Origin: a virus
Length of the DNA stretch: 64,000 bases
Strand: one strand, 5' to 3'
Virus record (IMG/VR): IMGVR_UViG_3300043811_000021
Location: 32,001-96,000 of that record
Made by a program: the position numbers and the translations under genes. Positions 1-64,000 of the stretch are shown one piece after another (position 1 is the stretch's first letter; each line of letters begins with the position of its first letter). Under the pieces are notes generated by a model. The model was not told the DNA's origin. It was given only the letters and a program-made list of their open reading frames with translations, and did not search any database.

Positions 1-621
1 ATTCAAATTATCTGCACAGTACGAACGAATAAACTCTACATCAACCCCATTGTATTCCAAAAAATAAAATAATCTCCCTGGACGATTCTTCATGTGAATA
101 TCTACACGCCACTTATCATTACAGGTAAGAATATACAGTTTCTTTCCGCCATATATCCCATCAAGCAATGTGAGAATCTTCTCCTGGTCGTCTTTATCAA
201 ATACCTTTTCAAACTCATCAAACAGAACAATGCACGGCTGAGTTATCATGTTAAGCAGAGTATTAAACCCATCTCCGTTAAAAGGGGAATTGACGATTAT
301 TGTAGGTATTCCTTGATTAGTCCCTTCCTTGCTAATCATCTTTGCAAGCATAGTCTTTCCCGATCCCTTATCTCCGCAAAGCAAAACTCCTGTACCCCCC
401 GGACGCAGATTAAAGGTATTCAACACACGGATCGCATCTTTACCGTGATTCCCGTACACCTTACTTGGCAGAGAAAATTCATCCATCTGGTCAAGGTAAA
501 AGTTCCCGGATGAATCTACCTTGACTACATAATTCCCTGCCGGGAGTTTGTCGTGCATATCCATCGCGCTCTCAGAACTCACGCGGAACTGCGTTCCCTG
601 CTTCAAAAAGATACTATTCAT
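1..621 (-). CDS. AAA+ ATPase, 3' end runs off the window
   Basis: Manual translation from ATG at 621: MNSIFLKQG..., Walker A GDKGSGKT, Walker B IVLFDEFEK, then LTLLDG. Absent from the ORF track because it has no stop in the window. Confidence 0.85.
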   Translation of the reverse strand, partial: MNSIFLKQGTQFRVSSESAMDMHDKLPAGNYVVKVDSSGNFYLDQMDEFSLPSKVYGNHGKDAIRVLNTFNLRPGGTGVLLCGDKGSGKTMLAKMISKEGTNQGIPTIIVNSPFNGDGFNTLLNMITQPCIVLFDEFEKVFDKDDQEKILTLLDGIYGGKKLYILTCNDKWRVDIHMKNRPGRLFYFLEYNGVDVEFIRSYCADNLN

Positions 622-939
622 CCCTCTCCCTTTCACATCCATCCGTGAATTTTGACGTAATGCCATACTATCCAAATTAGAAGACAATCAACAGCTAGTA
701 AAATTAGTAATCCAATCACTGATTGTACACCAGAAAATTCCTCGCATTCCCCTTCTTTGTCGTGGAAAATTTTCCGTGGCATCTTACTCCCCTCGCGCCT
801 TATCTAAAGCCTTTATCGCCATTGTTGCTCGCATGTCTCCAGATTGTAGGGTTTCGTAGGCTGTACCCTGTAATCTCTTGTGAAATTCTGATTGTTGTTT
901 CCTTGGTCCATGATGCTTTGATCCTGGCATTTTCTCTCC

Positions 940-1221
940 TTACCAACTGTTATAAAACCTGATAATCTTCACATCTGGAGGCAGTATAGTTATATCTACC
1001 TCGTATCCTTCGCGCCCATCTTTTTGGTACTCAGAGACACACGGATGACCAAGAATCCCAACCTCAACTCCCAAGGGATCAGGTTCCACTCCATCGAAGA
1101 AATCTGTAATACTACTCGGAATCAACACTCCCGCCACTTGGCAAGCATAGTACGCTCGTTTCATCTTCTGCCACTTCTCATCCGGTGGCCTGAACCCTAC
1201 TACATGTGTTGACATACTCAT
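940..1221 (-). CDS. hypothetical phage protein
   Basis: 93-aa ORF with AAGGAG ribosome-binding site, in the leftward gene run. Confidence 0.6.
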   Translation of the reverse strand: MSMSTHVVGFRPPDEKWQKMKRAYYACQVAGVLIPSSITDFFDGVEPDPLGVEVGILGHPCVSEYQKDGREGYEVDITILPPDVKIIRFYNSW

Positions 1222-1425
1222 GGCTTAAGCTCCTTTTTTGTCTTCCCGATGTCTGCTAAGTATGCATACTCAACTAGAGTTGCGGCGATCAAGAAACTCG
1301 CGAGGCGCAGAGCATATACCCACCATCCAAAAGTTATAGGAATATCAAATGCAACCTCAAGAACAAGGTAAGCTCCTACATACAGAAAAACGCTCTTTGT
1401 TCGATTCCTGCGCATCATTACTCCC

Positions 1426-1785
1426 TCAAAGAATATTGTTGATCTTCGCGTACAAGTCTGCCCACGCCGCCGTTTTGCATTGGTTAAGATAATTTGACAT
1501 CGGGTTAGTAGAGTGTTCTGGCCACCGAGCGCCTCGGATAACTTCACTCAAAGCAAAATCTGAGAAATACTCTACCGTTTCTTCGCCTGAGGCCGGACGC
1601 CGCCCTTGAAGCCGTAGGACTTGTGTATACACTTCCAGCTTCGCTGCCTGCTCGTAAAGACTTCCAGACCACTCAAGCGCGTGAGCCGAGTTTTCGTCTA
1701 GTTTTTCCCGAAACTCTTTGATGTACTTTTCGGCATACTTCTTCCCTAGCTCGGCTTCACATTCCAGTTCTTCTAAAGTGATCAA
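1426..1785 (-). CDS. hypothetical protein
   Basis: 119-aa ORF packed into the leftward gene run. Confidence 0.55.
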   Translation of the reverse strand: MITLEELECEAELGKKYAEKYIKEFREKLDENSAHALEWSGSLYEQAAKLEVYTQVLRLQGRRPASGEETVEYFSDFALSEVIRGARWPEHSTNPMSNYLNQCKTAAWADLYAKINNIL

Positions 1786-1794
1786 GTGTCCCCC

Positions 1795-2166
1795 TCACCC
1801 TTCAATATTTTTGAACATCTCGACTTCCTGTAAAGCCAGTTTTCTGCCGATTTTGATTCCCCAATACAAGAATTCAAACTGCGGCTTAAACGCTTCCAAG
1901 TTGGCCAAGATTGCCTCTGAAATAGAGTCAGACGTACTATCCCCTTTTAGAGAATTACGCGCCATAAATTCCCCTACACTCTTCGCGCTCATAGCTGTCA
2001 TTAGGAAACCGCACAGGATACTTGCGTTAATTTTCTTATCTCTGACAATCTCCTCCACGATCTCCCGGAAGTCGCCCCCAACCGCTAAACCAAAGTTTTT
2101 GCGGGTGAATTCCTTGCTGGTCTCCATTTCCTCAACTAGCATCGCTCTGATTTTATTTCCCACCAT
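1795..2166 (-). CDS. hypothetical protein (start moved to MVGNKIRAM)
   Basis: GGAGGAGAGG ribosome-binding site upstream of ATG 2166, downstream of the promoter at 2197-2225. Confidence 0.6.
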   Translation of the reverse strand: MVGNKIRAMLVEEMETSKEFTRKNFGLAVGGDFREIVEEIVRDKKINASILCGFLMTAMSAKSVGEFMARNSLKGDSTSDSISEAILANLEAFKPQFEFLYWGIKIGRKLALQEVEMFKNIEG

Positions 2167-2196
2167 CTTTTCCTCTCCTCCGACTTCAATGAACTC

Positions 2197-2225
2197 ACCA
2201 TAAACCAATATCCTGCGCATGTCAA
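2197..2225 (-). promoter_or_regulatory. sigma70-type leftward promoter with the GCGCAGGATATT motif in its spacer
   Basis: TTGACA-17 nt-TATGGT on the minus strand. Confidence 0.65.
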
Positions 2226-2381
2226 GAATAAAAAGTGTGGAATTTGAATTATTTTTTCTCGTTGATTCTATTATATTTACGTATATATATTCCACTTGTT
2301 ATTTTTATGATAATAACACATCTAGCGGCCAAAAGTAGGCGCAGGATAATGAAAGTAAAGGGCTTAACCAAAATTTAGGGC

Positions 2382-2410
2382 TTGACAACATTTTTTCGGT
2401 TTGGTAGGGT
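2382..2410 (+). promoter_or_regulatory. sigma70-type rightward promoter of the replication operon
   Basis: TTGACA-17 nt-TAGGGT with a TG extension. Confidence 0.6.
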
Positions 2411-2577
2411 TGATTTGTCTAGCGACGGTTAGACACCTCCAGCCGGTGAAAAGTTCCAGGGGTCGTTCCAGCAGCGGCCCCTGAGCAACTTTAGGCTGAA
2501 GGGAATTCACCGGCAAACTTTTCTCTCCGCAATCATAATTTTTGCGCTGCGAGGAAATCCTTGCCCTTTGGGGCTTA

Positions 2578-3441
2578 ATGGCTAACGCTTGGTTTCGCTT
2601 GTACTCGGAATTTGCTCACGACCCTAAAGTGCAGACCATGCCGGTCGCTATGCAGAGGCATCTCATAATGCTGTTCTGTCTGCGCTGCGAGGGTAAGCCA
2701 CTCCGAAAATATTCTGACGAAGAGATCGCCTATTTTCTCCAAATCACACCACTAGAATTGCCTCCAGTGAAGTCGATTTTAGAAAAAAAGGGATTTATAG
2801 ATAATACATGGGAAATACTAAATTGGGATAAAAGACAATATGTTTCAGATTCATCGACAGACCGTGTTCGTCAATATCGAGAGCGGATGAAACAGGATGA
2901 AACGTTACTGAAACGTGGTGAAACGGAAAATGTAACGGTCCCAGAACAGATACAGAACAGAACAGATACAGAGCAGAAACAGAAAAAGCCTGCCGCAAAG
3001 GCAAAGCCTTTGCAGTTTATTTTGCCGGATTGGATAGACAAAAATGCTTGGGCTGGATTTGAGGAAATGCGGAAGAAAAAAAGAGCGCCGATGACCGACA
3101 GAGCGAGAGCCGGAATAGTGCAGGATTTAGAAAAACTTTGTCCTGTCGGGGATAACGGCGCAGCGATTTTAGATCAAAGCACAAAGAAATGCTGGTCTGG
3201 AGTATTTCCACTTTCAAGAGTTAATGGGGGATTTAATGCCAATTTACCTACAGGAAAGACAGATTCCAATATGGCAATTCTCGAAGAGCTTATCGCTGAG
3301 GACCAACATCGAAGCCGCGCTGCTGAAAATGGCTTCATGCAGGCAGGCGAAGACGAGCAAGATGGACCTCCAACTTTACTCGTCGATTCTGGAGCCGCTA
3401 GACATGAGAGCTTTTCAGGTGGCGATGGCTATGATTTCTGA
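2578..3441 (+). CDS. phage replication initiator (replisome organiser / lambda O-like)
   Basis: N-terminal WFRLYSEFAHDPKV, NWDKRQY..SSTDRVRQYRER and C-terminal LPDWID..AWAGFEEMRKKKRAPMTDRA motifs typical of phage initiators; internal iterons. Confidence 0.8.
   Translation: MANAWFRLYSEFAHDPKVQTMPVAMQRHLIMLFCLRCEGKPLRKYSDEEIAYFLQITPLELPPVKSILEKKGFIDNTWEILNWDKRQYVSDSSTDRVRQYRERMKQDETLLKRGETENVTVPEQIQNRTDTEQKQKKPAAKAKPLQFILPDWIDKNAWAGFEEMRKKKRAPMTDRARAGIVQDLEKLCPVGDNGAAILDQSTKKCWSGVFPLSRVNGGFNANLPTGKTDSNMAILEELIAEDQHRSRAAENGFMQAGEDEQDGPPTLLVDSGAARHESFSGGDGYDF
2888..2985 (+). repeat. candidate origin iterons inside the initiator gene
   Basis: TGAAAC at 2888, 2898, 2909 and 2919 (10-11 nt spacing), then a CAGA(A/T) run at 2942-2985. 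Confidence 0.6.
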
Positions 3442-3601
3442 ATCTGAGCGCCAAGAGGGAGAAACAGCCTTCCCGTCGTTAGGAACGATCCTGGCGGCAA
3501 TGGAAGAGGCTAGAGAGCGGTTCCCTGTGTTCTCGCAGGGGGCTACAGAAGTGAATACTACTCCGGTGTTTGCGGAGAATAAGCAGAAGAGGTTGGCATG
3601 A
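3224..3601 (+). CDS. putative helicase loader/inhibitor-like protein overlapping the initiator 3' end
   Basis: Position between initiator and helicase; FPSLGTIL resembles the FPxxAEI motif of G39P-like proteins; ATGA coupling to the next gene. Confidence 0.45.
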   Translation: MGDLMPIYLQERQIPIWQFSKSLSLRTNIEAALLKMASCRQAKTSKMDLQLYSSILEPLDMRAFQVAMAMISESERQEGETAFPSLGTILAAMEEARERFPVFSQGATEVNTTPVFAENKQKRLA

Positions 3602-4218
3602 GGATAGGAACTAAAAGCGTCTTATTCGGCGCACACTGCTTTTTTCTACATCCTTGGTTCGTTGCGCTGGGATGGTGGAAGCTCTACGGATTTCCGTTTG
3701 ACCCGCGCCTATGGGTTGCGTTCTTTGTTCACGATCTGGGCTACATCGGTAAACCGAACATGGACGGACCTGAAGGCGAGAGGCATGTGGAGTTTGGAGC
3801 GAAGATTATGTCACGGATTTTCGACCCTCTTGAAAACTACTACAACATATATCTTGAAGACGGAACGCCTATCGGAAAATGGGGACAGTTTTCACTTTAC
3901 CACTCCCGTTACTATGCCAAAGCGAACGGAGTACAACCATCACGTCTATGCTTCGCAGACAAACTCTCATTCCCGCTTACACCTCGCTGGTTATATCTTC
4001 CTGCGGTCACTGCTACTGGAGAGATAAATGAATATCTAAAGAACGCCCAGAAAGCCGATAGTGGACATTGGAAACCTACAGGGTATGACAAGAAACTCTG
4101 GCATAAACAACTTTGCGAGTACATGATCAAGTGGGTCAATGAGCATAAAGATGGAGCACAGGATACATGGACTGATGCGAAACGTCATGCAAAAACTGAC
4201 AGTGGAGTGTGGCAATGA
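3598..4218 (+). CDS. phage protein with HD-like motifs
   Basis: FFVHDLGY ... YHSRY ... FADKL. Confidence 0.55.
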   Translation: MRIGTKSVLFGAHCFFLHPWFVALGWWKLYGFPFDPRLWVAFFVHDLGYIGKPNMDGPEGERHVEFGAKIMSRIFDPLENYYNIYLEDGTPIGKWGQFSLYHSRYYAKANGVQPSRLCFADKLSFPLTPRWLYLPAVTATGEINEYLKNAQKADSGHWKPTGYDKKLWHKQLCEYMIKWVNEHKDGAQDTWTDAKRHAKTDSGVWQ

Positions 4219-5678
4219 GTTTTGACGATCTTGACGATTTCTTCGCATCCGACGAAGTTCCTGAGCCGCCGCCAGAGATTGCAGCGCCCGTACAAGAGCC
4301 GCCGAAGAAGAACGGATACAAGTCTACGCCTAATGCTGTATTTGATGCTGGATTACCGTCCAATGTAGATGCAGAAAAGACGGTACTTGGAGCCGCGCTG
4401 CTTGACAATGCTTGCATTAAAGAAATTCTTCAAGAACTTGAGCCGGATGATTTTTCTCTTGATTCGAATCGCAGAATATGCCATAGAATGGCTGACCTAT
4501 ATAACTCCGGCCACGCGGTCGATATCGTCACACTCGTAGCAGAATTGGAAAAGCATAAAGAACGTGATTCTGTCGGCGGAGTGGCTTACTTAGCCAGTCT
4601 CACCGAAGGATTACCACGCCGTCCAGTCATTGATGAATACCTTCGTATTCTCGTAGATAAAAGCATACTTCGTAAGATCATGCTCATCAACTCTGCGTCT
4701 ATCGCCAGAGCCGCAGACCAAAGTGAGACTGCCTTAGAGGTATTCGGCGCACTCGAATTACAGTTACAAGTAATCAAAGATAGAACTAAGGCTCTGCTAC
4801 GCCGGAGAAATCCAGAACCTTTCTTTGTTGGATACAGAACATTCGCCAGCACTCATCCTGATGAAATTGAGTGGACAGTGGAAGGAATAATTCAGAAAGA
4901 CGGCAATGGATTAATTCTTGGCGATTCAGGAACGTCAAAATCTTTGTTGATTTTTGATCTTGCATTACACCTTGTAGGCGGTGTACAGTGGTTCCATCAT
5001 AAAGTCCCAAGCAGGGTAAAAGTAGGACTTGTAGCGAGGGAAGATTCACCTGGGTTATCTCATAGCAGACTTACGAGAATGAGAGCAGGAGCCTCTGAGT
5101 CCTTAGCGACGTTTCTTGAATATGTTGATCTTGAAGACTGGTTATACGTCCACACACGCGCACAAAGAGAAACATGGAGTTTACAAAAAGAGGCAGATAT
5201 TCAGGAGATCATCGAAGCTACAAAAGAAAGAGGAATTCAGTTTTTATTCTTCGATGTTTTCAGAACTCTATGGGAAGGGAATGAAAACGACAATCAAGAG
5301 ACTGCGAGAGTCCTTGAATCTGCAAAACGAATCGGGAGAGAGGCTAACTGCCAAGTCTGCATCGTCCATCATCTTTCCAAAAGTGATCGTGGGACAATTT
5401 TCGATAGAGCGAGAGGCGGAGGAATCAACGGATGGAAAGAATGGGGTATAGGTCTAACGGTTGAGAATCCAGATGCAAGTCCTAAAGATCAGATCAGAAA
5501 GATGGTTTTTCATACTAAAGCATCTGTATCATCTGATCCTATTCACTACCGGATCGACGGATACGACTCTAAGCTATGCTTAGAAGAAGTCGATCCTCCA
5601 ACACAGCAATACAGTTACAAAAAAGGAAAGAAAAAAGAAGAACCAGTCCAGGACCATATTTCTTGGAACAAGGACTAG
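4209..5678 (+). CDS. replicative helicase: DnaB-like N-terminal domain fused to a RepA/AAA_25-type ATPase
   Basis: LPSNVDAEKTVLGAALLD...VDIVTL...GGVAYLASL (DnaB N-terminus); GDSGTSKS Walker A, FLFFDVF Walker B, IVHHLSK. Confidence 0.85.
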   Translation: MAMSFDDLDDFFASDEVPEPPPEIAAPVQEPPKKNGYKSTPNAVFDAGLPSNVDAEKTVLGAALLDNACIKEILQELEPDDFSLDSNRRICHRMADLYNSGHAVDIVTLVAELEKHKERDSVGGVAYLASLTEGLPRRPVIDEYLRILVDKSILRKIMLINSASIARAADQSETALEVFGALELQLQVIKDRTKALLRRRNPEPFFVGYRTFASTHPDEIEWTVEGIIQKDGNGLILGDSGTSKSLLIFDLALHLVGGVQWFHHKVPSRVKVGLVAREDSPGLSHSRLTRMRAGASESLATFLEYVDLEDWLYVHTRAQRETWSLQKEADIQEIIEATKERGIQFLFFDVFRTLWEGNENDNQETARVLESAKRIGREANCQVCIVHHLSKSDRGTIFDRARGGGINGWKEWGIGLTVENPDASPKDQIRKMVFHTKASVSSDPIHYRIDGYDSKLCLEEVDPPTQQYSYKKGKKKEEPVQDHISWNKD

Positions 5679-6082
5679 GAGCATCATGGCACAATCGGCG
5701 ACATGGGCACCAGAGAAAGAAACACTAACAGAATTCAATGCGCGGCTCGATAGAGAGGATATAGAGGCCATGACAGTGAAGTGTCCTCTCGAATCATGCG
5801 GCGCTGAGGTAGGCCAACCGTGCGTTACGGATTCTGGTATAAAGAGAATTCGACATGCACGGCGTATATGGGTAGCTAGGAGGGGAAATGACAATAAGAT
5901 GTGATGATGAGATAGAATGTCCTTATTGCGGTCACATGAACGAACCTGATCCGCCGCGCATCACTGATACTGCGATGGATTGCGAAAAGTGCGAGAAGCA
6001 CTTCAGATTCTACTCGGAGGCGACAATAACTTACTACAGCAGTAAGATTGATGGGGAAGAATAATGACTACTAGGAGGCGGA

Positions 6083-6865
6083 ATGGGTAAGACATCGATT
6101 TCGTGGACATCGACTATATTACCTAACGGAGATATATCTCCAGGATTTTCATTTAATCCGTGGTGGGGATGTACTGAAATCTCTTCTGGCTGCGACAACT
6201 GCTATGCGCGTGTCTTAGATGGTCGTTGGGGCGGTGAATCGCATTGGGGAAAGGGCGTACCTCGTAAAACCATGAGCGATAGCTACTGGAGACAGCCTTT
6301 GCGGTGGGATGCAATTGCTGCGAAGGATGGTATCAAGCATAAAGTCTTCTGTGCATCAATGGCAGATATAATGGACGATGAGGCTCCAGAAGGACAGCGT
6401 GATAGGTTATGGGAACTGATTCATAACACTCCTAACCTAATCTGGCTACTTCTTACCAAGCGTCCACAGAGATATGCTAAATATCTTCCGCTATTCAACT
6501 GCCCGAAAAATATATGGTTAGGTACAAGTGCGGAAGATCAATCCAACTATAATTTGCGCTGGCCATATCTTAAGTTCGCAGCAGAGGCTAGAGAACTAAT
6601 TAGTTTTATTAGTTACGAACCAGCATTAGGCCCTTTGGAATTAAGGCAAAAGGACGGCAGACCAAACTGGGTAATATGCGGGGCAGAAAGCGGGAATAAC
6701 CGTCGCGACATGGAACAAGACTGGGCGAATAATCTACGATTTGAGTGCGAGAACGACGGAGTTTCGTTTTGGATGAAACAGATGGGCGCTAGGACTCCAG
6801 AGGAAGGTAGTAAGTTAATTCCTGCTCACTTGCTTATACGTCAATTTCCGGGAGAGACTAAATGA
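6083..6865 (+). CDS. DUF5131 (phage Gp37/Gp68) family protein
   Basis: NPWWGCTEISSGCDNCYA, VFCASMAD, LLTKRP, SYEPALG, WVICGAESG, FWMKQMG. Confidence 0.9.
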   Translation: MGKTSISWTSTILPNGDISPGFSFNPWWGCTEISSGCDNCYARVLDGRWGGESHWGKGVPRKTMSDSYWRQPLRWDAIAAKDGIKHKVFCASMADIMDDEAPEGQRDRLWELIHNTPNLIWLLLTKRPQRYAKYLPLFNCPKNIWLGTSAEDQSNYNLRWPYLKFAAEARELISFISYEPALGPLELRQKDGRPNWVICGAESGNNRRDMEQDWANNLRFECENDGVSFWMKQMGARTPEEGSKLIPAHLLIRQFPGETK

Positions 6866-7293
6866 TTCTTTCAGGCGCAGATATAAATCAGTATATCAAG
6901 TACGGAGGTCTGTCTTTTTCTCCAGAGTTACGCGAAGATCAGTTTCAACAGAATGGAATAGACCTGATCCTTAACGAAGTTGAGTTAGTGCGTAAAGGAG
7001 TAGACATTTCTTTCTATCTCGGTAGTACGAGAGAGTACGTGCAGATGCCGAATGATCTTATGGGAGACGTAGCGTTAAGATCGACTATGGCTCGTGGGAT
7101 AATGCTCATGCCGAACACAAAGGTAGACGCAGGATTTCACGGAAACATTACTCTGGAAATATGGGCATGGAACGATGTAGAATTACCTATCGGGGAGAGA
7201 TTTGTACATTTTGTTCTTCATAAGTTAGCTAGTCCATCAGAACCATATTCCGGTAAGTACCAAGGGCAGACAGGGATTACTCATGCAAAATAG
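6862..7293 (+). CDS. dcd: dCTP deaminase / dUTPase superfamily protein
   Basis: MILS..., QQNGIDL, RSTMARG, VDAGFHGNITLE, YSGKYQGQTG. Confidence 0.85.
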   Translation: MILSGADINQYIKYGGLSFSPELREDQFQQNGIDLILNEVELVRKGVDISFYLGSTREYVQMPNDLMGDVALRSTMARGIMLMPNTKVDAGFHGNITLEIWAWNDVELPIGERFVHFVLHKLASPSEPYSGKYQGQTGITHAK

Positions 7294-7302
7294 GGAGGGA
7301 AA

Positions 7303-7932
7303 ATGTTCAAAGAAGAAACAGTAGTTATGTACGACAGTCCCGAAGCGGCGACACTGGTTGAGATGAAAGGGTGGAAATCTCGATTAGGTCACTTTTATCC
7401 AGGAGACAACCCAAGCAGTGAACACGGAGCTAGGTGGTCGGGGTGTACGCATCAAACATGCGTCTGCGGGAACATTTATGAACATGGAAGAGTGAGGTGT
7501 AATTCCTGTCAAGCAAAGATCGACTGCGAAAAATACTACGCTCTTCCTATTGCGAACTGGGATGGAATCACTCCTACTTGCGACGATGAGCGAGATAAAT
7601 ATTTCTGGACAAAAGAAGAGTTGATGGATGAGATGTATTGGCAACTCGAAGAAGCCAAGAAGCGCGGTGAAGAGCCAGAGATGCATGTTGTTATCGCCGA
7701 ACCTCATTACCTTCATCAACTCGATGGCTCCGAATGGTCTGATGATCTTCCTGATGAGGGAGACGGAGAACTGCCCGACGAAGTGGGAGCCGCAATAGAC
7801 GCTCTGAACGCCGTACTGAAAGAGCAAGGACCATCCTGCTGGTATCCAGGTAAAGAGCGTATTGACATGGATAAACTATGGAAGGAATTAAAGGAAGGAT
7901 TATCTAAGGAGTCAGATAACAATGCCAATTAA
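7303..7932 (+). CDS. hypothetical phage protein with CxC..CxxC
   Basis: 209-aa ORF with GGGAGG ribosome-binding site. Confidence 0.6.
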   Translation: MFKEETVVMYDSPEAATLVEMKGWKSRLGHFYPGDNPSSEHGARWSGCTHQTCVCGNIYEHGRVRCNSCQAKIDCEKYYALPIANWDGITPTCDDERDKYFWTKEELMDEMYWQLEEAKKRGEEPEMHVVIAEPHYLHQLDGSEWSDDLPDEGDGELPDEVGAAIDALNAVLKEQGPSCWYPGKERIDMDKLWKELKEGLSKESDNNAN

Positions 7933-8097
7933 ACGCAGAAAGAAGACTGGAGGACGAAAGGTAAATCCAATCCTTCAGGCGTACACTGAGAAATACAAAT
8001 TGACTCCTAAACAAAGAGAGTTAACTGCAAAGTGCCTTGTTCAGTTGGCTCTTTGCCAAAGCGAAGAAGCGAGAAGACTAATACTGGGGGTGGCGGC

Positions 8098-8595
8098 ATG
8101 AGTGCAATAGCAGTTAACGATCAAGGTGTTATGAAGAGGCCGAGAGCCAACGATGAATGTGTCCTTCGCAGAGCAGCAGAATTAGCCCTACCAGAAGTAA
8201 AAGTATGGCTTGGTAATGATGGCTCTCCTGATTCTGAAGTTATTGAAGATTTGATGGAAACATTAGGAGAGATAGACGGATTTGCAATCGCTGATAGATT
8301 GCAGCATAGAAAACATTGGGATTGTGACTCTAGACTCGTTGACATATTAAACGGTAATTTTGTCAGTGATGCGCAAGATGAACTTGAGAAACAATGGGTT
8401 AAATGTTTAGGGATCACATTAGATATTCCTGTCGGCGCTCAGGTAAAAATCAAGCGTCTTCCGAGAGGGCTAACCGATGTTACGGGAGAAGTGGTAAAGC
8501 ACTATCCTGAATCTGCTAAGTACGGAGTTCGGACTCCAGAGCAGCCGAAAACTTCAAACTGGATTCTTCTGCCAGAAGATATTGAGTCTATATGA
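8098..8595 (+). CDS. hypothetical protein
   Basis: ATG 8098 within track ORF 8032..8595; coupled to the next gene. Confidence 0.55.
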   Translation: MSAIAVNDQGVMKRPRANDECVLRRAAELALPEVKVWLGNDGSPDSEVIEDLMETLGEIDGFAIADRLQHRKHWDCDSRLVDILNGNFVSDAQDELEKQWVKCLGITLDIPVGAQVKIKRLPRGLTDVTGEVVKHYPESAKYGVRTPEQPKTSNWILLPEDIESI

Positions 8596-9014
8596 CAACA
8601 ACATATCACCTTTGTATCAGTCTGACGGGCGCTCTTAGAAGCTGGAGAGACAGCGATTATATTGGTTGCTGCACGGATGCTGACGGCAGGACAATGGAGC
8701 CTTGGGAAGTGAAGGCATATTTTCTTGCTTGTGTGTCTGAGGGTAAAAAAGTAATTCCGATGGACTCCAGTTGCGATAACTTTGACTTTCAGGAAGGATG
8801 CTTGGGACATGAGGAGGTAGTAAATGAGTAGGCGTATTGGAAATGTTACGGTTATAGAAGTTGAAGAAGATCGTCGCTGTGAATTATGTGGAGCAATAGA
8901 AGAATGTCGCCCGTATGGTCCAAAAGGTGAGCAAGTATGTTTCCAGTGTGGAATGAAGAATGAGAAAGCCGCTGAACGTCAATGCAATAAGCACCTTTTT
9001 GGAGAAGGTAATGC

Positions 9015-9416
9015 ATGATTAAACGTACTCCCATAAAACGCAAAACTCCCCTGCGCTCCAAGAAGCCTGAGCCGCGCACAGAAAGGATTCCTTTGACTAT
9101 ACTGAGACCCGGTGAAGTGAAGAAAGAAGTAGAAGTCGAACACATATTCCGCGACGGTAGAACAAAGATAAATCAGAACTGTAAAGAGGGTCGTGATCTT
9201 TACCAATCTCGCAAGAGAATAGCATGGGAGGCGCAAGGGAAACTATGTGCTATCTGCCATAAGACTCTAGCATTTAGTGATTCACAGGTGGACCATAAGG
9301 AACCCCGAGGCATGGGCGCAGGAAAGATCGATGATCGCCAAGAGAATATTCAGGCTGTACACCCCATTTGCAATAGTCGTAAGGGGTCTATAAGAGACTT
9401 TGAGGATGTAGACTAA
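9015..9416 (+). CDS. HNH endonuclease
   Basis: CAIC...VDHKEPRG...ENIQAVHPICNSRKG. Confidence 0.85.
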   Translation: MIKRTPIKRKTPLRSKKPEPRTERIPLTILRPGEVKKEVEVEHIFRDGRTKINQNCKEGRDLYQSRKRIAWEAQGKLCAICHKTLAFSDSQVDHKEPRGMGAGKIDDRQENIQAVHPICNSRKGSIRDFEDVD

Positions 9417-10463
9417 ATGGATTACCTTTCAATATGCTCTGGATTTGGCGGTGCTGAGTTAGCTTTTGAGCCGCTAGGATGGAATTGTGTGGCAGTTAGT
9501 GAGATAGAACCTGCTGCTTGTTCTGTTCTAAAGTCGCGCTGGCCAAATACGCTGAGCATTGGAGACTTTACAAGAATAGGAGCTACAGATGTCGGACCAA
9601 TCGACCTTTTGGTCGGAGGAACACCTTGCCAATCTTTCTCAATCGCAGGTCTCCGAGGAGGATTGGGCGACGACCGTGGCAACTTGGCGCTCGAATTTCT
9701 TAGACTTGCTGATCGCACACGGCCCAGATGGATACTCTGGGAAAACGTGCCCGGCGTATACTCTGCAACTTCCCACGTCGCTCCCGATCCATGTCCACCG
9801 GAAATCGACTTGGACAGTCCAGACGGACCCAAAGACGGGGAAGAAATCGTGGTTGAGGACGAATACGACGCAGACGAAGACCATGCGTTCTCATGCTTCT
9901 TGGCCGGACTTTCAGAACTCGGGTACGGATATGCCTACAGGACTCTTGACGCTAGATACTTTGGAGTCCCCCAAAGACGCCGTAGAGTTTTTGTTGTCGC
10001 ATATCTTGGAAACGGGAATCGTGCCAGAGCAGTATTATTTGAGCGCAACTGCTTGTCTTGGAATTCTCCGAAGAGCAAAGAAAAGGGGCAAAGCGTTGCC
10101 GGATGCCTTAAGGGTGGCTCTGGAAAACGTGGCTATCCAGACCCATCAGACGGAAACGGAGGAGGACTTGTTGATGTTACAGGAACCCTCGCTGGAGGAT
10201 CAGGAGAACGACTAGCTAACACTTTAGGAACTAGAAATAGCGATGGACGTAATGAACGAGGTGATGGAAGTGGCAATCAGATTGCCACTTGGCCAGCAGA
10301 AGTAACTCAAACTCTCGATTCTCACTATGGCGATAAACAAGGCTTAGAAGACCAACATATTCGGGGGGGGGCAACATTATTTGTCCCATGCAGTAACTTG
10401 CCATCAAGCGAAGGGCGGCGACCCAACGACGGACAATTATGTGGTGACAGGGGGTTTCTTTGA
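9417..10463 (+). CDS. C5-cytosine DNA methyltransferase, N-terminal part (motifs I-VIII)
   Basis: CSGFGG, GGTPCQSFSIAG, WENVPG, LDARYFGVPQRRRRVF; motifs IX-X are not in this frame. Confidence 0.9.
   Translation: MDYLSICSGFGGAELAFEPLGWNCVAVSEIEPAACSVLKSRWPNTLSIGDFTRIGATDVGPIDLLVGGTPCQSFSIAGLRGGLGDDRGNLALEFLRLADRTRPRWILWENVPGVYSATSHVAPDPCPPEIDLDSPDGPKDGEEIVVEDEYDADEDHAFSCFLAGLSELGYGYAYRTLDARYFGVPQRRRRVFVVAYLGNGNRARAVLFERNCLSWNSPKSKEKGQSVAGCLKGGSGKRGYPDPSDGNGGGLVDVTGTLAGGSGERLANTLGTRNSDGRNERGDGSGNQIATWPAEVTQTLDSHYGDKQGLEDQHIRGGATLFVPCSNLPSSEGRRPNDGQLCGDRGFL
9589..10215 (+). CDS. nested +1-frame ORF resembling the M.EcoHK31I beta-type polypeptide
   Basis: 208 stop-free codons inside the methyltransferase; LSHILE...YYLSATACLGILRRAKKRGKALP..L..AL motif. 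Confidence 0.6.
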   Translation: MSDQSTFWSEEHLANLSQSQVSEEDWATTVATWRSNFLDLLIAHGPDGYSGKTCPAYTLQLPTSLPIHVHRKSTWTVQTDPKTGKKSWLRTNTTQTKTMRSHASWPDFQNSGTDMPTGLLTLDTLESPKDAVEFLLSHILETGIVPEQYYLSATACLGILRRAKKRGKALPDALRVALENVAIQTHQTETEEDLLMLQEPSLEDQEND

Positions 10464-10959
10464 CAACCTTAAAGGTTTTCATAATACAGGAAAAGGATGG
10501 TGGAACGAAGGAGACATAGCAGGTACAGTAAGAACTCCAAAGGGAACCGATTCTATAAACCATACTGTTATTTCTTTTTCTAATGTCAGTGATGGTTCTA
10601 GCGCACGTAATGCTAGCGATATTTCCAATCCTCTCACTTGCAGACATGGTGATCCTGGGATGATAGCTTTCAGAACCAATCAAACATCTGCTAATGGACC
10701 GATTCACTCCGTGGATGTTACAGATAGTTTAGCGTCAGACCATCCTCCAGCAGCGGTACAAGGTATGCAAGTACGCAGACTAACCCCTGTAGAGTGCTCC
10801 AGATTGCAAGGTGTACCAGATGACCATTTAGACATACTTCACAACGGTAAACCTCTTGCAGATGGGAACAAATATAGGTTGCTAGGGAACGGGTTTGCTG
10901 TACCAGTCGTGGCATGGATTGGAAGGCGCATACAGATGGTGGAGGATATGACAAAGTGA
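10381..10959 (+). CDS. C5-cytosine DNA methyltransferase, C-terminal part (motifs IX-X)
   Basis: VRRLTPVECSRLQG and YRLLGNGFAVPVVAWIG; in +1 frame relative to 9417, just after a G9 tract. Confidence 0.85.
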   Translation: MSHAVTCHQAKGGDPTTDNYVVTGGFFDNLKGFHNTGKGWWNEGDIAGTVRTPKGTDSINHTVISFSNVSDGSSARNASDISNPLTCRHGDPGMIAFRTNQTSANGPIHSVDVTDSLASDHPPAAVQGMQVRRLTPVECSRLQGVPDDHLDILHNGKPLADGNKYRLLGNGFAVPVVAWIGRRIQMVEDMTK

Positions 10960-11674
10960 CCCCCGATCTATGCCCCACCTGTGGCCGTCCCTACCGTACT
11001 CCATCGCGTCAGGCGGGTAGAAGAATCTGTGCTTTGTGTGGGCATAAAATAGGGCGCTACGATAAGTGGGAATTTGGTCCTGATTCTCGCCCTCAGCACA
11101 AGAACTGCAAGCATCCCCGTGGTACACTAGATAGTAAAGAGGTTAAAGGATTATTTTGAAGAATACTAACTTTCAGCGATGGTCAGATGCAGAACTAGCT
11201 ACACTCAAAGAGTTGGCAGGTAAATATCCAGCTTCATACATAGGAGCACAGATCGGACGTGGAACCGAAGGCGCAAGGAAGATGATCCGTAAACTCGGTC
11301 TGACTCCGTACAAGGTTCCAATCACCAAACCAGTTTCTCATCTAAGGCCGAATAGGAAATCACCAGTTCAAAATATTACTCCTATCGCGAAACCGGAAAA
11401 GAAGAAGTTTGTAACCAAAGAAGTTTCAATGCTTGAGAAGTGCCCAGTACATCACTGCTGGGTATCAATTACAGACTGGGCAGGGCATGTAGAGAGATTG
11501 GGCGGGACTTGTAAGAGGCCAGCGGCATGACAATTTGCTTACACTACCATCCCAGTGATCCGCGCTACGAAAATTGCCTACTTTGCGCAAAGAATAAACT
11601 TCGGGAAATTTGGATGCGTCATTGGGATCATAAAAAAAATGGGAATTACATACTTGACTCCCTCGGAGGGGAAA

Positions 11675-12112
11675 ATGAAGTTGTTTGATCGCATTTTCAA
11701 AATCGAAGAAATCAACGGTGCCAATCGTTGCCCCACGTACCTCTATCGTTGGACACTGCTGAAGCTGTGGGCCGGGCGCGGCGTCTACCTCCATCATTTC
11801 ATCGGTGATGACTGGTCGCTCGACCTGCACGACCACCCAAAGCGATTCATCTCCATCGGGCTGTGGGGGAAATATCTGGAGACAACGCCAAGCGGCGCAA
11901 AGGTCTATCGTGCGCCGTGGATACGGACGTTCCCTGCCGATCACATCCACCGGCTGAGCATGATCGACGGCGGACACTGCTGGACGCTGGTGATCGTCCT
12001 GAAGGCCGTGCGCGATTGGGGATTCTGGCATGATGGGCTATTTATCCAATGGCGTAGGTACGTCAAGGGTGACAAGAAAGAACTCGCCGACAAGATGAAG
12101 GCGTGCCCATGA
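11675..12112 (+). CDS. cupin-like phage protein
   Basis: YLYRW...YLHHF..DD...LHDHP...HIHRL...WTLVI...WGFW; GGAGG ribosome-binding site; locally higher GC. Confidence 0.65.
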   Translation: MKLFDRIFKIEEINGANRCPTYLYRWTLLKLWAGRGVYLHHFIGDDWSLDLHDHPKRFISIGLWGKYLETTPSGAKVYRAPWIRTFPADHIHRLSMIDGGHCWTLVIVLKAVRDWGFWHDGLFIQWRRYVKGDKKELADKMKACP

Positions 12113-12557
12113 AAGGGAATCATGTATATAAGTCCCAAAAAAATAGGCTTACGCCTCTCCCGGAGCCTCCAGATGGCTTGTAACCTAGAGAAGTACCTAG
12201 AAGGTGAAGAACTCTCCTGCCGCCGTATAGCCCGCAGCGCCAACGATGGTACTCAGGCTCAAAAGGAATGGCTTAAGACGGCTGAGGTTCTTCTAGAGCG
12301 CCGTAGGGAGCATGTTCAGGTGTGTAAGAAGTGTGGAGGAGAAAAGTGAAAGCAGAATCCGAAGTAAAGATGGTCCATCCCGATGCTTACGTCTGCCGTG
12401 ATACCTTTGGAATGGTCGTAATGGCCGGTCCAGATGGCCCTAAACTAGGCGAAGGGAGATGCTATTACGAGGAAGAAGCATGGCTTGAGGCCGCTCAAAA
12501 TCTCCCTGATGAATAAATTAACTTGACTTTTACGCATCATCCTTACATACTGCTTGC

Positions 12558-12776
12558 ATGGCGGCAAGCATACAACTCGGTTCTCGCGTGTATCTAAGGC
12601 TATGCATAGCCGGTGATCCTGGTTGCGTGATCGGCTTTGACCGCAAAGGAAAGGCAGTTGTGGAGTGGTACGACCTTGATCTTGGTCACACTACAAGTCA
12701 TGATGTTGACAATCTAGTGGTCGATGAGGCGTTCTCAGTCCGTCAGCTAGACCTGTTTGAAGAACTAGCGGCCTAG
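12558..12776 (+). CDS. small hypothetical protein, probably leaderless
   Basis: TTGACT-17 nt-CATACT-6 nt-ATG. Confidence 0.55.
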   Translation: MAASIQLGSRVYLRLCIAGDPGCVIGFDRKGKAVVEWYDLDLGHTTSHDVDNLVVDEAFSVRQLDLFEELAA

Positions 12777-13276
12777 TTCGATCCTTTTGCACCCTTTGCC
12801 CACAAAAGCCACTTCATCAACGAAATAGATTGGCTTATACTCCTCTGCGGCCTTCCCGTCTGCGGTCATATAGCCGTTGTCTATGAGGTGCTGGTAGTTC
12901 TTGCGGTATGTCTCTAGTCTTTCTTTTGTCATGCTTGCAGAATACCACAAATACTTGCGTTTTTCTAGTTGACTTTTCTGTACGGAAGGCGCAGAATAAT
13001 AGACATGGAGAAAACAAATATGACGATCAAAGAATTTATTTTCAGTCCGTTTTACTATATACATGCCTGTGTAGAATATCTAAAGGCATCGAATCGCCTA
13101 TCTGCTGTAGAAAAACTGAGCGCAGAAGGAAAGATACCTTTCAGTAAACATAAGAAGGCATTTGATGAATACATGCCATACTACGAGGCAACGTGGAAAT
13201 ATTTTACGCCCACATTCTATCTCCTGTTTACGGTAATGGCAGGCGTGTTCATCGCAATAGCTATAAGGTAGATGAC

Positions 13277-13627
13277 ATGGATACCCTCTACGACATCCTC
13301 GGAATCGTACCTGCCTCCAGTCATAATGAAGTGGTGGAGGCGTACCAATCTGGAGTTCGAGCATTATTGGACGGCGGGGATTTCAAGTCTTCGATGTGGT
13401 GGTGGCCGAACCTCGAAAAGATTGATGAGATGACGCAAGCTATGAAGACTCTAGTTCACGGTGATCGCAGGCACGACTACAACCGCAAGCTAATGGCCCA
13501 AGGAATCATCTGCTCTCTCTGTGAAGGAAGAGGATGGAATCGAATGGACGGTTGTCTTACAGAGCGTACATGTATAGCCTGTGATGGGTCTGGTAAATCT
13601 CTATTGAGATATGCAGAGAAGGGATAA
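13277..13627 (+). CDS. mini DnaJ-like protein (degenerate J domain without HPD, plus zinc finger)
   Basis: TLYDILGI..AS..EV..AY; RRHDYN; CSLCEGRG and CIACDGSG. Confidence 0.65.
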   Translation: MDTLYDILGIVPASSHNEVVEAYQSGVRALLDGGDFKSSMWWWPNLEKIDEMTQAMKTLVHGDRRHDYNRKLMAQGIICSLCEGRGWNRMDGCLTERTCIACDGSGKSLLRYAEKG

Positions 13628-13628
13628 A

Positions 13629-15086
13629 ATGGGAAAGATTGAAAAACTCACGCTTGAGCAACAAATAGCGCATGATCAATGGTTTGAAGAATGTATGCGC
13701 ATCGGTACATGTACTGATCCTGCTGATCGAATAAAAGCGGAATCAGCTATCACGAAGATGTACCAGTTTATCGGCAAACCTCAACCTATATTTGTATGGT
13801 GCGATTCTCCTGCGACATGCATATTAGCGCGGTTCGTATTGCAGGAATGGTTGAAGACTAATAAAGACAATTCTTCCTTGGAGAGTTCCTTGAGGAGTTC
13901 CTTGAGGGGTTCCTTGGGGAATTCCTTGAGGAGTTCCTTGTGGAGTTCCTTGGAGAGTTCCTTGAGGAGTTCCTTGGAGAATTCCTTGGGGAGTTCCTTG
14001 AGGAGTTCCTTGTGGAGTTCCTTGGAGAGTTCCTTGGGGAGTTCCTTGGAGAGTTCCTTGGGGAGTTCCTTGTGGAGTTCCTTGAGGAGTTCCTTGGGGA
14101 GTTCCTTGGAGAGTTCCTTGGGGAGTTCCTTGTGGAGTTCCTTGGGGAGTTCCTTGGGGAGTTCCTTGAGGAGTTCCTTGGGGAATTCCTTGTGGAGTTC
14201 CTTGAGGAGTTCCTTGTGGAGTTCCTTGGGGAGTTCCTTGGGGAGTTCCTTGGGGAGTTCCTTGAGGAGTTCCTTGGGGAGTTCCTTGGAGAGTTCCTTG
14301 AGGAGTTCCTTGTGGGGTCAGCAAGAACAGTATTGGATTGGGTTTTATCGATTTATGGAACTCCACCTAAAGATCGCATACGATCCAGAAAAATCGGCTC
14401 ACCTTGGATGGTGGCAGGATATTGCAGAATCGGCTAATTGGTGGTTTCCGTATGAGGGATTCTGTTTTGTCAGTGAACGACCAATCAGATGCGCAATTGA
14501 CGAACAAAGGAGATTACATCACGATTCATTAGCTGCAATGGAATTCAAAGACGGATGGAAGATTTACTCTTATCATGGAACTACTGTTTCTGCACAACTG
14601 ATTGAGTATCCAGAAACTATCACTATCGACCAGATAAAGAACGAGGGCAATGCCGAAGTGCGGCGCTGTATGATTGAGAGGATGGGGTGGCAGAAATTTG
14701 TAGATTTGTCAGAACTGAAGGTCATCCACTCAGATACTCTTAAATCAAATTTCCCGTCACTATCTCCGTCTGCACTGGTTGACAATTCAGACCCAGCGGC
14801 GTTTCATTACGAAAGTGGAGAAGAGAAGGCAGAATTGCTTGAATCTTCTTTTCTGAAAGACTTCGAGGATCGTCCAATCCGCTTTGTTCGACTCACTTGC
14901 CCTAGTACGGGAAAGATTTATATTCAGCGTGTTGCGCACGATGAGACTAGGGCATATGAGGCTGTTGGAAGGGCGTTCGGAATGTCTGAGAAGGAGTATA
15001 AAAGCGGACGCTATTACCGGCAAGGAGATGTTTTGCTATGGGCGCTCGATCAGAATGATGAGAGAATCGTCCAGCAGCACAGCTAA
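13629..15086 (+). CDS. DUF6745-like protein with SSL(G/R/W/E) tetrapeptide repeats
   Basis: ADRIKAE..I..MY...WCDSP; WWFPYEGFCFVSERP; LHHD..AMEFKDGW..Y.YHG; NAEVRR; CPSTG. Confidence 0.75.
   Translation: MGKIEKLTLEQQIAHDQWFEECMRIGTCTDPADRIKAESAITKMYQFIGKPQPIFVWCDSPATCILARFVLQEWLKTNKDNSSLESSLRSSLRGSLGNSLRSSLWSSLESSLRSSLENSLGSSLRSSLWSSLESSLGSSLESSLGSSLWSSLRSSLGSSLESSLGSSLWSSLGSSLGSSLRSSLGNSLWSSLRSSLWSSLGSSLGSSLGSSLRSSLGSSLESSLRSSLWGQQEQYWIGFYRFMELHLKIAYDPEKSAHLGWWQDIAESANWWFPYEGFCFVSERPIRCAIDEQRRLHHDSLAAMEFKDGWKIYSYHGTTVSAQLIEYPETITIDQIKNEGNAEVRRCMIERMGWQKFVDLSELKVIHSDTLKSNFPSLSPSALVDNSDPAAFHYESGEEKAELLESSFLKDFEDRPIRFVRLTCPSTGKIYIQRVAHDETRAYEAVGRAFGMSEKEYKSGRYYRQGDVLLWALDQNDERIVQQHS
13872..14315 (+). 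repeat. 37 tandem 12-nt repeats, AGTTCCTTG(GAG/AGG/GGG/TGG)
   Basis: Counted directly; in frame within 13629..15086. Confidence 0.97.
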
Positions 15087-15148
15087 TTTTATCCTGCGCT
15101 GTCGCGACGGCGTATAACGTAAACCAGTAACCCAAAAAAGGAGTACAT

Positions 15149-15421
15149 ATGAACGTCGGAATTCCGAAGGATGCGGTAAGAATCAAGAATCGACCACTCG
15201 CTCTAGGAGAAGCAACAGGCCATCACCATTCACTTGTAGCTGAAGAAGAGGAGTGGATCGAAATGTACGAACTCAACGGAGAAACATTTGTGAAAGCCAA
15301 AAATACCGTTCCAGTACAACATCAGGAGCATAAACCCCACACCTGCCCTGCTGGTGTTGAGTTTGGCATCCGTATTGCAACTGAAGTTAATGACTGGGGA
15401 CGCGCTCCTGTGCGTGACTGA
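15149..15421 (+). CDS. small His-rich protein of the type found next to DUF6745 genes
   Basis: LALGEATGHHH ... HQEH; AAGGAG ribosome-binding site. Confidence 0.7.
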   Translation: MNVGIPKDAVRIKNRPLALGEATGHHHSLVAEEEEWIEMYELNGETFVKAKNTVPVQHQEHKPHTCPAGVEFGIRIATEVNDWGRAPVRD

Positions 15422-15479
15422 TTCACTTTTATTGGGTCCGTGACCTATTGGTTGCGGACCTAGTTTTTCTGGAGGAGAT

Positions 15480-15791
15480 ATGACAATCGAACAAGGGCTA
15501 AAGGAGTTCTTTGATAGCCTTCATATACGAGTTCCTGTTTCGCGAGAAGATCGCTTAGGAGTAGCTCTTATGTTCGGGTATGTAGACGTAAAGAATATGG
15601 TTTTCTTTAAGGAAACCTACGGTCTTCCTCTGGATATGATGCTCATGCAGATGCGCAAGAAATTCCCTAAAGTTAAGGTGGATTATAGTGGACTTGAGCA
15701 TGAACTGTTAATGATCGGAACTAATGAGGGTTCCGTCAAGTCACAACTAGAAGAGTTGCGCATCGCTGATCGGGAAATGGAAGACGCATGA
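15480..15791 (+). CDS. small protein with an alanyl-tRNA-synthetase-like motif
   Basis: FFKETYGLPLDMM...VDYSGLE resembles AlaRS FKLYDTYGFPLDLT...VDxxGFE. Confidence 0.45.
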   Translation: MTIEQGLKEFFDSLHIRVPVSREDRLGVALMFGYVDVKNMVFFKETYGLPLDMMLMQMRKKFPKVKVDYSGLEHELLMIGTNEGSVKSQLEELRIADREMEDA

Positions 15792-16176
15792 ATTCAAAGA
15801 AGGCATCTCTCTACTGCCGTCGCGGCCACAAGAAAGTAGGAAAGAACGTCATCTGGCGTAGGCGTATGAACCAGAAGACTAAGATAGTTCACGAAGTAAA
15901 AGAGTGCCGTAAGTGCAGGAACTTAGCTAATGCGGCTAGGAAAGAGGCTAGGAAAAGGAATGAAGAGATTATGAGAGGAACTAAGTAAATGCATGGTTGG
16001 GAAGAACTAGCAACTCCAGAGGAAAAAGTAATTCTTGATGGTCCGTGCAGCGGACCTGATGCGTCAGATTGGAGATGTTGGTACAACCCAGACACTGGGT
16101 ATATGGAATACTGTCCTGTCCATGAATCCGTGATAGCTGACATTTGTTTTCGTAAGAAGAATGGAGATATATAAAT

Positions 16177-16608
16177 ATGGCCGATCTTGGATATATAGAA
16201 GGGGAGATATGCAATCGCCACGGTTGCAATGGAATAATGGCGGAGCGCCCTATAGAAAACTGCTCTTGCCACATTTCTCCTCCATGTGGTTCATGCACAG
16301 AAGAGCGCGGGTACTGCACTAAATGCGGAGCCGATGTCCGAGACGAGCGAGAGCAATCAATCAATGATTACGTCTGCAATGTGGATTCAAGGTCGGGTAA
16401 GATATGGGAATATAAGCTTCGCGTTCTGGACAAGACAAAGATCGACTGGTATACGAAATCTCACACTCACTTTACTCAGATATGTGAAGGAGTTTACCCA
16501 GAAGGGACATCCTCCGAAGAAGTAAGAAAGTTGGTAGATGGTACATTTGGAGGAAGATTTGAATCTTTTGGAGGGGGAAAGTTCAAGTTTATAGCTTATA
16601 CCGACTAG
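16177..16608 (+). CDS. Cys-rich hypothetical phage protein
   Basis: CSCHISPPCGSC; GTFGGRF..FGGGKFKFIAYTD. Confidence 0.65.
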   Translation: MADLGYIEGEICNRHGCNGIMAERPIENCSCHISPPCGSCTEERGYCTKCGADVRDEREQSINDYVCNVDSRSGKIWEYKLRVLDKTKIDWYTKSHTHFTQICEGVYPEGTSSEEVRKLVDGTFGGRFESFGGGKFKFIAYTD

Positions 16609-16942
16609 ATAAATTAGAAATCCAGCGGCGCGTTTACCGGGAAGGTTAGGACGCGCCGCTTTAGGAGAGAGGGCCGCTGGGAGACGGCCACTATAGGCGC
16701 ATAGGAAAGGGGTCTATGCGCTAGGAGTATTAAATCCTATCTCCTGTATCCTGTCAAGGTCTTCTGTTTACTTTCATATTCTTCCACTGGCATTACATCT
16801 TCCGGTCTAAACCACCCCCGATATTCCCTGTCTTTATACCACCATGTACACAAAAGATCATAGTCTTCGTCTGGGAATTCCTTGTATTTTGATGGGTCTA
16901 CATTTTTGTCTTCCATATCTTCTCCGCAATTGCATTGTACCA

Positions 16943-17584
16943 TCACGGCTTTATCCAGTCTGAAATCCTCTTACGAAGGATTTTCCACACAGTAATGGAC
17001 TTGAACTCTTTCAGTTCCTTTTCCTGATCCTCAACGATCTTTTGGAATAGCGTCACTTCCCCGGCGAGAGATTTTTCCTTCCCTTCAGAAATCTTCAAAT
17101 CTCTCTTAAGTGCTGCTATTTCCTTTAGTGCTTGGTCTCTCTGTTCGCGTAGGACAGTTTCTGCACTCTGCTTCCCTCCAAGAATTGCTCTCTTCTCATC
17201 TCCAGTAAGAGCGATATGCTTACTGCTCACCTTTTGCTTTGGCCTAATGCCAAACTGTCTTTTCTGTCCTGGAGTTAGAGGGTATTTACCGAGCAACGCA
17301 CCGTCCTGTAGACCGCACTGGTCCTCGTAGGCGCGTCTCTGATTGCACATATGACATGCAGAGCACAAGTTCTCAGGATCGTCTGTTCCTCCTTTAACGC
17401 GAGGAATAATATGCTCAATGGTTGCTTGGTCTGCATCGGGTTCATTGCATAGTCTGGTAGAACATCCGCACCAGTGACACACTTTTCCTTCTGCGATCCA
17501 CAGCGCCTCACGTTTTCGAGGTGTAGGCGTATCAGACCATACCTTTGTCGGCATAGGAACTAGATTGTTGGAGTTTGTACTCAT
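16943..17584 (-). CDS. HNH endonuclease with coiled-coil tail
   Basis: CHWC...TIEHIIPR..GG....NLCSACHMCNQ; TATAAT 6 nt before the ATG. Confidence 0.85.
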   Translation of the reverse strand: MSTNSNNLVPMPTKVWSDTPTPRKREALWIAEGKVCHWCGCSTRLCNEPDADQATIEHIIPRVKGGTDDPENLCSACHMCNQRRAYEDQCGLQDGALLGKYPLTPGQKRQFGIRPKQKVSSKHIALTGDEKRAILGGKQSAETVLREQRDQALKEIAALKRDLKISEGKEKSLAGEVTLFQKIVEDQEKELKEFKSITVWKILRKRISDWIKP

Positions 17585-17626
17585 AGGGGAATTATATCAT
17601 GGAAGGCGCAGGATAATAGAAGAATA

Positions 17627-17701
17627 TGGAGCGAATGACCGGGCACGATCCGGTGACTTTTGGGTGGAAGCCAAATATGTTACCAACTACACCACATTCG
17701 C
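17627..17701 (-). tRNA. tRNA-Gly(UCC)
   Basis: Cloverleaf GCGAATG/CATTCGC-T-CCA; anticodon arm TTTGG-CTTCCAC-CCAAA; T-loop ATCGTGC. Confidence 0.9.
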
Positions 17702-17706
17702 TAAAC

Positions 17707-17781
17707 TGGTCCCGGTGATCCCTTACGAGGGGACGGCCTCCGTCTTATCAGGACGGCGTTCTTCATCTGAACTACACCGGG
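17707..17781 (-). tRNA. tRNA-Ile(GAU)
   Basis: CCGTC-CTGATAA-GACGG; CCA encoded; atypical T-loop CTCGTAA. Confidence 0.85.
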
Positions 17782-17787
17782 TTAAAA

Positions 17788-17861
17788 TGGAGCCTACGCG
17801 GAGAGTTTAACTCCGGTCTCTATCGTACCAGGATAGGGCACTGTCGCTATGCTACGTAGGC
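17788..17861 (-). tRNA. tRNA-Thr(GGU)
   Basis: GCCTACG/CGTAGGC-T-CCA; CTATC-CTGGTAC-GATAG. Confidence 0.85.
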
Positions 17862-18535
17862 ATTGAACATCCCAGAGTCACAGGTATTTCATCTGTGCGT
17901 TGTAACCTGCTTCCCCTACTTTCAATCTCACTCTGAAACAGAGAACGTTTTGTAATTAACCGCCATCCTCGCCTGTGAACGATAGTTCTTATTTTTTCTA
18001 TCCTCAATCCTAAGTGTTATAGCACTTTTCTTGGGCGGCATCTCTTCCCATGGTATGTAATAGCATTCCTTTGTTTCTGGACAATATACCGCTAATATAT
18101 CAAAATCACCATCAACATATTTCATTCTATGACTACCTTTGGAATTTGCCCAAGTTGATTCTATATCTATTTTCAAAGTACCGTCGCGCACCGAGCAATA
18201 TTTCACCTGAACAGTCCATAATTTATTTGAACGATATACTACAAGATCGAATGGAGCGTGTTCCGTTTGAGGTACACAGATTATGAAGCCTTGTTCGCAA
18301 AGATCAGCCTGAACTTTCAACACCGCTAGGTCACCCTTTTCTTTTGTGTGATGACTCTTCATTTATCTATTATAACACTAAAAGAAGCACTCCGAACTTG
18401 GTTGCTCAGGTTAACGCTTTTCCTGGCTGTTAGGCATTACGACCATTTGCAACTGGTAGCCTAAACACTCTCAACTCGCCTACCTGTATTTTCCTGTGGC
18501 CTACAGGTGTTTCGGTAGGTCTGTATCGAGCTAAC
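17862..18535 (-). ncRNA. unassigned structured RNA (~240 nt in two parts) with an endonuclease ORF in a loop
   Basis: TGCTTCTTTTA before the ORF pairs with TAGGGGAAGCA after it; further stems CCTAC/GTAGG, ACCTGT/ACAGGT, TTAGGC/GCCTAA, CAGG/CCTG, CACAG/CTGTG. Confidence 0.5.
17928..18362 (-). CDS. PD-(D/E)XK endonuclease, group I intron-associated (I-Ssp6803I-like) family
   Basis: TKEKGDLA...PFDLV...VQVKY...Y..GDFDILAVYCP...CYYIP. Confidence 0.85.
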   Translation of the reverse strand: MKSHHTKEKGDLAVLKVQADLCEQGFIICVPQTEHAPFDLVVYRSNKLWTVQVKYCSVRDGTLKIDIESTWANSKGSHRMKYVDGDFDILAVYCPETKECYYIPWEEMPPKKSAITLRIEDRKNKNYRSQARMAVNYKTFSVSE

Positions 18536-18536
18536 T

Positions 18537-18614
18537 TGGTGCGCCGTGAGAGGCTCGAACTCCCGACCTAGTGCTTGTAAGGCACCCGCTCTGAACCAAC
18601 TGAGCTAACAGCGC
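18537..18614 (-). tRNA. tRNA-Val(UAC)
   Basis: GGTGC-CTTACAA-GCACT; canonical D and T arms; CCA. Confidence 0.95.
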
Positions 18615-18619
18615 AAAAA

Positions 18620-18695
18620 TGGACGGTCTATCGGAAGTTGAATCCGAATTTCTACCTTCGGAGGGTAGCGCCCTTATCCGTTGGACCATAGACCG
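18620..18695 (-). tRNA. tRNA-Arg(CCG)
   Basis: CTACC-CTCCGAA-GGTAG; CCA. Confidence 0.9.
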
Positions 18696-18701
18696 AAAAT
18701 A

Positions 18702-18780
18702 TGGTGCCGCTGGCCAGAATCGAACTGGCGTCAATCCGTCTACTCGAAGCCCGCTTAGGAGGCGGGTGAGGTACAGCGGC
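18702..18780 (-). tRNA. D-arm-less tRNA-like gene, anticodon CCU (Arg)
   Basis: Acceptor GCCGCTG/CAGCGGC-A-CCA; only TACCTCA precedes the anticodon arm CCCGC-CTCCTAA-GCGGG; ~20-nt variable region; canonical T arm. Confidence 0.7.
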
Positions 18781-18784
18781 AAGA

Positions 18785-18861
18785 TGGTGCTGACGGCTGG
18801 GATCGAACCAGCGGCATCTTGCTTAGAAGGCAAGCACTCTATCCGTCTGAGTTACGTCAGC
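18785..18861 (-). tRNA. tRNA-Arg(UCU)
   Basis: CTTGC-CTTCTAA-GCAAG; CCA. Confidence 0.95.
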
Positions 18862-18865
18862 AATC

Positions 18866-18951
18866 TGGTGGAGCCGGTGGGACTTGAACCCACATTGGGT
18901 TTCCCCGCTCATTAAAAGTGAGGTCTCTGCATCCAATTCGAGTACGACTCC
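18866..18951 (-). tRNA. tRNA-Lys(UUU) with long variable arm
   Basis: CTCA-CTTTTAA-TGAG; extra arm GGG-GAAA-CCC; CCA. Confidence 0.85.
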
Positions 18952-18959
18952 ATTAAACT

Positions 18960-19036
18960 TGGTGAGCGCGGCTGGATTTGAACCAGCGTCAGCCTGCTTA
19001 AGAGGCAGGTATAATCAGCCGCTATACGACGCGCTC
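18960..19036 (-). tRNA. tRNA-Lys(CUU)
   Basis: CCTGC-CTCTTAA-GCAGG; CCA. Confidence 0.93.
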
Positions 19037-19037
19037 A

Positions 19038-19117
19038 TGGTAGACGTGACGGGTGTCGAACCCGCGTACTCCCGCTTATAAGGCAGGTGCTAAAACCAAT
19101 CCATCAGCTACACGTCT
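19038..19117 (-). tRNA. tRNA-Ile(UAU)
   Basis: CCTGC-CTTATAA-GCGGG; CCA. Confidence 0.88.
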
Positions 19118-19126
19118 GTAAAACTA

Positions 19127-19202
19127 TGGTGCCAGTGGCTCAACTCGAATGAGCTACCTCCGACTTATGAGATCGGCGCATATCCACTTCTGCTTCACTG
19201 GC
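19127..19202 (-). tRNA. tRNA-Met/Ile2(CAU)
   Basis: CCGAT-CTCATAA-GTCGG; CCA. Confidence 0.88.
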
Positions 19203-19207
19203 GAAAC

Positions 19208-19278
19208 TGGCAGGGGATAGGAGAATCGAACTCCTCACGGCGAGTTTTGGAGACTCGCCTAATCCCAGATCATCCCCT
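19208..19278 (-). tRNA. tRNA-Trp(CCA), short D arm; first gene of operon A
   Basis: AGGGGAT/ATCCCCT-G-CCA; CGAGT-CTCCAAA-ACTCG. Confidence 0.9.
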
Positions 19279-19290
19279 GTATATCCTGCG

Positions 19291-19305
19291 AATTTTCAAT
19301 GATCA
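19291..19305 (-). promoter_or_regulatory. boxA-like antitermination element
   Basis: TGATCATTGAAAATT immediately after terminator A; resembles rRNA-operon boxA. Confidence 0.45.
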
Positions 19306-19333
19306 AAAAGAAGCCCTTCCACTGAGGAAGGGC
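19305..19333 (-). terminator. attenuator terminator A
   Basis: GCCCTTCC-TCAGT-GGAAGGGC followed by TTCTTTTT, between leader ORF A and tRNA-Trp. Confidence 0.9.
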
Positions 19334-19359
19334 CGGTGCTACAACACTTGCACAGACCC

Positions 19360-19431
19360 CTAAGACACGATCCCCCATCCCATCCGCTTGATGGTTATGG
19401 TTCTGACGTGTTTGCTAGTGGTCTGCATCAT
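19360..19431 (-). CDS. leader peptide A, MMQTTSKHVRTITIKRMGWGIVS
   Basis: AAAGGA ribosome-binding site; TATAAT at 19467-19472; codons match operon A anticodons. Confidence 0.85.
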   Translation of the reverse strand: MMQTTSKHVRTITIKRMGWGIVS

Positions 19432-19526
19432 TTTTCCTTTGTCGAGGGGTTTCCCGCTCTAGCCCTATTATATCCCAGGCTGGGGTTTAGCTCTGCATAA
19501 TCCATCTACAGAGTACCGCAAGTCGA

Positions 19527-19856
19527 TTAGGAATGCAAGCCCAAAAATCGATAAGTCAACAATAAAGTTGTCAGATGGATCGCCTGATCGAACCCAATCA
19601 GCACAAAGAACCAGTGACGCTTCTCTTTCTTCCACAAATACGAAGTCCCCCTAGAGGTAATGTAATCGGTCGCGAAATGGAAGACAAACGTAATTATAGC
19701 GAACTTCCAGCCGAAAGCCAAGAATGGAAGAGAGTAAACAGAGACGTGAATTCCAAGCCATGTGTTTCTCGTTGACTTATTGAGAGCCATATTATCAGTT
19801 TGCAGAACAAAATCTGAGATGAAGTGAATCCAGATCAACGCTAAGATGTAGAGCAT
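19527..19856 (-). CDS. DUF3307-like membrane protein
   Basis: [14 protein letters not shown]...Y, HFATDY, GFDQAIH. Confidence 0.8.
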
Positions 19857-20603
19857 GATTTCTCCTAGTGGTCACGAAATATACTGCAATCAGAATAATC
19901 CGTCCCCTCTATCTTGCCTTTCTCAAATTGATTTCTTCCGTACTTTCTACAAAAGTGAGCCAGCTCTATCCACTCTTTATCTTCAAGTGAAGTAGAAGGA
20001 AGAGAGATTTTGATATTTTTTAATAATTCCTTAAATTTTTCGTCTTCTTTTTCGAGAAGTTCTCTTTTATGCTGGCCAATCTGGTCGTACATGGTAACAT
20101 TTCCAATCCAATTCTGTGCCTCCTCTGCACTGAATCCAAAAGATTCAACACAAGTTCTTTCTGCCTCTCTTTTCCATTCGTACATAATAATCCTCAATCG
20201 TTTATCGTCTTCCGTTTTTCCAGTCTTTTAACCAATGAATCAACAACAGACTCTAGGCTGTGTCGATCTCCAAAGTGACCTACTCCATCTACTACATCAG
20301 AACATATCTCTATTACCTCTTGTAGTCGCAGGCTTTCCAAATCTTTTCCTAATCGATCCCCTTTCATTATTATCTCTAGTCTTTCAAGAACGGAAGTTAA
20401 AACTTCCTGTCCTTTTATTACGGCTGTTAGAAAGTCATCTGCGAACACCATGTTCTCAATAAGAATAGTTCCATCGGAAAACCATTCTGCATTGTTCTTA
20501 ATCTTTATTCTGTAGCATCTCATCGTTGTCTCCTATGCATATTATAGCAAAAAAATAGGGGAGAACAATATTCCGCTCTCCCCGCTCACAAAATGGTTAA
20601 AGG

Positions 20604-20906
20604 TTAAACCGCCAGTGCTTCCAAAGCAGCCAGTTCCTTTTCCAGTTCGCTCTTCTTCTGGGCAGGAGTCTTGAGAGAGTCAATCCGTGCTGTCAGTTCA
20701 CGCTTACGTGCAGCGATCTTGTCAGAGTTACGAGATGTGATCTCCCGGCGAATTGCTTTCAGTTGCGAATCAATGAACTCAGGCTCTTCGATCTGTAATG
20801 CCTCGTATTCGGCACGGAGAGACTTTCCGAAGGCCAGTCCAGCAACCAACTCGTCAATGTCAGTTACGCGGTCAGTGTTGAATGTCTTGAATGTTTGAAG
20901 ATTCAT
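20604..20906 (-). CDS. small coiled-coil protein coupled to the TROVE/vWA gene
   Basis: ATGA overlap with 20903..22411. Confidence 0.65.
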   Translation of the reverse strand: MNLQTFKTFNTDRVTDIDELVAGLAFGKSLRAEYEALQIEEPEFIDSQLKAIRREITSRNSDKIAARKRELTARIDSLKTPAQKKSELEKELAALEALAV

Positions 20907-22411
20907 GCTGTTACCAGTTTACCTTTCTGTGCCCCCTTGAGCACTGAGTTGAGAGTTAAAAGCGGAGTGGCCAGGATTTCATCCACAAGTCCGTAGGTTT
21001 TCGTTCTCATAGTCTGCGCCAAATTTGGGATTGAGTAGTAATCCGTTCCGCCCCTTATGTCAAATGTCTGCATTTCCAGTCCAGCACTCTGCATCTTCGT
21101 TGTGAGGCTGTTAGGCTCACCTTCAACGTGGTACAGATATACTGGAACGTCACGGTCAGCGAACGCCACATATTTCTTGTAAACGTCCGTAAAGTACGGT
21201 GCGCTATGTTCCGCGCCGTCAGAAACAATTGCAATTCCATCAACCGAAATCTTCTCCTGAAGCATCCTGTTCAAACCGCAGCCGATGGATGTTCCACCGT
21301 TGGCTGTGATGTGCCTTGTTGCCTTTTGGATTGAGTCCAGAGGCAATCCTGTTACATCAATAGTCATCGGGTTAGTGTCAAAGAATACAAGGTAGACCTT
21401 TCCTCTGCAAATCTTAGCCAACGTAGCAGCAACGTGACGGGATGCCTCAATGGAACGAGACATACTACCCGACTTGTCTGCCAAAACGAGCCAATCGCCT
21501 TCTGGTCCTCCCATTGCCGCAATCTGCTTATCTTGTAGTCCCTGCAACTTCTCTTTCAGAACAGAGTCAGTCACAGACTCAGCAGCTTTGGTCGTCTTCA
21601 GCGTATTCTTCTTAGACGTTGCAGCCTTTGCTAATGCCTGATCAAATGCCCCGCGAAGTGCAGGATTCGTCTTCAGTCCCAACTTCTCCAACATCTTCAC
21701 GTTGGTAGTCAACTCAGTCGCAGACATTGCTCCAATCAACGCCAGAACCAAATCAGGTTCCTTCGCCTTTGCTCCCAATGCTCCCATCGCGATAAGGAAA
21801 GGAATCCGGTAACGCATGATCGATCCTGCCGCTTCCGTAGGAGTCATGTTCTTGAGGTTTGCTACTACCTCAAATACCGATCCCTTGGGAAGTGGTAATT
21901 TATTACCCTTTTCATCCTTACCGAAAAGAACCGCACGAACACGGTCTGCCTTTGTCTCAGGGCGAACATGGCCAAGAGCATACAACTCCCTCAGCGTCTT
22001 CCTATGCTGAATTGCCAGATGATCCCAGCCCTTATCCTGCTCCTTCTCATGCAGGTAATCGCCAATCAACCGGCGCAAAGGAAGCATCTTACCTGCTGGA
22101 CGAATCTCACGCGCAAAATGGAAAGCGCGAAGCAACTCACGCGGTCCAAGCAATGCTAAATGAGCATACGCATTATCCAATAACTCCGAGTCATTCTCAT
22201 ATGCCAAGCCGATAACTGGAAGAGCAACCTTGCTGTCCCTTATCTGCCCATGAGTTCTATCCCAGGAAATCAAATGCGCAAAGAATTCGCCTTCCTGTTT
22301 TACTGCCTGTTGTCCGATAGGAACGTATTCCTTCAGCGCACCGTGAGGACTTTTTGAAAGTTCACTCACAATTCTTTGTTTTGTCAATCCCTGTTCTGCC
22401 ATAGTATTCAT
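20903..22411 (-). CDS. TROVE-like + vWA (Ro60/Rsr-related) RNA-binding protein
   Basis: 502 aa; helical N-terminal region (FFAHL..W......RD..VALP), MIDAS motif LADKSGSM, GGTSIG, IVSDG; size and layout match Ro60. The TROVE call is inferred. Confidence 0.65.
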   Translation of the reverse strand: MNTMAEQGLTKQRIVSELSKSPHGALKEYVPIGQQAVKQEGEFFAHLISWDRTHGQIRDSKVALPVIGLAYENDSELLDNAYAHLALLGPRELLRAFHFAREIRPAGKMLPLRRLIGDYLHEKEQDKGWDHLAIQHRKTLRELYALGHVRPETKADRVRAVLFGKDEKGNKLPLPKGSVFEVVANLKNMTPTEAAGSIMRYRIPFLIAMGALGAKAKEPDLVLALIGAMSATELTTNVKMLEKLGLKTNPALRGAFDQALAKAATSKKNTLKTTKAAESVTDSVLKEKLQGLQDKQIAAMGGPEGDWLVLADKSGSMSRSIEASRHVAATLAKICRGKVYLVFFDTNPMTIDVTGLPLDSIQKATRHITANGGTSIGCGLNRMLQEKISVDGIAIVSDGAEHSAPYFTDVYKKYVAFADRDVPVYLYHVEGEPNSLTTKMQSAGLEMQTFDIRGGTDYYSIPNLAQTMRTKTYGLVDEILATPLLTLNSVLKGAQKGKLVTA

Positions 22412-22426
22412 CCTCCCGGAGATGTG

Positions 22427-22978
22427 TTATGGAAGTTTACGTTTTGCAAGGTAGTCAACAAAGAAGTTATAATCTAACTTCCGCTCCTTACACCAGTCAT
22501 GCGGGTCCATCGAACCTTTCCTCTTATTGCAATTTTTACAGGCAGAAAGGAAATTTGATGTGTCATTCGCCCCACCCGTTTCAAGTGGCTGGAAGTGATC
22601 GATTGACAGTGGAGATACACCCATTTTCACGCCGCAGTACATGCATTTGCATCCGTCAGCGACCCATACTTTCTGCTGCACCGCTCCAGAAATTTCATAG
22701 CGTACCTTGCGATGAAACGCTTTCGCTGGCATCACTAAAATCTCAGGATTATCTGTACGAGCTAAAAAGTCCGTCCACTCTTCGAGAGAAAGACGTTCAG
22801 TAGAGCATTCGCTAATATCTGGGCAATCTGGCAGCATGAGGATAGCCATTGCACCTTCTCCCCCCACTACCAACCCCTCAATTTTAAGGATATTACCCAA
22901 GTCGCCATAAACCGCTGGACGGTGGCGAAGCTCAAGCATATAAAAACGATCTCCGCTAGCCATATTATCCTCTCCCAA
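22427..22978 (-). CDS. HNH endonuclease domain protein
   Basis: CMYCG...SIDHFQP...GG.....NFLSACKNCNKRKG. Confidence 0.85.
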   Translation of the reverse strand: MGEDNMASGDRFYMLELRHRPAVYGDLGNILKIEGLVVGGEGAMAILMLPDCPDISECSTERLSLEEWTDFLARTDNPEILVMPAKAFHRKVRYEISGAVQQKVWVADGCKCMYCGVKMGVSPLSIDHFQPLETGGANDTSNFLSACKNCNKRKGSMDPHDWCKERKLDYNFFVDYLAKRKLP

Positions 22979-22992
22979 GGCACAAAAAATAC

Positions 22993-23158
22993 TGGCTTCG
23001 TGTCGAGTGTGGTTTTGATGTTTTCAAGCAGCCTTGCGGCCCTCGAAACCCCCGCCTCATCATCCCTGCCTCTCGGCAGAATCCCTGACTCAGACGATCA
23101 GGCGGGGGGTTGCAGGTTGCCCTGCAAAACTATCATGTATCCACTCTCAGTGAAGCCA
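22993..23158 (-). ncRNA. Y-RNA-like ncRNA, copy 1
   Basis: TGGCTTC-ACT-GAGAGTGG-ATACATG...CCACACTC-GACAC-GAAGCCA with internal hairpins. Confidence 0.7.
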
Positions 23159-23178
23159 ATCTTGTACTACTTAACTTA

Positions 23179-23295
23179 TGGAGCCGGGTCCAAGAATTGA
23201 ACTTGGATTGTCGATTTATGGAATCGATGCATGTATCCAGAGTTAGTAAGGTTGCCCTTGTGTCAACTTTGGCATTACCGTTTTGCTAACCCGGC
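23179..23295 (-). tRNA. tRNA-like gene (anticodon CAU) carrying a 43-nt motif insertion
   Basis: Removing 23229..23271 (bounded by an ATGC direct repeat) leaves a 74-nt cloverleaf: GCCGGGT/ACCCGGC-T-CCA, TCGAT-TCCATAA-ATCGA. Confidence 0.75.
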
Positions 23296-23308
23296 TCAAC
23301 TTGTACGG

Positions 23309-23773
23309 TCAACTATTCCTACCGCGAATCTTACGGCAATCAATACAGTAGTCCCTTAATCCGGTTTCCTTATTGCCGTCCTTGTGAAATCTTCCTTTTG
23401 GTATCCAATCCTGATGACGACTACACCAAGCCATTCCGTCAGGAGCTATTCCTATAGTTCGTATGGAATTGTACGTTGCCTTACCTAAATGACCGGCGGC
23501 AATGTTGCATCTTTTATGGGAAAATGCTATGTTCTCCAAATCCCAAAAGAGGTCGGCGCTTATTCCTTCCCAAGGTTTCTTGTGTTCTATAGAACACTCA
23601 GAAGATTTTTCAATCTTCTTCTTACAGCGATAACAAGTATCTGCTCCGCATCTTTTTACAAGATCAAACAAGATAAGTCTATAAAGTCTGCCATTCGCAG
23701 TACCAAAAGGCATATTTAGCGTCTCATCTTTTTTCCATGTAGAACTCTTCTTTTTTATTTCCATCATCTCCAT
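23309..23773 (-). CDS. HNH-type homing endonuclease
   Basis: CYRC...SIEHKKPW...LENIAFSHKRCN; C-terminal zinc module. The track's 5' extension overlaps ncRNA, so the start was moved. Confidence 0.75.
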   Translation of the reverse strand: MEMMEIKKKSSTWKKDETLNMPFGTANGRLYRLILFDLVKRCGADTCYRCKKKIEKSSECSIEHKKPWEGISADLFWDLENIAFSHKRCNIAAGHLGKATYNSIRTIGIAPDGMAWCSRHQDWIPKGRFHKDGNKETGLRDYCIDCRKIRGRNS

Positions 23774-23819
23774 ATAATACATGGAGGGAATAAATTTCAA
23801 CCCAATGCTGCTCTTTATC

Positions 23820-23862
23820 CATGTACCCAGGCAAAGTAACGTTTCCGTTGTGTCTTGTCCGG
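23820..23862 (-). ncRNA. Y-RNA-like motif, circularly permuted copy
   Basis: CCGGACAA-GACAC-AACG-GAAA-CGTT-ACT-TTGCCTGG-GTACATG. Confidence 0.65.
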
Positions 23863-23890
23863 TTCCGTTTTTTGCCCCCCACAACTTATT

Positions 23891-24014
23891 TGGTTAGTGT
23901 CTGTCAGCGAGTGTTGCTGGTTGAAAAAGTAGGGATCGAACCTACGACCTATTCATTTGAAGTGAATTGCTCTACCAGTGAGCTATTTTTCCGTGTACGC
24001 TGCCATGTTAACCA
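23891..24014 (-). ncRNA. Y-RNA-like ncRNA enclosing a complete tRNA fold
   Basis: TGGTTA-ACA-TGGCAGCG-TACACG...CGCTGACA-GACAC-TAACCA. Confidence 0.7.
23918..23992 (-). tRNA. tRNA-like domain with anticodon UCA (opal-reading)
   Basis: Canonical D arm GCTC/GAGC; ATTCA-CTTCAAA-TGAAT; T arm GTAGG-TTCGATC-CCTAC; ACCA end; G1-A72 mismatch; no Sec-type long arm. Confidence 0.75.
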
Positions 24015-24022
24015 AATCTTAA

Positions 24023-24084
24023 AGGGTTGGTATCGGACTGCGCTGTTCATGTTTACAAAGCATGTAAGCAGTCCCGTCAACCCT
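24023..24084 (-). ncRNA. Y-RNA-like ncRNA, minimal copy
   Basis: AGGGTTG-ACG-GGACTGC-TTACATG...GCAGTCC-GATAC-CAACCCT. Confidence 0.7.
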
Positions 24085-24091
24085 ATCTTAA

Positions 24092-24207
24092 TCCGCTTGT
24101 GTCTTTTGGCTAACCCTTGCGGGCACAAGGCCGTTTTCGAGGCGGCTTCTTTTTCTCCAAATGAAAATGCTGGACTACCAGCACATGTACGCCAAAACGT
24201 AAGCGGA
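24092..24207 (-). ncRNA. Y-RNA-like ncRNA copy
   Basis: TCCGCTT-ACG-TTTTGGC-GTACATG...GCCAAAA-GACAC-AAGCGGA. Confidence 0.7.
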
Positions 24208-24245
24208 ATCTTTCATCCCTAACATCAGGAAAACTCAAACTCAGT

Positions 24246-24362
24246 GATTAGGTAGCCTCACATCAGGTCGCTCACTTCCAGAATCCGGCACAGTTACAAA
24301 CGGGACGACACCCTCACCTAGCTACCATCTTTCCATGCCCTCATTGGTAAAGCTACCTAATC
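24246..24362 (-). ncRNA. unassigned structured RNA
   Basis: 11-bp closing stem GATTAGGTAGC/GCTACCTAATC; inner TACCA/TGGTA. Confidence 0.45.
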
Positions 24363-24455
24363 TCTGCATCAACAAAACCAACTCTACTACAATGTCCTGC
24401 GCATTGCAAGCACTTTCTAAAACTATTTTCTACTATTTTTATGCTTGCTAAATTA

Positions 24456-24534
24456 TGGTGGGGCTGGCAGGACTTGAACCTGCTGCCTCCGGTTTCGTAG
24501 ACCGGCGCTCTGAATCCAGATGAGCTACAACCCC
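24456..24534 (-). tRNA. tRNA-Arg(ACG)
   Basis: CCGGT-CTACGAA-ACCGG; CCA. Confidence 0.95.
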
Positions 24535-24546
24535 ACTTACAAAAAA

Positions 24547-24621
24547 TGGTCGGGGAGGGGAATCCTGACATCCCAACCTTTCCGCCCCAAACGGAAAGCT
24601 CTTCCTTTGAGCTACTCCCCG
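24547..24621 (-). tRNA. tRNA-Pro(UGG)
   Basis: CGGGGAG/CTCCCCG-A-CCA; TTCCG-TTTGGGG-CGGAA; atypical T arm. Confidence 0.88.
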
Positions 24622-25156
24622 ATAAACTTGGTTACTTCTCGTCCAATAAAACATAGTACTGATCAGGACCATGCTCTGCTGCTGAATTCAGAACATCCAC
24701 CAATTCATCCGCAGTAATGGCATAGTATTTTCTATTTCCATTCACCGGAAAAAACGGGAATAGCGCAGCCATTCGTCTTTCTGATTCAAGATACAGCTTT
24801 TCTGTTTGTACGAAAACCTGTGACATATTACCTCCGATAACACTCACAAATCTCTAACAACAAACTTCCACGGATCGCTCATTACCCAGCCAACAGCTTT
24901 TCCGTTCTCTAACTCATACCAACGATCAACTGGAGATTCAGGTCCAGGCCACGGCTTAGGCCAAGTAGGTCCATCCTCGCCAAAATTAGTATGCGTCCTT
25001 AGCACAGGAATTTTAAGTAAAGAATCTACTTCGTCATTCCTGCCCATTCCATTTTCCGTGTACCCGCATGGCAGAGCGTCAGATAAACTATCAGACCCAT
25101 CATATCCAAAAATCTTTATGAGTAGTTCTTCTTCCTCTGTCATTGCTTCTCCGATA

Positions 25157-25234
25157 TGGTGGACTCGGCCAGATTTGAACTGGCAACACGATGATTTTCA
25201 GTCACCTGCTCTACGCGATTGGAGCTACGAGTCC
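25157..25234 (-). tRNA. tRNA-Phe(GAA)
   Basis: GGTGA-CTGAAAA-TCATC; CCA. Confidence 0.93.
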
Positions 25235-25861
25235 GATTAACGATCTCCAGTCGTTTCTTTCTTTAGATGTCTTCCGACGATGACAATTTGCACATCGCAC
25301 AACACATTTTTCAATCTCTTCCAAAATCCTTTTCATCGAGCATGTTGAGCGTAGGAGCTTAGATATATTGCACTTTTTAACCCCTTTAATATGGTCAAAA
25401 TCCAAGACCATAATGTCCGATTCTCCGCAATCCACACAATGATGTTCCGCCAGATAAGAAACGATGAAAGCCCTTTGTTCCTGTCGTTTAATATCCCTGT
25501 TACGATAAAGGCGCTTCCGTTCTCTTTCCGAGTTATCCCTATAGTGCTGTGCCTTATAAGAACTTTCGCAAATCATGCACCATGCTTGTAGCCCATCTCT
25601 CCGTGCAGCATTTTCTCTAAAATCGCAGCGTGTTTTAACCGTGGTGCATTTGCTGCAATATTTCTCCTTTTCAGGATCGAACTTTGGAAGAAGACTTCTA
25701 CCGTCTTCCGCGATGCACTTCTTGGAGCAAAACCTACGTTTAGCATATTGAGTTTTCCAAAACTCTTTGCCACACCAAGCACATGAATAAGCAAATAGAC
25801 GCCTATTCTTGCCATGAAAAAATTCGATCCTACAATCAACCATGCAATAAGTGTAATACAA
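25211..25861 (-). CDS. HNH homing endonuclease whose 3' end runs into tRNA-Phe
   Basis: CVDCGESD...LDFDH....K...I....EIEKCVVRCANCHRRKT; upstream CxxC modules. Confidence 0.85.
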   Translation of the reverse strand: MYYTYCMVDCRIEFFHGKNRRLFAYSCAWCGKEFWKTQYAKRRFCSKKCIAEDGRSLLPKFDPEKEKYCSKCTTVKTRCDFRENAARRDGLQAWCMICESSYKAQHYRDNSERERKRLYRNRDIKRQEQRAFIVSYLAEHHCVDCGESDIMVLDFDHIKGVKKCNISKLLRSTCSMKRILEEIEKCVVRCANCHRRKTSKERNDWRSLIGLVAPIA

Positions 25862-25884
25862 ATGACTGAAAACATCAAAACTTT

Positions 25885-25960
25885 TGGTGGACCGGGAGGG
25901 GCTTGAGTCCTCGCGCAGACGCTTGCAGGGCGTCCCATCTCCATCTGAAAGTACCGGCCC
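25885..25960 (-). tRNA. tRNA-Ala(UGC)
   Basis: G3-U70 pair; GACGC-CCTGCAA-GCGTC (C33); CCA. Confidence 0.88.
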
Positions 25961-26005
25961 ATTTATTCAACTTCAAACTGTGCCGGGGAATTTCACCCCG
26001 GCGAT

Positions 26006-26093
26006 TGGGGAGATCGGCGGAACTCGAATCCGCGTTGAGGAATTACCCTCCCGGAGCCACAATCCGGTGCCTATCCATCTCGGCCACGACCTC
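26006..26093 (-). tRNA. tRNA-His(GUG) with long variable arm
   Basis: CCGGA-TTGTGGC-TCCGG; C73; extra arm GAGG-GTAATT-CCTC; position -1 is T rather than G. Confidence 0.85.
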
Positions 26094-26096
26094 ACT

Positions 26097-26170
26097 TGGA
26101 GCACTCAGTAGGAATCAAACCCACGTTTTGGCCATACAAAGGGCACGTTCTGTCACTGAACTATGAGTGC
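26097..26170 (-). tRNA. tRNA-Thr(UGU)
   Basis: GCACTCA/TGAGTGC-T-CCA; loop TTTGTAT. Confidence 0.82.
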
Positions 26171-26174
26171 AAAC

Positions 26175-26720
26175 TTACACAAACTGCAAACTCTTCTCAC
26201 CTTCGGAATCAGAGTACAAATACTTACTCCACGCTTCGACTTCCAATCCCATCGAACGAAGGATAATCCTTCCTGTGTGAACCGTGGCTGGGAGAGGCTT
26301 GCGAAGTAGTTTCATTCCAGCCTCTTCCGGCGTACGATCTGCCTTGCGGTGGTTATCTTTGCGGCAGCAAGTTACAAGGTTACTCCAGTCGTTCTTTCCT
26401 CCACGCGACTTAGGAATTACGTGGTCAAGTGTCAAAGAATCACCCTTGAATTCCTCTCCACAATAGCAGCACTTATGCCCATCGCGCAAGTAAATATTTT
26501 TCCTACTCACAACCTGCATCCGAACGGGAATATGTCTATACGTTCTCAACTTGATTACCGATGGTAAAGTTATGCCAGGATAAACTTCAATATCCGTTGG
26601 CATCTCTACCATAGCAGCACCCTTACAAAGTAACGTCAAAGCTCTACGGGCAGCAACTATTCTGATCGGCTCATACGATGCGTTTAATACCAACACCGGC
26701 TTTTTCATCAGGTTGCTCAT
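26175..26720 (-). CDS. HNH endonuclease of the type common in tRNA arrays
   Basis: VLVLNASYEP...LPSVIKL...RDGHKCCYCG...TLDHVIPKSRGG...W.NLVTCC. Confidence 0.92.
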   Translation of the reverse strand: MSNLMKKPVLVLNASYEPIRIVAARRALTLLCKGAAMVEMPTDIEVYPGITLPSVIKLRTYRHIPVRMQVVSRKNIYLRDGHKCCYCGEEFKGDSLTLDHVIPKSRGGKNDWSNLVTCCRKDNHRKADRTPEEAGMKLLRKPLPATVHTGRIILRSMGLEVEAWSKYLYSDSEGEKSLQFV

Positions 26721-26764
26721 ATTCCCTCAATCAATCTCCGCTAGTCTCTCTGAATAATCTTCTG

Positions 26765-26840
26765 TGGAGCCGGTGGAGGCAATCGAAGCCCCGACCTCAT
26801 CTGTACGAAAGATGCGCTCTTCCACCTGAGCTACACCGGC
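26765..26840 (-). tRNA. tRNA-Thr(CGU)
   Basis: CATCT-TTCGTAC-AGATG; CCA. Confidence 0.92.
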
Positions 26841-26935
26841 TTGTCTACGTCTTGCCACTACTATACTATGCACTTTCGTGAAGTCGTGGCTCACTAACAT
26901 CATTCTGTGGGTCATCGGCTTTCCTTTCTTTCAAT

Positions 26936-27010
26936 TGGAGCGGAGTACGGGGTATGATCCCGTGCGCAAAGTGTGGCACACTTCGATGCTTCCAATTACA
27001 TCAACTCCGC
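26936..27010 (-). tRNA. tRNA-Gly(GCC)
   Basis: GCGGAGT/ACTCCGC-T-CCA; loop GTGCCAC; T-loop ATCATAC. Confidence 0.88.
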
Positions 27011-27018
27011 AAATCTTT

Positions 27019-27093
27019 TGGTTCCAGCGCGAGGTTACGATCCCCGATCCTCGCCTTCAAAGGGCGGTATCCTACCAGTTAGATGACGCTGGA
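27019..27093 (-). tRNA. tRNA-Gln(UUG)
   Basis: U1-A72; CGCC-CTTTGAA-GGCG; T-loop ATCGTAA. Confidence 0.88.
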
Positions 27094-27102
27094 TCAAAAC
27101 CT

Positions 27103-27177
27103 TGGTTGCCCATCGAGGCGACGATCCCCGAACTACTGGTCCAGAGCCAGCCGTGATACCAATTTCACCAATGGGCA
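27103..27177 (-). tRNA. tRNA-Gln(CUG)
   Basis: U1-A72; GCTGG-CTCTGGA-CCAGT; T-loop ATCGTCG. Confidence 0.88.
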
Positions 27178-27190
27178 ACAACTAAACAGT

Positions 27191-27284
27191 GAGGGCGCGA
27201 CTCTTTCGCTCCGAACGTCTTACTCAAACCCCAAAGGGGTCACTGCGTTACTCGACAGGACTTACTAGACGGCCTGTGTCCCTC
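27191..27284 (-). ncRNA. unassigned ~95-nt structured RNA between tRNA-Asn and tRNA-Gln
   Basis: GAGGG/CCCTC closing stem; ACAGG/CCTGT; ACCC/GGGT hairpin; possible CGTCT/AGACG pseudoknot. Confidence 0.45.
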
Positions 27285-27293
27285 TCCAAACTT

Positions 27294-27384
27294 TGGCTCA
27301 CGGAGCAGGACTCGAACCTGCGATGGGAGATGAACTCCTCTGTATTAACAGTACAGCGCCTGCTACCAACTCGGCTATCCGTGA
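27294..27384 (-). tRNA. tRNA-Asn(GUU) with long variable arm; first gene of operon B
   Basis: U1-A72, G73; CTGTA-CTGTTAA-TACAG; extra arm GGAG-TTCAT-CTCC. Confidence 0.9.
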
Positions 27385-27401
27385 ACATCCCTAAACAGTT
27401 C

Positions 27402-27429
27402 GAGACCCAAACCTTTCGATCTGGGCCTC
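27402..27429 (-). terminator. attenuator hairpin B (weak U tract)
   Basis: GAGGCCCAGATC-GAAA-GGTTTGGGTCTC followed by GAACTGTTT. Confidence 0.6.
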
Positions 27430-27476
27430 TGCGTTTTACCATTTTTAGTTAGGTAAAAATCTCTCTGAGACCCCGA

Positions 27477-27542
27477 TTATGACCCCCCACCCTGCGGCGT
27501 TTGTGTCGCGGTTGGATTGGCGTTATGGAATCGTGTCTGCAT
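27477..27542 (-). CDS. leader peptide B, MQTRFHNANPTATQTPQGGGS (leaderless)
   Basis: ATG 6 nt after the -10 box; codons match operon B anticodons. Confidence 0.85.
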   Translation of the reverse strand: MQTRFHNANPTATQTPQGGGS

Positions 27543-27548
27543 GAATTC

Positions 27549-27577
27549 AATGTACCTCAGTCCTAAAAACTTGTCAA
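27549..27577 (-). promoter_or_regulatory. promoter of tRNA operon B
   Basis: TTGACA-17 nt-TACATT. Confidence 0.85.
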
Positions 27578-28025
27578 GAACTTTTTTAAGGTAATCCCGC
27601 CAACTGCGTTTCTTGCCTCTGGGCCGGTGGCCAGTTGTCTATTTTTCGCATTAGAGTCCGTATCGCTGCTTCCCGCTTCACGTCCACAATTCCTCTCCCC
27701 TGATCTTTCAGAGAATCAATCAATAAAGAAACCAGCTTTGCCTTTGCCTCAGCTAACGGATACTCTCGTTTAGAAACGTGAATCACTACTTCATGCTTTT
27801 GTGTGTCCTGCGCGAAACAGGTAATCGAGAAAAGAAGAATTGCGATAAGGAATGGTTTCATGCGTCATCATGGCATAGTTCATATAAAGACAATATAAGA
27901 AAAGAGAAGGGACATGCTCTTCAGCTTGCCCCTTCGAGCCTCAGCCTACGCAGCTGAGGGAATACGATTTTGGTTAAATCAATTGTAACGCAGTTCCGCA
28001 ATCTGTGCAGAATTTATTTGCAGCC

Positions 28026-28481
28026 TTATTCACTTTTCCGCAAGTCACACACTCCGGTTTCCTGTCCACCGTTCCCGCCGCCCAGCTTGCTCCAATTGCA
28101 ATCCTTGAGGGCTAGGCGAATACGATGCAGCATGAACCATGCCGTCTTCTGTGTGACCTCAATCGCCCGCATGATCTCGTAGGAACTAACGCCGTTCTTG
28201 CAATTCACTACCAGCCAAACGGCGGTCAGCCATTTATCGAGCGGCACAGGAGAATCCTCGAACACACTCTGAGTCTTCACACTGAATTGCTTGTGGCACT
28301 CTTTCGCCATGCACTTCCATATCCGGCGAGAGGACAGATAGGAAACTCTCTTGCTCTCACAGTGCGGGCAGGTGACACCGTTAGGCCAGCGCATCGACGC
28401 AACGAAATCGACACACACGTTCGGGTCTTGGAAATACCGCGTTGCGGCAAGTAAGCTCTTGGGTAGTCTTTCTTTACTCAT
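28026..28481 (-). pseudogene. IS1595-family transposase, truncated before the DDE domain
   Basis: RWPNGVTCPHC...WKC...C.KQFSVKT.SVFEDS.VPLDKWL...KNGVSSYE...VTQKTAWFMLHRIR; ends before the expected ExDET motif. Confidence 0.88.
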
Positions 28482-29350
28482 TCTTCACCTCACAGAATCA
28501 AAGAAAACGTTGCGGCTGTCTCCGTAGAGGTGTATTATTTCTACAGAGAGAAGCCCTTATGACTCCCCGCGCAACCATGCGCAGGGAGCCTGAAAGGCCA
28601 TAGACTCCGGTGTTAGAGCACCATTGCCTGTGGGTACTACCGTGTGAAAGTACATTTTGCTTCTCCTCGGTCCTTAAATTAGCTTGCTAGGCTGTGGACC
28701 GAATCCGTTGTACCGAAGCCCCGGCCTTAAGCTGGGGTTTCGTTTTTATCCTCCCTTTTATTGGCAATGTAGCGATGCGGATCACGGCCCCGGCCTTGGT
28801 GCGTCCGCGTGATCCGTCCAGCCTGCATGAGAGCGATGAGCGACCACCCTACTGCGTTCATAGCGGCATCAGGTTTTTCTGGGAGACGAACCAGTGCACC
28901 GAGTTGAATTGCCGAAAGGACACTCCGCGAGGTCCACTCGGTTTCCGGCGAAGAATTCACCAATTGCAGAACGACAGACTCCATTTCACTCAGTTCGCCC
29001 CGGACAGTTTTTGCTTGGACAGTGACTAGATTTCCATCTTTGCCAACAAAGACAAAATCGTATCCGGGATAACGCTGCTTGAGGCGTGTCAGATCATCGC
29101 TATCCCTGCGGATTTCCCGCTCAGCGGCTTCGATTGGATTTATGGGAGCTGCGTTCATTCCTTAATCGTAAACATGGATTCATGGAATGTCAAGCCTTAC
29201 GGTGGAAAGTTTTCATGGAAATCATGGATTATCCTGCGCTTTCCTACGCAACGGCATAGTCCTAAATCACGCCGCTACGAGGGTTGTATCCGCTCGGCTG
29301 TAAACCGAAGTCAACAGATTTTATTTGTATGGTGCGTCAACGATATTTAT
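28026..29350. mobile_element. IS1595-like remnant with passenger ORF 28727..29158
   Basis: Truncated transposase, higher GC, and abrupt truncation of the neighbouring HNH gene near 29347; boundaries approximate. Confidence 0.55.
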
Positions 29351-30009
29351 GCCGATTTAACCTCTTTCAGATGAGCAACCTCTATGTATCGCGAATATCT
29401 ACATACCGCACAGAATTTCGGTCGTCCGCTTTTATCATATATCGTTTCAGCATCTCTACGAATAGATGAACGCGCTGACTGCCAATTAGACCGCCTCGCG
29501 AATAGTTCATCCTTCGTTAATTGTCCGATACTGATTGGTCGCTTCACTCTCTCTGCGCACGATGGGCAGTATTTATGAGATTTATAATCTTCCGTCCTGT
29601 AAAATACGTCCCCACATATTTTGCAGTGGCATCCAGTTCTTAGTTTTTTGCCGACAAATACAGAAGAGCACTTTCGGTCACAGAAGTTTCTTTTATTTAT
29701 CTGAGAGATTTTCTCCCTCGGCTTGAGAATTAGAATCCTTCCACACTCCTTGCATATTTTTGGGTTAGAGTAATAGAGATCAATTGCTTCTTGTCTAGCT
29801 AAAATATTTCCATTTGGTATGTAGTTTGGGTGCTCTTTTTTATATCTCTCTTTATCTCTTTCAGTCAGATATTCCCTGTGATCTTCTCGATACTTCTTCT
29901 GGTATGCGCGGCGGCATTCCATGCATCTTTCTGTCGATATTGGGATTTCATGAAGGCGCTTTTGGCAAAACTTCGTTAATCCTGAAAACATTTCTTGACC
30001 ATGCTTCAT
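29347..30009 (-). pseudogene. HNH homing endonuclease truncated inside the nuclease motif
   Basis: Several CxxC modules; ends CAVCRY...EVAHLKEVKSA* without the N/CxxH half of the motif. Confidence 0.7.
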
Positions 30010-30145
30010 ATTCTCTCCTCAGATTGGCGTGGCAGTAGCCTACGCTGATTAAATTCAGTGTTTTCATACCTATTCCTCTTTTTTTTGGTTTTCCTGCTGC
30101 TTAACGTGTTGCAGGAGCCACGGAATAATTTAGTGTAGCACGGAA

Positions 30146-30490
30146 CTACGGAAACCGAGCAATACCAGGAACTTGATCGAATCCAGTCACTCCTTCTCGC
30201 TTCAAAAGCCTCCAACCTCCATCACCTATCCGCATCACTTCTCCACTGTCTATTTCCTCAATCGGATTCGTAACCTTTCTCCAATTCTCGCAAGTGCATT
30301 TGAATTGCATTGAAACAGGAAGAGGACATGGCTCTCCTAGATGCGATTCTTCATTATCACCACAACATCTACGCATATTACATGGAGGGATACATCCACC
30401 AACTAAAACAGCGCCCTGTTTGACAAGACGCTGCGCTTCGGCTCCAGAACGGGCCATTCCAGTTTCCGTTAGTGCCTTAGATAATTTCAT
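30146..30490 (-). CDS. stand-alone S4 RNA-binding domain protein (TyrRS C-terminal-like) with Cys-rich insert
   Basis: L.KALTETGMARSGAEAQRLVKQGAVLVGG...KVTNP......GEVMRIG. Confidence 0.8.
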   Translation of the reverse strand: MKLSKALTETGMARSGAEAQRLVKQGAVLVGGCIPPCNMRRCCGDNEESHLGEPCPLPVSMQFKCTCENWRKVTNPIEEIDSGEVMRIGDGGWRLLKREGVTGFDQVPGIARFP

Positions 30491-30507
30491 TTCCTCTCCC
30501 TAAAGTA

Positions 30508-30594
30508 TGGTGCAGGCGGTGTGAATCGAACACACTATGCCCCGGAGGACGCTTGATTTACAGTCAAGGAGGCTACCATTAGCCCAACGCCTGC
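30508..30594 (-). tRNA. tRNA-Tyr(GUA)
   Basis: CTTGA-CTGTAAA-TCAAG; long arm; CCA. Confidence 0.93.
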
Positions 30595-30600
30595 ACATCA

Positions 30601-30687
30601 TGGAGGAGAGGACGCGAGTCGAACGCGCAGTACCTTTCAGTACGTCTGATTTCAAATCAGGTCGGCTTGCCCATGCCGAACCTCTCC
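30601..30687 (-). tRNA. tRNA-Ser(UGA)
   Basis: CTGA-TTTGAAA-TCAG; long arm; CCA. Confidence 0.92.
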
Positions 30688-30692
30688 AAATT

Positions 30693-30780
30693 TGGCGGTA
30701 GCAGGATGAGTTGAACATCCAATAGCTTTCACTATGTCTCGCTTCGAACGAGGTGGGCTTGCCACATGCCCAATGCTACC
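30693..30780 (-). tRNA. tRNA-Ser(CGA)
   Basis: CTCG-TTCGAAG-CGAG; long arm; G73-CCA. Confidence 0.92.
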
Positions 30781-30784
30781 AAAA

Positions 30785-30870
30785 TGGCGGAAAGTTAGGT
30801 ACTCGAAACCTACACCTCGCGGTGCTCACCGATTTCCAATCGGGTCCCATCCCTGACGGGTTAACTTTCC
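30785..30870 (-). tRNA. tRNA-Ser(GGA)
   Basis: CCGA-TTGGAAA-TCGG; long arm; G73-CCA. Confidence 0.92.
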
Positions 30871-30874
30871 AAAC

Positions 30875-30960
30875 TGGCGGAGCGTACTGAAGTCGAATCA
30901 GTTCAGGCTTTCACCTGTACGGTTTAGCAAACCGCTGCATTTCCGTCCTGCCCACGCTCC
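30875..30960 (-). tRNA. tRNA-Ser(GCU)
   Basis: GCGGT-TTGCTAA-ACCGT; long arm; G73-CCA. Confidence 0.93.
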
Positions 30961-30961
30961 G

Positions 30962-31039
30962 TGGTCCTCGCACCCGGACTCGAACCGGGAATATGACACG
31001 CTTTTTGAGAGCGCCGCTCTTCCATTTCGCCATGCGAGG
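30962..31039 (-). tRNA. tRNA-Leu(CAA), reduced variable arm
   Basis: GCGCT-CTCAAAA-AGCGT; A73-CCA. Confidence 0.88.
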
Positions 31040-31052
31040 TACTTCTAAACTA

Positions 31053-31135
31053 TGGTGCCCGCAGAGGGACTCGAACCCCCACCCCGAAAGACCTGTTCCT
31101 AAGACAGGCGCGGCTGCCAATTACGCCATGCGGGC
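31053..31135 (-). tRNA. tRNA-Leu(UAG)
   Basis: CCTGT-CTTAGGA-ACAGG; CCA. Confidence 0.95.
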
Positions 31136-31147
31136 ACATCTTAAACT

Positions 31148-31222
31148 TGGAGTACCGGGAGAGAGTCGAACTCTCCAAAACTTGCTTTGCAGGCAAGACC
31201 TTAGCCGATTAGGTTCCGGTAC
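31148..31222 (-). tRNA. tRNA-Cys(GCA)
   Basis: CTTGC-CTGCAAA-GCAAG; U73-CCA. Confidence 0.9.
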
Positions 31223-31223
31223 A

Positions 31224-31306
31224 TGGTGCGGGATAAGGGACTCGAACCCTTACGATTTCTCCACGGATTTTAAGTCCGTTATGGCTCCCAGTTTCATCAA
31301 TCCCGC
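31224..31306 (-). tRNA. tRNA-Leu(UAA); first gene of operon C
   Basis: ACGGA-CTTAAAA-TCCGT; CCA. Confidence 0.95.
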
Positions 31307-31337
31307 AAAACTAAAAAGCCCCCATTTCTGGAGGCTT
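31307..31337 (-). terminator. attenuator terminator C
   Basis: AAGCCTCCA-GAAA-TGGGGGCTT followed by TTTAGTTTT, directly before tRNA-Leu. Confidence 0.88.
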
Positions 31338-31362
31338 CTGGTAAAAATCCTGAACTTGGACT

Positions 31363-31434
31363 CTATCCCATAGCCTCTCTCGCACTCAGACTGAGTGAAT
31401 ACGATGATAAAGATAGGGAGCACAAGTTGTTCAT
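31363..31434 (-). CDS. leader peptide C, MNNLCSLSLSSYSLSLSAREAMG
   Basis: Codons 4-17 are only Leu/Ser/Cys/Tyr, matching operon C; ATG 6 nt after the -10 box (GAGGA could also act as a ribosome-binding site). Confidence 0.88.
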   Translation of the reverse strand: MNNLCSLSLSSYSLSLSAREAMG

Positions 31435-31440
31435 GTATTG

Positions 31441-31469
31441 ATCCTCTCATAGATTCAGGATGTTGTCAA
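31441..31469 (-). promoter_or_regulatory. promoter of tRNA operon C
   Basis: TTGACA-17 nt-GAGGAT with a TG extension. Confidence 0.65.
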
Positions 31470-33425
31470 GACTTCTTTTTTGTTATTTTCGTTATCCGCA
31501 CATTCTTTAGTTTTGAACGGACAATTCTCGCCAGACGTGCGATCTCCTTGAGTTTTTCTCCCTTCCATATTTCTTCGTCCGCCAAAAGAACTCTTCCGTG
31601 CTTATCTGTAGATAATTTTAATATCGCAGATGTGATGTCAGGTATTGAGTCTTTCTTTGTGTACTTCTTCTTCAGGATTATCGCCATATATCTCCTCAAT
31701 CCGGGTACTTAACTTTGTCTGGATTTTCCTTTTGCCAGTCCGAAAATTGCGCAGCAAAATGAGCCACTTCATCTGCCTGTTCATCTAAACTCGATGCAAG
31801 ATTTATGGCCTCTTCCTCAGTCAGGTTCTTGTCGCGTTCTACCCATTCTGACAATTGCTGCAATAGAACAGCGTATTGTCTCACAGCCTGTACTGAAAGG
31901 CGATCCTGAGCGCGAATGAAAAAGTACGGCTCCCCTTTATGTAGCCTTAGTAGTGGGTTTTCGTTTGCATATTTACCTGTCTTTGGCATTTACTCTCCTG
32001 CTTTCTGCGATAAATTTATCGAGTTTTTCAGATTCTGGCTTGAGAAACTCTTCTTCAATACGATTCGCTTCTCGTTTGAAAGCATCTGCCAATTCGGTTT
32101 TGTTTCCAATCCAGTATTGGGCAGATTTTTGCTTAATAATATGCACAACGCCTCGGTAGGTCTCTACCTTCGCTGCTACAGATGTCCACTCCATTTGGTA
32201 GTCAAAATAATCTTGAGTAATATCCTCATTGTCAACTTTTTCCATTCCTTGCCTCCATCATTTGATCTGCTATTCTATATGCCCTTTGCGCTATCTTTTC
32301 ATATTCGTCTTTCGTCATAGGCTCCCCTAATTTGATAGAAAGGTTGACTTGACCACTTATAATAGAACCCAGAGCAGCCATAGCGAACTCATCCCGCAGT
32401 CTCTTCTTTACCTCTTCTGTCATAGAAAAAATCTGCTGAGGTGAATCCGAAAAATCGGGAGGATTGATGTTAGTTCCCTCAAATACTAACGGCGGGTTGG
32501 AGTACATCTTCAGGTATTCATTTGCTTCAGCCAATTGAGCGGCTATCTCGGTCAGCATGGAGCATTGCAAAGACAGCATCCCCATCTCTTGCGATCCAAT
32601 TGATTCAGTATCATGAGCATCATTCTGGCACAGCTCATTTGCTTTGCGAATATCATCTGGTTTCATATCTAATCCCACCACCCTCTCCAGTGTTTGCGCA
32701 TGATAGTAAACAACAACTCCTCATCCTGTTTCGCCAGTTTTCCTGCTTCCGTGCCAGAATACTTATAGCGCGGGAACCCTTTGTCAGTGTTTTTGAAATA
32801 TTCGTTCTTAATCAACCTTCTCAGAAGGTGAGAGCATACCCTCATCCTACGCGCACTCTTTTCGCTCCCGATATGATGACCGTACTTCTCGAATCCTTCC
32901 GCCATTCGAGAAATTTTATATTCCATGATCTCCGCGAGAAATGACCAATCAAAATCCGCATCTCTCCAGATCACGGGTGCCCATCGGATCATATTCCTCG
33001 GTACGTACCAAAACAAATCCTCAACGATGGACTTGACATTCCTAAAGAACGTCTTAGGCATCCATCTATACGGAACACTGTAGAATTTACTCATTATTAT
33101 CCACCAAATACCACACCCTATTCATCCGAGCATGGTTCGTTACCCTTGCTGACTTTTTCCAATCCCCAAAGAATACGAATTCTTTGCCTCTGAACAAACT
33201 ACCCGCTGCGTTTCCTAACAATTCAGGATTAAGATTTCTCTTCTCCATCTCAGCAAACACATCGTCTGCCGTTACGCTTCCCTTTCGTTCGGCTATCTCA
33301 ATTGCTATTTTCCTAGCGTCCGCAATCATTTTCCTGCGACAGAAAGCATCCTCTGCCTGAGACATTCCTGATTCCTTCAGGCGCTCACCTTCTGGTAAAT
33401 CGAATCTAAGTTCGCACTGTGTCAT

Positions 33426-34025
33426 CTACTCTGCCTCCCACTCCATAAACTTCGGATTATCATGCGCGAAGTTCGCCATAAACTCGCCAAGATGGTAGAT
33501 TCCTGGGTGATCTGTCTCTGTGGGATTTTCGCTGTTCCACCAAGTATCTCCTCCATGCAAACATGCCCCAGCGTGAAATATCTCATGCATTAGATTGACG
33601 CGAAACTGTTGATGGTCATAGTTACGAATGTAAGAAATTGTTCTGTTCTCGCAGTACGTCTCCCCTTGTTTACCAGAAAATCCCTTTCCCGGTTTGAATT
33701 TCTTTGCATCATCGTAAATGTCAACCAATACAATCGACCATAATTGCCCATTTATAGTTACAGTTCTTGGGACTCCATCTTCATTTCTATCTCCTACGGT
33801 TTCAAATAACTGCTTAGATGTGTCTGATTGCTTCGGATTGATGGTAAAATCAGCCCATGTAGGCGCAGTAGTTAGTTTGTATGTGCGATACGAATAGTAA
33901 GCGCCTACCGAAAAAGAAAGTAGGAAACCGCCGATAAAAGTGAAGAATACGACAGATGCGATCATATCTGTGCGCTTTCTTTTCTTATAATCCAAAACTT
34001 TCTGCGAAAAACTAGCCCTCTTCAT
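33426..34025 (-). CDS. membrane-anchored protein with an HExxH metallopeptidase-like motif
   Basis: N-terminal hydrophobic helix; LMHEIFHA. Confidence 0.55.
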   Translation of the reverse strand: MKRASFSQKVLDYKKRKRTDMIASVVFFTFIGGFLLSFSVGAYYSYRTYKLTTAPTWADFTINPKQSDTSKQLFETVGDRNEDGVPRTVTINGQLWSIVLVDIYDDAKKFKPGKGFSGKQGETYCENRTISYIRNYDHQQFRVNLMHEIFHAGACLHGGDTWWNSENPTETDHPGIYHLGEFMANFAHDNPKFMEWEAE

Positions 34026-34294
34026 TCCCTTTTTCCCTCACAGTCAACTCCGCAAACTTGTCTATATCCACCACGCTCACAGCTTGTGCATCTACCAATT
34101 CACGGGGGACCATGAAATCCACAGGTCCGTAATCCCCTCGAATCCTGCAAATATCCGTCGCCTCTTCTTCAGAGTACTTTCCAGCTTTCTCAAGAAATGT
34201 GGAGTAACCATTGCGATTTTCAGCCCAAAATAGTATCACTCCCTGCGGCCACAATGCCTCATGTGACTTGGTTAAAATGTAGTATTCCTGTGGT

Positions 34295-34798
34295 TTAGGA
34301 CTTTGCACTATGACGCTCCTTTGCTCTCTCAATCAGAAAGTAATAAGCCACTTTGTTCCACTCTGCATCTCGCACGGCATTATGCTCTCCCTTTCCTTGC
34401 ACAGGGAGTTTAGGATTACCTATCGAAAGAGCTAGTTGTTTCAGGTCCAAGCAATACATAGGGAATCCATCAGGTAGATCGATCATTCTTCCAAAAATCT
34501 GACAGAAAACAACCCAGTCGTAATCTGAATAATATCCCCAGAATTCTGGCTTACCATAAAGTACAGGATTACAGAATTCCTTGATCGCTTCCGCAATTTC
34601 AACAAGAGAGCAGCGCACTTCTGTCCCTAATTGAGTAAGAACATTTTCCTTCACCCAATCGTTCGCGTCGTCCTGGTTAAATTCTGAACTGACAGCATAT
34701 ATACTCCTGCCATCTTCCGCTACGATGCCGATGCTGATCAGTTCGATAGGATTATGAGGCCCAGATTCGATGAACTCTGTATCCATGAAGTAGCGCAT
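34295..34798 (-). CDS. DEDDh 3'-5' exoribonuclease (Rv2179c/DUF5051-like)
   Basis: YFMDTEFIE...LISIGIVAEDGR...WGYYSDYDWV...HNAVRDAEW. Confidence 0.9.
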   Translation of the reverse strand: MRYFMDTEFIESGPHNPIELISIGIVAEDGRSIYAVSSEFNQDDANDWVKENVLTQLGTEVRCSLVEIAEAIKEFCNPVLYGKPEFWGYYSDYDWVVFCQIFGRMIDLPDGFPMYCLDLKQLALSIGNPKLPVQGKGEHNAVRDAEWNKVAYYFLIERAKERHSAKS

Positions 34799-35508
34799 AT
34801 CTCTCCCTATAGTCCTAAAGTTTTCCCCGCGTAAGGCTCAAACCTCTCTGCCTTCTTGCGCTTTGCACGGTAGATCAGAATCCTAACTCCTACCATTATT
34901 AGGTAAATGAATAACACTATCCCAGTGAAGAATACCGCCGTAGATACGTCGTTCATTGTGTTTGTCATCAACACACCTCAGTTCTTGCTGTTGGGAGCAG
35001 TTGCTTAAAGAACGCCTCGACTCCTGGCTTCCGATTCCACTCTTCCAGAAATTTACCCAATAGCCATGAACGGCATTTCGGACAAAGTTCAAAACTAAGG
35101 TATTCTGTCGCGTTATTTCCTGATGCGTCCGTACATCCTCCGATTACTACAGAGAATGAGTCCGGGAAATGATCGTTGTACTCAATCCCGCACTTGTCGC
35201 AGGTCTTTACCTCTACTTGTTGTCTCATTTCTTCCCTCTCTCTAGCTTCCGCGCTTCCAATTCAGTTCTAGTGTGTTTTTCCAATACATCCGCAACGAAC
35301 GATGACCCAACAGGAGAGCCTAGCCATTGAATAATCGTTGCAGCAACTTCCGCTTCGCGCTGGGTCACTTGTGTATGAGTAAAACAATCCTGCCCGTAAA
35401 GTAGGTATCCAAGAGTGCGCGGAGCCTGCTCTTCCCATGCTTCCGCGAAGGCTTTCTCAAGCGGGTTGCTGGCGAGTCTGTGACGGCTTAATCCTTCATG
35501 CCTTATAG

Positions 35509-35784
35509 TCATTTAGACTCCTTTGTTGCCTTCAACGCCCAAATTTTTTCCACTGGTATCTCCACAAACGCAGCAATCTTTAATGCTGAATCAAGGCTAG
35601 GGGTGCATCCATGCTCAATCTGGCAAAGAGTGGCATTGCTTACCTTTATTTCTCTTTCCACCTGCCGCAAAGTAATCCCTTTGCTCTCTCTCATCCCCTT
35701 AAGGTCGATAAGCAATCGTGTTTTGCTAGGTTTTTTTGTAGCCGCCAGTACTCGCTTGGAAGGCTTCATATCTGCAAATCTCAT
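35509..35784 (-). CDS. XRE/Cro-like helix-turn-helix regulator (leaderless)
   Basis: RESKGITLRQVE....VSNATLCQIEHG..PSL..ALKIA; TTGACA-17 nt-TAGCGT-6 nt-ATG. Confidence 0.88.
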   Translation of the reverse strand: MRFADMKPSKRVLAATKKPSKTRLLIDLKGMRESKGITLRQVEREIKVSNATLCQIEHGCTPSLDSALKIAAFVEIPVEKIWALKATKESK

Positions 35785-35790
35785 GGAGCC

Positions 35791-35871
35791 ACGCTATCAA
35801 ATACAAGTATGCTTGTCAAGTTTTATTTTGCTTTGTTTTTTACTTGACAATACAGATCGAATTATTATAGC
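35791..35871. promoter_or_regulatory. divergent promoter region at the strand switch
   Basis: Back-to-back TTGACA boxes at 35814-35819 (-) and 35844-35849 (+) around a T-rich spacer. Confidence 0.6.
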
Positions 35872-36220
35872 GTGTCAGCAGTGGGGAGAACGATGGAAAT
35901 TTGGTATGAAGCACATCTCACTTCTGGGATCATAGAAAAAGTTGAGGTTGAGAAGTTTACCGCCAATAACGTGTGGGTAAAGCGCGGCTACCAATACGTG
36001 AAACAGTGCAAGCGAGAAGATGCGTATACCAAATTCTGCCCAACTTTTGAAGAGGCATGGGAAGTATGTTTTCGTTATCTAAGTAAAAAGCAGGTAGATG
36101 CTCTCGAAGAACTCACTGAAACCCAAAAGAGATTGACTATCCTCGGCCTGCACTATAAAACAGATACATTACCCGAACCTCCAAAGTACGATACTCTGTT
36201 TGTCTTTACAGATGAAATGA

Positions 36221-37486
36221 TTGAAGGATAAAATGACAGAACGTAAAAACCTGTTAATTATCTCCGATGCCGTCGCAGCCTCAACAGGTCTTGCAAGGGT
36301 AGCCCGCGATCTAGCTGTCAGAATCAACACAAATCTGAGTGATGTTTACCGCATAGCAACAGCAGGGTTTGGCTCCGCTGGTTCGTCCAAGTTCCCGTGG
36401 CATCAGTACTTTTTAGAAGGCGTTTCCGACTGGGTTATCCCAACAATCCGTGAGATTATAGAAGATTTCGCAGGGGATGAAAAGTGTATTGTCCTTTTCA
36501 TCTGGGATGCTTCCCGCCTTGGCTGGTTTTCCCAACCTGACCGCATCGGCTCTGAGTCCTTAGCAAAGTTCCCCGGCCTAAAAGAATGGCTTCGTACTGC
36601 CAATATAGAAAGATGGACATATTCTCCAATCGATGCTTCTGGTCCTAACGACAGATTATCTTTTCCTCTAGGCTTAACTCTTGCGGGGTTTGACCGTATA
36701 TTAGCCTATGGAGATTTTGGAGAAGGAGTAATACGCAGGACTTTGGGAGAAGACGAATCTAATAAAAGGCATTTGACATGGCTCCCCCACGGCATCGATA
36801 CGTCAGTTTTTTATCCGCGTGACAGGTCAGCGTCTAGGCTATTTTTTCTTGAAAATACCAAAGCACAAACGATTCTCTCCATGTTTGGCGTTCCGGGTGT
36901 TGTTACTTCTCCTCTAGAAGAGGATGAGGTTTTGATCGGCGCAGTTGCTACAAATCAGCAGAGAAAGGACTGGACCTTAGCGATTGAAACCTGCGCAATT
37001 TTATCTCGCGATAGGAAGATCAGACTATGGATTCACACAGATTCTCTTGAGAGAGCGTGGAGTCTACCAAATCTCCTTATCGATTACGGTCTCATCGACA
37101 GAACGGTTATTTCATTAGGTCAGATTACAGACGAGAACCTAGCGATGGCTTACTCTGCGTGTGACATTACTTTAGGACCGGGAGCGGAAGGTTTCGGATT
37201 TCCTCTCGCAGAATCTTTGGCTTGTGGTACTCCGCTGGTAACAGGCTCTTACGCAGGGGCGAATGATTTTGTTCCGAAATGGTATCTAGTCGATCCTATT
37301 GGCTTTAGATATGAAGGGTCTTATTCTTGCAAACGTCCTGTGTATAATGCAAATGATTGGGCAAACAGAGCGGACTCATTGCTGTCTCGTCCTTGGCTTC
37401 GATCTGAGACTTCCTTACCTGATAGGATTGATTGGAATGTAAACTGGATTGCATGGGAGAAGTATCTTCGGGAGGCTGCTAAATGA
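36221..37486 (+). CDS. GT-B (GT4-like) glycosyltransferase
   Basis: ISD....TGLARV, PHGIDT..FYP, NQQRK, YSACD...EGFGFPLAESLACGTP. Confidence 0.9.
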   Translation: MKDKMTERKNLLIISDAVAASTGLARVARDLAVRINTNLSDVYRIATAGFGSAGSSKFPWHQYFLEGVSDWVIPTIREIIEDFAGDEKCIVLFIWDASRLGWFSQPDRIGSESLAKFPGLKEWLRTANIERWTYSPIDASGPNDRLSFPLGLTLAGFDRILAYGDFGEGVIRRTLGEDESNKRHLTWLPHGIDTSVFYPRDRSASRLFFLENTKAQTILSMFGVPGVVTSPLEEDEVLIGAVATNQQRKDWTLAIETCAILSRDRKIRLWIHTDSLERAWSLPNLLIDYGLIDRTVISLGQITDENLAMAYSACDITLGPGAEGFGFPLAESLACGTPLVTGSYAGANDFVPKWYLVDPIGFRYEGSYSCKRPVYNANDWANRADSLLSRPWLRSETSLPDRIDWNVNWIAWEKYLREAAK

Positions 37487-37565
37487 GCAAAGAGTTCTGG
37501 GAGATCATGTGTTTTGCCTGCTGGGGTGGGTTGTTGATCTATATAATTCTCGATAGGAGAGGTAG

Positions 37566-37901
37566 ATGATGCTAAGACTCCCTTATCCGCAAGTAATCCG
37601 TAAGCGCCCACGCAGATTCCATAGATTCCAGCCTATCATTTCGTTAATGAATGAGTACAACGATTGCGGTGTCTGCGATGAATGCATGGCGAACTTCGTA
37701 GCTCAAGTGGAGTACGAGCGTCCGGGTCATACATGGACTGTAATTGAAGGAAAATTGGTTTATATGGAGGATTTGGTCGCTACCTCTATGCTGGGCAGAC
37801 CACTAACCCCTAATGAGCAGGTTGTGCATAAAGATTCAAATCCAAGTAACAATAATCGCGCTAATCTTGAAATAGTCAAAATCAATAGTGATGCTATATG
37901 A
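37566..37901 (+). CDS. degenerate HNH_3-type endonuclease
   Basis: LGRPL...EQVVHKD.NPSNNNRANLE. Confidence 0.6.
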   Translation: MMLRLPYPQVIRKRPRRFHRFQPIISLMNEYNDCGVCDECMANFVAQVEYERPGHTWTVIEGKLVYMEDLVATSMLGRPLTPNEQVVHKDSNPSNNNRANLEIVKINSDAI

Positions 37902-38581
37902 AAGATGTAATCGTGATTTCAGCGATAACTGAACGTCGTCACATGATCGATGAATACGAAGATCAACTTGAGGCGTCTGGAATTGAATTCCATTTAGAGC
38001 CAATATCTCTAGAGAATGGAATCGTATCAATTACAGCCAGATGGAAGTTTGAACATATCGCCAAAATGTGTGAAAAGTTCTCTGAATACCAAAAAATCAT
38101 TTTCACAGATGCATGGGATGTTTTATTTTTCGGGACAAAAGAGGATTTATTGCGAAATATACCTGCTGGACCCCTAGTAAGCGCGGAGAGAAACCTTTGG
38201 CCAGAAGAGAATCTGGATTTCAGGCGTACACTCCGTAGCCCGTGGCGGTACTGCAATGCTGGAATGATGTGCGGTTCCCCTAGTGATTTCTTTGAATGGA
38301 CAGATCATGAACTTTCTATGCCAAATCTCGATTTAATGGAGCAAGCATATCTGAATCGCAAGATTGCAAGTGGCTCCTATGGGTTTAATCTCGATATTTA
38401 CACGTCACTTTTCTATACTGTCTCCTGCGATAGAGAGGATGGATCACTGCGCCTAAAGAACGGAAAACTGTGGAATTCCAAGTTCGATACATATCCTCAG
38501 TTCTTCCACTTTTCAGGGAAATGCTCCTCTGTCCCTTTTCGCGCTATGCTTAGAGGGATGGTTGACTCTCTTGTAGTGTGA
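37898..38581 (+). CDS. PLOD/LH3-like GT-A glycosyltransferase domain
   Basis: IIFTDAWDVLF, SAERNLWP, YCNAG..CG, EQ, P.FFHFSG. Confidence 0.75.
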   Translation: MKDVIVISAITERRHMIDEYEDQLEASGIEFHLEPISLENGIVSITARWKFEHIAKMCEKFSEYQKIIFTDAWDVLFFGTKEDLLRNIPAGPLVSAERNLWPEENLDFRRTLRSPWRYCNAGMMCGSPSDFFEWTDHELSMPNLDLMEQAYLNRKIASGSYGFNLDIYTSLFYTVSCDREDGSLRLKNGKLWNSKFDTYPQFFHFSGKCSSVPFRAMLRGMVDSLVV

Positions 38582-38606
38582 TGTAAAATGAGAATAAGGA
38601 GAAATA

Positions 38607-38909
38607 ATGGCTTTTCAGTATAACAACATTTCAGTAGACGATGCTCACATTAACGTGGACCTAACAGCGGACGGAACAAGTTCTTCTGTTTCGGTTCAAA
38701 TACCGACCGCTCTTCTCCACTTCCTTCAGATTGACGGGATTGGGTTTCCTTCTATAGTCGGTGCTCCGCCTACGTTTTCTTCAGAGATAGACTTCACTTC
38801 AATAACATTCAACTTCGACACCGGAGTTTTATCATTTTCTCTTAGCTCTGCTCCATCCTCTGGACAGCTTTGCGCACTAAGCCTAGTCTACGGGTACACG
38901 GCGAACTAG
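38607..38909 (+). CDS. small Ser/Thr-rich, beta-type protein
   Basis: AAGGAG ribosome-binding site; composition resembles the virion modules at 52-54 kb. Confidence 0.5.
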   Translation: MAFQYNNISVDDAHINVDLTADGTSSSVSVQIPTALLHFLQIDGIGFPSIVGAPPTFSSEIDFTSITFNFDTGVLSFSLSSAPSSGQLCALSLVYGYTAN

Positions 38910-38933
38910 ATCAAAGCAATCGGAGAGTTAACA

Positions 38934-39473
38934 ATGAACATTGAACGAGCAATCTCAACATGCGGGTGGATGTCAGAGGACGAATTATCCTACCTTGCGA
39001 GATGTGCAAGTAAGAGCGGTTCCATCGTTGAAATAGGAAGCTGGAAGGGTAGAAGCACTCTCGCTCTTGCTTGCAATACTCCGGGTATTGTCTACGCGGT
39101 AGACACATGGAAAGGAACAGAGCAGCAAGGAGATGAACTTAGTCTGCACGAAGAAGGATGGCTTCTTGAAGAGTTCAAACGAAATACGACAAACATTGAC
39201 AACATAGTTATATGCGAAGGGCCATCTGCGGAGATAGCAAAGCAAATGAGAGGTCACACTTTCGACATGATCTTTATCGACGGATACCACACATATGAGG
39301 GTGTGAAAGATGACATCCTTTCGTGGACTCCTATGCTGAAAACTGGTGGTATTCTATGCGGTCATGATTATATACCCCCATATTGGGACGGTCTTCTTAG
39401 GGCGGTCCATGAATTAGTACCTAATTTCCGCGTTGTAAAAGGGACCACTATCTGGACTACAGAAGAGGTATAA
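38934..39473 (+). CDS. class I SAM methyltransferase (Methyltransf_24-like)
   Basis: VEIGSWKGRST, AVDTW, DMIFIDGYHTYEGV..D...W...LK.GG...GHDY. Confidence 0.9.
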   Translation: MNIERAISTCGWMSEDELSYLARCASKSGSIVEIGSWKGRSTLALACNTPGIVYAVDTWKGTEQQGDELSLHEEGWLLEEFKRNTTNIDNIVICEGPSAEIAKQMRGHTFDMIFIDGYHTYEGVKDDILSWTPMLKTGGILCGHDYIPPYWDGLLRAVHELVPNFRVVKGTTIWTTEEV

Positions 39474-39474
39474 A

Positions 39475-40926
39475 TTGAGAGTATGTTTAATCTCGCCGCC
39501 TTCTCCTTTTGAATTAGACGAAAGAGTTTTCTGTGCCCTCGGAATACTTAAAATAGCCTCTGTTCTCGAAAGAGAAGGCCACCAAGTAGATCATATCGAT
39601 CTGTCTGGAGTAGAGAATTTTGAGGAGGCAGTTCGCGACTATTCAGGAGATGCGAAGGTTTTTGGAATAACGTCTACTACTCCGCAATTTCCGTCTGCTG
39701 TCCGAGTTACTAACGTTCTTCGAGAAGTTCCAGGAAGAAAAGTTATACTTGGAGGTCCGCATCCAACCTTGCTGCACTCAGCTTATAAAAGAGAGAAACA
39801 TAGAGCAGATGAACCGTTTCTTAGAATGCTTAAGCAGTTCGATGTGGTGGTAGCCGGTGACGGAGAAGATGCGATATTTTCCGCTATATCTCCATTCTCT
39901 CGTGGAGTAATTGATGCTGACGATCCTAAATCTCCTATGTGGCAAACATCGCAAAAGTTCACTGATTCTCCTTGGCCAGCACGTCATCTAGTAGACTTGG
40001 ATACTTACCATTACTCAATTGATGGCGCAAGGGCACTTCATTTAATTTCACAACTTGGCTGTCCAATGGCATGTTTCTTCTGTGCAGGGAGAAACTCATC
40101 CATGCTGCGTAGGATACGTAATAGACCTCCAGAGAATGTTATATCTGAGATTCTATATCTTCATAAGACATATGGGTATACTGGTTTCAACTTCTTTGAC
40201 GATGAATTGAATATCAACAAAAGCATGGTCGATCTTATGCGCAAGCTAAGACAGGAGTCTGACCGCCTTGGGGTTGAATGGAAATTACGAGGATTCGTAA
40301 AAGCTGAGCTATTTACCGAGGAGCAGGCTAAGGTTATGTATGATGCTGGATTTCGCTGGATTCTCACAGGTTTTGAGTCTGGATCGGAACGTATCCTCGT
40401 TAATATCCACAAAAATGCGACACGCGCAGACAATACTCGCTGTATGGAACTCGCACATTCTCACGGATTGAAAGTAAAAGCCCTTATGTCTATCGGACAT
40501 GCAGGGGAAAGCTACGATACTATAAATGAAACATACGAATGGCTTCTGGAAACTAAGCCCGATGAGTTAGACGTGACAGTTATCACTCCATACCCCGGAA
40601 GCCCTTATTGGGATGATGCTGAAGAAGTCGGCAGTGGAGTATGGAAGTTTGTTTCTGCTAAGACTGGCGATGCCCTATACATGAACAACGTAGATTTCAC
40701 GGAGACTGCCGACTACTATAAAGGCATTCCTGGAGAATATGTGAGCCATGTATGGACAGACCACATATCCGCAGAAGAGTTAGTGGTGCAGAGAGATTGG
40801 CTTGAGAAAGAGTCAAAGTCTAAACTCGGTATCAAGATGATTTCTCCTGTTCCGGCAATGCACTTTGAGCATTCTATGGGGATGTCGCCACAGATTCTTA
40901 GAAGTTCAATAACTGAGGGGGTATAG
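39475..40926 (+). CDS. B12-binding radical SAM enzyme
   Basis: LGILKIASVL, ILGGPHPT, GDGE, CPMACFFC (CxxxCxxC), FFDDE, GFESGSERIL, TPYPGSP. Confidence 0.92.
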   Translation: MRVCLISPPSPFELDERVFCALGILKIASVLEREGHQVDHIDLSGVENFEEAVRDYSGDAKVFGITSTTPQFPSAVRVTNVLREVPGRKVILGGPHPTLLHSAYKREKHRADEPFLRMLKQFDVVVAGDGEDAIFSAISPFSRGVIDADDPKSPMWQTSQKFTDSPWPARHLVDLDTYHYSIDGARALHLISQLGCPMACFFCAGRNSSMLRRIRNRPPENVISEILYLHKTYGYTGFNFFDDELNINKSMVDLMRKLRQESDRLGVEWKLRGFVKAELFTEEQAKVMYDAGFRWILTGFESGSERILVNIHKNATRADNTRCMELAHSHGLKVKALMSIGHAGESYDTINETYEWLLETKPDELDVTVITPYPGSPYWDDAEEVGSGVWKFVSAKTGDALYMNNVDFTETADYYKGIPGEYVSHVWTDHISAEELVVQRDWLEKESKSKLGIKMISPVPAMHFEHSMGMSPQILRSSITEGV

Positions 40927-41567
40927 TGTTCGATTCATTTGAAGTAGGGATACCGTTTGTCAACCGGGAAGATTTACTTAAAAACGCAGTCAGCAGCATC
41001 CAATCGATATGGGATAACACGGTAATCATCGATAACTCAGATGAAGGATTGAATCCTGATGACTGGATGGTAAAAATACTCAGACCTCCAGTTCCTCTTA
41101 GCGCGAGTCAGTCATTCAACTGGCTGAGAAAAAGGGCGATTAATTCAGGAAATTATGCGTGGGGATTCCTTCATAACGATGCGGTTGCTGGAGATGAGAC
41201 CGCAGATAAATTTGTTGATCTTCTTGAACAGCTAAAGAACGAGAATAGAAACTGGGGTGTAGCCTTCTCTCACTATGACACTTTTGCCTTTTACTCGACA
41301 GCAATGGAAATCGCTACAGGTCCGTGGGACGTAGCTCTCCCGCAATATTTCACCGACAATGACAAGTACCGCCGTTCCACCTTAGCTGGATTTGAAGTAA
41401 TTGAAAGTGGACTTCACGTAGATCATGTCGGTAGCCAAACTATCAACAGCGACCCTGTGTGGAAGTTAAAAAATTCAGTAACATTTCCACTGTATGGATC
41501 GTATTATGCTTCCAAGTGGGGCGGAAGTCCGGGAAACGAAACGTATCTTACTCCTTTTAATAGATGA
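40926..41567 (+). CDS. GT2-like glycosyltransferase
   Basis: IPFVNR.DLL, IIDNS, LHNDA, YFTDND, HVGSQTI. Confidence 0.75.
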   Translation: MFDSFEVGIPFVNREDLLKNAVSSIQSIWDNTVIIDNSDEGLNPDDWMVKILRPPVPLSASQSFNWLRKRAINSGNYAWGFLHNDAVAGDETADKFVDLLEQLKNENRNWGVAFSHYDTFAFYSTAMEIATGPWDVALPQYFTDNDKYRRSTLAGFEVIESGLHVDHVGSQTINSDPVWKLKNSVTFPLYGSYYASKWGGSPGNETYLTPFNR

Positions 41568-44500
41568 TGTTCTTTCATACTGCCGAACAAATCGCTCTAT
41601 GGGCTGCTGAGAAAGCCTCGCGTGAGGGATCGTACCGGATTCCAGAGGAGAAGCTGTTTGTCATGCTCGAACTGGTACGACAGAACTATTATCACGTCAT
41701 TTCGCCGGAAATAGAAGATGCTTGCAGAAAAACCGCTGGGATTTAATTCTTGCATTGAGGCGCAGGATAATGTAAGATTGTTGAATTGGAGGACAGATGA
41801 AGCATATCTGGGACGCAATCATCGCAAGGATAGTCTACTGGATTATTCCTAAGCCAAAGGAAGTTCTAAAACCAGGAATCTGCACATGCACTCATGCCCG
41901 CCATGCGCACGTTAACGGGAAAGGGAGATGTGTCGCAGAGTTTCCTCCAAAAGGAAGTCGGCCTAAGTGTTACTGCGCTTGCCAAATATTTATCCTAGAC
42001 GACGATGATGACGATGGTGGTGGGTTGCCTGATACACCTAGTCCTGAACTGCTTGAAAGCTGGTTTGCGAAATGAATTACCCAAACCAGCTTTACGTCGC
42101 CTTTGATGTTTGTGGGAACCCTTTTGCTGTGTCTCCATCTAAGGAAGATTTCTACTATCACGACCCAGAACGGATTAAGGATTATTTCAGTGAAGCAGTT
42201 ACTGGAGTTTTGGCTGATGGAAAAGTGAACTTAATGATCGAAGTTAATGATCTAAACTCAGAAAACGACAAACTTCGTGGTCTACTAGCCAAAGGCCAAG
42301 GTGATTGCGTCTACTGTGGTCTACCAGCAGAAGATATTGCAAGGTGTGCTCATGGTTTTCCGGGATGCGCTAGGATGGATGACATTGTGAATGCGCATGA
42401 GACAGCCAAGGACCAAGAGATTTTCGAGTTAAAGGGAATTATTTCAGGATTGCAGGATATTGACTCTGGAAGAGTGAAGTCATTCGATGACATTCAGAAA
42501 GGTCTACAAGATGGATGATGCTCCTGAAAATATACTTGGTATCTCTCAAAAAGAAAATCAGCGCCGTCAGAATTATCAACGCGCAGAGGCGTTCCTACGA
42601 TGGAAATTTGGTAACAACTACTACCATATAGAAGACTCCATTCGAGGCTCAGGCGAAGATTGGCCTTCACTATTTGTTGAATTTGTAGAGCGGGTAGAGG
42701 CTGATCTATTGTCTAGGATGCAGTATATTGAGCAAGCGCATTGGGACACGGTAATGATGAAGAAAATGATGGATGGGGTGACGTTGAGTGTGGATGATTT
42801 TTCTATCGGGAAGGAGATTAAATAATGAAGGCCAAAGACCTTATCAAATTATTACAAGACGAAGACCCTACAGGCGAAATCGAGTGCTGTATAGCAAACT
42901 CTGACATCCTATCTGTCCACACGGAACCAGCGTACTTGGATGGTAGACTCCAAATACTTGAGAGAGACCATTCACTTGATCCTTACTACAACATCATCGG
43001 GGCTAAAAGAACATGCAGAGGAAATAAGATCGTAATAACTCCATACTCAATTGACGATTATATAACCAACGACCCTGAGATCGCCAAGATAGATTACTCC
43101 GAAGTTGGGAGTGAGTCTTCTGCGCAGAACTACCGAGAAGCCGACGAAAGAATCCGACAAACTATGATCGCCATTCAGCTAGACGTTACCATAAAAGGAT
43201 TTTTTGAATGGGCATCTGGAATCTTAACCTCACTAAAACCAGACTCTAAACCAAATGAATTCAAGGGTTACTGCTCTGAGTTTTTTGTTAAAAATAGGAC
43301 TCTTCTTGAGGCGTATCCAGAATTACCTACAAGACAAGAAAAACATGGAGATCAAACTTATACAGTACATGCAAGTGTAAGAGAACGAGAGATTGCTCAC
43401 TGGAATAACGTAATAGAGTTCTCTCAGAGAACATGGGAGCCGACAATGAGGATTAAAAATGAGTTCAATACGGAGGTTGTAGAATGAGCGAATCTATCCA
43501 TATTACATCGATCACTCCACCAGAGCAAGGATGGACTATTGCGATGCACTGCCCAATCTGTAAGGAGACGGTGTTTATGTTGTCTCCCTATGCTGCAAAA
43601 CCACAGGATGGTGATTACTGGAAGATGCAAATGTGTGCAGACGATGTTAATGGATTTAAGCATAACATAGAACTTGGAATGAATGGTTCTTATGCTCCAA
43701 TGAACTTAGAGACAAGAAAACCATCATTCATGGTTCTTGATCCTATGTGCCCTCCGAGGTTCCCAAGCGTCTATGAGTATATGTTTTCACTGCCAATCGA
43801 AGAAGCAAAGAGACGGTATCCAGATACGCCGATAGAGGAGAAGAAGTAGATGCTGTACCTATGGGAAGATGGCTCAGTACATCGCGTTCCCCCTCCAACG
43901 GAAGAAGATAAGGCTCTATTCAGTTTACTATTTGCGCACCGCAAATTATTTGCAGGAGTTCCCAATGATCGATCTGAAACTGATAAACGATCTTCTGAGC
44001 AGAATCTCCTACAAGCCGGGATGGAATATCTTGATCGAAGAGGAAAGGGTTTTCTATAACGGTGACAATAATATAATTGTAAAGTGCATCTACGAAGGTT
44101 ACGAATCTAAAAACGCAGGATTTGAGCCACTATCCTTTGAAAGTGAGCGCGTATCTGAAACCAGAATGAGGATCAACCGCTCTCTTGGAAAGAGCTACAG
44201 ACAAGCAGATAAGTTCTGCTATTACAAAAGGTTTTCAAAGTACCAACTTGAAAACATGCCGCCTGAGCAGATCATCAAATACATCATAGGCGGTACAATC
44301 AAGGAAGCAGAGATGTACGAATTTGATAGGTGGTTTAAGTTTGACGGTGTACCAGTGTTTGAGTAGGAAAAGGAGTATATATGAGTTATTATGTACTCGG
44401 TCCAGTAAAAGTACAATGCGCGTATTGCGAGGGACATAAAGATGGTTCATTACCGGCTGAGCATTACCATACTATCCAGTTTGAATACGATGAAACTTGT

Positions 44501-44960
44501 GAATTCTTTTCTCTTGTTGTAGATGGAAAACTTCTGTTCAATGTCGATAGAACGGATATGAAGCCAATTGAAGACGAAATGAGGAGATTGTTATGAAAGC
44601 GAGAAAAGTTCTTTCGTGGTATCCAAATATTAAGAAATATCCTTTTTTGTCACAGCCAGTGCGGTTCCCTAGAAAGATGAAAAAGTTTTTTAATATTTTT
44701 CGCAATGGAGACTACTTTGATATATCAGAGGGAGAGGCTCAACAAATTATGGGGAGTTCTTATCACGCTGGGAGATATAGGCTGACAATTTTAGAGGATA
44801 AATATGACATTTCCATTCGGTGATGTAAAAGGAGAATATCGATGACAGAGAAGAAGACGTGTAAAAAATCAATGGTTCCGTCGGAAGGAAGATTTGAGTT
44901 TCATGGAACGAGGTTGTGGGATTCAATAGCGAAATGCTATTGGGTAAAGGAATACAGTAA

Positions 44961-45890
44961 TTAACCTATCTGACCTACCGGAACAAATCCATACTTCCCA
45001 CTAGGATTGTTACCGCTATGGCAAGGGACTCGGAACGAGCATGGATAAGGAAAATCACAGGTGCTTAGTTGCTGATCTGGTAGTATCTTAGTCGAGTAGA
45101 TCAAATCCAATTTCTTAGCCGCTAAATCCACTATCCTCTGTCTTGCTTTCTCTTCGGGAACCGGAACCTCAACCGAAAAACAAACGTCTTGTAAAACTCC
45201 ATCCTCGAACATCGCTTCCAGCCATTCCTTCGTTGAAATTTCGTCATAATCCTCGCGGAAAATCGTTGTCCAGCTAGATTTAAATCCTGTTTCTTTGTCT
45301 GTTTTCTTCCTAAATCTGAGTTTTTTGTTTACTGGGTGTCGTAGTCCTCTGCTCCAATATCCATGTCGTCTTCCGTCCCTATTCGGACCAAGAACAATAA
45401 CAGCCTCTTGCATTGGAAGTCCGTAAACGCATACCTCCCCTAAACTAGACCAGCTACGAGCCTCTGCATAGTGCCTGTCATCGTTCCATGAGGTTGCTAG
45501 TACGACACGCCTTAGAGACGTTCCTGAAGGCGCTAGGAAAGCCCCGCTGCTCCATATCTCACCGTTAGGTAGTTCGATAGGATCAGGCAGTGTCCAAGGC
45601 TTGTCTGTGGGCTTTCTAATCGCGCAGGATACTATATCTGAAATGGCCGCATGATGAACGCACTGATCGTAAACATTATGCTGATCTGAGACTACTTCTC
45701 TACGAGAGGCTATACCGATTATTTCTTCTCCTGCCGCCTCTCCGTAGTCTTGGCGGTCAGTGGTGAGTCCTGCTTTTAATCCCGCCTGTAAAAGATCGTG
45801 AAAATCTATCTTGGCCCGTTCCCAGTCACGTGACCATATCCCGGCCCGGTTGCATGGTTCGTATGCTTTCAATAATTGTGGGCTATTCAT
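44961..45890 (-). CDS. hypothetical protein, possibly a degenerate Cas4/PD-(D/E)XK-like nuclease
   Basis: N-terminal Cys plus C-terminal C....C.F...C cluster; weak. Confidence 0.35.
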   Translation of the reverse strand: MNSPQLLKAYEPCNRAGIWSRDWERAKIDFHDLLQAGLKAGLTTDRQDYGEAAGEEIIGIASRREVVSDQHNVYDQCVHHAAISDIVSCAIRKPTDKPWTLPDPIELPNGEIWSSGAFLAPSGTSLRRVVLATSWNDDRHYAEARSWSSLGEVCVYGLPMQEAVIVLGPNRDGRRHGYWSRGLRHPVNKKLRFRKKTDKETGFKSSWTTIFREDYDEISTKEWLEAMFEDGVLQDVCFSVEVPVPEEKARQRIVDLAAKKLDLIYSTKILPDQQLSTCDFPYPCSFRVPCHSGNNPSGKYGFVPVGQIG

Positions 45891-46384
45891 CCTCGTCTTC
45901 TACTTCTTCATCGTCCTCAGCACATGCCGCGCAAATCTCTTCAACTAACTCTCTAGAGTTTCTCTCGACTACAAACCCCTCAAGTGCCGATTGCCCAGTA
46001 AGCCAAAGAGAGCATTTCCCATCGTCTATCTTCTTTACGCGAACAACAGATTCAGCAACTATGAAATCCTCGTCTCCTATGTCTACAAAAGTCATTTAGT
46101 TATCCTTTTATCTTTCTCCTTTTGAAGGTATTTCATTCTGTTAATTATTTGTTCAAGTGTTTCTATTTCAATATCAGCTACATTTTCTGGAGTAAACGTC
46201 ACATTCCCTCCGAAAAACATTGGAGAATCTGATAGGCATATTTCTCCGAACGTGAACTGCTCTCCATCATCCGAATCTATTGAGAAGCATCTCTCGAATG
46301 TATTCTGTGATACTGGAGAAACGTGAGATTCAAAATAAACTAAGGAATCATCAATTTTTTTAGGTGATTCTCCTCTACATAATT

Positions 46385-47113
46385 TCATCTCGTTATCCCC
46401 GATGGCTTAAACTTCCTCTGCAATGCTTCAGCCTGTGCTCGTAACTGCTGAGGAGTTAACTTCTGTCTTGGTCTAGGCTCCCATGCCTCTAAAGGCGGTT
46501 CTATTGGCCGCACAGTCCTATTCAGAATAGTATCCTCTGGTCTAGTTGGCATCATAATTGTTAACGGCGCAGAATTCAAATCATTGATCCACGGTTGCAG
46601 CCTTTGTCTCTGCGATGGATCGGCAACCCATGTCTGGATAATCGTCGCCGCTTGTTCCTGCGGCAGTTGCCAGAGTTTTAGACCTTTCTTCCTCTTTTCA
46701 TCTACGTTTGAAATGTTGTATGGGTCTTTTGGATTGTCGGGAGGGATCGCTTTGTTTACCTTACCCGCAAGATTATTCAAAAGAAGATGTGTTATTTCGT
46801 GGCTTGAAGTCTGCTTCGGCCCTTGCGCAAACCGCTTAGGATCGTTGATCTCAATAACGTGCGGTTCATGCTCTCCTACCGTTGCGATGGCGTTGTTATG
46901 CGGTCTCGCAGGTGAATACTCTACTCCTATTTCCCTTTGTACGCGGGTTAGTTCTGGAGGAATTATAACTTCTGGTCCTTCGGTGGTTTCTGGATAAGGA
47001 ATAGATTCTCTGTGCGTCTTAATAGCCGCAGCAATGTGATCGTCTTCCATCGTGGATGGGAAAGCTATCACTTTCTCTTTCACCTTTACGAGTTTTTGTT
47101 TTGGATCGGGCAT
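46385..47113 (-). CDS. protein with HExxH motif at the end of the virion operon
   Basis: SHEITHLL. Confidence 0.5.
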   Translation of the reverse strand: MPDPKQKLVKVKEKVIAFPSTMEDDHIAAAIKTHRESIPYPETTEGPEVIIPPELTRVQREIGVEYSPARPHNNAIATVGEHEPHVIEINDPKRFAQGPKQTSSHEITHLLLNNLAGKVNKAIPPDNPKDPYNISNVDEKRKKGLKLWQLPQEQAATIIQTWVADPSQRQRLQPWINDLNSAPLTIMMPTRPEDTILNRTVRPIEPPLEAWEPRPRQKLTPQQLRAQAEALQRKFKPSGITR

Positions 47114-47117
47114 AGGT

Positions 47118-49982
47118 CTAAACAGGCACTATCTTTCCAGTTGCTTCATCGTAGACGTGAGTATGTATTGGCCTCGACTGGCTAGACGTATCCATTGGCG
47201 CTAATCCTGCATTAGCGAAACTAGATTGCAGTTCCTCAGCTTGTTTCATTAGTTGCTGTGGATTCGGTTTAGCACTCGATTGTGGTCCAGTCGAATCATC
47301 AGGCTTGAATGGCTCTGGTTTCGTACCGTATATTTTTTCGTATAGTTCGTCTGCCTTTTTCTTCAATTCCTCTGGACTTGGCTTGTTTGCTCCTGTAAAT
47401 CCAGCGGCTCCCCCTACGATACGAGTTGCAGTCTTTACCGCTGGCTTATTCAAAAACCTTGTGAGCGCAGGGGATACAGATACGCCTTTACTCTTTGCCG
47501 CATCAGCCAGTTTTTGCATATCCTCAGTAAAGAGGGCTTTTTGTTCTGCGGGAAGTTTGTTGAATTCTTCTACAACTTGAGGAGTAACCTTGGTAATCCA
47601 TTCTCTTACTCCTGGCTTCTCAAGTATAGATGCAATCATTTGAGTACCGCCAAGAACAAGTCCTCCAGCGGCGAATCCGTCTATAATTGCGGATGGAAGA
47701 AACCCTCCACTCCCCTTAAACGCCTCTAGACCAGCAAATGCTAATCCACTAAGAGTTGCATAGAGGGCGCGTCGTAATCCTGTTTTCTTTAGTTCGTTTC
47801 TAACCTCGTCAATGTTCTTATCTATCGTCTGCGAATAATCAATAGGAGGATTCTTGTCCTTTAACGCATCCTCTGTCCATAGGGTCTTTCCCTGTGGATC
47901 GTTTTCTCTCGGCGCATTAGGATTATCTCTTTCTTGTGGCTTACCCGTAAAAGGTTCAGGGTCTGGTTTTAGACGATAAGCATCTATCGGATGATCCAAA
48001 CTAGGAGGGGGAATCGGCTGTTTCAGAGATTTTCGGAGTTGGTCCTCTGTATCAAGGTGCTTCTTTACTTTCTCCCTCTGTGCTTTAACTTTTTCATAGT
48101 CTTCGGCAAGCGTAGGATCGTGTTTATTTGCAGCGTCTACTTGTTTCTGTTCTTGCTTCTCCTTAAACTGTTCAGGATTAGCTCTCTGTTCCATTTCTTC
48201 GTCATTGCTAAGTGGCTTATTCTTCTCTATACCAAATGCTTCTTTGTACTCGCGTGTTGCTTGACGAGCATCATCTAAATCAGAAGACAGTCCATTATCT
48301 GCTGCAATCTTAGATTCAGCATTGTATAAAGTTTTTTGCAATTGCTGCATTTCGCCTAACAAAGGTCCATCATGTCCATATCTTCCATTTCTTATATTTC
48401 TTGCGATAATAGATTGAGCGCGATGGATTTTGTCGAATGGTATGTCAACTCCAGATTTTGGGTCTAGGTCTATCGGGTCTGGAGTTAACCCCTCTGCCGC
48501 TACAGCCCTATCCACATTTGCTTTACCAAAATCATCCATGCTATCGTAGGCAGCTTGCGGTTCTTTGTGCCCCATTGCCTTAAGGATTTCATTCCTCTTT
48601 TGCACATACGGAGACCCTTGCTCGGCATCAGAAGGATCGGGGATAAGTTGATTTATCTCTCTCTGAACCTCTGGAGAAACTTTTCTTATTTTCTCTAGAG
48701 GCTGTTCTATGAATCCACCATCTATGGTTTTCGCATCCAATGCCTGATGAACAGGTTGCCACTTTGCATCAGCAGAGGCTTTTACCTTAGCTTTAGTAGC
48801 GTCATTTTTTGCGTAATAGTCTTCGGTCTGCTGCTTTAATTTCGCTTCCTCTGCACGGCGCAATTCTAATGCATGTTCAGCAGCGTCTCTTTCTCTCTGT
48901 ATTTTTTCTGAGTCCAGCTTGTGTTTTTCTCTCACAGTATCATTATGTTCGTTTACCTTCTTAACTTCCGCATCGTGTGCATCGGAACGCTTACCTAGCT
49001 CCTTTAGAGTAGATTCCTTATGTTCAATAGCTTTACCGAGAGCATCCTTTCCTACTTCTTTTATCGTCTCTGGACTTGTATTTGTCACTGTGTTTACTAA
49101 TTTGCGAGGCGCTCCCTTAACCGCGTTGAAAGTACCTACAGGATCAGAGACTGCCTTTACCGCACCTTCCGTAGCTTTTCCAGCAGCAACCATTCCTAAT
49201 GCTGTTCCAGCCAAATCTGATACCGCATAACTAGGGTTCTTATCAGAAAGCTCTTTTAGATGCATAACATAGTTAGGGACCATAGAAGCAGGCATCATTT
49301 GAACTAGACTAGCCATTCCCTTAACCGCTGTTCTAGTGTCGTGAGAAAGTAAATCTTTAGATGCTCCAACAACTTGAGGTATCATGTCAGCAGTACCGAA
49401 TAATGTATTTGCGAATGATCCGCCTGCATTTAGAACTGTGTCTACTGAATTTGCGCCAAAGTTCCACGCTGCCTCTCCTATATTTTTTGTATTAAGATGA
49501 GAAGTTGGACGATTCGCCCCAGTAGGCACAGCGGCCTTCGCAAACGCCTCTCTTGCCTTGCTCCATAGTCCCGGAGTCGCTTCCACCTCTTCTGGTATAG
49601 GAGTCTGCTTTACTACCTTACCGCCCTTAAATAATCTACCTTCCAAAAGTCCTAGCGGGTCTGCTCCTTTTTCTGCATCAGCGGCAGGTTGAAGTGTTGC
49701 AAAACGATCCTTAGCGTAATCTTCGCGCCCTTTTGCGTTTGGAATAGTGATCTTATTTGAGAACTTATAACCTGCTTTTCCAGCCTCGTCTACGCGACTG
49801 AACGGAACAGGAATCTGCTTTCCATTCGCGTCCTCCATCGCGTACAGTCCTTCATTCTCCTTACCTTTTAGCTTGGTAGTGAAGTCAGGAGTGGAAGGGG
49901 CAGACGAATCTGGCGAGTCTAAGACATATCCCTGTGGAAGAGACGATGCTGCGTCAATTGTGTATCCCTTTGGAACTGCCAT
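47118..49982 (-). CDS. large internal virion / DNA-ejection protein
   Basis: 954 aa, helical and Ala/Lys-rich, N-terminal PKGYTID/PQGYVLD repeats; third of three genes of increasing size after the tail genes. Confidence 0.6.
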   Translation of the reverse strand: MAVPKGYTIDAASSLPQGYVLDSPDSSAPSTPDFTTKLKGKENEGLYAMEDANGKQIPVPFSRVDEAGKAGYKFSNKITIPNAKGREDYAKDRFATLQPAADAEKGADPLGLLEGRLFKGGKVVKQTPIPEEVEATPGLWSKAREAFAKAAVPTGANRPTSHLNTKNIGEAAWNFGANSVDTVLNAGGSFANTLFGTADMIPQVVGASKDLLSHDTRTAVKGMASLVQMMPASMVPNYVMHLKELSDKNPSYAVSDLAGTALGMVAAGKATEGAVKAVSDPVGTFNAVKGAPRKLVNTVTNTSPETIKEVGKDALGKAIEHKESTLKELGKRSDAHDAEVKKVNEHNDTVREKHKLDSEKIQRERDAAEHALELRRAEEAKLKQQTEDYYAKNDATKAKVKASADAKWQPVHQALDAKTIDGGFIEQPLEKIRKVSPEVQREINQLIPDPSDAEQGSPYVQKRNEILKAMGHKEPQAAYDSMDDFGKANVDRAVAAEGLTPDPIDLDPKSGVDIPFDKIHRAQSIIARNIRNGRYGHDGPLLGEMQQLQKTLYNAESKIAADNGLSSDLDDARQATREYKEAFGIEKNKPLSNDEEMEQRANPEQFKEKQEQKQVDAANKHDPTLAEDYEKVKAQREKVKKHLDTEDQLRKSLKQPIPPPSLDHPIDAYRLKPDPEPFTGKPQERDNPNAPRENDPQGKTLWTEDALKDKNPPIDYSQTIDKNIDEVRNELKKTGLRRALYATLSGLAFAGLEAFKGSGGFLPSAIIDGFAAGGLVLGGTQMIASILEKPGVREWITKVTPQVVEEFNKLPAEQKALFTEDMQKLADAAKSKGVSVSPALTRFLNKPAVKTATRIVGGAAGFTGANKPSPEELKKKADELYEKIYGTKPEPFKPDDSTGPQSSAKPNPQQLMKQAEELQSSFANAGLAPMDTSSQSRPIHTHVYDEATGKIVPV

Positions 49983-51622
49983 TAGATTGGATTCCCCGTC
50001 TGAAGATCAAACCATTTTGCGGTAGGAGATTTAGGATCGTCATTCGTACCGATCTTGTGCTTTGTTTGTGGATTGGTAGCCGTTGTCTTGTATTTTGTTC
50101 CACCGCCAGCAGGTGTCTGTCCTCCTGTACCACTATTCTGGTTCTTGAGGAAATTGACCTCATCCTGCTTCGACTTCATGTTCTGGTGCGCACCATCTAC
50201 TAACTGTCTCACAACATCAGCAGGCAAAGCTCCTGTGGACGGATTGTTAGCCCATTGCTCAAGTGTATTTCCCCATCCAGATTTGATTACATAATCCAAA
50301 GCCTGTGTAGTGAATCTTCCGGCGCTCATCTTTTCCAATGAAACCGCAAGGCGTTTCTGATTGATAGCATCGTTTGGCTTTAACGCTACTTGATCTGCAA
50401 GGCTAGAGAGTGCTACAGCTTCTCCTAGCTCTCCAGTTGCCTTGTTCAGAGCAGGATTTGCTTTCGTAAAGTCCAAAGCAGGCCCAATAGGAGATTTGGT
50501 TCCTTTTGGAGGCGAAGATATATGCGAATTTAACTTCTCAGCAGCCTTCTTTAATTCCGCAGGAGTTTTCGGCGGTGGTGTTGTACTAGACGCAGTTCCT
50601 GATGATGGCGCTGAACTTGGCGCTGTTGGAGAAGGCGGAGTCGCAGGAGAACCTTTTTCTCCCGGAAAACTCTTATGGCTCGTTGTTGTCTTAGTATAAA
50701 CGTGAGCTTGATTGTTCTGGTCAAAAACTAGATTTCCAGATGAGCTTGTCGTGTCTGGGGTGCTCTCTTGTTTATATTTTTCAATCGCCTGATCTGCTTC
50801 TTCTGGAGATAGTTGATCTAAATCTCTACCTCCGTAATGGGCACGAGTCCATTCCGCTTGAGCAGCTTTACTCTTCACCGAATCTGCCTTGAATTGCATG
50901 ATAGTTCCCTTGTATCCCTCAGCTTTAGCTGCGTTATATTCCGCAAGCTCTTCGCTTCCTACAGTCGGATTGGAATACGGGATAGACCCCGGAATAAAAG
51001 AATCTGGATCGTTAATGTCGGCAGCGTATATAGTCCCATCTGGAGCCTTATAGACCTTGTTATTTTGTTTCTGGTAAATCTTAAAAATAGCCTCCCTAGC
51101 CCGCTCCTTGTTATCTTCCGACATACCAGACTTATTAATCGCAGCGAGTTGCGCGTTTACTTGTGCATTATATTTATTAGACGCATCCTGCTCTGGTGAA
51201 ATCGGAGCCGCCGCAATTAACCCCTCTGCCGCCTTCATGTCTTGCGCATTGCCTTGGGCTTGCTTGAACCTTTGCTTTTGAATCCTATCTTGAGGCTTCG
51301 TAATACCCAAAGCATCTGTTATCAAATGCCCATGAGATGCGATAAAACCTGGACTTTTTTCTGGATGGTATAGTTCTCTTACTCCGTGAAGAGTATTCTG
51401 CATCTCGTTTACAGCATCATTGTATTCTTGGCTTCCCTTTTCGAGCGTAGGAATCTTCTTTTGGAGATTATCCAATTGGGTTGCGTACATCTGAGCTTTG
51501 TTTTGGCGCTCTTCATTGGACGCAGCTAATTTTTCAGCTATTACACCTTCAGTATAGCTATTAGCCATTCCATTATCCTCCAAAGAAAGGTGATCCGCCT
51601 GATAATCCAGAAGCCCCGCCAC
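49982..51622 (-). CDS. internal virion / DNA-ejection protein
   Basis: ~529-546 aa, Q/A-rich with Pro/Ser linkers; synteny. Confidence 0.55.
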   Translation of the reverse strand: MAGLLDYQADHLSLEDNGMANSYTEGVIAEKLAASNEERQNKAQMYATQLDNLQKKIPTLEKGSQEYNDAVNEMQNTLHGVRELYHPEKSPGFIASHGHLITDALGITKPQDRIQKQRFKQAQGNAQDMKAAEGLIAAAPISPEQDASNKYNAQVNAQLAAINKSGMSEDNKERAREAIFKIYQKQNNKVYKAPDGTIYAADINDPDSFIPGSIPYSNPTVGSEELAEYNAAKAEGYKGTIMQFKADSVKSKAAQAEWTRAHYGGRDLDQLSPEEADQAIEKYKQESTPDTTSSSGNLVFDQNNQAHVYTKTTTSHKSFPGEKGSPATPPSPTAPSSAPSSGTASSTTPPPKTPAELKKAAEKLNSHISSPPKGTKSPIGPALDFTKANPALNKATGELGEAVALSSLADQVALKPNDAINQKRLAVSLEKMSAGRFTTQALDYVIKSGWGNTLEQWANNPSTGALPADVVRQLVDGAHQNMKSKQDEVNFLKNQNSGTGGQTPAGGGTKYKTTATNPQTKHKIGTNDDPKSPTAKWFDLQTGNPI

Positions 51623-52196
51623 TCATAAATGCTTGACCAGCACTCTGCCCAGGTAAACCTCCAGAAGCCAATCCACTCAAACCACCAGTTGCAAATGATT
51701 CTCCTGCCTGAACCGCCCCTGTGATGCCTTTCCCTAAAATCGAATTAGCCCAGTTCGCCATGCGCTCCTGAGATAATTGCGCATTTTGTCCATAGGCAGA
51801 CAAACCCGTTCCTAAAAGGCTCGATCCAATGCTTCCAAGATTACTAGCGGAAGAATTGGTCAAACTTCCTATTAGGCTTGTAATATCACTATGGACTTTA
51901 TCGTTAGTCGCTGCATTGCTGGCCGCAGTTCCACCTGAACGAGTTCCGAAGATTGAGTTGGCCTTGGTTTGCTCCTGAGCCGATTTTTTCGCAGCCCCTA
52001 TCTCTGGCGACAAAGCCTGAGAAACCTTACTCGAATCTCCAGACAAAATGCTGTTCCAGAACTTACTCGCGTTGCCAATGTCAGATTGCCCTTGACCTGT
52101 AGCCCAGCCAGCAATCTGACCCGTGGCACCGATGTCTGTATTCAAATTTTCGTTTTGGCCGCCAAAGAGGGACGAGAAGAAGCCCATGTCATTCAT
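51573..52196 (-). CDS. small Gly/Ser/Ala-rich ejection (pilot) protein
   Basis: MGFFSSLFGG..., RSGGT motif; composition and position like P22 gp7-type proteins. Confidence 0.6.
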   Translation of the reverse strand: MNDMGFFSSLFGGQNENLNTDIGATGQIAGWATGQGQSDIGNASKFWNSILSGDSSKVSQALSPEIGAAKKSAQEQTKANSIFGTRSGGTAASNAATNDKVHSDITSLIGSLTNSSASNLGSIGSSLLGTGLSAYGQNAQLSQERMANWANSILGKGITGAVQAGESFATGGLSGLASGGLPGQSAGQAFMSGGASGLSGGSPFFGG

Positions 52197-52300
52197 TCCT
52201 AACGACTTATTAAGTCATATTGAAATAAATAGGACGCGCTCCCGGACGGCCTATCAATTCCCTCATTGTAGCGGCAAAGCCAGTAGAAAGCAATTACTTT

Positions 52301-52924
52301 CTAACCTTTTCGGTACCATGAAGTCCCATTCCATATAAACTCTCTAGCTGTAGTCGCTGCGATCACGTCACTCGTTCCATCGGCGACATGGCTTGTGGCT
52401 ACCGCAGCGAACGTCACCGAGAAAGCTGATGTATTGAGCACCATCTGCACTTGCCCTGCAGTGGTCCCGGAGGTCAAAATAACCCCTGTTACAGCCGCCG
52501 TTGGCGTTACTGTAGTAACAGGTCCAGCAATCGCAATTGTACCTCCTGTAGCCAATGCAGCCGATCCTGTAACAGTTTCCGCAAACCCCTTTTGCATGGT
52601 CTGCAACACAGTAAAAGAGTTTGCCGTTCCTATTCCAGCATAGTCAGTCCCTGCTACTGCAATGGTTGGTACGCCTGTCGAGGTCGTGTTTTTAAGAATC
52701 CCTGTCGCTAAACCAGAAAGCAATGTCCCATTTAACCCTTTAGCGGTCATGGCGAGGCTTCCCGCCGTGTTCGTCACGTCTCCAGTATGCGCTGGCTCAG
52801 ATGCAGCAGGAAGTATGCCTCTCGCCTGTGTAGACAAATTAATTGTCGTAGCCGAGGCCATCATCAACAAACAGGCTATTAAACATAACGAAATACTTAT
52901 CGGTTTAGTACCTATAATTCGCAA
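52301..52924 (-). CDS. virion fibre/decoration protein
   Basis: Thr/Ala-rich; shares TGDVT...LSGL.TG.LKNTT.TGVPTIAVAGTDY with the next ORF. Confidence 0.6.
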   Translation of the reverse strand: MRIIGTKPISISLCLIACLLMMASATTINLSTQARGILPAASEPAHTGDVTNTAGSLAMTAKGLNGTLLSGLATGILKNTTSTGVPTIAVAGTDYAGIGTANSFTVLQTMQKGFAETVTGSAALATGGTIAIAGPVTTVTPTAAVTGVILTSGTTAGQVQMVLNTSAFSVTFAAVATSHVADGTSDVIAATTAREFIWNGTSWYRKG

Positions 52925-53618
52925 GTAGTTTGTCCCCCGTCAATGGTGCAGTTAGCATTGTGATTGTTGCTGTTGAGATTGTATAGTCGTTACCAGCCCC
53001 TGCCTGTTGCAAAACTCCATTCAAGTAGAGACTTAAAGACGTATTTACAGGAGTATGCGCTAAGGTAAAAGTAGTCAACACTCCATTCGGAGTTCCGCTT
53101 GGAACTTCATTGTCTGAGAAATTTGGAGAACTGCCCGTAGAACTAATTACTCCAGCAGAAATTGTAATCGTTGTTCCATCTGGCTTTACTACTCCAAAGG
53201 CCGATGTAGTCGCCTGAGATAAAGCCGCTGACGATCCACTCGGAGTAAGATAATCCGTTCCGGCAACTGCGATTGTAGGCACTCCCGTAGTCGTCGTGTT
53301 TTTCAATAACCCTGTTGAAAGTCCAGATAGAGCTACTCCGTTGATCTGCTTTACCGTGGTCGCAACGGTCCCGGCGCTCGTAGTCACATCTCCTGTCAGA
53401 GCAGGCATCTGTGTAGACCCAAGGCTCCCTGAGAGATTCGTGAACGATGGTTGTGTCAAAACGGGAGCGCCAGCAGTTGTAATGCTGCTTATCCATTGGT
53501 TAGAAGCGCCTACCGTTGACTGAATTCCGCCAATCGTAGAAGCTGTTGGGGCTGGGAGATTACCGGAAGGTAACGTACCCTGTGACTGTGTGGCGAGATC
53601 GATCTTTGTTGATGCCAT
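52905..53618 (-). CDS. virion fibre/decoration protein
   Basis: Shared modules; C-terminal E.PSGT.NG...TFTLAH.P...L.LYLNG..Q..G.DYT. Confidence 0.65.
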   Translation of the reverse strand: MASTKIDLATQSQGTLPSGNLPAPTASTIGGIQSTVGASNQWISSITTAGAPVLTQPSFTNLSGSLGSTQMPALTGDVTTSAGTVATTVKQINGVALSGLSTGLLKNTTTTGVPTIAVAGTDYLTPSGSSAALSQATTSAFGVVKPDGTTITISAGVISSTGSSPNFSDNEVPSGTPNGVLTTFTLAHTPVNTSLSLYLNGVLQQAGAGNDYTISTATITMLTAPLTGDKLLANYRY

Positions 53619-53634
53619 TTATCCTCCTTACAAC

Positions 53635-54603
53635 TTAGTACCTGTACCAAGCCCGTAAAGGCCCCATTGAGGGGGCGGTAGCGAACGTAATTGTGCTCCC
53701 GGATAATGTATAGTCTAACCCAACCCCCTGTGCCTGTGTCAATCCTGAAAGATTTAACTGCAAACTCAAAGCAGGATTAGGAGAATGGGCGAGAGTAAAC
53801 GTAACATTCGATCCGTTTATCGTCCCCCCTGGAGTCTCGCTGTCTGCAAAATTCGGGACCACTCCCCCAGCTGTGCTGATTACGCCAGCGGAAACAGTTA
53901 TAGTCGTATTATCAGGCTCAACTATTCCAAAAGTGGTAGAAGTTGCTAGTGGTAACTGCGCAGGAGTTGCAATACCTGAAATATCTGTAAATGCAGGCTG
54001 AGTCTGGGTAAAAGCTCCCGTCGTACTATTATATGAATTTATCCATTCATGTAGTATCGCTGGAGTATTCTTAGGCTCCGCAGACATAGGCTCTACGAAG
54101 TAATTTGTCCCATCATAGGAAACTGTTACAGCGTTATTCCCCGGAAGAGTAAATGATGCGTTTCCGTTTATTGTTCCGCTAGTTGGAGTTAGTGTAGCTG
54201 TTCCAGTTCCTATATTTAGAAATGAAGTAAAGAACGGAAGTGTTATCCCAGAACCATCTCCTAAACCAGATAGAGTAACTGCAATCGGAGAAGCATCGCT
54301 TAAGATAATAAATGATCCATTATCTGATGGCTGTGTGGAATATGTTGTAACTCCTGTCTGGTTATTTACAAATCCTATCGTATTAGATGTTTGAATTATC
54401 GTTTCACTGACTGTCGAGTTATTTATTGTCTCATTCGTAGTTGCGATAGATGATGTATTCGCGTCTATCTGTGACTTTAAGATAGGTATCGCATTTTGTG
54501 CATCGAATATGGCGTTCCATAGGTTCTTAATCACATACTGATGCTGAGGCGGCATATCGGAAATATGCGGCTCGAATGGAAAACGATTTTGCGTTGTACT
54601 CAT
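53635..54603 (-). CDS. tail fibre-like protein
   Basis: Same C-terminal TFTLAH.P...G.DYT module; WINS...G..TQ..P.FT module shared with 52905..53618. Confidence 0.65.
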   Translation of the reverse strand: MSTTQNRFPFEPHISDMPPQHQYVIKNLWNAIFDAQNAIPILKSQIDANTSSIATTNETINNSTVSETIIQTSNTIGFVNNQTGVTTYSTQPSDNGSFIILSDASPIAVTLSGLGDGSGITLPFFTSFLNIGTGTATLTPTSGTINGNASFTLPGNNAVTVSYDGTNYFVEPMSAEPKNTPAILHEWINSYNSTTGAFTQTQPAFTDISGIATPAQLPLATSTTFGIVEPDNTTITVSAGVISTAGGVVPNFADSETPGGTINGSNVTFTLAHSPNPALSLQLNLSGLTQAQGVGLDYTLSGSTITFATAPSMGPLRAWYRY

Positions 54604-54727
54604 TTCTTTTTAGCCGCCCATTTTGTACAGGACGTACATAGACCGTTACTCGGAACTTGAGTCTGCACTACTCCGCATCGTGTGCATCTTTTGCTCGTTA
54701 TTTTTCCCGGATTACCTGGATTGCTTA

Positions 54728-57700
54728 TCATCCTTCCCCTCCCGTGCTACCAAAAATAGGAACTGGGACATAATCCCCAACCGAACCCCACGCTCTTTGG
54801 TAGGCGATGCAGCCTTGGAAGTTGAGAACAAATGGAACAGAACTAGAAAATTGGAACCATGCCAATTTATACTTATTCGGCCCTGGCCTAAAGAAATACT
54901 TCGTCAACTGCCCAGATGTAGATGGAAGTGTGATCGTGGGAGGGCCATAACTGTTATTCCCTTCATCAGCAGGATACATGTTTAGTGTAACCGTAGAAGT
55001 TGACGAGTATTCCACTACCATCTGTCCAGTATGACAATATCCTTTATCTCCTATGGCCGCGCTCATTACTGTTCCGGTTATAGTTTCTGGCCCGGAACTA
55101 GACAATTGTCTTACAGTTCCATCGCTGCATCCTACTAAAACTCCTTGCTGGCTTTGCCCTTCATTCGCAGCATGTATAGTCGCTCCTGGAGTATATAAAT
55201 CCCAAATCCAAGCATGATTATTCATGTCAAAGACGAGCGTGTGAGGGTTTCCATCTCCTAACCCTATGTAGTCATAATATAGGAACTGATTAACTATCGA
55301 AAATCTTTGGGATTGAGGTTGTGAGTCATCTGGGGGATAGATAGTTATCCCCTCGCGTGTCACAGGCTGTGGAACGCTTGTCCCAGAATCAGATGATTCA
55401 TGCGGGAAGATAGGATACAAAGAATCATCGGTAATAGACTGCGAAGCAGAGCCGTAAGAAGATACGTGAATTCCGTCACTAACTCTGAAAAATATTAACC
55501 CTCCACCAGAAACACACACGCACCGAGGCATGTATAGACCTCTAGTGATAGAGCTTTCCTGTAGAGTCCACTGTGATCCAGTAGTACCTTCCGCCGTTGC
55601 CGTAGAGTTTGAAAAGTTAGGGAGTATGAGCCATCCACGCTTGATTGAGAACAGCACTCCTAGCCCCCCAGCGATTGCCCCGTTCACGAGAGGCTCTCCT
55701 GGGTCTGTAACATCTTGAGCGTTTGTATCAGGAGCCGAGTCCAAGTTTGATCCTTGACACCAGTACAGTGTCCCCGGCCTTAGCGGGTCTCCTACTGCAT
55801 ACGCATAGTTAATGTTGTCTGTTGGCCCCCACATGTACGGTAGAGGTTGAGCAGCTAGGATAGGCTCTGGGATTTCATACGCTACATTCGTTGCGTTCGG
55901 AACTCCCGGAATAGTTACACTTGTACCTGAAGTTGGCCGCGCAATAAACACATAAGCCAATGACGTAGGGGAGCCAATTAAGATAGTTGTTCCTGCAAGC
56001 CATCTTATATTAAATCCAGTAGACGATCCGCCTATCGCTCCTCCAGAAACCCAAGTAATTACTCCTCCAGATATGCTGCATATTCCTTTCTGAGGAAGAT
56101 CAATAGAGGGGAAAGGCTCAAAGTTATCAAACTGAAGTAGTTGATCCCCTAGCTCGGTATCAAGAAGTGAATCAGAGATGGGAGTATTCGTTCCCGGTAC
56201 GGTTCCAAGATCGTCGTTCGGACCCGTAGCTACATAGGTAAAGTTTGTTGTAGTCGAGTCCAGACGGTAGTAGTCAACAACATCCACTTGAGGGTCTGGA
56301 GACCACAGAGATGTTACCGTATTAGCCGTTACAGGCACAGCTTCAGCCGTAGACTCTGGAGAGGGATTAGAAACCGCTCCTGTAGCCGAGCTTCTATAGA
56401 CATACCTGTACTGAACATCCTGTCTCACGTTCGCTGGCAATGGAGGAATTATCGTCGCACTCCCACCTGCCGTCGCAGAGCCATCCAGAAGCAATATACG
56501 TCCTGAGTGATACCAGTAGTCGTAATCAATTTCAATGGGATATATTCCAGCCGCAGGAACGTTCACTACAACTGTTGTCTGAGCATAGTTACCTCCACTA
56601 CCATTGTTGTAGTTTTGTCTGGGTAGAAGTGGATATCCTCCTACTACCGTAATCGTCTGTCCAAATCCAGATATAGAAGAAGTTCCTGGTTCTCCGCTTC
56701 CCGATGTTGAAACAGAGACTAAAGTGACTCCTCCACCAATTCCCCAAATGCAATCATCGTGATTGGTCAGAACAAAAGTATAATGACCTCCAGAGGGAAA
56801 ATAAAGATTACCTTGCAAACAAAAGTTGAAGTTAGCAAACTGAGTATTATTTGTATTCTGAGGCGCAGGTACCGTAATTGGCGCAGCAAACACAGCATTG
56901 CTTCCAGATGCCACACTCTCTGGAGTTAAAACCGTCCACTCCATAGGAAGAGATGGTGATCCAACACCCGGCAATCCAGGAAGTCCAGCAGAAAAAGTAG
57001 CATCGAAAATAAAAGAGTTTCCTGTTGTCGTTCCTACCGCATTTGAGATACTCCTTGTCGGTCCTGATCCACTAGGATCATCAGGATTCTTCCAGATATA
57101 CCCGGAAACTGGTCCAGATTGCGGACTATCTCCCCAGTAGTAGAGGTTCATGGTCCCTAAAGTCGCCACATAAGAAGGAAGAGCGTTGGTAGTTACAGAA
57201 CCTTCAAAGGTAATCAGGCCAGAGTTTGGAGGCGATCCCTGAGTGAATGTATTACCCACTGAGTTCAAACCAACCTGAAAAGCTACAGCCCCGAAAGGAA
57301 CAGTGATATTCGCGCTCGAACTAAACGCCAATCCAACATCTACGATATTAGAAACAAATAACGGAGCTACACCGGCAGGGATAACATTTCCAGAAGCATC
57401 TGTGAAAGCCCCTACAACATAAGAAGCTGTAGTAGGAGTACCGCCACTCCCTGCGATCTGGATAAACTGTCCCGGATAGCCGGGAGAACCCGCTCCTACT
57501 CGCGTCGATGACTGCGCAGTTAATGTAGGGTTAGTCGTACCGTTTACCACAACAGTACCATCATTAGCCAAAGCAGTAATCGTTATAAATGTCGCATTCT
57601 GGCAGTTAATTACGAACGGAGCCGTACCGTCGATGGGCGGGATGACGTTCGGAAAACCTTCGGTCTCTCCGTAGTTAAATCCAGAGTTTGCACTATTGTA

Positions 57701-58327
57701 GTTCGTCCACGGGATCGCGGTTGCAAGTAGGCTACCAACTCCGCCAAAAGATATAGATGAATTAGATGTGGAGACTACTGGGGCTAACTGGGGTTCCTTC
57801 AGTCCCATTTTCCAGCACACCGCGCTAGGCGTTGGAGTCCCTGTATAACCTTCGTTATACGAAACCTTCATCATCCCATTAGAAACAAAGTTAACCGGAT
57901 TGCCACTGATTAAATATTGGGTTGCTAACGTAACATTTCCTTGAGGAGCAGAATCGGCAATATATCCCCAAACCTGGACAGAAGCATTTGGCCGAAAAGG
58001 TACTATAGATACTGGATTCCCACTCGTCCCAGTCGCAACGTTCTTTACTCCTATGGTCGAATTCCAAAGGGATATTACTGTGGATGAGCCATTTATTATA
58101 GAGAAACCGGAAGGAAGAGCAGACGGATTTGTCGAGTCGTTCAATCTGCGAATCGTGTGGACCGATGCTCCTAGAGTGTAAAGTGCTCCCGTAAGCAGAT
58201 TGCGAAACGTCACGCCTCCCTTGAAATATGCGCGGACGTTGACGCTAATCGAGCACATGCCTGCTCTCAGGCGATTTATCGGGTCTACAAGCGAGAAGCC
58301 TTTGAAGTCAAATGGTCCGAGAGCCAT
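54728..58327 (-). CDS. tail nozzle/stabilisation-like protein (1199 aa) with inserted beta domains including a PA14-like segment
   Basis: Size, synteny and beta-rich sequence; QGNLYFP.GG.YTF.LTNHDD...GIYPIEIDY resembles PA14. Confidence 0.55.
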   Translation of the reverse strand: MALGPFDFKGFSLVDPINRLRAGMCSISVNVRAYFKGGVTFRNLLTGALYTLGASVHTIRRLNDSTNPSALPSGFSIINGSSTVISLWNSTIGVKNVATGTSGNPVSIVPFRPNASVQVWGYIADSAPQGNVTLATQYLISGNPVNFVSNGMMKVSYNEGYTGTPTPSAVCWKMGLKEPQLAPVVSTSNSSISFGGVGSLLATAIPWTNYNSANSGFNYGETEGFPNVIPPIDGTAPFVINCQNATFITITALANDGTVVVNGTTNPTLTAQSSTRVGAGSPGYPGQFIQIAGSGGTPTTASYVVGAFTDASGNVIPAGVAPLFVSNIVDVGLAFSSSANITVPFGAVAFQVGLNSVGNTFTQGSPPNSGLITFEGSVTTNALPSYVATLGTMNLYYWGDSPQSGPVSGYIWKNPDDPSGSGPTRSISNAVGTTTGNSFIFDATFSAGLPGLPGVGSPSLPMEWTVLTPESVASGSNAVFAAPITVPAPQNTNNTQFANFNFCLQGNLYFPSGGHYTFVLTNHDDCIWGIGGGVTLVSVSTSGSGEPGTSSISGFGQTITVVGGYPLLPRQNYNNGSGGNYAQTTVVVNVPAAGIYPIEIDYDYWYHSGRILLLDGSATAGGSATIIPPLPANVRQDVQYRYVYRSSATGAVSNPSPESTAEAVPVTANTVTSLWSPDPQVDVVDYYRLDSTTTNFTYVATGPNDDLGTVPGTNTPISDSLLDTELGDQLLQFDNFEPFPSIDLPQKGICSISGGVITWVSGGAIGGSSTGFNIRWLAGTTILIGSPTSLAYVFIARPTSGTSVTIPGVPNATNVAYEIPEPILAAQPLPYMWGPTDNINYAYAVGDPLRPGTLYWCQGSNLDSAPDTNAQDVTDPGEPLVNGAIAGGLGVLFSIKRGWLILPNFSNSTATAEGTTGSQWTLQESSITRGLYMPRCVCVSGGGLIFFRVSDGIHVSSYGSASQSITDDSLYPIFPHESSDSGTSVPQPVTREGITIYPPDDSQPQSQRFSIVNQFLYYDYIGLGDGNPHTLVFDMNNHAWIWDLYTPGATIHAANEGQSQQGVLVGCSDGTVRQLSSSGPETITGTVMSAAIGDKGYCHTGQMVVEYSSTSTVTLNMYPADEGNNSYGPPTITLPSTSGQLTKYFFRPGPNKYKLAWFQFSSSVPFVLNFQGCIAYQRAWGSVGDYVPVPIFGSTGGEG

Positions 58328-58447
58328 AATTCACCATTCCACTCCCCAACTCTCCCGGAAGTTGAGAAATATCTGTCTTTATTCTATAATGGAAGTGTCG
58401 AGGTTGCACCCCCGGCTATTTCTAACCACACAGGAGGAGAGTCCTGC

Positions 58448-59407
58448 ATGACACCCCCATCCCGTAAATCATATCACGAAGACTATCTCCCATCCGAAAA
58501 AGTCTGCTCAAAATGCGGAGACCGCAAGCCGTTAGATGATTTCGCTAGAGATGAGCGGATTCCAAGTGGCCGTTCATCTTGGTGCAAAAAATGCACTAGC
58601 CTATATCAGAAAGGATTAAGAGATAGAAAAGCAGAGGCACGTAAAACTATGGTGCTACCAGAATCTAAAATATGTTCATACGAAAATTGTGCTCACAGTG
58701 GGTTGATGCAACCACTGTCTATTTTCCACAAGTGCAGCAGTAACGATGACGGACACAATAATGTCTGCAAAACATGCATCAGCGTTAAGCAAAAATTATC
58801 CTCTGAAAGAACCAAAGATAAGAGAAAGGAAAATTCTCGAAAATGGTATCAAAAGAATAAGGAGGTTTCAAAAGCAAAGAGTAATCAGTGGCGCAATGAT
58901 CATCCAGAGCAGGCCAAAAAAACAAAACAAATCTATTACGCTTCTCATAAAGAGGAAATCAAAGAAAGTAAGAGGGCAGCAATCAACAAGAAGCCTGAAT
59001 ATTATAACCACATGAAGAATGCTTATAGGCGCAAGCATTGGGAACAAAAAATAGTTGGCGAGTGTAGAAGACGTGCAAAGAAAAAGGGTGTACCGTTTGA
59101 CATGAAAGAATCTGATTTACATGATCCTCGTACTGGAAAATTACCAGAGTTTTGTCCAATATTCAAACAAATAAGAATTGACTACAATGCTGGGCCTGAC
59201 AGGAGATGCTGGCCAAGTGTAGATCGTATCGTCCCAGAACTAGGATACGTATCTGGAAACGTGTGGGTTATCTCCTTCGGAGCAAACACATGGAAATCAA
59301 ATGGAAGTAACTCAGAAGAACGCGCTCGAATAATTGAGATCATGAAAGGTCGAAAGAAAAAGAAAGAGCCTAACACCCAGCAGCAATCTCTATTTGATGA
59401 TCTGTGA
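58448..59407 (+). CDS. putative homing endonuclease, antisense within the virion region
   Basis: Two CxxC modules; CPIF...PSVDRIVPELGYVSGNVWVIS..AN..KS. Confidence 0.75.
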   Translation: MTPPSRKSYHEDYLPSEKVCSKCGDRKPLDDFARDERIPSGRSSWCKKCTSLYQKGLRDRKAEARKTMVLPESKICSYENCAHSGLMQPLSIFHKCSSNDDGHNNVCKTCISVKQKLSSERTKDKRKENSRKWYQKNKEVSKAKSNQWRNDHPEQAKKTKQIYYASHKEEIKESKRAAINKKPEYYNHMKNAYRRKHWEQKIVGECRRRAKKKGVPFDMKESDLHDPRTGKLPEFCPIFKQIRIDYNAGPDRRCWPSVDRIVPELGYVSGNVWVISFGANTWKSNGSNSEERARIIEIMKGRKKKKEPNTQQQSLFDDL

Positions 59408-59977
59408 GTGAAAGGCTCCCGGTTCCTTGCGAGGATGGTTCTAGTTTACAACAGATTTACTCTTTAGGTGAATCCCCAGTCACAGCGCGAATCGCCGCAA
59501 AGAAATCATTTTTCCCAGTGTCTGCTTGCTTTTCTCTCTTCTTGAGAATGAACGTAGGAAACTCACATTCTACGAAGTATTGTGAGCATCCTACAGTTTC
59601 GCATCGAATGAAAGTTTCTTTATGGTTTTCCAGCCAAGTCATTCTTTTCCCGCAACCAGTACACACTGGAGTCATTCCAAGACGCGCCGTTATCTGCTTC
59701 TCACTCATTTCCCTCTCCTGTAGTCTGTTTTCTGTATTTCTCTTGAGCGTCAGAAAGTAGAAGTTCAATAGTCATTATCTTGTCTTCTATCATAGATTTC
59801 ATTTTAGGAAATGGCATCTCTTCTCTTGCCCATGCCATAATCATATCCCATATTTGGCCGTTATTCTTAACCAACGCTGGCCATATGGCATGGCACACAG
59901 GATCGCGCTTTATCAACCCTCTCCCCAATTTCCTTGGCATTACAACCCTCTCCCTTAACTAACAATATTAGGCTGAG

Positions 59978-60283
59978 TTACCTTTTCCAGATATACGACT
60001 TCACAAGTCCGCTAGTTGGGCTGTCTGCGATGTAATAGCAAACGGATGGCTTCGGACGATATGGTTCTCTGCTTGTTGGAGTCCCTCTCATCATCTCAGT
60101 TTGTTTTTCCTTCAGTGGTTGTGCCTCTGTAACAATATCAAGAAGAGATTTGTCAATCATTCCCGGAACTTGCACGAATTTGTATTGCGGTTCTGATTTA
60201 CATATATCTGCCAACATTTTCGGTGCAACTACCGCTGCCGCAGCTCCGATGCCAAGAAACTTGAAAAATCCTCTACGATTCAT
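59978..60283 (-). CDS. protein with twin-arginine-like N-terminus
   Basis: MNRRGFFKFLGIGAAAAVVAPKMLAD; GGAGAGAGG ribosome-binding site. Confidence 0.6.
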   Translation of the reverse strand: MNRRGFFKFLGIGAAAAVVAPKMLADICKSEPQYKFVQVPGMIDKSLLDIVTEAQPLKEKQTEMMRGTPTSREPYRPKPSVCYYIADSPTSGLVKSYIWKR

Positions 60284-61152
60284 CCTCTCTCCTTTTGACG
60301 CTTGCACTAATCCTACGCTCCTGATCACATCCCGGACAACCTGCTCCGGGGACGCATAGATGATCTTCGCCAACCGGACCAAGCATGAGGCACCCCATCA
60401 ATAATTCTTCCCCTGTTATGGGGTCGTATTCGATTGTCTCTGTCATCATTTATCCCTCTATGTCTCGTCCAAATACCTTCTTTAGTTCTTCTCTTGTGGC
60501 TTTCTTTTTTAGAACTCTTTCCTGACTATAAATAATTGAGTCCTGTCTCCGCAGCAGCCTTCCGATAGGAGTACAGTCGTGTATTTCCTTTATCCCTTTA
60601 CTCTTCCTATCGCGCAGAACTTCTTCGAGTAGACTCTTCTCATTCATAAATTCACGAATATAGAAGAGATAGTTTCTCGTTTCCTGTACTGCGTACTCCC
60701 AATCTAAAATTTCGTCGTTTTTTTGACTCAATTTTACAAAGGTATGGCAAGAGCAATTATCTCCTGGACGGCCATATAAAACGCCAGCGTATTTTATCTC
60801 CCACTCTCCATTCTCAAAATCTTTATGCCTGATTCTTACCGCTCCATCTTCATACCTAACATCATCCCACCAGTCTTGCAAAAACTCTTTACACTTTTCT
60901 ATTCTTTGCAGTACATCAGTATCGCTCATCCCTTATCCCCCCCCTCTTACTACTTTACTTCAAATCTAACAATCCCGTGATCACGAAGACGATCTATGAC
61001 CCCATCTGGTATAGATATTGAAAGTCGTTTTAGAAGGTCTACTACAGCGGGAATGTCTTTGTATGTACCACGCGTCCAGCTTCCATCTGGGCACTGTGGA
61101 TGTATACCGCTTACAGACCACTTAGAACATCCAACATTATTTATTTCAACTA

Positions 61153-62673
61153 TCAACCCTTGTCTCCCTTCTTATTGAACCTATTCATCTCGCGTTCCTG
61201 AACTTGTCCTCTCTGAATAAGAATATCAGAAAACGCCCCCATAGAACGAATCCTGGAGTTCTCCGCCGCACATGCCTGTATCGCTTCCTTCTCAAGTTCC
61301 AATGCCTGTTTCCACTCTCCACCGCCCATCTTAAAACAAGCCCTGCTCTGTGCGAGAAAAAGTACAGTATCCCAATCGCTCCTAGAAACCTGTAGATACG
61401 TGTTTGTGCTATCGAGAATAGGGGCGTTTCCTAAAACCGTACAACCTGTTCCTGAATTTACAGGAGAAGCAATCCAATCCATCCCGCCCGCAACTATAAC
61501 TGGACCGAAGCTCGTCGGATTTGAATCCCAATTTGGGTCAAATCTATCTAAATCGACAATCGAGTCGATACTCACCGCCTGCCCGTTTACTTTTCCCAAC
61601 TCAATCCACGGACTCTTCAACATCAACTGTAGTCCATCTTGGTATCTACGCATTGCATATTCAGCGCGTTCTCTGTCAGTCGATTCCGCTTCCTGTCCAA
61701 GTAAATCAGCTAACGCCCCCCATTCCAAAACCCACGCGAAGTCATTAGGAATCCCCAACAGCGTAGGAGTAGGCGGGCTAAACGGCGCTCCCGATTGTAA
61801 GACGACTGCCTCATAAGTACCCGGCTGATTCGGTGGAATGTCTACATCCCACGACAAAGGCGGTTCTGATGATAATGAAAACGTTTGTGGAGTACCAGAA
61901 TTCAACTGGTAAAGCGGAGCCTCATAGAACTCCTGAGCTATGGTGTCATCTCGATATAACGTATTCGGCTGAGTGAACTGAATAGTCCCTGATACTCCTC
62001 CAGTTGTAGGAATAGAAATTGTGACTGTTCCCGATCCGATACCCGTCACCGTAGCCCAGTAACTAACATTTAGCGATAAAACCTGCTGTCCTATCGCTAC
62101 CCCTTGAGTCGATGTCACTGTGATGGTATTCGATCCATTCAAAGCATTACCCGTAGTCGTAGCTACTACAGGCATGTAACGCACACGCTCAACATCTATT
62201 ATGTCTGGTATCGTGGACGAGTTAGGCAAGTATGTGCGAGTGGTGTTCGGCGTGAGTGGAATAGAAGTTAAAAGATTTTGATTCAGATTACCTACCTGAA
62301 TCATCTCATCCCTGCGGCGTTGCAGTGCTTGACTCAGTACAGAAATATTGAACTGATTGGTCCCTGTCCACGTCCCCCCAGACGCAGGTTCTAATAGCAT
62401 GTATTCTAGTTCTGTGTAGCAGTAAGCATCTGTAAGAGTCCTCTGGCGAGGACTACCTGAGAGCGATCCTATACTGTTCCAAAGGCTAGTTGAATTAAAC
62501 TGGAAGTCCTGCCTCCATACATTACAGAGGACATTATACTGCCTAAGTGATTGACTAATATATATTTGTAATTCAGCAGCAGACCAAAAGTTATTATTCG
62601 GATCGTTAAGTCTCTGCGCAAGTTGCTGCACAGCCGTCGTCACGGTGAGCCATGTGTAATTTCCTGCGGCCAT
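61153..62673 (-). CDS. head-tail adaptor / tail tubular-like protein
   Basis: LAQRLNDP...FWSAAEL..YI, IP.DF..VL.WGALADLL repeated layout, upstream of the nozzle-like gene. Confidence 0.55.
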   Translation of the reverse strand: MAAGNYTWLTVTTAVQQLAQRLNDPNNNFWSAAELQIYISQSLRQYNVLCNVWRQDFQFNSTSLWNSIGSLSGSPRQRTLTDAYCYTELEYMLLEPASGGTWTGTNQFNISVLSQALQRRRDEMIQVGNLNQNLLTSIPLTPNTTRTYLPNSSTIPDIIDVERVRYMPVVATTTGNALNGSNTITVTSTQGVAIGQQVLSLNVSYWATVTGIGSGTVTISIPTTGGVSGTIQFTQPNTLYRDDTIAQEFYEAPLYQLNSGTPQTFSLSSEPPLSWDVDIPPNQPGTYEAVVLQSGAPFSPPTPTLLGIPNDFAWVLEWGALADLLGQEAESTDRERAEYAMRRYQDGLQLMLKSPWIELGKVNGQAVSIDSIVDLDRFDPNWDSNPTSFGPVIVAGGMDWIASPVNSGTGCTVLGNAPILDSTNTYLQVSRSDWDTVLFLAQSRACFKMGGGEWKQALELEKEAIQACAAENSRIRSMGAFSDILIQRGQVQEREMNRFNKKGDKG

Positions 62674-62841
62674 GCGCCTATTGTACTACTTTTTGGCCGC
62701 AATCTTCTTGTGAGACTTTTTCTTTGTGTGGTGTTTCTTGCTCTTCTTCTTTCCTTTTCCTTTACCTGCGATCTTGTGCTTCTTCTTTGGTGATTTCTTT
62801 ACGTCTTCTTGCTCAGATGAGTCCACTTCGTTGTACATTTG

Positions 62842-63429
62842 TTATGCCTCCCTGTTGTGGTATTCGATTACAAGTTCTTGAAATATAGAGAACGTTTCTC
62901 TGGCAATTCTCTTTACCTCTTCATCGCTCGTGTCGATTCGTATCCATTCTTTGGCAGTAATTGTTTGCCCCGGCTCAACAGAATCAGCCTGAACGGGAGA
63001 CCACGCAGCAACATATTTAAGTTCGTTTGTATGCTTATTACGAATTGCTTGTCTCACAAATGCAACGTAATTTATATCTGAAAGATCAGTGTGTGTGTGA
63101 AAATACATTGGACCCCATGTATTTTCACACGTTGATCCAATTCTCCCCATTACTTTACATGGATCACCATAATGCCATCCTTTTTTATCTGCACCGTCTT
63201 CTACTTCCTGCGGGAATTCTTTTTTAACTTCGTTAAAAATATCACATATACGAAGTTTTCCGTGTCTCATGCGAATTATTGCATAAATCTGTTCTGGTGT
63301 ATATCCGTATTCCTCTAATTCTATCCGTTCATTCAGATTTTCTTTGGCGGAATCTGCCAAAATCTTCGGCGCTACCACCGCCGTTGCCGCTACCATTCCC
63401 GCTGTCTTCCCAAAATCTCGTCTGTTCAT
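62842..63429 (-). CDS. protein with twin-arginine-like N-terminus
   Basis: MNRRDFGKTAGMVAATAVVAPKILAD. Confidence 0.6.
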   Translation of the reverse strand: MNRRDFGKTAGMVAATAVVAPKILADSAKENLNERIELEEYGYTPEQIYAIIRMRHGKLRICDIFNEVKKEFPQEVEDGADKKGWHYGDPCKVMGRIGSTCENTWGPMYFHTHTDLSDINYVAFVRQAIRNKHTNELKYVAAWSPVQADSVEPGQTITAKEWIRIDTSDEEVKRIARETFSIFQELVIEYHNREA

Positions 63430-63941
63430 TTTCCCTCCTTCTTTTCATCAAGTACAGATAAAATCTCATCTGCCCATTTACTGTAGGCAGGAGTATGTGT
63501 AACGCTCAAAGTTTGCCCGTATTGCTTATGGTAAGCAGGAATAAAAGTCCTTAACTTGTCAATCAATATTCCCCTTCGCGGGTCTTCAGTTTCTTTCTCT
63601 AAAAACATTCTACGCTGCCATTCAGATGCGATGTATTTAATATTTTCACATGTATCGTTCGGAGTGGGGTTTATATCCATCGAGTTATACAACTGCATAG
63701 CTTCACGTTTCGTCGGAACTATTGGGTTCTCAGTGAGATAGCGTATAGCCTCAGTGGCCGCGATCTCTGCAATTACAAAATGTCCTCCTGGTGGCGGAGG
63801 TATAGAATCTTGCGTGGCTCTTGCTGATTGTACTGCGTAGAATACGGCATCCAGCATTTGTTTCGGTAGTTTAATTGCTACATCTTTCATTATTTTCCCT
63901 CTCCTTATTTTCCTGCTACACGCTTTCGCGTGGTTTTTCAT
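63426..63941 (-). CDS. hypothetical protein
   Basis: ORF coupled (ATGA) to 62842..63429. Confidence 0.5.
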   Translation of the reverse strand: MKNHAKACSRKIRRGKIMKDVAIKLPKQMLDAVFYAVQSARATQDSIPPPPGGHFVIAEIAATEAIRYLTENPIVPTKREAMQLYNSMDINPTPNDTCENIKYIASEWQRRMFLEKETEDPRRGILIDKLRTFIPAYHKQYGQTLSVTHTPAYSKWADEILSVLDEKKEGK

Positions 63942-64000
63942 CGAATACCTAAAGCTTTTTCTTCTTCATGCCTCTTACGGTTTTCTTCTATCCTTTTTTC

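Follow-up and report, generated by a model that had tools for sequence, protein, structure and literature searches.

The three tRNA operons described here are likely each controlled by a ribosome-mediated (leader-peptide) transcription attenuator of the trp/his type, and the phage probably produces a given tRNA set only as long as the codons for that set are decoded slowly. The window, a 64,000-nucleotide stretch of viral DNA, belongs to the 134,145-bp (134-kb) genome of an uncultured phage; neither a cultured relative of this phage nor an RNA sequencing run containing this DNA was found. Attenuation had been proposed in a first-pass annotation made from the sequence alone, and our analysis supports this interpretation, since all elements accessible to in silico testing held up, namely the match of leader codons to tRNAs and its conservation, the hairpin, the mutually exclusive antiterminator and the start signals. 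A literature search returned no description of codon-matched leader attenuators on tRNA operons.

tRNA operons and leader ORFs

With default settings, ARAGORN called 26 tRNAs, none of them on the plus strand. Relaxed ARAGORN settings added Met(cat) (19127-19202), Trp(cca) (19209-19280) and Gly(gcc) (26936-27010), and the Rfam tRNA model added a tRNA at 24550-24621 with a loop corresponding to Pro(tgg). Arg(cct) (~18696-18784), Ile(gat) (~17702-17787) and Ala(tgc) (~25905-25975) were added by our own reading of the sequence, together with anticodon-loop homology to tRNAs that ARAGORN calls at the same operon positions in relatives. The total of 31 agrees with the number claimed earlier, and would be 32 if the tRNA at 18866-18951, labelled 'Stop(tta)' by ARAGORN, were taken as Lys(UUU). 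The anticodon loop of this tRNA, CTTTTAA, shows no difference from that of its homologue in relative L003, called Lys(ttt) by ARAGORN. The tRNA genes form three minus-strand units, each consisting of a promoter, a 21-23-codon ORF, a hairpin and the tRNAs, as previously described. No tRNA-Asp was found in the operons and no Asp codon in the leaders, also as claimed.

17627..19280, minus strand: tRNA operon A (ARAGORN, relaxed ARAGORN, Rfam tRNA model and own reading), in the order Trp cca, Met cat, Ile tat, Lys ctt, Lys uuu (ARAGORN 'tta'), Arg tct, Arg cct, Arg ccg, Val tac, PD-(D/E)XK endonuclease gene (17928-18362), Thr ggt, Ile gat, Gly tcc
24456..27384, minus strand: tRNA operon B (ARAGORN, relaxed ARAGORN, Rfam tRNA model and own reading), in the order Asn gtt, Gln ctg, Gln ttg, Gly gcc, Thr cgt, HNH gene (26175-26720), Thr tgt, His gtg, Ala tgc, ORF (25211-25861), Phe gaa, two small ORFs, Pro tgg, Arg acg
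30508..31306, minus strand: tRNA operon C (ARAGORN), in the order Leu taa, Cys gca, Leu tag, Leu caa, Ser gct, Ser gga, Ser cga, Ser tga, Tyr gta

Homing-endonuclease genes lie within operons A and B, so each block is only putatively a single transcript.

The leader ORFs and their start signals are as follows.

19360..19431, minus strand: leader ORF A, 23 codons, MMQTTSKHVRTITIKRMGWGIVS, stop TAG
19435..19439, minus strand: Shine-Dalgarno (SD) sequence AAGGA of leader A, located 3 nt upstream of the first ATG and 6 nt upstream of the second
19510..19538, minus strand: candidate promoter of unit A, TTGCAT-17-TACTCT, read from the sequence
27477..27542, minus strand: leader ORF B, 21 codons, MQTRFHNANPTATQTPQGGGS, stop TAA
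27549..27577, minus strand: promoter of unit B, TTGACA-17-TACATT, with 6 nt between -10 and ATG
31363..31434, minus strand: leader ORF C, 23 codons, MNNLCSLSLSSYSLSLSAREAMG
31441..31469, minus strand: promoter of unit C, TTGACA-17-GAGGAT, with 6 nt between -10 and ATG

The unit B mRNA is probably leaderless, because only 6 nt separate the -10 element from the ATG. For unit C, relatives L013 and L027 carry TTGACA-17-GATGAT-6-ATG. In unit A, ~70 nt including the SD lie between the candidate promoter and the ORF, and a second -10-like element, TATAAT, is present at 19467-19472. In relatives L018, L020 and L023, a TTGCAT-17-TAnnnT promoter is located 6-8 nt upstream of the leader start. Across 26 leaders, 18 have a TTGnnn-16..18-TAnnnT-type promoter ending 6-10 nt before the start codon without an SD, while seven A-type leaders have AAGGA 5-8 nt upstream instead. 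By comparison, the leaderless promoter pattern precedes 3 of 197 long ORFs and 0.35% of random positions. These sequence patterns support two alternative forms of translation-start signal, the leaderless promoter and the SD.

Codon match and its conservation

The leader codons match the tRNAs encoded immediately downstream. Own-operon tRNAs decode 17/23 codons in leader A, 15/21 in B and 13/23 in C, compared with 1-4 for the other operons, and 14 of the 23 codons in leader A are exact Watson-Crick matches to operon A tRNAs. Codons 4-17 of leader C are exclusively Leu, Cys, Ser or Tyr. Counted the other way with standard wobble, the leaders cover at most 4 tRNAs of another operon. The first-pass annotation had claimed complete coverage of each leader's own tRNAs; this was borne out for B (11/11) and C (9/9), but leader A covers 10/11 because it contains no AGG codon for Arg(cct), or 11/12 when Lys(UUU) is included. 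The amino acids listed there as missing from each leader were correct.

A comparison of leader codons with own and other operons had also been proposed, and it revealed an operon-specific match far beyond chance. As a genome-wide null, same-length stop-free windows in six frames of the 134,145-bp genome were scored for reaching both observed values. For A, 2/111,583 windows did so, both at leader A, and no other locus attains that score; for B, 7/118,966 (four at the leader, three at one other locus); and for C, 18/111,583 (five at the leader, 13 at three other loci). The observed values are thus reached at one, two and four loci, respectively, of which the leader alone sits directly upstream of the operon, and at the leaders the scoring windows are in-frame registers only.

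The relatives used for comparison are metagenomic phages with 61-88% identity in a neighbouring protein. A search upstream of their tRNA arrays, another step put forward in the earlier annotation, recovered leaders in 28 of 29 regions (16/17 distinct regions for A, 8/8 for B and 4/4 for C); in L016, a terminator precedes Trp without a recognisable leader. In per-relative nulls, few windows of each locus equalled the leader's match to its own tRNA set. The leader peptides are 26-91% identical (mean ~50%), with the residue order shuffled, most clearly in C. In the variable alignment columns, distinct codons falling inside the operon's decodable set numbered 59/96 (A), 52/78 (B) and 39/62 (C), an in-set share of 61-67% compared with 26-33% expected. 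This pattern supports a turnover of leader sequence confined to the operon's own codon set, in which composition is conserved and sequence is not. In the relatives, a fourth operon (Met/Asp/Glu) lacks both ORF and terminator, and its promoter directly adjoins the first tRNA.

These results bear on whether the ORFs arose by chance, or encode small functional peptides, in front of ordinary terminators of upstream genes. Short ORFs are abundant, with 296 ORFs of at least 20 aa overlapping a 16.5-kb region, and in L016 the operon is preceded by a terminator alone; nevertheless, the genome-wide and per-relative nulls, the operon specificity and the conservation of composition while sequence varies strongly disfavour this explanation, which we consider very improbable.

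The first-pass annotation further held that the leaders sample individual isoacceptors. When synonymous codons were resampled with the peptide fixed, the match of leader A remained exceptional (p ~0.001), and ATA, AGA, CGG, AAG and GGA, exact complements of rare-type anticodons, were favoured beyond the resampled sets. For B and C the result was non-significant (0.06 and 0.13), which places their signal at the amino-acid level. Codon-level matching beyond the amino-acid level is significant only for A, and the claim stands for that leader alone.

Stalling depends on charged tRNA, so lack of any sampled amino acid would also lead to read-through, and the leaders might therefore sense amino-acid starvation via uncharged tRNA, with tRNA output tuned to nutrient state rather than tRNA abundance. 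The match of B and C, indistinguishable from the amino-acid level, is compatible with such sensing. However, extra tRNA does not relieve an amino-acid shortage, which makes for poor regulatory logic; leader A favours exact complements of rare-type anticodons, and each leader samples 9-11 different tRNAs about once each with no repetition of one amino acid. Starvation sensing is accordingly unlikely in our estimation.

Terminators and alternative pairings

Hairpins and segments capable of alternative pairing were located between each leader and its first tRNA, or at the leader end.

19304..19334, minus strand: intrinsic terminator of unit A, stem 19334..19312 followed by TCTTTTT, -16.7 kcal/mol
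19350..19360, minus strand: segment 2 of unit A, GGGGTCTGTGC, beginning with the G of the stop codon
19330..19339, minus strand: segment 3 of unit A, GCACCGGCCC, overlapping the terminator 5' arm
27402..27429, minus strand: hairpin of unit B, GAGGCCCAGATC..GGTTTGGGTCTC, at the terminator position, -20.7 kcal/mol
27467..27473, minus strand: segment 2 of unit B, GGGTCTC, 3 nt past the stop
31307..31339, minus strand: intrinsic terminator of unit C, stem 31339..31314 followed by TAGTTTT, -15.1 kcal/mol
31372..31377, minus strand: segment 2 of unit C, GAGGCT, at ORF codons 20-21

A terminator hairpin had been claimed before the first tRNA of each unit. Those of A and C are canonical terminator-like sites, and canonical terminators accompany 16/16 A leaders and 4/4 C leaders; the unit B hairpin, however, is without a U-run in this window and in three of the five relatives examined (L003, L005 and L027), the homologous hairpins of L006 and L007 having T-rich tails. 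A TTGA(A/C)A element is conserved between the A terminator and tRNA-Trp.

The RNA was also folded without the terminator's 3' arm (truncated fold), and in all three units a segment at the leader end paired with the terminator 5' arm, as anticipated in the first-pass annotation. In unit A, segment 2 pairs with 19330-19339 (-15.5 kcal/mol), sequestering 7/9 nt of the terminator 5' arm; the shuffle z-score is -1.05, and z is modest for several single antiterminator folds. In the full-length fold, segment 2 has CAGACC (codons 3-4) as its partner instead, the latter serving as segment 1. In unit B, GGGTCTC pairs with GAGGCCC of the hairpin 5' arm (-18.4 kcal/mol, z -2.27), and the motif is kept in the leaders of L003, L005, L007 and L013. 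In unit C, GAGGCT pairs with AGCCTC (31331-31336) of the terminator 5' arm (-20.4 to -25.9 kcal/mol, z ~-3). Truncated folds of 26 modelled leaders showed the 5' arm sequestered by a segment at the ORF end or just past the stop, provided that for the C leaders and the A leaders of L003, L007 and L032 the last 24-36 nt of the ORF were included; these folds were often at least as stable as the terminator. Duplexes between each segment 2 and its own arm averaged -15.56 kcal/mol, compared with -13.02 kcal/mol for swapped pairs, and 0/5000 permutations attained the observed mean. A compensating change, in our reading of the fold output, converts GGGGTCTG:CAGACCTC in L015 to GGGGTTGA:TCAGCCCC in L023.

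Full-length minimum-energy folds retained the terminator whichever part of the leader was masked, which in this modelling would require antitermination to be kinetic (co-transcriptional). Together with the missing U-run of the B hairpin here and in three relatives, this retention would be consistent with translated, codon-matched ORFs that act by a route other than intrinsic-terminator switching, such as Rho-dependent polarity, control of precursor RNA processing or stability, or polymerase pause and release. The canonical terminators of all the A and C leaders and the conservation of the antiterminator pairing with compensating changes argue against such routes, which appear improbable.

Proposed mechanism and comparison with known systems

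The attenuation mechanism that we favour is inferred on three points: that the ORF is translated, that translation is coupled to transcription, and which way the system responds. A host sigma-70-type RNA polymerase would initiate at the unit promoter. Transcripts of units B and C would be leaderless, starting on the start codon or immediately beside it, with the SD used instead in unit A. A ribosome would then translate the 21-23-codon ORF, made up largely of codons for the tRNAs encoded just downstream. With fast decoding, the ribosome at the stop codon would cover segment 2, the terminator hairpin (3:4) would form, and transcription would stop upstream of the first tRNA. If charged tRNA were scarce for any sampled codon, decoding would slow and the ribosome would lag, leaving segment 2 to pair with the terminator 5' arm (2:3) and the polymerase to read into the tRNA genes. 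A difficulty is posed by several cognate codons among the last four of leader A, because a ribosome stalled on them would still cover segment 2. Since each leader gauges the very tRNAs that its operon supplies, the operon would be subject to negative feedback from the pool of those tRNAs.

Phage tRNAs are able to compensate for defences that target tRNA, and units of this design would react if any single tRNA species sampled by the leader were lost. The attenuators might serve primarily as inducible counter-defence, the role stressed in the first-pass annotation, remaining off in healthy cells and turning on the replacement operon only when a host anticodon nuclease or tRNA-depleting system cuts a cognate host tRNA; this would be a special case of attenuation rather than an alternative to it. 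We hold it to be a tentative possibility, on the doubtful side: no connection between the units and defence genes is apparent in the window, the connection to anticodon nucleases is conjectural, isoacceptor-level matching is significant only for A, and the same design yields plain negative feedback where the host tRNA pool misfits phage codon usage.

Enterobacterial leader-peptide attenuators include trpL, hisL, leuL and pheL and the multivalent thrL and ilvL. The phage units resemble them in having a short, putatively translated leader rich in product-related codons, a predicted intrinsic terminator before the first gene, and predicted mutually exclusive 1:2, 2:3 and 3:4 pairings in which a ribosome at the stop codon masks segment 2. 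By contrast, the regulated genes are tRNAs rather than biosynthetic enzymes, the leaders sample 9-12 tRNA species about once each rather than repeating one to three amino acids, and most of them start leaderless. The pheST attenuator and T-box riboswitches control aminoacyl-tRNA synthetases, and the units proposed here would likewise adjust part of the translation machinery to tRNA status. However, pheST senses one amino acid, and T-boxes bind uncharged tRNA directly, without a ribosome, via one specifier codon; the in-frame ORF with its start signals points to ribosomal read-out instead. In an Rfam search, the leaders matched no Rfam leader family and no T-box.

Leaderless polycysteine short-ORF attenuators are described for mycobacteria in a preprint (bioRxiv 10.1101/834739); as presented there, they share with the phage leaders a leaderless start and a codon content through which pausing ribosomes act as the sensor that controls an operon, whereas the output here would be non-coding tRNA genes behind a terminator. 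In the Anabaena trn operon, translational stress induces an array of tRNA genes (PMC8421152). According to that article, in which the words 'leader', 'attenuat' and 'terminator' have 0 occurrences, it is regulated by promoter-overlapping direct repeats and a repressor, unlike the units described here; the two systems would nevertheless be alike in that an accessory tRNA array stays off by default and is switched on by impaired translation.

tRNA operons and codon-matched leader ORFs

The virus record comprises 134,145 bp and is rated 100% complete, with the window corresponding to its bases 32001-96000, and all tRNA genes of the window lie on the minus strand at 17.6-31.3 kb. ARAGORN found 26 tRNAs with default settings, and relaxed thresholds added Met cat, Trp cca, and Gly gcc. 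A further gene was recovered with the Rfam tRNA model, and three others (Arg cct, Ile gat, and Ala tgc) were recognised by eye, their anticodon stem-loops being those of tRNAs that ARAGORN calls at the corresponding places in the operons of relatives. Two types of call carried unusual labels, one in the window and one in related metagenomic phage loci.

24550-24621, minus strand: tRNA with a Pro tgg loop, Rfam tRNA model
18866-18951, minus strand: ARAGORN 'Stop(tta)' gene, loop CTTTTAA, occupying the Lys(ttt) position of relatives
14039-14114 of locus L006 (also in L010): ARAGORN 'Pyl(cta)' call, loop CCTCTAA, at the Arg(tct) position of relatives

Both suppressor labels depend on the reading register of ARAGORN. 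The loop CTTTTAA is identical in the homologue from locus L003, which ARAGORN calls Lys(ttt) and which differs by a compensating stem change; the 'Stop(tta)' gene is thus probably an ordinary Lys(UUU) tRNA with unusual arms, and 'Pyl(cta)' is likewise probably an ordinary Arg tRNA with unusual arms. Taken together, ARAGORN, the Rfam model, and homology gave 12 tRNAs in operon A, 11 in B, and 9 in C, that is, the 31 of the first-pass annotation plus one. Neither tRNA-Asp nor tRNA-Glu was found in the phage by relaxed ARAGORN. A solitary, well-formed tRNA (23922-23992, minus strand; scoring 65 bits with the Rfam tRNA model) lies ~460 nt downstream of operon B, and its anticodon loop CTTCAAA gives the anticodon UCA, which would read UGA. 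ARAGORN also found a UCA-anticodon tRNA in L003, L018, and L022. Read with the standard code, the long ORFs of the window are uninterrupted.

In A, B, and C, a short ORF with start signals lies directly upstream of the tRNA genes, as in an attenuator, and all three ORFs are located where they were first annotated.

Table. Leader ORFs (ORF calls) and their match to the tRNA operon directly downstream, scored under standard wobble rules
Leader; position and strand; codons decoded by own operon; own tRNAs covered
A; 19431..19360, minus; 17/23; 10/11 (11/12 with Lys UUU)
B; 27542..27477, minus; 15/21; 11/11
C; 31434..31363, minus; 13/23; 9/9

By contrast, every pairing of a leader with another operon gave only 1-4 decoded codons and at most 4 covered tRNAs. 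The full coverage initially claimed for every leader therefore held for B and C, and fell short of 11/11 for A. The match is plainest in leader C, whose codons 4-17 are 14 successive Leu, Cys, Ser, or Tyr codons preceding an operon of Leu, Cys, Leu, Leu, four Ser, and Tyr tRNAs. Could such matches arise by chance? All equal-length stop-free windows in the six frames of the whole genome were scored for reaching both observed values. The scores of leader A were reached by 2 of 111,583 windows, with the leader as the only locus, those of leader B by 7 of 118,966 (the leader and one other locus), and those of leader C by 18 of 111,583 (the leader and three other loci); at the leaders, only in-frame registers reached them. 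The match to the own operon (13-17 codons, against 1-4 for others) thus stood up and is rare genome-wide, and, since the best locus in each case is separated from its own operon downstream by no more than ~150 nt and is on the correct strand, a chance explanation is not tenable.

We also asked at which level the match operates, keeping the peptide fixed, replacing its codons by synonymous ones drawn at the frequencies that the phage uses, and considering decoded, covered, and exact-match counts jointly. All three observed counts were reached by a fraction of 0.0014 of the resamples for leader A, and by 0.057 for B and 0.126 for C, for which the test is low-powered because almost every isoacceptor for the amino acids concerned is present in these operons. 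Leader A uses ATA, AGA, CGG, AAG, GGA, and TGG, which complement its operon's anticodons exactly. Codon-level tuning is therefore shown for leader A only; in B and C a codon-level match is not separable from an amino-acid-level one, so that the isoacceptor sampling proposed in the first-pass annotation was borne out for A and was not significant at the synonymous-codon level for B and C.

Leader ORFs and neighboring genes in related phages

DNA and protein searches revealed no cultured or close relative among GenBank phages, the matches being tRNA-level ones and one distant record, LR756511.1. A look-up of sequencing runs containing this DNA listed none of RNA. Relatives were instead retrieved with the gene for a 502-aa protein located between operons A and B, giving 9 viral and 37 metagenomic loci with 61-88% identity. 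The operon order is the same in these relatives and the tRNA sets differ slightly. Of 17 distinct regions upstream of operon A, 16 have a leader ORF and hairpin ahead of the first tRNA (the exception, L016, has the terminator only); the same layout occurs in 8 of 8 B regions, two of them displaced by an inserted ORF, and in 4 of 4 C regions. Few windows of each relative's locus match its own tRNA set, and the leader is among them.

The leader peptides are 26-91% identical (mean ~50%), and those of C are especially shuffled in residue order (MNNLCSLSLSSYSLSLS..., MRFLLSSSRYCLSSLL..., MKNFGLSSLCSSSYLLSLS..., MKNLCSNSLLSSLSYLLC...). In the variable columns, the operon's decodable set nevertheless accounted for 61% of distinct codons in A, 67% in B, and 63% in C, against 26%, 33%, and 26% expected from set size; selection therefore acts on codon class rather than on the peptide. 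The tRNA sets of the relatives were too similar for a covariation check of single anticodons to discriminate; in L003, Leu gag and cag replace tag, yet the leader still has CTA, CTC, and CTG. Besides A, B, and C, the relatives carry an operon of Met, Asp, and Glu tRNAs with no counterpart in the window's phage; the promoter of this fourth operon abuts the first tRNA:

1180-1231 of L009: promoter region of the fourth operon
3420-3465 of L013: promoter region of the fourth operon
2650-2699 of L003: promoter region of the fourth operon

Between this promoter and the first tRNA there is neither a leader ORF nor a terminator, so the leader is not a generic by-product of these promoters.

Two types of start signal were observed. 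In 18 of 26 leaders, which lack a Shine-Dalgarno sequence, a promoter of the TTGnnn-16..18-TAnnnT type ends 6-10 nt upstream of the start codon; in B and C of the window the distance to the ATG is exactly 6 nt, so that transcription is predicted to begin with the A of this codon. In seven A-type leaders, including that of the window, AAGGA lies 5-8 nt upstream in place of the leaderless promoter. The leaderless pattern occurs at 3 of 197 long ORFs of the genome and at 0.35% of random positions. The presence of two interchangeable start modes at the same ORF argues that translation is selected.

Several protein-coding genes lie in and around the operons.

17928-18362, minus strand: PD-(D/E)XK gene, homing-endonuclease-like, interrupting operon A
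20903-22411, minus strand: conserved 502-aa protein between operons A and B
25211-25861, minus strand: 216-aa ORF between tRNA genes, grouped with the homing-endonuclease-type genes, no family given
26175-26720, minus strand: HNH gene, homing-endonuclease-like, interrupting operon B
30146-30490, minus strand: 114-aa protein with an S4 RNA-binding domain

The location of the endonuclease-like insertions within the operons varies among relatives, and TGTTATAAT ends 6 nt upstream of the ATG of the PD-(D/E)XK gene. The 502-aa protein adjoins tRNA operons in all 46 related loci, and its homologue in the huge phage LR756511.1 (30% identity) is again found beside tRNA arrays; its sole match in Pfam was a sub-threshold one to VWA_CoxE. 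The S4 protein gene starts 18 nt past tRNA-Tyr, the last gene of operon C, with which it may be co-transcribed, and the protein shows a weak, sub-threshold likeness to the C-terminal domain of tyrosyl-tRNA synthetase. The ~110 nt between tRNA-Asn and tRNA-Gln of operon B (27180-27293, minus strand) contained no match to the tRNA model and no ORF of note.

Terminators and predicted antiterminator pairing

Of the terminators first annotated in all three units, those between leader and first tRNA in A and C are canonical intrinsic terminators, as in all leaders examined (16 A, 4 C), whereas unit B of the window has a strong hairpin with no U-run after it. The B hairpin is conserved with compensating stem changes, and has a T-rich tail only in L006 and L007. 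To represent the RNA before the 3' arm is transcribed, folds were truncated at the terminator loop. In all three units a segment (segment 2) then pairs with the terminator 5' arm (segment 3), as the first-pass annotation had it for the leader end, with energies of -13 to -30 kcal/mol, in many cases matching or exceeding the stability of the terminator (3:4). Segment 2 lies at or just past the stop codon in most A leaders (GGGGTCTG...) and in B (GGGTCTC), and in the last ORF codons in the C leaders and the A leaders of L003, L007, and L032.

For the A-type post-stop regions, per-sequence duplexes with a swap control were chosen over column-wise pair counting, because the MAFFT columns of the 12 regions were out of register (TAA-GGTCTGG against TAG-GGGTCTG). 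Own segment and arm formed duplexes with a mean of -15.56 kcal/mol, against -13.02 kcal/mol for swapped ones; none of 5000 permutations gave a mean as low as that observed. Compensating changes between segment and arm were read by eye in L015 (GGGGTCTG:CAGACCTC), L023 (GGGGTTGA:TCAGCCCC), and L006 (GAGGGTC:GACTCTC). Segment 2 of leader A is also complementary to CAGACC, which is conserved at codons 3-4 of the ORF, giving the classical 1:2, 2:3, 3:4 layout. From thermodynamic folds, the antiterminator (2:3) and the terminator are predicted to exclude each other, and in all three units segment 2 would be masked by a ribosome that has reached the stop codon. Full-length masked folds were rejected as a switching test, since their minimum-energy structures contain the terminator under every ribosome mask; switching must therefore be kinetic.

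A TTGA(A/C/G)A element is conserved between terminator and tRNA-Trp in 15 of 16 A leaders (~19283-19300, minus strand, in the window), in some of them followed 8-9 nt further by a GATAAT-like hexamer, a spacing that is wrong for a sigma-70 promoter. The element could serve as a signal for processing, or as a promoter specific to the phage through which the attenuator is bypassed.

Proposed feedback control and known systems

The anatomy of A, B, and C fits ribosome-mediated attenuation of tRNA genes. Slow decoding of operon-cognate codons would lead to read-through into the tRNA genes, and the tRNA output would in turn relieve the ribosome stall, so that the simplest function would be to keep each tRNA subset under negative feedback; induction in response to host defences that cleave tRNAs would be compatible with the same design. 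We favor, with some reserve, the view that large phages autoregulate their tRNA genes via leader peptides that form a bar code of the operon's anticodons, a ribosomal gauge in each operon sampling the isoacceptors encoded behind it, keeping every part of the tRNA pool at its set point, with automatic replacement of any species that the host lacks or destroys.

If true, ribosome-mediated attenuation would for the first time be seen to control tRNA genes, and the design would be a natural sensor with a single read-out for the decoding rate of ~10 different codons. It would account for a phage's ability to bear 30 or more tRNA genes and not over-produce their tRNAs, and provide a built-in answer to tRNA shortage, possibly including that caused by tRNA-cutting host defences. 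The units would be compact natural parts of ~150 nt each that convert the decoding speed of chosen codons into transcriptional output. The data from the relatives show selection on codon class rather than peptide sequence, a clean signature by which further such sensors could be sought.

Accounts of how bacteria and phages control their tRNA genes speak of promoter strength, growth-rate control, and repressors. In full-text searches of the main articles in part of PMC, with ~1.7 million articles outside their reach, no account emerged of a leader peptide or attenuator placed upstream of tRNA genes. A permissive Rfam scan of 16900-32000 gave tRNA-clan matches and weak chance matches only, with no His, Trp, Thr, or Leu leader or T-box; the units would thus act like these leader and T-box families, yet are not homologous members by sequence. 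In the phage T5 tRNA region (NC_005859, 26000-52000), no codon-matched leader was found in the annotated small ORFs or the P14a-to-tRNA-Tyr spacer, and no short ORF before a tRNA cluster stood out in 41 kb of LR756511.1, a stretch with 32 tRNAs around the counterpart of the 502-aa protein, indicating that the design is not universal in tRNA-rich phages. Among the nearest known systems, the Anabaena trn array is regulated through promoter repeats (PMC8421152), as opposed to the candidate leader attenuators here. The mycobacterial attenuators, also among the nearest, are leaderless poly-Cys short ORFs (10.1101/834739); here the promoter positions would fit a transcript starting at the start codon in B and C and in 18 of 26 leaders overall.

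What the first reader, a model, noticed from the sequence alone, without database searches (positions are those of the whole stretch)
19291..19472. Attenuator A: near-complete protector/antiterminator/terminator set for the Trp-Met-Ile-Lys-Arg-Val-Thr-Gly operon
Leader: ATG ATG CAG ACC ACT AGC AAA CAC GTC AGA ACC ATA ACC ATC AAG CGG ATG GGA TGG GGG ATC GTG TCT TAG. Matches: TGG-Trp(CCA), ATG/ATA-CAU, ATA-Ile(UAU), AAG-Lys(CUU), AAA-Lys(UUU), AGA-Arg(UCU), CGG-Arg(CCG), GTG-Val(UAC), ACC-Thr(GGU), ATC-Ile(GAU), GGA-Gly(UCC). The Arg and Gly codons chosen are those read by this operon, not by operon B. AGGGGUCUGUGC, beginning in the stop codon, pairs 11/12 with GCACCGGCCCUU, which overlaps the terminator 5' arm. 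The ORF start GCAGACC pairs with GGUCUGU as a protector. A ribosome at the stop codon would cover the antiterminator arm. A boxA-like TGATCATTGAAAATT follows the terminator.
Basis: partly seen in the sequence, partly recalled or inferred. Interest (0 to 1): 0.9.

Follow-up and report, generated by a model that had tools for sequence, protein, structure and literature searches.

The report
Codon-matched attenuator before phage tRNA genes
A tiny test gene written in the codons read by the 12 tRNA genes behind it, wired to a switchable transcription stop, probably lets this phage make those tRNAs only when ribosomes read these codons slowly, a control I found no paper on.

Summary
On the minus strand a 22-23 codon ORF (19431..19360) with a Shine-Dalgarno site is followed by an intrinsic terminator (19334..19312 plus U run to 19305), then by 12 tRNA genes with no credible promoter between. 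18 of 23 leader codons are read by those tRNAs (background 0.29, P=1e-6) and 11 of 12 tRNAs are sampled. The phage's two other tRNA blocks have their own leaders (13/23, 14/21), each matching only its own block. Four further variants of attenuator A from viral and metagenome contigs keep the frame, the length, the stop position and all three helices, while the terminator stems change by compensation. The antiterminator (-15.5 to -18.9 kcal/mol) takes 7 nt of the terminator's 5' arm and starts 2-3 nt into the stop codon in 5 of 5. In the cultured Tunturiibacter phage Tunturi_5 the matching array adds Asp, Glu, Val(GAC) and Arg(ACG) tRNAs, and its leader (gp308) gains those codons.

Best reading: trp-type ribosome-mediated attenuation applied to tRNA genes. 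Nothing is experimental, and I found no RNA data. My literature searches found no published account. This scan has noted the same design before on other DNA. The boxA label is untested.

The parts
19467..19472 (-). TATAAT, a possible -10 of the leader transcript. Uncertain: there is no -35 partner, and transcription may instead read in from the DUF3307 gene (19856..19527).
   Evidence: Read; not listed by the promoter scan. Relatives use other promoters: L025 has TTGACA-17-TACATT then 6 nt to the ATG.
19435..19439 (-). Shine-Dalgarno AAGGA, 6 nt before the ATG at 19428.
   Evidence: AAGGA lies 5-7 nt before the aligned ATG in G001type, L030 and L034; L025 is leaderless.
19360..19431 (-). Leader ORF: 23 codons from 19431, 22 from the likelier start at 19428; stop UAG at 19362..19360.
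   Evidence: This frame is open in 5 of 5 variants; the other two frames carry stops in 5 of 5 and 4 of 5.
19420..19426 (-). Region 1 (protector 5' strand), GCAGACC, the outer helix of a long hairpin that encloses the ORF.
   Evidence: MFE folds; RNAalifold columns 3-9 with 77-83. Without a ribosome P(2:3) = 0.03.
19350..19361 (-). Region 2, AGGGGUCUGUGC. It pairs either with region 1 or with region 3, and begins inside the stop codon.
   Evidence: A ribosome with UAG in the A site gives P(2:3) = 0.00.
19328..19339 (-). Region 3, GCACCGGCCCUU, the antiterminator 3' strand. It overlaps the terminator's 5' arm by 7 nt.
   Evidence: 7 of 9 arm nt, -15.5 kcal/mol; 3 of 500 shuffles.
19305..19334 (-). 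Intrinsic terminator: stem 19334..19312 (9 bp, loop UCAGU, -16.7 kcal/mol) and tail UCUUUUU (19311..19305).
   Evidence: Relatives carry three different stem sequences that all pair.
19291..19305 (-). Conserved motif TGATCATTGAAAATT (TCTTTGACAA in relatives) between the terminator and tRNA-Trp. Role unknown; boxA-like only by recalled consensus.
17627..19280 (-). Cargo, 12 tRNA genes: Trp 19280..19209, CAU 19202..19127, Ile-UAU 19117..19038, Lys-CUU 19036..18960, Lys-UUU 18951..18866, Arg-UCU 18861..18785, Arg-CCU 18780..18702, Arg-CCG 18695..18620, Val-UAC 18614..18537, Thr-GGU 17861..17788, Ile-GAU 17781..17707, Gly-UCC 17701..17627. A PD-(D/E)XK endonuclease gene (18362..17931) is inserted among them.
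   Evidence: programs; Arg-CCU, Ile-GAU and Lys-UUU read by eye; Pfam.

Best explanation
This is a ribosome-mediated (leader-peptide) transcription attenuator that gates a 12-gene tRNA block.

Shown by sequence analysis: RNA polymerase entering from upstream transcribes a short translated ORF whose codons are those read by the tRNAs behind it. Just after the ORF lies a segment (region 2) that can pair in two ways. It can pair with the start of the ORF (region 1, the protector), or with the 5' arm of the terminator (region 3, the antiterminator).

Inferred mechanism:
- If no ribosome is on the leader, 1:2 forms and the terminator (3:4) stops transcription at about 19305.
- If the ribosome runs through to UAG, it sits on region 2 and the terminator again forms.
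- If the ribosome stalls earlier, because a charged tRNA for one of the sampled codons is scarce, region 1 is covered. Region 2 then captures region 3 before the 3' arm is made, and polymerase reads on into the tRNA genes.

The block would therefore be self-limiting. It would be made while AGA, AUA, AAA, ACC and similar codons are decoded slowly, and shut off once its own tRNAs fill the pool. It would be re-induced if the pool is depleted.
For: (1) Codon match. 18 of 23 leader codons are read by the block's tRNAs, against a background of 0.29 (P = 1.2e-6). 11 of 12 tRNAs are sampled; only 112 of 100,000 random leaders drawn from the phage's codon usage sample that many.

(2) Specificity. The phage's three leaders match only their own blocks. 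The diagonal is 18/23, 13/23 and 14/21. Off the diagonal the counts are 1-4 codons, at or below background.

(3) Conservation. Five distinct variants of attenuator A were compared: the window, the G001 type, L025, L028=L030 and L034. The frame is open in 5 of 5, with 22-24 codons. The stop lies 27-29 nt before the terminator arm. Non-synonymous changes outnumber synonymous ones, so the peptide itself is not what is conserved.

(4) Helices. Terminators are -12.5 to -16.7 kcal/mol with U runs, and the stems differ by compensatory changes. The antiterminator is -15.5 to -18.9 kcal/mol, takes 7 arm nucleotides and begins at +2/+3 of the stop codon in 5 of 5. Shuffles reach this in 1-5 of 500.

(5) Ribosome scan of the window's sequence, before the 3' arm is made. 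P(2:3) is 0.03 with no ribosome, 0.79-0.93 for the A site on 16 of 22 sense codons, and 0.00 at the last two codons and at the stop.

(6) Change in step with the cargo. Tunturi_5's A-like array adds Asp, Glu x2, Val-GAC and Arg-ACG tRNAs. Its leader gp308 has 18 of 49 codons for these (Asp 6, CGC 6, Glu 2, GTC/GTT 4), and 34 of 49 codons are cognate overall (15 of 15 anticodons sampled). The five leaders without those tRNAs have no Asp codon, no CGA/CGC/CGT codon and 1 Glu codon.

(7) No promoter-like site lies between the terminator and tRNA-Trp in the window, L025 or Tunturi_5.
Against: There is no transcript, 3'-end or ribosome data. No RNA run was listed for this DNA.

With the complete terminator available at equilibrium, the window's terminator wins at every ribosome position (P(3:4) = 0.97-0.98). 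The switch must therefore be kinetic, which I cannot compute.

In four relatives the antiterminator is predicted even without a ribosome in the partial transcript (0.89-0.98), so the protector is not uniformly dominant.

Stalls at AAG, CGG and AUG (codons 14-16) are not predicted to induce in the window.

AGG, the codon of Arg-CCU, is absent from the window's leader.

L030 has a weak promoter-like site (TTGATG-16-GATAAT, 9 of 12) after the terminator, although its start point would fall inside tRNA-Trp.

The metagenome relatives were found with a pattern that forced CCATAACCAT..AAGCGG..GGGTCT, so conservation of those letters is by construction.

More distant DUF3307-linked contigs (L016-L019) showed no obvious leader by eye.
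Confidence: 0.75

Rival explanations
1. General translation-capacity sensor. The leader and its helices work as an attenuator, but they report overall ribosome speed or availability (for example ribosome-targeting stress or host shut-off) rather than the supply of the particular tRNAs. The codon match only tunes sensitivity.
For: The same helices and geometry apply. The nearest published case of an inducible tRNA array (Anabaena trn operon, PMC8421152, passages read) responds to general translation stress.
Against: It does not explain why three leaders in one genome each use only their own block's codons. It does not explain the synonymous-codon partition of Arg, Gly and Thr, nor the gain of Asp, Glu and CGC codons in Tunturi_5.
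Confidence: 0.1
2. Plain terminator of the upstream DUF3307 transcription unit. The tRNAs are made by leaky read-through or from an unrecognised promoter, and the small ORF and its pairings are by-products.
For: The terminator follows the DUF3307 gene with no other terminator between. A -35-like TTGACA lies after the terminator in relatives, and L030 has a 9-of-12 promoter-like site.
Against: The codon enrichment and block specificity. The conserved frame, length and stop position. An antiterminator stronger than shuffles. No -10 at 16-19 nt from TTGACA, and no promoter-like site in the window, L025 or Tunturi_5. In L025 the attenuator has its own promoter 6 nt before the ATG.
Confidence: 0.07
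3. The ORF encodes a functional micropeptide, or the terminated leader RNA acts in trans as a small RNA. The link to the tRNAs would then be only positional.
For: The ORF and its start signals are conserved. Terminated attenuator RNAs and leader peptides with trans roles are reported in Sinorhizobium (abstracts listed).
Against: Non-synonymous changes outnumber synonymous ones in 9 of 10 pairs, and variable sites fall 9, 8 and 11 on codon positions 1, 2 and 3, which does not look like selection on a protein. The Tunturi_5 leader is 49 aa with a different sequence but the same codon logic. A trans role would not exclude attenuation.
Confidence: 0.05

Closest known systems
Multivalent leader-peptide attenuators of enterobacterial amino-acid operons (ilvGMEDA: Ile/Val/Leu; thr: Thr/Ile) and the trp, his, leu and phe leaders (recalled textbook knowledge; related abstracts seen in the listings)
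   Same: A short translated leader with regulatory codons. Mutually exclusive 1:2, 2:3 and 3:4 helices. An intrinsic terminator before the cargo. A stop codon placed so that a terminating ribosome masks region 2.
   Different: The cargo is tRNA genes, not biosynthetic enzymes, so the product feeds back directly on the signal. The leader samples 11-15 different anticodons once or twice each instead of runs of one to three amino acids. Discrimination is between synonymous codons (isoacceptors), not amino acids. It is encoded by a phage.
pheST (pheM leader) attenuation of phenylalanyl-tRNA synthetase (recalled)
   Same: Leader-peptide attenuation that controls a component of the decoding machinery.
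   Different: That leader has a single amino acid specificity and a protein cargo.
T-box riboswitches
   Same: A transcription terminator/antiterminator switch that reports tRNA status.
   Different: T-boxes bind uncharged tRNA directly, without translation. No T-box or other cis-regulatory Rfam family matched 19291..19472 at E <= 1.
Anabaena sp. PCC 7120 trn operon (long tRNA array induced under translational stress; PMC8421152, and PMC10272220 from its listing only)
   Same: A supernumerary tRNA array that is silent until translation is impaired.
   Different: Control there is at the promoter, through direct repeats and a repressor. The words 'attenuat' and 'leader' occur 0 times in PMC8421152.
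Leaderless polycysteine short ORFs as cysteine-responsive attenuators in mycobacteria (bioRxiv 10.1101/834739; listing and start of abstract only)
   Same: A leaderless sensing ORF at the 5' end of an operon, as in L025's attenuator A and in this phage's leaders B and C (the -10 element lies 6 nt before the ATG).
   Different: That system has a single amino acid signal and a protein-coding cargo.

Membership tests
Ribosome-mediated (leader-peptide) transcription attenuator | A short ORF with translation start signals, upstream of and on the same strand as the cargo | tested here: met
   ORF 19431/19428..19360, with AAGGA 6 nt before the ATG at 19428. A Shine-Dalgarno site is kept in 4 of 5 variants; L025 has a promoter 6 nt before the ATG.
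Ribosome-mediated (leader-peptide) transcription attenuator | The leader is enriched in codons whose decoding reports the regulated product | tested here: met
   18 of 23 codons against background 0.29, P = 1.2e-6. 11 of 12 tRNAs are sampled. Against the other two blocks the count is 2 of 23 each.
Ribosome-mediated (leader-peptide) transcription attenuator | An intrinsic terminator between the leader and the cargo | tested here: met
   19334..19312 plus UCUUUUU, -16.7 kcal/mol. Present in 5 of 5 variants and in Tunturi_5.
Ribosome-mediated (leader-peptide) transcription attenuator | An antiterminator helix mutually exclusive with the terminator | tested here: met
   -15.5 kcal/mol, takes 7 of 9 arm nt, 3 of 500 shuffles. 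Same in 5 of 5 variants.
Ribosome-mediated (leader-peptide) transcription attenuator | A protector (1:2) helix that sequesters region 2 when the leader is not translated | tested here: inconclusive
   Clear in the window (P(2:3) = 0.03 without a ribosome). In four relatives the partial transcript still favours 2:3 (0.89-0.98). L025 lacks the outer helix.
Ribosome-mediated (leader-peptide) transcription attenuator | The stop codon is placed so that a terminating ribosome covers region 2 | tested here: met
   Region 2 starts at +2/+3 of the stop codon in 5 of 5 variants. P(2:3) = 0.00 at the stop in 5 of 5.
Ribosome-mediated (leader-peptide) transcription attenuator | No independent promoter between the terminator and the cargo | tested here: met
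   None in the window, L025 or Tunturi_5. L030 has one weak site whose start would lie inside tRNA-Trp.
Ribosome-mediated (leader-peptide) transcription attenuator | Read-through responds to translation of the leader (experiment) | not testable with these tools
   No RNA run was listed for this DNA.
T-box riboswitch | Specifier loop and T-box sequence (Rfam model) | tested here: not met
   No cis-regulatory Rfam match in 19291..19472 at E <= 1.
rrn-type boxA (NusB/S10 site) | Match to the host's boxA consensus, and position after the promoter of a structured-RNA operon | not tested
   The motif at 19305..19291, and TCTTTGACAA in G001type, L025, L030 and Tunturi_5. The consensus is recalled, and the host's rrn leader was not examined. 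The same letters resemble this phage's -35 context (GTTCTTGACAAG at promoter C).

The most novel reading that the evidence does not exclude
Phages of this group carry a codon-resolved sensor of tRNA supply. Each tRNA block is switched on by ribosomes stalling on exactly the codons its own tRNAs read. That would give product feedback on the tRNA pool. It would also give an automatic, isoacceptor-specific response when the host, or a host anticodon nuclease, depletes particular tRNAs. The principle of amino-acid attenuation would here be transferred to the decoding machinery itself.
Probability: 0.6. Interest if true: 0.9.

Novelty: new variant of a known kind. Interest (0 to 1): 0.85.

Why it matters
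How phages regulate their tRNA genes is largely unknown. They are usually treated as constitutively made supplements for codons that are rare in the host.

A leader that reads out decoding speed codon by codon would be a new use of attenuation, with tRNA as both the signal and the product. It would explain why tRNA genes in these phages are sorted into blocks.

It gives a testable link between phage tRNA arrays and shortage or cleavage of host tRNAs. It also offers a compact natural part for building sensors of individual tRNA pools.

The design is present in the cultured pair Tunturi_5 / Tunturiibacter psychrotolerans X4BP1, so it can be tested at the bench.

Tried and rejected
- Close DNA relatives among deposited phages: blastn of 17500-20600 gave only tRNA-sized matches in 24 records.
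- DUF3307 neighbours in IMG/VR: 12 loci, of which only L003 shares the layout.
- Exact-pattern scans of viral contigs for leaders A and B returned only the G001 contig.
- Metagenome pattern scan: of 17 stretches, 7 are true attenuators. They represent 3 new types plus the G001 type. The other 10 are chance hits without the ORF, terminator and tRNA context.
- Genome-contig scan: all 6 stretches are chance hits.
- More distant tRNA clusters in L016-L019 showed no obvious leader by eye; this was not tested systematically.
- Expression: no RNA holder was listed for window 17600-19900, and read laying was not used.
- Equilibrium folding with the complete terminator does not show switching in the window. 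I therefore used partial transcripts, and I regard the kinetics as untested.
- The count of structure pairs was not used, because MAFFT puts the 4-nt-loop terminators of L030 and L034 one column out of register. Helices were judged per sequence instead.
- A Y-RNA reading (a TROVE-like/VWA gene lies upstream) was considered and dropped: there is no Rfam match, and the codon logic explains the ORF.
- Literature: (listings) turned up no account of leader-peptide attenuation of tRNA genes; neither did passages of PMC8421152 or of PMC11924767. Supplements were not seen.

Full report
Where it lies. The window is part of a 134,145-bp IMG/VR virus record rated complete. All of its tRNA genes lie in the window, on the minus strand. 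The finding sits between a DUF3307 gene (19856..19527) and the first tRNA of a block.

The observation. The minus strand reads in this order:
- TATAAT (19472..19467).
- AAGGA (19439..19435).
- ATG ATG (19431, 19428).
- A 22-23 codon frame ending in UAG (19362..19360).
- AGGGGUCUGUGC (19361..19350).
- A 10-nt spacer.
- GCACCGGCCCUU (19339..19328).
- A 9-bp hairpin at 19334..19312 with tail UCUUUUU.
- TGATCATTGAAAATT (19305..19291).
- tRNA-Trp from 19280.

The stretch folds at -63.8 kcal/mol, z = -3.28, and 0 of 200 shuffles fold as well. The ORF start pairs with the segment just after the stop, and the terminator forms as a separate hairpin. No Rfam cis-regulatory family matches it at E <= 1.

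The cargo. The programs find Trp, CAU, Ile-UAU, Lys-CUU, Arg-UCU, Arg-CCG, Val-UAC, Thr-GGU and Gly-UCC. From I read three more by eye:
- Lys-UUU, which ARAGORN labels 'Stop tta'.
- A D-armless Arg-CCU (18780..18702).
- Ile-GAU (17781..17707).

A PD-(D/E)XK endonuclease gene interrupts the block.

Is the codon match more than chance? Under strict wobble, 18 of 23 leader codons are read by the 12 tRNAs. In 129 long ORFs of the phage such codons make up 0.29 of all codons (P = 1.2e-6). 11 of 12 tRNAs have a codon in the leader; 112 of 100,000 random leaders drawn from the phage's codon usage reach that. With only program-called anticodons the figures are 15 of 23 and 9 of 9. Of 475 ATG ORFs of 18-30 codons in the genome, 1 reaches the same fraction, and that is the leader itself.

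The strongest control is internal to the genome. The two other tRNA blocks have their own leaders, each placed behind a TTGACA promoter whose -10 element lies 6 nt before the ATG.
- Leader B (31434..31363, MNNLCSLSLSSYSLSLSAREAMG) precedes the Leu x3, Cys, Ser x4, Tyr block. 13 of 23 codons match and 9 of 9 tRNAs are sampled.
- Leader C (27542..27477, MQTRFHNANPTATQTPQGGGS) precedes the Asn, Gln x2, Gly-GCC, Thr x2, His, Phe, Pro, Arg-ACG block. 14 of 21 codons match and 10 of 10 tRNAs are sampled.
- Every off-diagonal comparison gives only 1-4 codons.

The partition is at the level of synonymous codons. Leader A uses AGA, CGG, GGA, GGG, ACC and ACT. Leader C uses CGA, GGT, ACA and ACG, with three exceptions (GGG x2 and ACC).

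Relatives. One IMG/VR contig (G001; L003/L015) has the same three-block layout with homologous leaders. A metagenome pattern scan gave 17 stretches. Seven are true attenuators, adding three new types (L025, L028=L030, L034), and 10 are chance hits. The pattern forced CCATAACCAT..AAGCGG..GGGTCT, so conservation of those letters proves nothing.

Outside those letters, the five variants show the following:
- The frame is open in 5 of 5. The other two frames carry stops in 5 of 5 and 4 of 5.
- The length is 22-24 codons.
- AAA, AGA and TGG are kept.
- 15-18 of 23-24 codons are cognate to the variant's own array.
- Non-synonymous changes outnumber synonymous ones in 9 of 10 pairs, so the peptide is not what is selected.
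- Start signals are kept by different means: AAGGA in four variants, and a promoter 6 nt before the ATG in L025.

The switch. In all five variants:
- The terminator (-12.5 to -16.7 kcal/mol, with a U run) has one of three different stem sequences that stay paired.
- The antiterminator hairpin (-15.5 to -18.9 kcal/mol) engages 7 nt of the terminator's 5' arm.
- The antiterminator's 5' strand begins at +2/+3 of the stop codon.

Dinucleotide shuffles of the upstream strand match this in 1-5 of 500. For leaders B and C the figure is 0-2 of 500. RNAalifold recovers the protector and the terminator, with 6 pairs changed on both sides. The 'broken' terminator pairs of L030 and L034 are a one-column register shift.

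I placed a 28-nt ribosome footprint on each codon of the window's leader and folded the transcript up to the terminator loop.
- No ribosome: P(antiterminator) = 0.03.
- A site on 16 of 22 sense codons (codons 1-13 and 17-19): 0.79-0.93.
- Codons 14-16: 0.03-0.09.
- Codon 20: 0.12.
- Last two codons and the stop: 0.00.

This is the three-state logic of the trp attenuator. Against it, once the whole terminator is available at equilibrium it wins at every ribosome position in the window (0.97-0.98). In four relatives the protector does not dominate the partial transcript. The decision must therefore be kinetic, which I could not model.

Change in step with the cargo. A tRNA-sized blastn hit led to Tunturiibacter phage Tunturi_5, a cultured 309-kb phage of an acidobacterium. 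Its A-like array is Trp, Asp, CAU x2, Lys x2, Val-GAC, Arg-CCU/UCU/ACG/CCG, Glu x2, Val-UAC, Ile-GAU, Gly-UCC. Directly upstream lies gp308, annotated as hypothetical (49 codons). It is followed by a terminator with a U run and by the same TCTTTGACAA motif.
- 34 of 49 codons are cognate to the array (background 0.447, P = 4e-4), and 15 of 15 anticodons are sampled.
- 18 of 49 codons belong to the five tRNAs that the window's block lacks (Asp 6, CGC 6, Glu 2, GTC/GTT 4).
- The five leaders without these tRNAs have no Asp codon, no CGA/CGC/CGT codon and 1 Glu codon.

Tunturi_5 also has B-like and C-like leaders. The B-like leader is MKTLCLSSYCLSSSLSLS..., before Leu, Cys, Tyr and Ser tRNAs. The C-like leader is rich in Gln, His, Thr, Phe, Ala, Pro, Gly and Asn, before a block that includes three tRNA-Ala. 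Each is followed by a terminator.

Rival explanation: terminator plus a separate promoter. No promoter-like site lies between the terminator and tRNA-Trp in the window, L025 or Tunturi_5. L030 has one 9-of-12 site whose start would fall inside the tRNA. The conserved TCTTTGACAA has no -10 at 16-19 nt. It resembles both a recalled boxA consensus and this phage's own -35 context. Its role is open.

Context. The phage is 46% G+C and uses AGA (0.28 of Arg codons), ATA (0.26 of Ile), AAA (0.48 of Lys) and GGA (0.44 of Gly) heavily. That these codons are rare in the likely host is an inference and was not tested.

Known or new. Six literature searches (listings only) found no leader-peptide attenuation of tRNA genes. 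Passages of the Anabaena tRNA-array paper show promoter-level control, with 'attenuat' and 'leader' at 0 occurrences. In the passages read, the Tunturi paper only counts tRNA genes, with the same two words at 0 occurrences. Supplements were closed.

Earlier notes of this scan describe the same design in other phages and in this genome. I formed my reading before seeing them. I tested the claims for this genome myself, and did not test those for phiCbK-like or lake phages.

Verdict. This is a new variant of a known kind, leader-peptide attenuation with tRNA genes as cargo and isoacceptor-level sensing. Function is inferred from sequence only.

Noticed in passing
window 18702-18780 (-): tRNA-Arg(CCU) with normal acceptor, anticodon and T arms, but no D arm and a 20-nt segment after the anticodon arm. 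ARAGORN and Rfam both miss it. G001 has similar Arg-UCU and Arg-CCU genes (L015 about 13065-13225). Its codon AGG is absent from the window's leader but present in 3 of 4 relatives.
   Followed up: partly
window 18866-18951 (-): ARAGORN calls this a tRNA 'Stop (tta)', but the 7-nt loop CTTTTAA gives anticodon UUU (Lys). It has an unusually long variable arm for a tRNA-Lys, and Rfam gives it a sub-threshold tmRNA hit.
   Followed up: partly
window 23922-23992 (-): tRNA with anticodon UCA, which would read UGA, and a weak A/U-rich acceptor stem. TGA is the commonest stop among long ORFs (49 of 129), so its role is unclear.
   Followed up: no
window 27385-27476 (-); L015 6274-6364: The hairpin after leader C (GAGGCCCAGAUC...GGUUUGGGUCUC) has no U run in the window or in G001, whereas the C-like leader of Tunturi_5 has a canonical U-run terminator. 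In G001 an HNH gene sits between this hairpin and tRNA-Asn.
   Followed up: partly
window 27477-27542 (-): Leader C carries Ala codons (GCC, GCG; four in G001), yet no tRNA-Ala was found in block C of either genome. Tunturi_5's C-like block has three tRNA-Ala. This could be a relic of lost tRNA genes, or a tRNA-Ala that went undetected.
   Followed up: partly
window 17931-18362, 16946-17584, 22427-22978, 23309-23884, 25211-25861, 26175-26720 (-): PD-(D/E)XK and HNH endonuclease genes lie scattered inside and beside the tRNA blocks, like homing endonucleases. Their positions differ between the window and G001.
   Followed up: partly
window 20903-22411 (-): A 502-aa protein with a weak VWA match, which I took to be Ro60/TROVE-like from its sequence. 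It lies upstream of the DUF3307 gene.
   Followed up: no
window 19291-19305 (-); L025, L030, L015, L044 after their terminators: A conserved TCTTTGACAA-type motif, and in some variants GGATAATAC, lie between the terminator and tRNA-Trp. The motif resembles both a boxA and a -35 hexamer without a partner.
   Followed up: partly
window 13611-15086 (+): A 491-aa ORF with a long run of SSL(R/G/E/W) repeats in its middle.
   Followed up: no

What the first reader, a model, noticed from the sequence alone, without database searches (positions are those of the whole stretch)
27385..27577. Attenuator B: leaderless short ORF for the Asn-Gln-Gly-Thr-His-Ala-Phe-Pro-Arg operon
TTGACA-17-TACATT-6 nt, then ATG CAG ACA CGA TTC CAT AAC GCC AAT CCA ACC GCG ACA CAA ACG CCG CAG GGT GGG GGG TCA TAA. 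Matches: AAC-Asn, CAG/CAA-both Gln tRNAs, GGT-Gly(GCC), ACG/ACA-both Thr tRNAs, CAT-His, GCG-Ala(UGC), TTC-Phe, CCA-Pro, CGA-Arg(ACG, read as ICG). GGGUCUC just after the stop pairs with GAGGCCC, the 5' arm of the GAAA hairpin. Leaders A and B share ATGCAGAC at the start and GGGGTCT at the stop, which suggests common ancestry with the sensor codons rewritten. The U tract is weak, so termination may be leaky or factor-assisted. If the transcript continues, the Y-like RNAs and the TROVE gene would fall under the same control (inference).
Basis: partly seen in the sequence, partly recalled or inferred. Interest (0 to 1): 0.85.

Follow-up and report, generated by a model that had tools for sequence, protein, structure and literature searches.

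The report
Leader-peptide attenuator ahead of phage tRNA operon
A soil phage places a tiny translated "roll-call" gene, spelled with the codons read by the tRNAs that follow it, plus a switchable hairpin in front of its tRNA operon, which looks like a way to make its own tRNAs only when the cell runs short of them.

Summary
On the minus strand, a TTGACA-17-TACATT promoter (27577-27549) is followed 6 nt later by a 21-codon ORF (27542-27477). Next come GGGGTCTC (27474-27467), a spacer hairpin and a 12-bp GAAA hairpin (27429-27402), then tRNA-Asn 17 nt further on.

- **Codon match:** 14 of 20 sense codons are read by the operon's own tRNAs (background 0.27, P 9e-5). Only 3 and 1 are read by the tRNAs of the two other clusters.
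- **Sister leaders:** both other clusters have their own leader with the same property.
- **Relatives:** I found 32 such leaders in 20 related viral and metagenome loci. Peptide order drifts, but replacement codons stay operon-readable. For Arg, Thr and Gly, leaders A and B use the synonymous codons of their own cluster's isoacceptors (Fisher 2e-20).
- **Control:** the same screen on 80 unrelated viral tRNA loci gave 0 hits in 482 ORFs.
- **Structure:** folding supports an antiterminator that a ribosome at the stop codon would mask.

Best reading: trp-like ribosome-mediated attenuation that senses the supply of the very tRNAs encoded. Ten literature searches found no precedent.

Weak points are the missing U tract in this copy, the lack of RNA data, an unknown host, and a tRNA-Ala and "TROVE/Y RNA" that no tool confirmed.

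The parts
27572..27577 (-). -35 hexamer TTGACA of the leader B promoter
   Evidence: A TTGACA-type -35 stands at the same place in 9 of 9 distinct B leaders.
27549..27554 (-). -10 hexamer TACATT, 17 nt after the -35 and 6 nt before the ATG
   Evidence: Relatives have TAnnnT 5-16 nt before the start codon. The same promoter plus 6-7 nt plus start codon layout heads three long ORFs in this genome.
27477..27542 (-). Leader ORF B: 21 codons plus TAA (MQTRFHNANPTATQTPQGGGS). No Shine-Dalgarno sequence; presumably a leaderless mRNA.
   Evidence: 14/20 codons are read by the operon's own tRNAs, P 9e-5. Against the core tRNA set pooled over relatives the count is 15/20.
27467..27474 (-). Region 2 (GGGGTCTC), the 5' strand of the antiterminator, starting 3 nt after the stop codon
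   Evidence: In the nascent-transcript fold it pairs with the terminator's 5' arm, unless a ribosome footprint is placed on the stop codon. The duplex is 7 bp, -12.4 kcal/mol. GGG[T/C]CTC is conserved in 6 of 9 B leaders.
27434..27458 (-). Spacer hairpin (TTTTACC ... GGTAAAA) between regions 2 and 3. It carries the GATTTTTACC motif also seen in leader C. A role as a pause element is possible but inferred.
   Evidence: The arms change together in relatives (TACTCGC/GCGAGTA in L003, GCGC/GCGC in L005, TTTTCC/GGAAAA in L009; read).
27402..27429 (-). Terminator-like hairpin: 12 bp, GAAA loop, dG -18.7. Region 3 is 27418-27429 and region 4 is 27402-27413. The tail GAACTGTTTA lacks a proper U tract.
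   Evidence: Compensatory changes in relatives at two stem positions (A-T/G-C/C-G and G.T/G-C/A-T; read). It is not flagged by the terminator scan because it has no T tract.
24456..27384 (-). tRNA operon B. Members in order: Asn(GTT), a 117-nt spacer element, Gln(CTG), Gln(TTG), Gly(GCC), Thr(CGT), an HNH gene, Thr(TGT), His(GTG), an Ala-like element (uncalled), an HNH gene, Phe(GAA), Pro(TGG), Arg(ACG). A UCA-anticodon tRNA follows at 23922-23992.
19360..19431 (-). Sister leader ORF A (MMQTTSKHVRTITIKRMGWGIVS, stop TAG), ahead of Trp, Met, Ile, Lys, Arg, Val, Thr(GGT) and Gly(TCC) tRNAs
   Evidence: 14/22 codons are own-operon, P 3e-5.
19312..19334 (-). Terminator of attenuator A, with T tract
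31363..31434 (-). Sister leader ORF C (MNNLCSLSLSSYSLSLSAREAMG, stop TAG), ahead of Leu x3, Cys, Ser x4 and Tyr tRNAs
   Evidence: 13/22 codons are own-operon, P 2e-5.
31314..31339 (-). Terminator of attenuator C, with T tract

Best explanation
The element is a ribosome-mediated (leader-peptide) transcription attenuator in front of a phage tRNA operon.

**Proposed sequence of events.**
- Transcription starts at or next to the A of the ATG at 27542, and the 5' end is translated as a leaderless mini-ORF.
- The ORF is a "roll-call": roughly one codon for each tRNA species encoded downstream (Gln CAG and CAA, Thr ACA and ACG, Arg CGA, Phe TTC, His CAT, Asn AAC/AAT, Pro CCA/CCG, Gly GGT).
- **tRNAs plentiful and charged:** the ribosome reaches the TAA stop quickly and covers GGGGUCUC, which begins 3 nt after the stop. 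That strand cannot then pair with GAGGCCC. The 12-bp hairpin forms and transcription stops, or is strongly reduced, 17 nt before tRNA-Asn.
- **One or several tRNAs scarce:** the ribosome lags inside the ORF and GGGGUCUC is free when GAGGCCC emerges. The antiterminator forms, closed over the spacer hairpin, and RNA polymerase runs into the tRNA genes.
- The net effect is negative feedback: the phage makes these tRNAs on demand.

Two sister attenuators (A and C) do the same for the other two tRNA clusters, so the three leaders divide the codon table between them.

**Shown versus inferred.**
- Shown in silico: the anatomy, the codon-anticodon match, its conservation, and the alternative pairings.
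- Inferred: the transcription start, translation of the ORF, termination at this U-poor hairpin, and the response to tRNA supply.
For: 1. **Codon match is specific to the operon.**
   - Window leader B: 14/20 own versus 3/20 (A) and 1/20 (C), P 9e-5.
   - Leader A 14/22 (P 3e-5) and leader C 13/22 (P 2e-5), with all off-diagonal cells non-significant.
   - The same holds in L003, L005, L006 and L009.
   - Pooled over 32 leaders: A 286/415 own (53 B, 27 C); B 152/209 own (27 A, 12 C); C 66/117 own (16 A, 19 B).
2. **The match is at anticodon level, not only amino-acid level.** Arg, Thr and Gly isoacceptors are split between clusters A and B. Leader A uses A-read codons 145:21 and leader B uses B-read codons 56:21 (Fisher 2e-20, sequences related). 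In the window alone the table is 8:0 versus 3:5, P 0.026.
3. **The peptide is not conserved but readability is.** Where the majority codon is operon-read, alternative codons stay operon-read in 21/24 cases (B, expected 8.5) and 25/36 (A, expected 10.1). Most of these change the amino acid (20/22 and 20/31).
4. **Position effect expected of an attenuator.** The last three codons before the stop are matched in only 3/32, 11/32 and 16/32 leaders, against 23-29 of 32 at codons 6-19 before the stop.
5. **Frame specificity.** Pooled over the leaders, frame 0 versus frames +1/+2 is 0.69 versus 0.25/0.18 (A), 0.56 versus 0.23/0.13 (C) and 0.73 versus 0.49/0.34 (B).
6. **Unbiased screen.** G000 gave 15 ORFs tested with only the three leaders as hits. 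Eighty unrelated viral tRNA loci gave 0 hits in 482 ORFs.
7. **Structure.**
   - In prefix folds of the nascent RNA, the terminator's 5' arm pairs with +0/+4..+10 after the stop at every stall position tested. It does not when the footprint sits on the stop.
   - The R2:R3 duplex is kept in 6 of 6 close relatives (8, 7, 7, 7, 6 and 5 bp) while the terminator stem shows compensatory changes.
   - Divergent relatives L006, L012 and L039 keep a stop-proximal partner for the 5' arm and have canonical T tracts.
8. **Start signals co-vary with context.** B and C leaders, and A leaders abutting the promoter, start 5-16 nt after the -10 with no Shine-Dalgarno sequence. The 5 distinct A leaders carrying an ~85-nt insertion all have AAGGA 4-7 nt before the ATG. 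Three long ORFs of this phage use the same leaderless layout.
9. **No other route to the tRNAs.** Only 17 nt separate the hairpin from tRNA-Asn, so these tRNAs can only be transcribed through the leader.
10. **Natural contrasts.**
    - Cluster D of relatives (Met, Asp, Glu) has a promoter directly before the first tRNA and no leader.
    - In L011, Asp and Glu tRNAs sit inside cluster A, and only its leader has Asp codons in the sensor part (2 versus 0 in 13 others).
Against: 1. **The hairpin is a poor intrinsic terminator.** It is not followed by a U tract in this window (tail GAACTGTTTA) nor in its closest relatives L003, L005, L016 and L031. The terminator scan does not flag it. Intrinsic termination here is therefore doubtful or leaky.
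2. **Frame control is weak for leader B in the window alone** (15/20 versus 10/19 and 9/19). Frame +1 is open in all 9 B leaders.
3. **The antiterminator duplex in the window beats only 93% of mononucleotide shuffles** (z -1.6).
4. **No convincing region 1:2 pairing in B** (z -1.0). Untranslated RNA would then read through by default.
5. **The full-length minimum-free-energy fold always contains the terminator**. Antitermination has to be kinetic.
6. **No expression evidence and an unknown host.** A GTG start on a leaderless RNA (L009) would be poor in E. coli-like hosts.
7. **The 32 leaders are relatives.** Pooled P values overstate independence. The independent units are essentially three leader classes.
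8. **Imperfect match.** 6 of 20 codons (GCC, ACC, GCG, GGG x2, TCA) are not read by a tool-called tRNA of the operon. tRNA-Ala is not confirmed here.
9. **Most presence/absence comparisons are uninformative.** Comparing single tRNAs with their codons across relatives showed little, probably because of missed tRNA calls.
Confidence: 0.68

Rival explanations
1. Same sensor, different output. The leader ORF works through Rho or another factor, or through pausing or processing, rather than intrinsic termination. A ribosome lingering on the C-rich ORF hides a Rho loading site or keeps the RNA covered. Once it has left, Rho or a nuclease acts at or near the U-less hairpin.
For: There is no U tract after the hairpin in the window and four close relatives. 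The first 48 nt of the ORF are C-rich and G-poor (18 C, 8 G). The logic (stalling gives read-through) fits all the codon evidence equally well.
Against: The A and C attenuators, and the B attenuators of L006, L012 and L039, have canonical intrinsic terminators. The conserved R2:R3 competition is what an intrinsic attenuator needs and is not required by a Rho model. The C-richness follows from the codon set itself.
Confidence: 0.12
2. Ribosome-independent RNA element. The conserved hairpins act on their own, as a processive antitermination RNA, a processing or stability signal for the tRNA precursor, or a protein binding site. The ORF is incidental.
For: The RNA fold is better than shuffles (z -2.3). 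The motif GATTTTTACC and GGGTCTC are conserved at nucleotide level. Frame specificity is weak for B alone.
Against: This does not explain the operon-specific, anticodon-level codon match in three unrelated leader sequences. It does not explain replacement codons that stay operon-readable, or the drop of matches in the last three codons. It does not explain the fixed start-codon distance from the -10, or the AAGGA that appears when a 5' UTR is inserted. No Rfam family, T-box included, matches at E<=1.
Confidence: 0.07
3. The ORF encodes a small functional peptide (or an arrest peptide) with its own terminator. The likeness to the tRNA set is a by-product of composition.
For: The ORF is kept open in all 9 B relatives, and a loose motif (F-T-P-A ... 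Q-G-N) recurs.
Against: Residue order is scrambled between relatives, and most substitutions change the amino acid. Synonymous-codon choice follows the isoacceptors, which a peptide function does not require. A constitutive terminator 17 nt before the first tRNA, with no other promoter, would silence the operon.
Confidence: 0.05
4. Chance: a short ORF and a hairpin that happen to lie before a tRNA cluster.
For: Promoter-like sites are no more frequent than in shuffles (18 versus 18.8). Short ORFs are common.
Against: P is 9e-5 for this leader, with two more independent leaders at 2-3e-5. The controls gave 0 hits in 482 ORFs. The element is conserved in 8 further distinct relatives.
Confidence: 0.02

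Closest known systems
Leader-peptide transcription attenuators of amino-acid biosynthetic operons (trpL, hisL, pheL, leuL, thrL, ilvL). This is textbook knowledge, recalled. The pheL model was read in passages of PMC3082878, and the general description was seen in the abstract of PMC1183508 (listing).
   Same: All have a short ORF right after the promoter with regulatory codons. Its translation decides between an antiterminator and a terminator that share a strand. Stalling at hungry codons gives read-through. thrL and ilvL likewise sense more than one amino acid (recalled).
   Different: - The regulated genes here are tRNAs, not enzymes.
- The sensor is about one codon for each of 9-12 tRNA species, matched at anticodon level, rather than a run of one codon.
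- The mRNA is leaderless.
- The element sits in a virus, in three copies that split the codon table.
- No Rfam leader family matches.
- Region 1:2 pairing is not evident in copy B.
- Copy B lacks the U tract.
pheM leader controlling pheST (phenylalanyl-tRNA synthetase) in E. coli (recalled; not seen in any paper read here)
   Same: Attenuation by a leader peptide controls a component of the tRNA-charging and decoding machinery, and responds to the charged-tRNA level.
   Different: Its target is a synthetase gene and it senses a single amino acid. I checked whether E. coli tRNA-Phe genes themselves carry such a leader. Upstream of pheV and pheU in MG1655 there is a promoter directly before the tRNA and no Phe-rich ORF.
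T-box riboswitches
   Same: A transcription attenuator that reads tRNA status through codon-anticodon pairing and chooses between terminator and antiterminator.
   Different: A T-box binds one uncharged tRNA directly, without a ribosome, and has a conserved T-box motif and stem I. Here there is no Rfam T-box match at E<=1. Instead there is an in-frame ORF with start and stop, and many different codons.
Small Cys-rich ORFs that report tRNA-Cys cleavage by VapC4 in Mycobacterium tuberculosis (Barth et al. 2021; seen only as a reference title in PMC10264068; content recalled)
   Same: Depletion of a tRNA is sensed by ribosome stalling in a small upstream ORF.
   Different: That is a cellular stress circuit with one tRNA species, and its output is not the tRNA gene itself.
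Phage tRNA arrays (codon compensation, or replacement of host tRNAs cut by anticodon nucleases; PMC10264068, passages read)
   Same: A large tRNA set carried by a phage, interspersed with HNH homing endonucleases, as also annotated in T5.
   Different: No regulatory leader is described there: 'promoter' and 'terminator' occur 0 times in that paper. The small ORFs in T5's tRNA region do not match their neighbouring tRNAs (0 hits of 27 ORFs; translations).

Membership tests
Ribosome-mediated (leader-peptide) transcription attenuator | Short ORF directly behind the promoter with a usable translation start | tested here: met
   ATG 6 nt after the -10. The start codon lies 5-16 nt after the -10 in 9 of 9 B leaders. 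The same layout heads 3 long ORFs. AAGGA appears in the 5 A leaders that have a 5' UTR. Translation itself is not shown.
Ribosome-mediated (leader-peptide) transcription attenuator | ORF enriched in codons cognate to what the operon supplies | tested here: met
   14/20 against a background of 0.27, P 9e-5; off-target clusters 3/20 and 1/20. Synonymous-codon test. Negative control 0/482.
Ribosome-mediated (leader-peptide) transcription attenuator | Intrinsic terminator (GC-rich hairpin plus U tract) between the ORF and the first gene | tested here: inconclusive
   A 12-bp hairpin of -18.7 kcal/mol is present, with covariation in relatives. The tail GAACTGTTTA has no U tract and the scan does not flag it. 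Relatives L006, L012 and L039 and the sister attenuators A and C have T tracts.
Ribosome-mediated (leader-peptide) transcription attenuator | Antiterminator that shares a strand with the terminator, with its other strand within reach of a ribosome at the stop codon | tested here: met
   The 5' arm pairs with +0/+4..+10 after the stop in nascent-RNA folds, but not with a footprint on the stop. The duplex is kept in 6 of 6 close relatives. Against shuffles in the window alone the signal is only z -1.6.
Ribosome-mediated (leader-peptide) transcription attenuator | Anti-antiterminator (region 1:2) that gives termination without translation | tested here: not met
   Window leader B: -9.3 kcal/mol against shuffles at -6.8 +/- 2.5, z -1.0. 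The feature is met in 13 of 18 A leaders and 3 of 5 C leaders at a shuffle fraction of 0.06 or less.
Ribosome-mediated (leader-peptide) transcription attenuator | Read-through rises when the cognate charged tRNA is scarce | not testable with these tools
   No RNA holder is listed for this DNA, and the host is unknown.
T-box riboswitch | Match to the T-box covariance model (stem I, specifier loop, T-box motif) | tested here: not met
   The Rfam search at E<=1 over 17000-32000 returns only tRNA-like and chance matches.
Rfam amino-acid operon leader families (Trp, His, Leu, Thr, Phe leaders) | Match to any of these covariance models | tested here: not met
   No such hit at gathering score or at E<=1.
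Rho-dependent, ribosome-gated attenuation (tna-like) | C-rich, G-poor unstructured loading site exposed after ribosome release, with Rho-dependent 3' ends | tested here: inconclusive
   The first 48 nt of the ORF hold 18 C and 8 G. Rho dependence cannot be tested here.

The most novel reading that the evidence does not exclude
A lineage of large environmental phages runs its whole tRNA complement on demand. Three leaderless "roll-call" mini-ORFs each list the anticodons of their own operon about once, and each gates that operon by attenuation. The phage therefore measures the decoding capacity of the infected cell codon family by codon family, and switches on exactly the tRNA set that has become limiting. 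The trigger could be host tRNAs cut by anticodon-nuclease defences, or the demand of late gene expression. This would be the first case of tRNA genes autoregulated through translation of their own codons, and a built-in sensor for tRNA-targeting immunity.
Probability: 0.3. Interest if true: 0.95.

Novelty: new variant of a known kind. Interest (0 to 1): 0.88.

Why it matters
How phage tRNA genes are regulated, and why phages carry so many, are old open questions.

**What it would show.** A leader peptide spelled in the codons of the tRNAs behind it would mean the phage senses tRNA supply directly and feeds back on tRNA synthesis. To my knowledge, and in ten literature searches, that logic has not been described for any tRNA gene. 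It extends classical attenuation from "amino acid to biosynthetic enzyme" to "decoding capacity to tRNA".

**A new sensor design.** The sensor carries one codon per isoacceptor and integrates many small delays, rather than using a run of one codon.

**Link to phage defence.** It gives a concrete, testable connection to the arms race around tRNA-cleaving defence systems.

**Directly testable.** The element is about 190 nt with clear predictions: start-codon mutants, synonymous recoding, and tRNA depletion in a coupled cell-free system. The codon-match screen used here can be run over all viral genomes to see how widespread it is.

Tried and rejected
**RNA evidence.** No RNA holder is listed for window 26900-27900. 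Only DNA contig runs hold it, so read laying was not used, because contigs cannot show starts or ends.

**Named relatives.**
- blastn against GenBank phages found only a 71-nt tRNA-Asn match.
- tblastn with the TROVE-like protein found one uncultured 595-kb phage at 30% identity.
- Host and taxonomy therefore stay unknown.

**Possible precedents recalled from memory and checked.**
- *E. coli pheV/pheU:* I half-remembered an attenuator-like leader. The MG1655 sequence shows a promoter directly before both tRNA genes and no Phe-rich ORF. The 1985 paper could not be fetched.
- *Phage T5:* the small ORFs in its tRNA region are not tRNA-matched (0 hits of 27 ORFs).

**Literature.**
- Ten searches returned no paper describing a leader peptide or attenuator in front of tRNA genes.
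- Only listings and abstracts were seen, plus passages of PMC3082878 and PMC10264068.
- Subscription journals and supplements were not searchable, so a precedent there cannot be excluded.

**Analyses that led nowhere or had faults.**
- *Co-variation of single tRNAs with their codons across relatives.* This was uninformative except for Asp in L011. The absences are probably missed tRNA calls.
- *Automated terminator finders.* They picked the wrong hairpin in several leaders: L006 and L009 B; L006, L019, L022, L025 and L027 A; L006, L009, L016 and L031 B. The 17-of-32 figure includes those errors and is only a rough guide.
- *One search's matrix.* It wrongly counted cluster D tRNAs (Met, Asp, Glu) as part of cluster C. 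One search is the corrected version.
- *First generic screen.* With default tRNA calls and a 5.5-kb span it recovered only leader C. With relaxed calls and a 4-kb span all three came out.
- *TROVE identity.* Pfam gives only sub-threshold VWA_CoxE, PHROGs gives phrog_850 "RNA-binding protein" at E 1e-7, and the PDB profile search gives 0 hits. I ran no further search on it.
- *L020.* It has a terminator but no recognisable A leader upstream of tRNA-Trp. I left it out of the 32.
- *L004, L028 and L037.* These are relatives of the TROVE-like gene with no tRNA clusters nearby.
Full report
**What is there.** The window is part of a 134,145-bp virus record rated complete. All of its tRNA genes lie in the window, on the minus strand between 17.6 and 31.3 kb. 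They form three clusters.

- TTGACA (27577-27572), 17 nt, TACATT (27554-27549), GAATTC, then the ATG at 27542.
- A 21-codon ORF, MQTRFHNANPTATQTPQGGGS, ending in TAA (27479-27477).
- TC, then GGGGTCTC (27474-27467).
- A small hairpin (27458-27434).
- A 12-bp hairpin with a GAAA loop (27429-27402, -18.7 kcal/mol).
- tRNA-Asn 17 nt further on, at 27384.

The consensus scan lists the promoter (10 of 12). It does not list the hairpin as a terminator, because no T tract follows it.

**The operon behind it.**
- Default ARAGORN calls Asn(GTT), Gln(CTG), Gln(TTG), Thr(CGT), Thr(TGT), His(GTG), Phe(GAA) and Arg(ACG), plus a UCA-anticodon tRNA.
- Gly(GCC) appears at a relaxed threshold.
- Pro(TGG) is found only by Rfam (24550-24621, 40 bits). 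Its anticodon was read by coordinates.
A tRNA-like stretch at about 25893-25969 has UGC in the anticodon loop but aberrant D and T arms.
- HNH endonuclease genes interrupt the cluster.

**Is the codon match more than chance?**
- Using only tool-called tRNAs and standard wobble rules, 14 of the 20 sense codons of the leader are read by the operon's own tRNAs. Background from long ORFs of the genome is 0.27, binomial P 9e-5.
- The tRNAs of the two other clusters read 3 and 1 of the 20.
- Both other clusters have their own promoter-proximal mini-ORF with the same property. MMQTTSKHVRTITIKRMGWGIVS stands before Trp, Met, Ile, Lys, Arg, Val, Thr(GGT) and Gly(TCC): 14/22, P 3e-5. MNNLCSLSLSSYSLSLSAREAMG stands before Leu, Cys, Ser and Tyr: 13/22, P 2e-5. 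Both are followed by canonical terminators.
- A blind screen of the whole genome for short ORFs upstream of three or more tRNAs tested 15 ORFs. It returned only these three leaders at P<1e-3.
- The same screen on 80 unrelated viral loci holding tRNAs tested 482 ORFs and returned none.

**Relatives.**
- No cultured phage is close.
- The TROVE-like gene between clusters B and A served as a handle. It retrieved 11 viral and 37 metagenome loci with syntenic tRNA clusters.
- From these I collected 32 leader instances in 20 loci: 18 A, 9 B and 5 C (L015 and L017 share one A ORF).
- Every B leader has a TTGACA-type -35, a TAnnnT -10, a start codon 5-16 nt later, 21-27 codons, and then a hairpin. In L016/L017, L031 and L039 an extra ORF has been inserted between the hairpin and tRNA-Asn.
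- L006, L012 and L039 have proper T tracts after the hairpin.

**What is conserved is readability, not the peptide.**
- Pooled over the 32 leaders and scored against each class's core tRNA set, A leaders have 286 of 415 codons read by cluster A (53 by B, 27 by C). B leaders have 152 of 209 read by B (27 by A, 12 by C). C leaders have 66 of 117 read by C (16 by A, 19 by B).
- These sequences are relatives, so the pooled numbers are descriptive.
- The residue order is scrambled between relatives. Examples are MKFNRANSTRTFTPAQPQGN..., MFLHTQTRFTTPAANTQPRQG... and MRLFTHTATQFPTQPAGN....
- Where the majority codon of a column is operon-read, the alternative codons are still operon-read in 21 of 24 cases for B (8.5 expected) and 25 of 36 for A (10.1 expected). 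20/22 and 20/31 of the amino-acid-changing ones stay in the set.
- Arg, Thr and Gly have isoacceptors in both clusters A and B, and the leaders follow them at the synonymous level. A leaders use AGA/AGG/CGG, ACC/ACT and GGA/GGG. B leaders use CGA/CGC/CGT, ACA/ACG and GGT/GGC. The table is 145:21 versus 21:56, Fisher 2e-20. In the window alone it is 8:0 versus 3:5, P 0.026.
- Each tRNA species is represented about once per leader. For example, CGG occurs exactly once in 14 of 14 A leaders, and there are two Pro codons in 9 of 9 B leaders.
- Matches fall off in the last three codons before the stop (3/32, 11/32, 16/32, against 23-29 of 32 further up). That is what an attenuator predicts, since a ribosome stalled there would still cover the downstream strand.
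- The match is frame-specific for A and C (0.69 versus 0.25/0.18, and 0.56 versus 0.23/0.13). It is less so for B (0.73 versus 0.49/0.34). In the window alone B gives 15/20 versus 10/19 and 9/19, which is weak.

**Translation signals.**
- The leaders that abut their promoter have no Shine-Dalgarno sequence and start 5-7 nt after the -10, which is the geometry of a leaderless mRNA.
- Three long ORFs of this phage (143, 91 and 116 aa) have the same layout.
- In the five distinct A leaders where about 85 nt have been inserted between promoter and ATG, the window's among them, an AAGGA appears 4-7 nt before the ATG.
- I read this switch between two kinds of start signal as the best indirect evidence that the ORFs are translated.

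**Alternative structures.**
- The full-length leader folds with the terminator hairpin in the minimum-energy structure, so any antitermination must be kinetic.
- I folded the nascent RNA up to the hairpin loop. The 5' arm (GAGGCCC...) pairs with the segment from +0/+4 to +10 after the stop codon at every stall position I tried (A site at codons 5-17). With a footprint on the stop codon that pairing is lost.
- The duplex has 7 bp (-12.4 kcal/mol) in the window. It has 7, 7, 8, 6 and 5 bp in L003, L005, L009, L016 and L031.
- Meanwhile the hairpin stem changes by compensatory substitutions (A-T/G-C/C-G and G.T/G-C/A-T at two positions; read).
- The two U residues of GGGUCUC can pair with either A or G, which accommodates that variation.
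- Against mononucleotide shuffles of the stop-proximal window, the window's duplex is only z -1.6 (fraction 0.07). Over all leaders, 17 of 32 reach 0.05, but the automatic terminator finder failed on four B leaders.
- In A leaders, the first codons (GCAGAC) pair with the strand after the stop (GTCTGC). 13 of 18 beat 94% or more of shuffles. This gives the classical region 1:2 anti-antiterminator.
- In the window's leader B this pairing is not significant (z -1.0).

**Mechanism I consider most likely (0.68).** A ribosome that decodes the roll-call quickly reaches TAA and masks GGGGUCUC, so the hairpin forms and transcription ends before tRNA-Asn. A ribosome delayed by scarce cognate tRNAs leaves GGGGUCUC free to capture GAGGCCC, and the polymerase reads into the tRNA genes.
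- The only promoter for the cluster lies upstream of the leader, and only 17 nt separate hairpin and tRNA. Expression therefore has to pass this gate.
- The result would be negative feedback on tRNA supply, operon by operon.
- What triggers it in nature is inference. Candidates are amino-acid starvation, late-gene demand, or host tRNA cleavage by defence nucleases.

**What argues against, or limits, this.**
- This copy and its nearest relatives lack a U tract, so intrinsic termination may be inefficient.
- A factor-dependent version (Rho, NusA or NusG) or a pausing or processing output is a live alternative (0.12). The ORF's first 48 nt are C-rich and G-poor (18 C, 8 G).
- There is no RNA evidence, no host, and no experiment.
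- The frame control and the shuffle controls are weak for B taken alone. Its credibility leans on its two sister attenuators and on the relatives.
- A purely RNA-based element (0.07) or a functional peptide (0.05) does not explain the anticodon-level match and the substitution pattern.

**Natural contrasts.**
- In the relatives a fourth cluster (Met, Asp, Glu) has a promoter directly in front of the first tRNA and no leader. The window lacks that cluster, and its leaders contain almost no Asp or Glu codons.
- In L011 the Asp and Glu tRNAs have moved into cluster A. Its leader alone carries Asp codons in the sensor part (2, against 0 in 13 other complete clusters) and an extra Glu codon.
- That is a single event and only suggestive.

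**Comparison with what is known.**
- The element works like the leader-peptide attenuators of amino-acid operons. It passes the tests for ORF, cognate codons and competing helices. It fails or is inconclusive for the U tract and the 1:2 helix.
- It matches no Rfam leader family and no T-box.
- The closest relative in logic is pheM-pheST (recalled).
- I tested the recalled idea that E. coli tRNA-Phe genes have such a leader and found none. I tested phage T5's small ORFs and found no match.
- Ten full-text searches found nothing on leader peptides or attenuators before tRNA genes. Supplements and most subscription journals were out of reach.

**Verdict.** Its target (tRNA genes), its sensor design (one codon per isoacceptor, three leaders sharing out the code), its leaderless form and its viral setting are new as far as I can tell. 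I rate it a new variant of a known kind, with interest 0.88.

Noticed in passing
window 18866-18951 (-) and 23922-23992 (-); L006 2861 and 14039: The tRNA clusters hold suppressor-type tRNAs: anticodon UUA (in operon A) and UCA (end of operon B), and CUA in relatives. Leader B ends in TAA, which the UUA tRNA of operon A could read, letting ribosomes run through the hairpin. That link is not consistent across relatives: L017 has the UUA tRNA but its B leader ends in TAG.
   Followed up: partly
window 27178-27293 (-): A 117-nt non-tRNA element sits between tRNA-Asn and tRNA-Gln(CTG). Its ends are complementary (GAGGG...CCCTC). No Rfam match.
   Followed up: no
window ~25893-25969 (-), 18696-18785 (-), 17702-17788 (-): Three tRNA-like stretches have sensible acceptor and anticodon stems (anticodons UGC, CCU, GAU) but aberrant D or T arms. 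Neither ARAGORN nor Rfam calls them. Relatives have normal tRNAs at these places, so these may be decaying or unusual tRNAs.
   Followed up: partly
window ~24192 (-); L003 8840, L005 4555, L026 285, L034 611, L040 938: A weak 'Gln(TTG)' tRNA-like call recurs between operon B and the TROVE-like gene. It could be the tRNA-like module of a Y-like RNA. Rfam finds no Y RNA at E<=1.
   Followed up: no
Pfam gives only a sub-threshold VWA_CoxE match, PHROGs gives phrog_850 'RNA-binding protein' (E 1e-7), and there is no PDB sequence hit. Its Ro60/TROVE identity is unconfirmed.
   Followed up: partly
window 27452-27461 (-) and 31341-31350 (-); also L003, L016, L017, L031: The motif GATTTTTACC is shared by B and C leaders a short way before the terminator. 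It could be a pause signal that synchronises polymerase and ribosome (speculation).
   Followed up: no
window 19432-19530 (-): Leader A of the window has an insertion of about 85 nt between its promoter (GCTTGCA...TACTCT) and the ATG, with AAGGA before the ATG. Relatives without the insertion are leaderless.
   Followed up: partly
window 29158, 35784 (-) and 35881 (+): Three long ORFs (143, 91 and 116 aa) start 6-7 nt after a TTGACA-17/18-TAnnnT promoter. Leaderless mRNAs seem to be usual in this phage-host pair.
   Followed up: partly
window 26175-26720, 25211-25861, 23309-23884, 22427-22978, 16943-17584, 17928-18362 (all -): Five HNH endonuclease genes and one PD-(D/E)XK endonuclease gene are interspersed among the tRNAs, as in phage T5. 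In relatives such genes are inserted even between the attenuator hairpin and tRNA-Asn (L039).
   Followed up: partly
L003 2699-4596, L006 444-2145, L007 1231-1556: Relatives have a fourth tRNA cluster (Met, Asp, Glu) driven by a promoter directly before the first tRNA, without a leader. The window lacks this cluster altogether.
   Followed up: partly
window 27294-27384 (-) and 26006-26093 (-): tRNA-Asn (91 nt) and tRNA-His (88 nt) are unusually long, apparently because of an extended variable arm.
   Followed up: no
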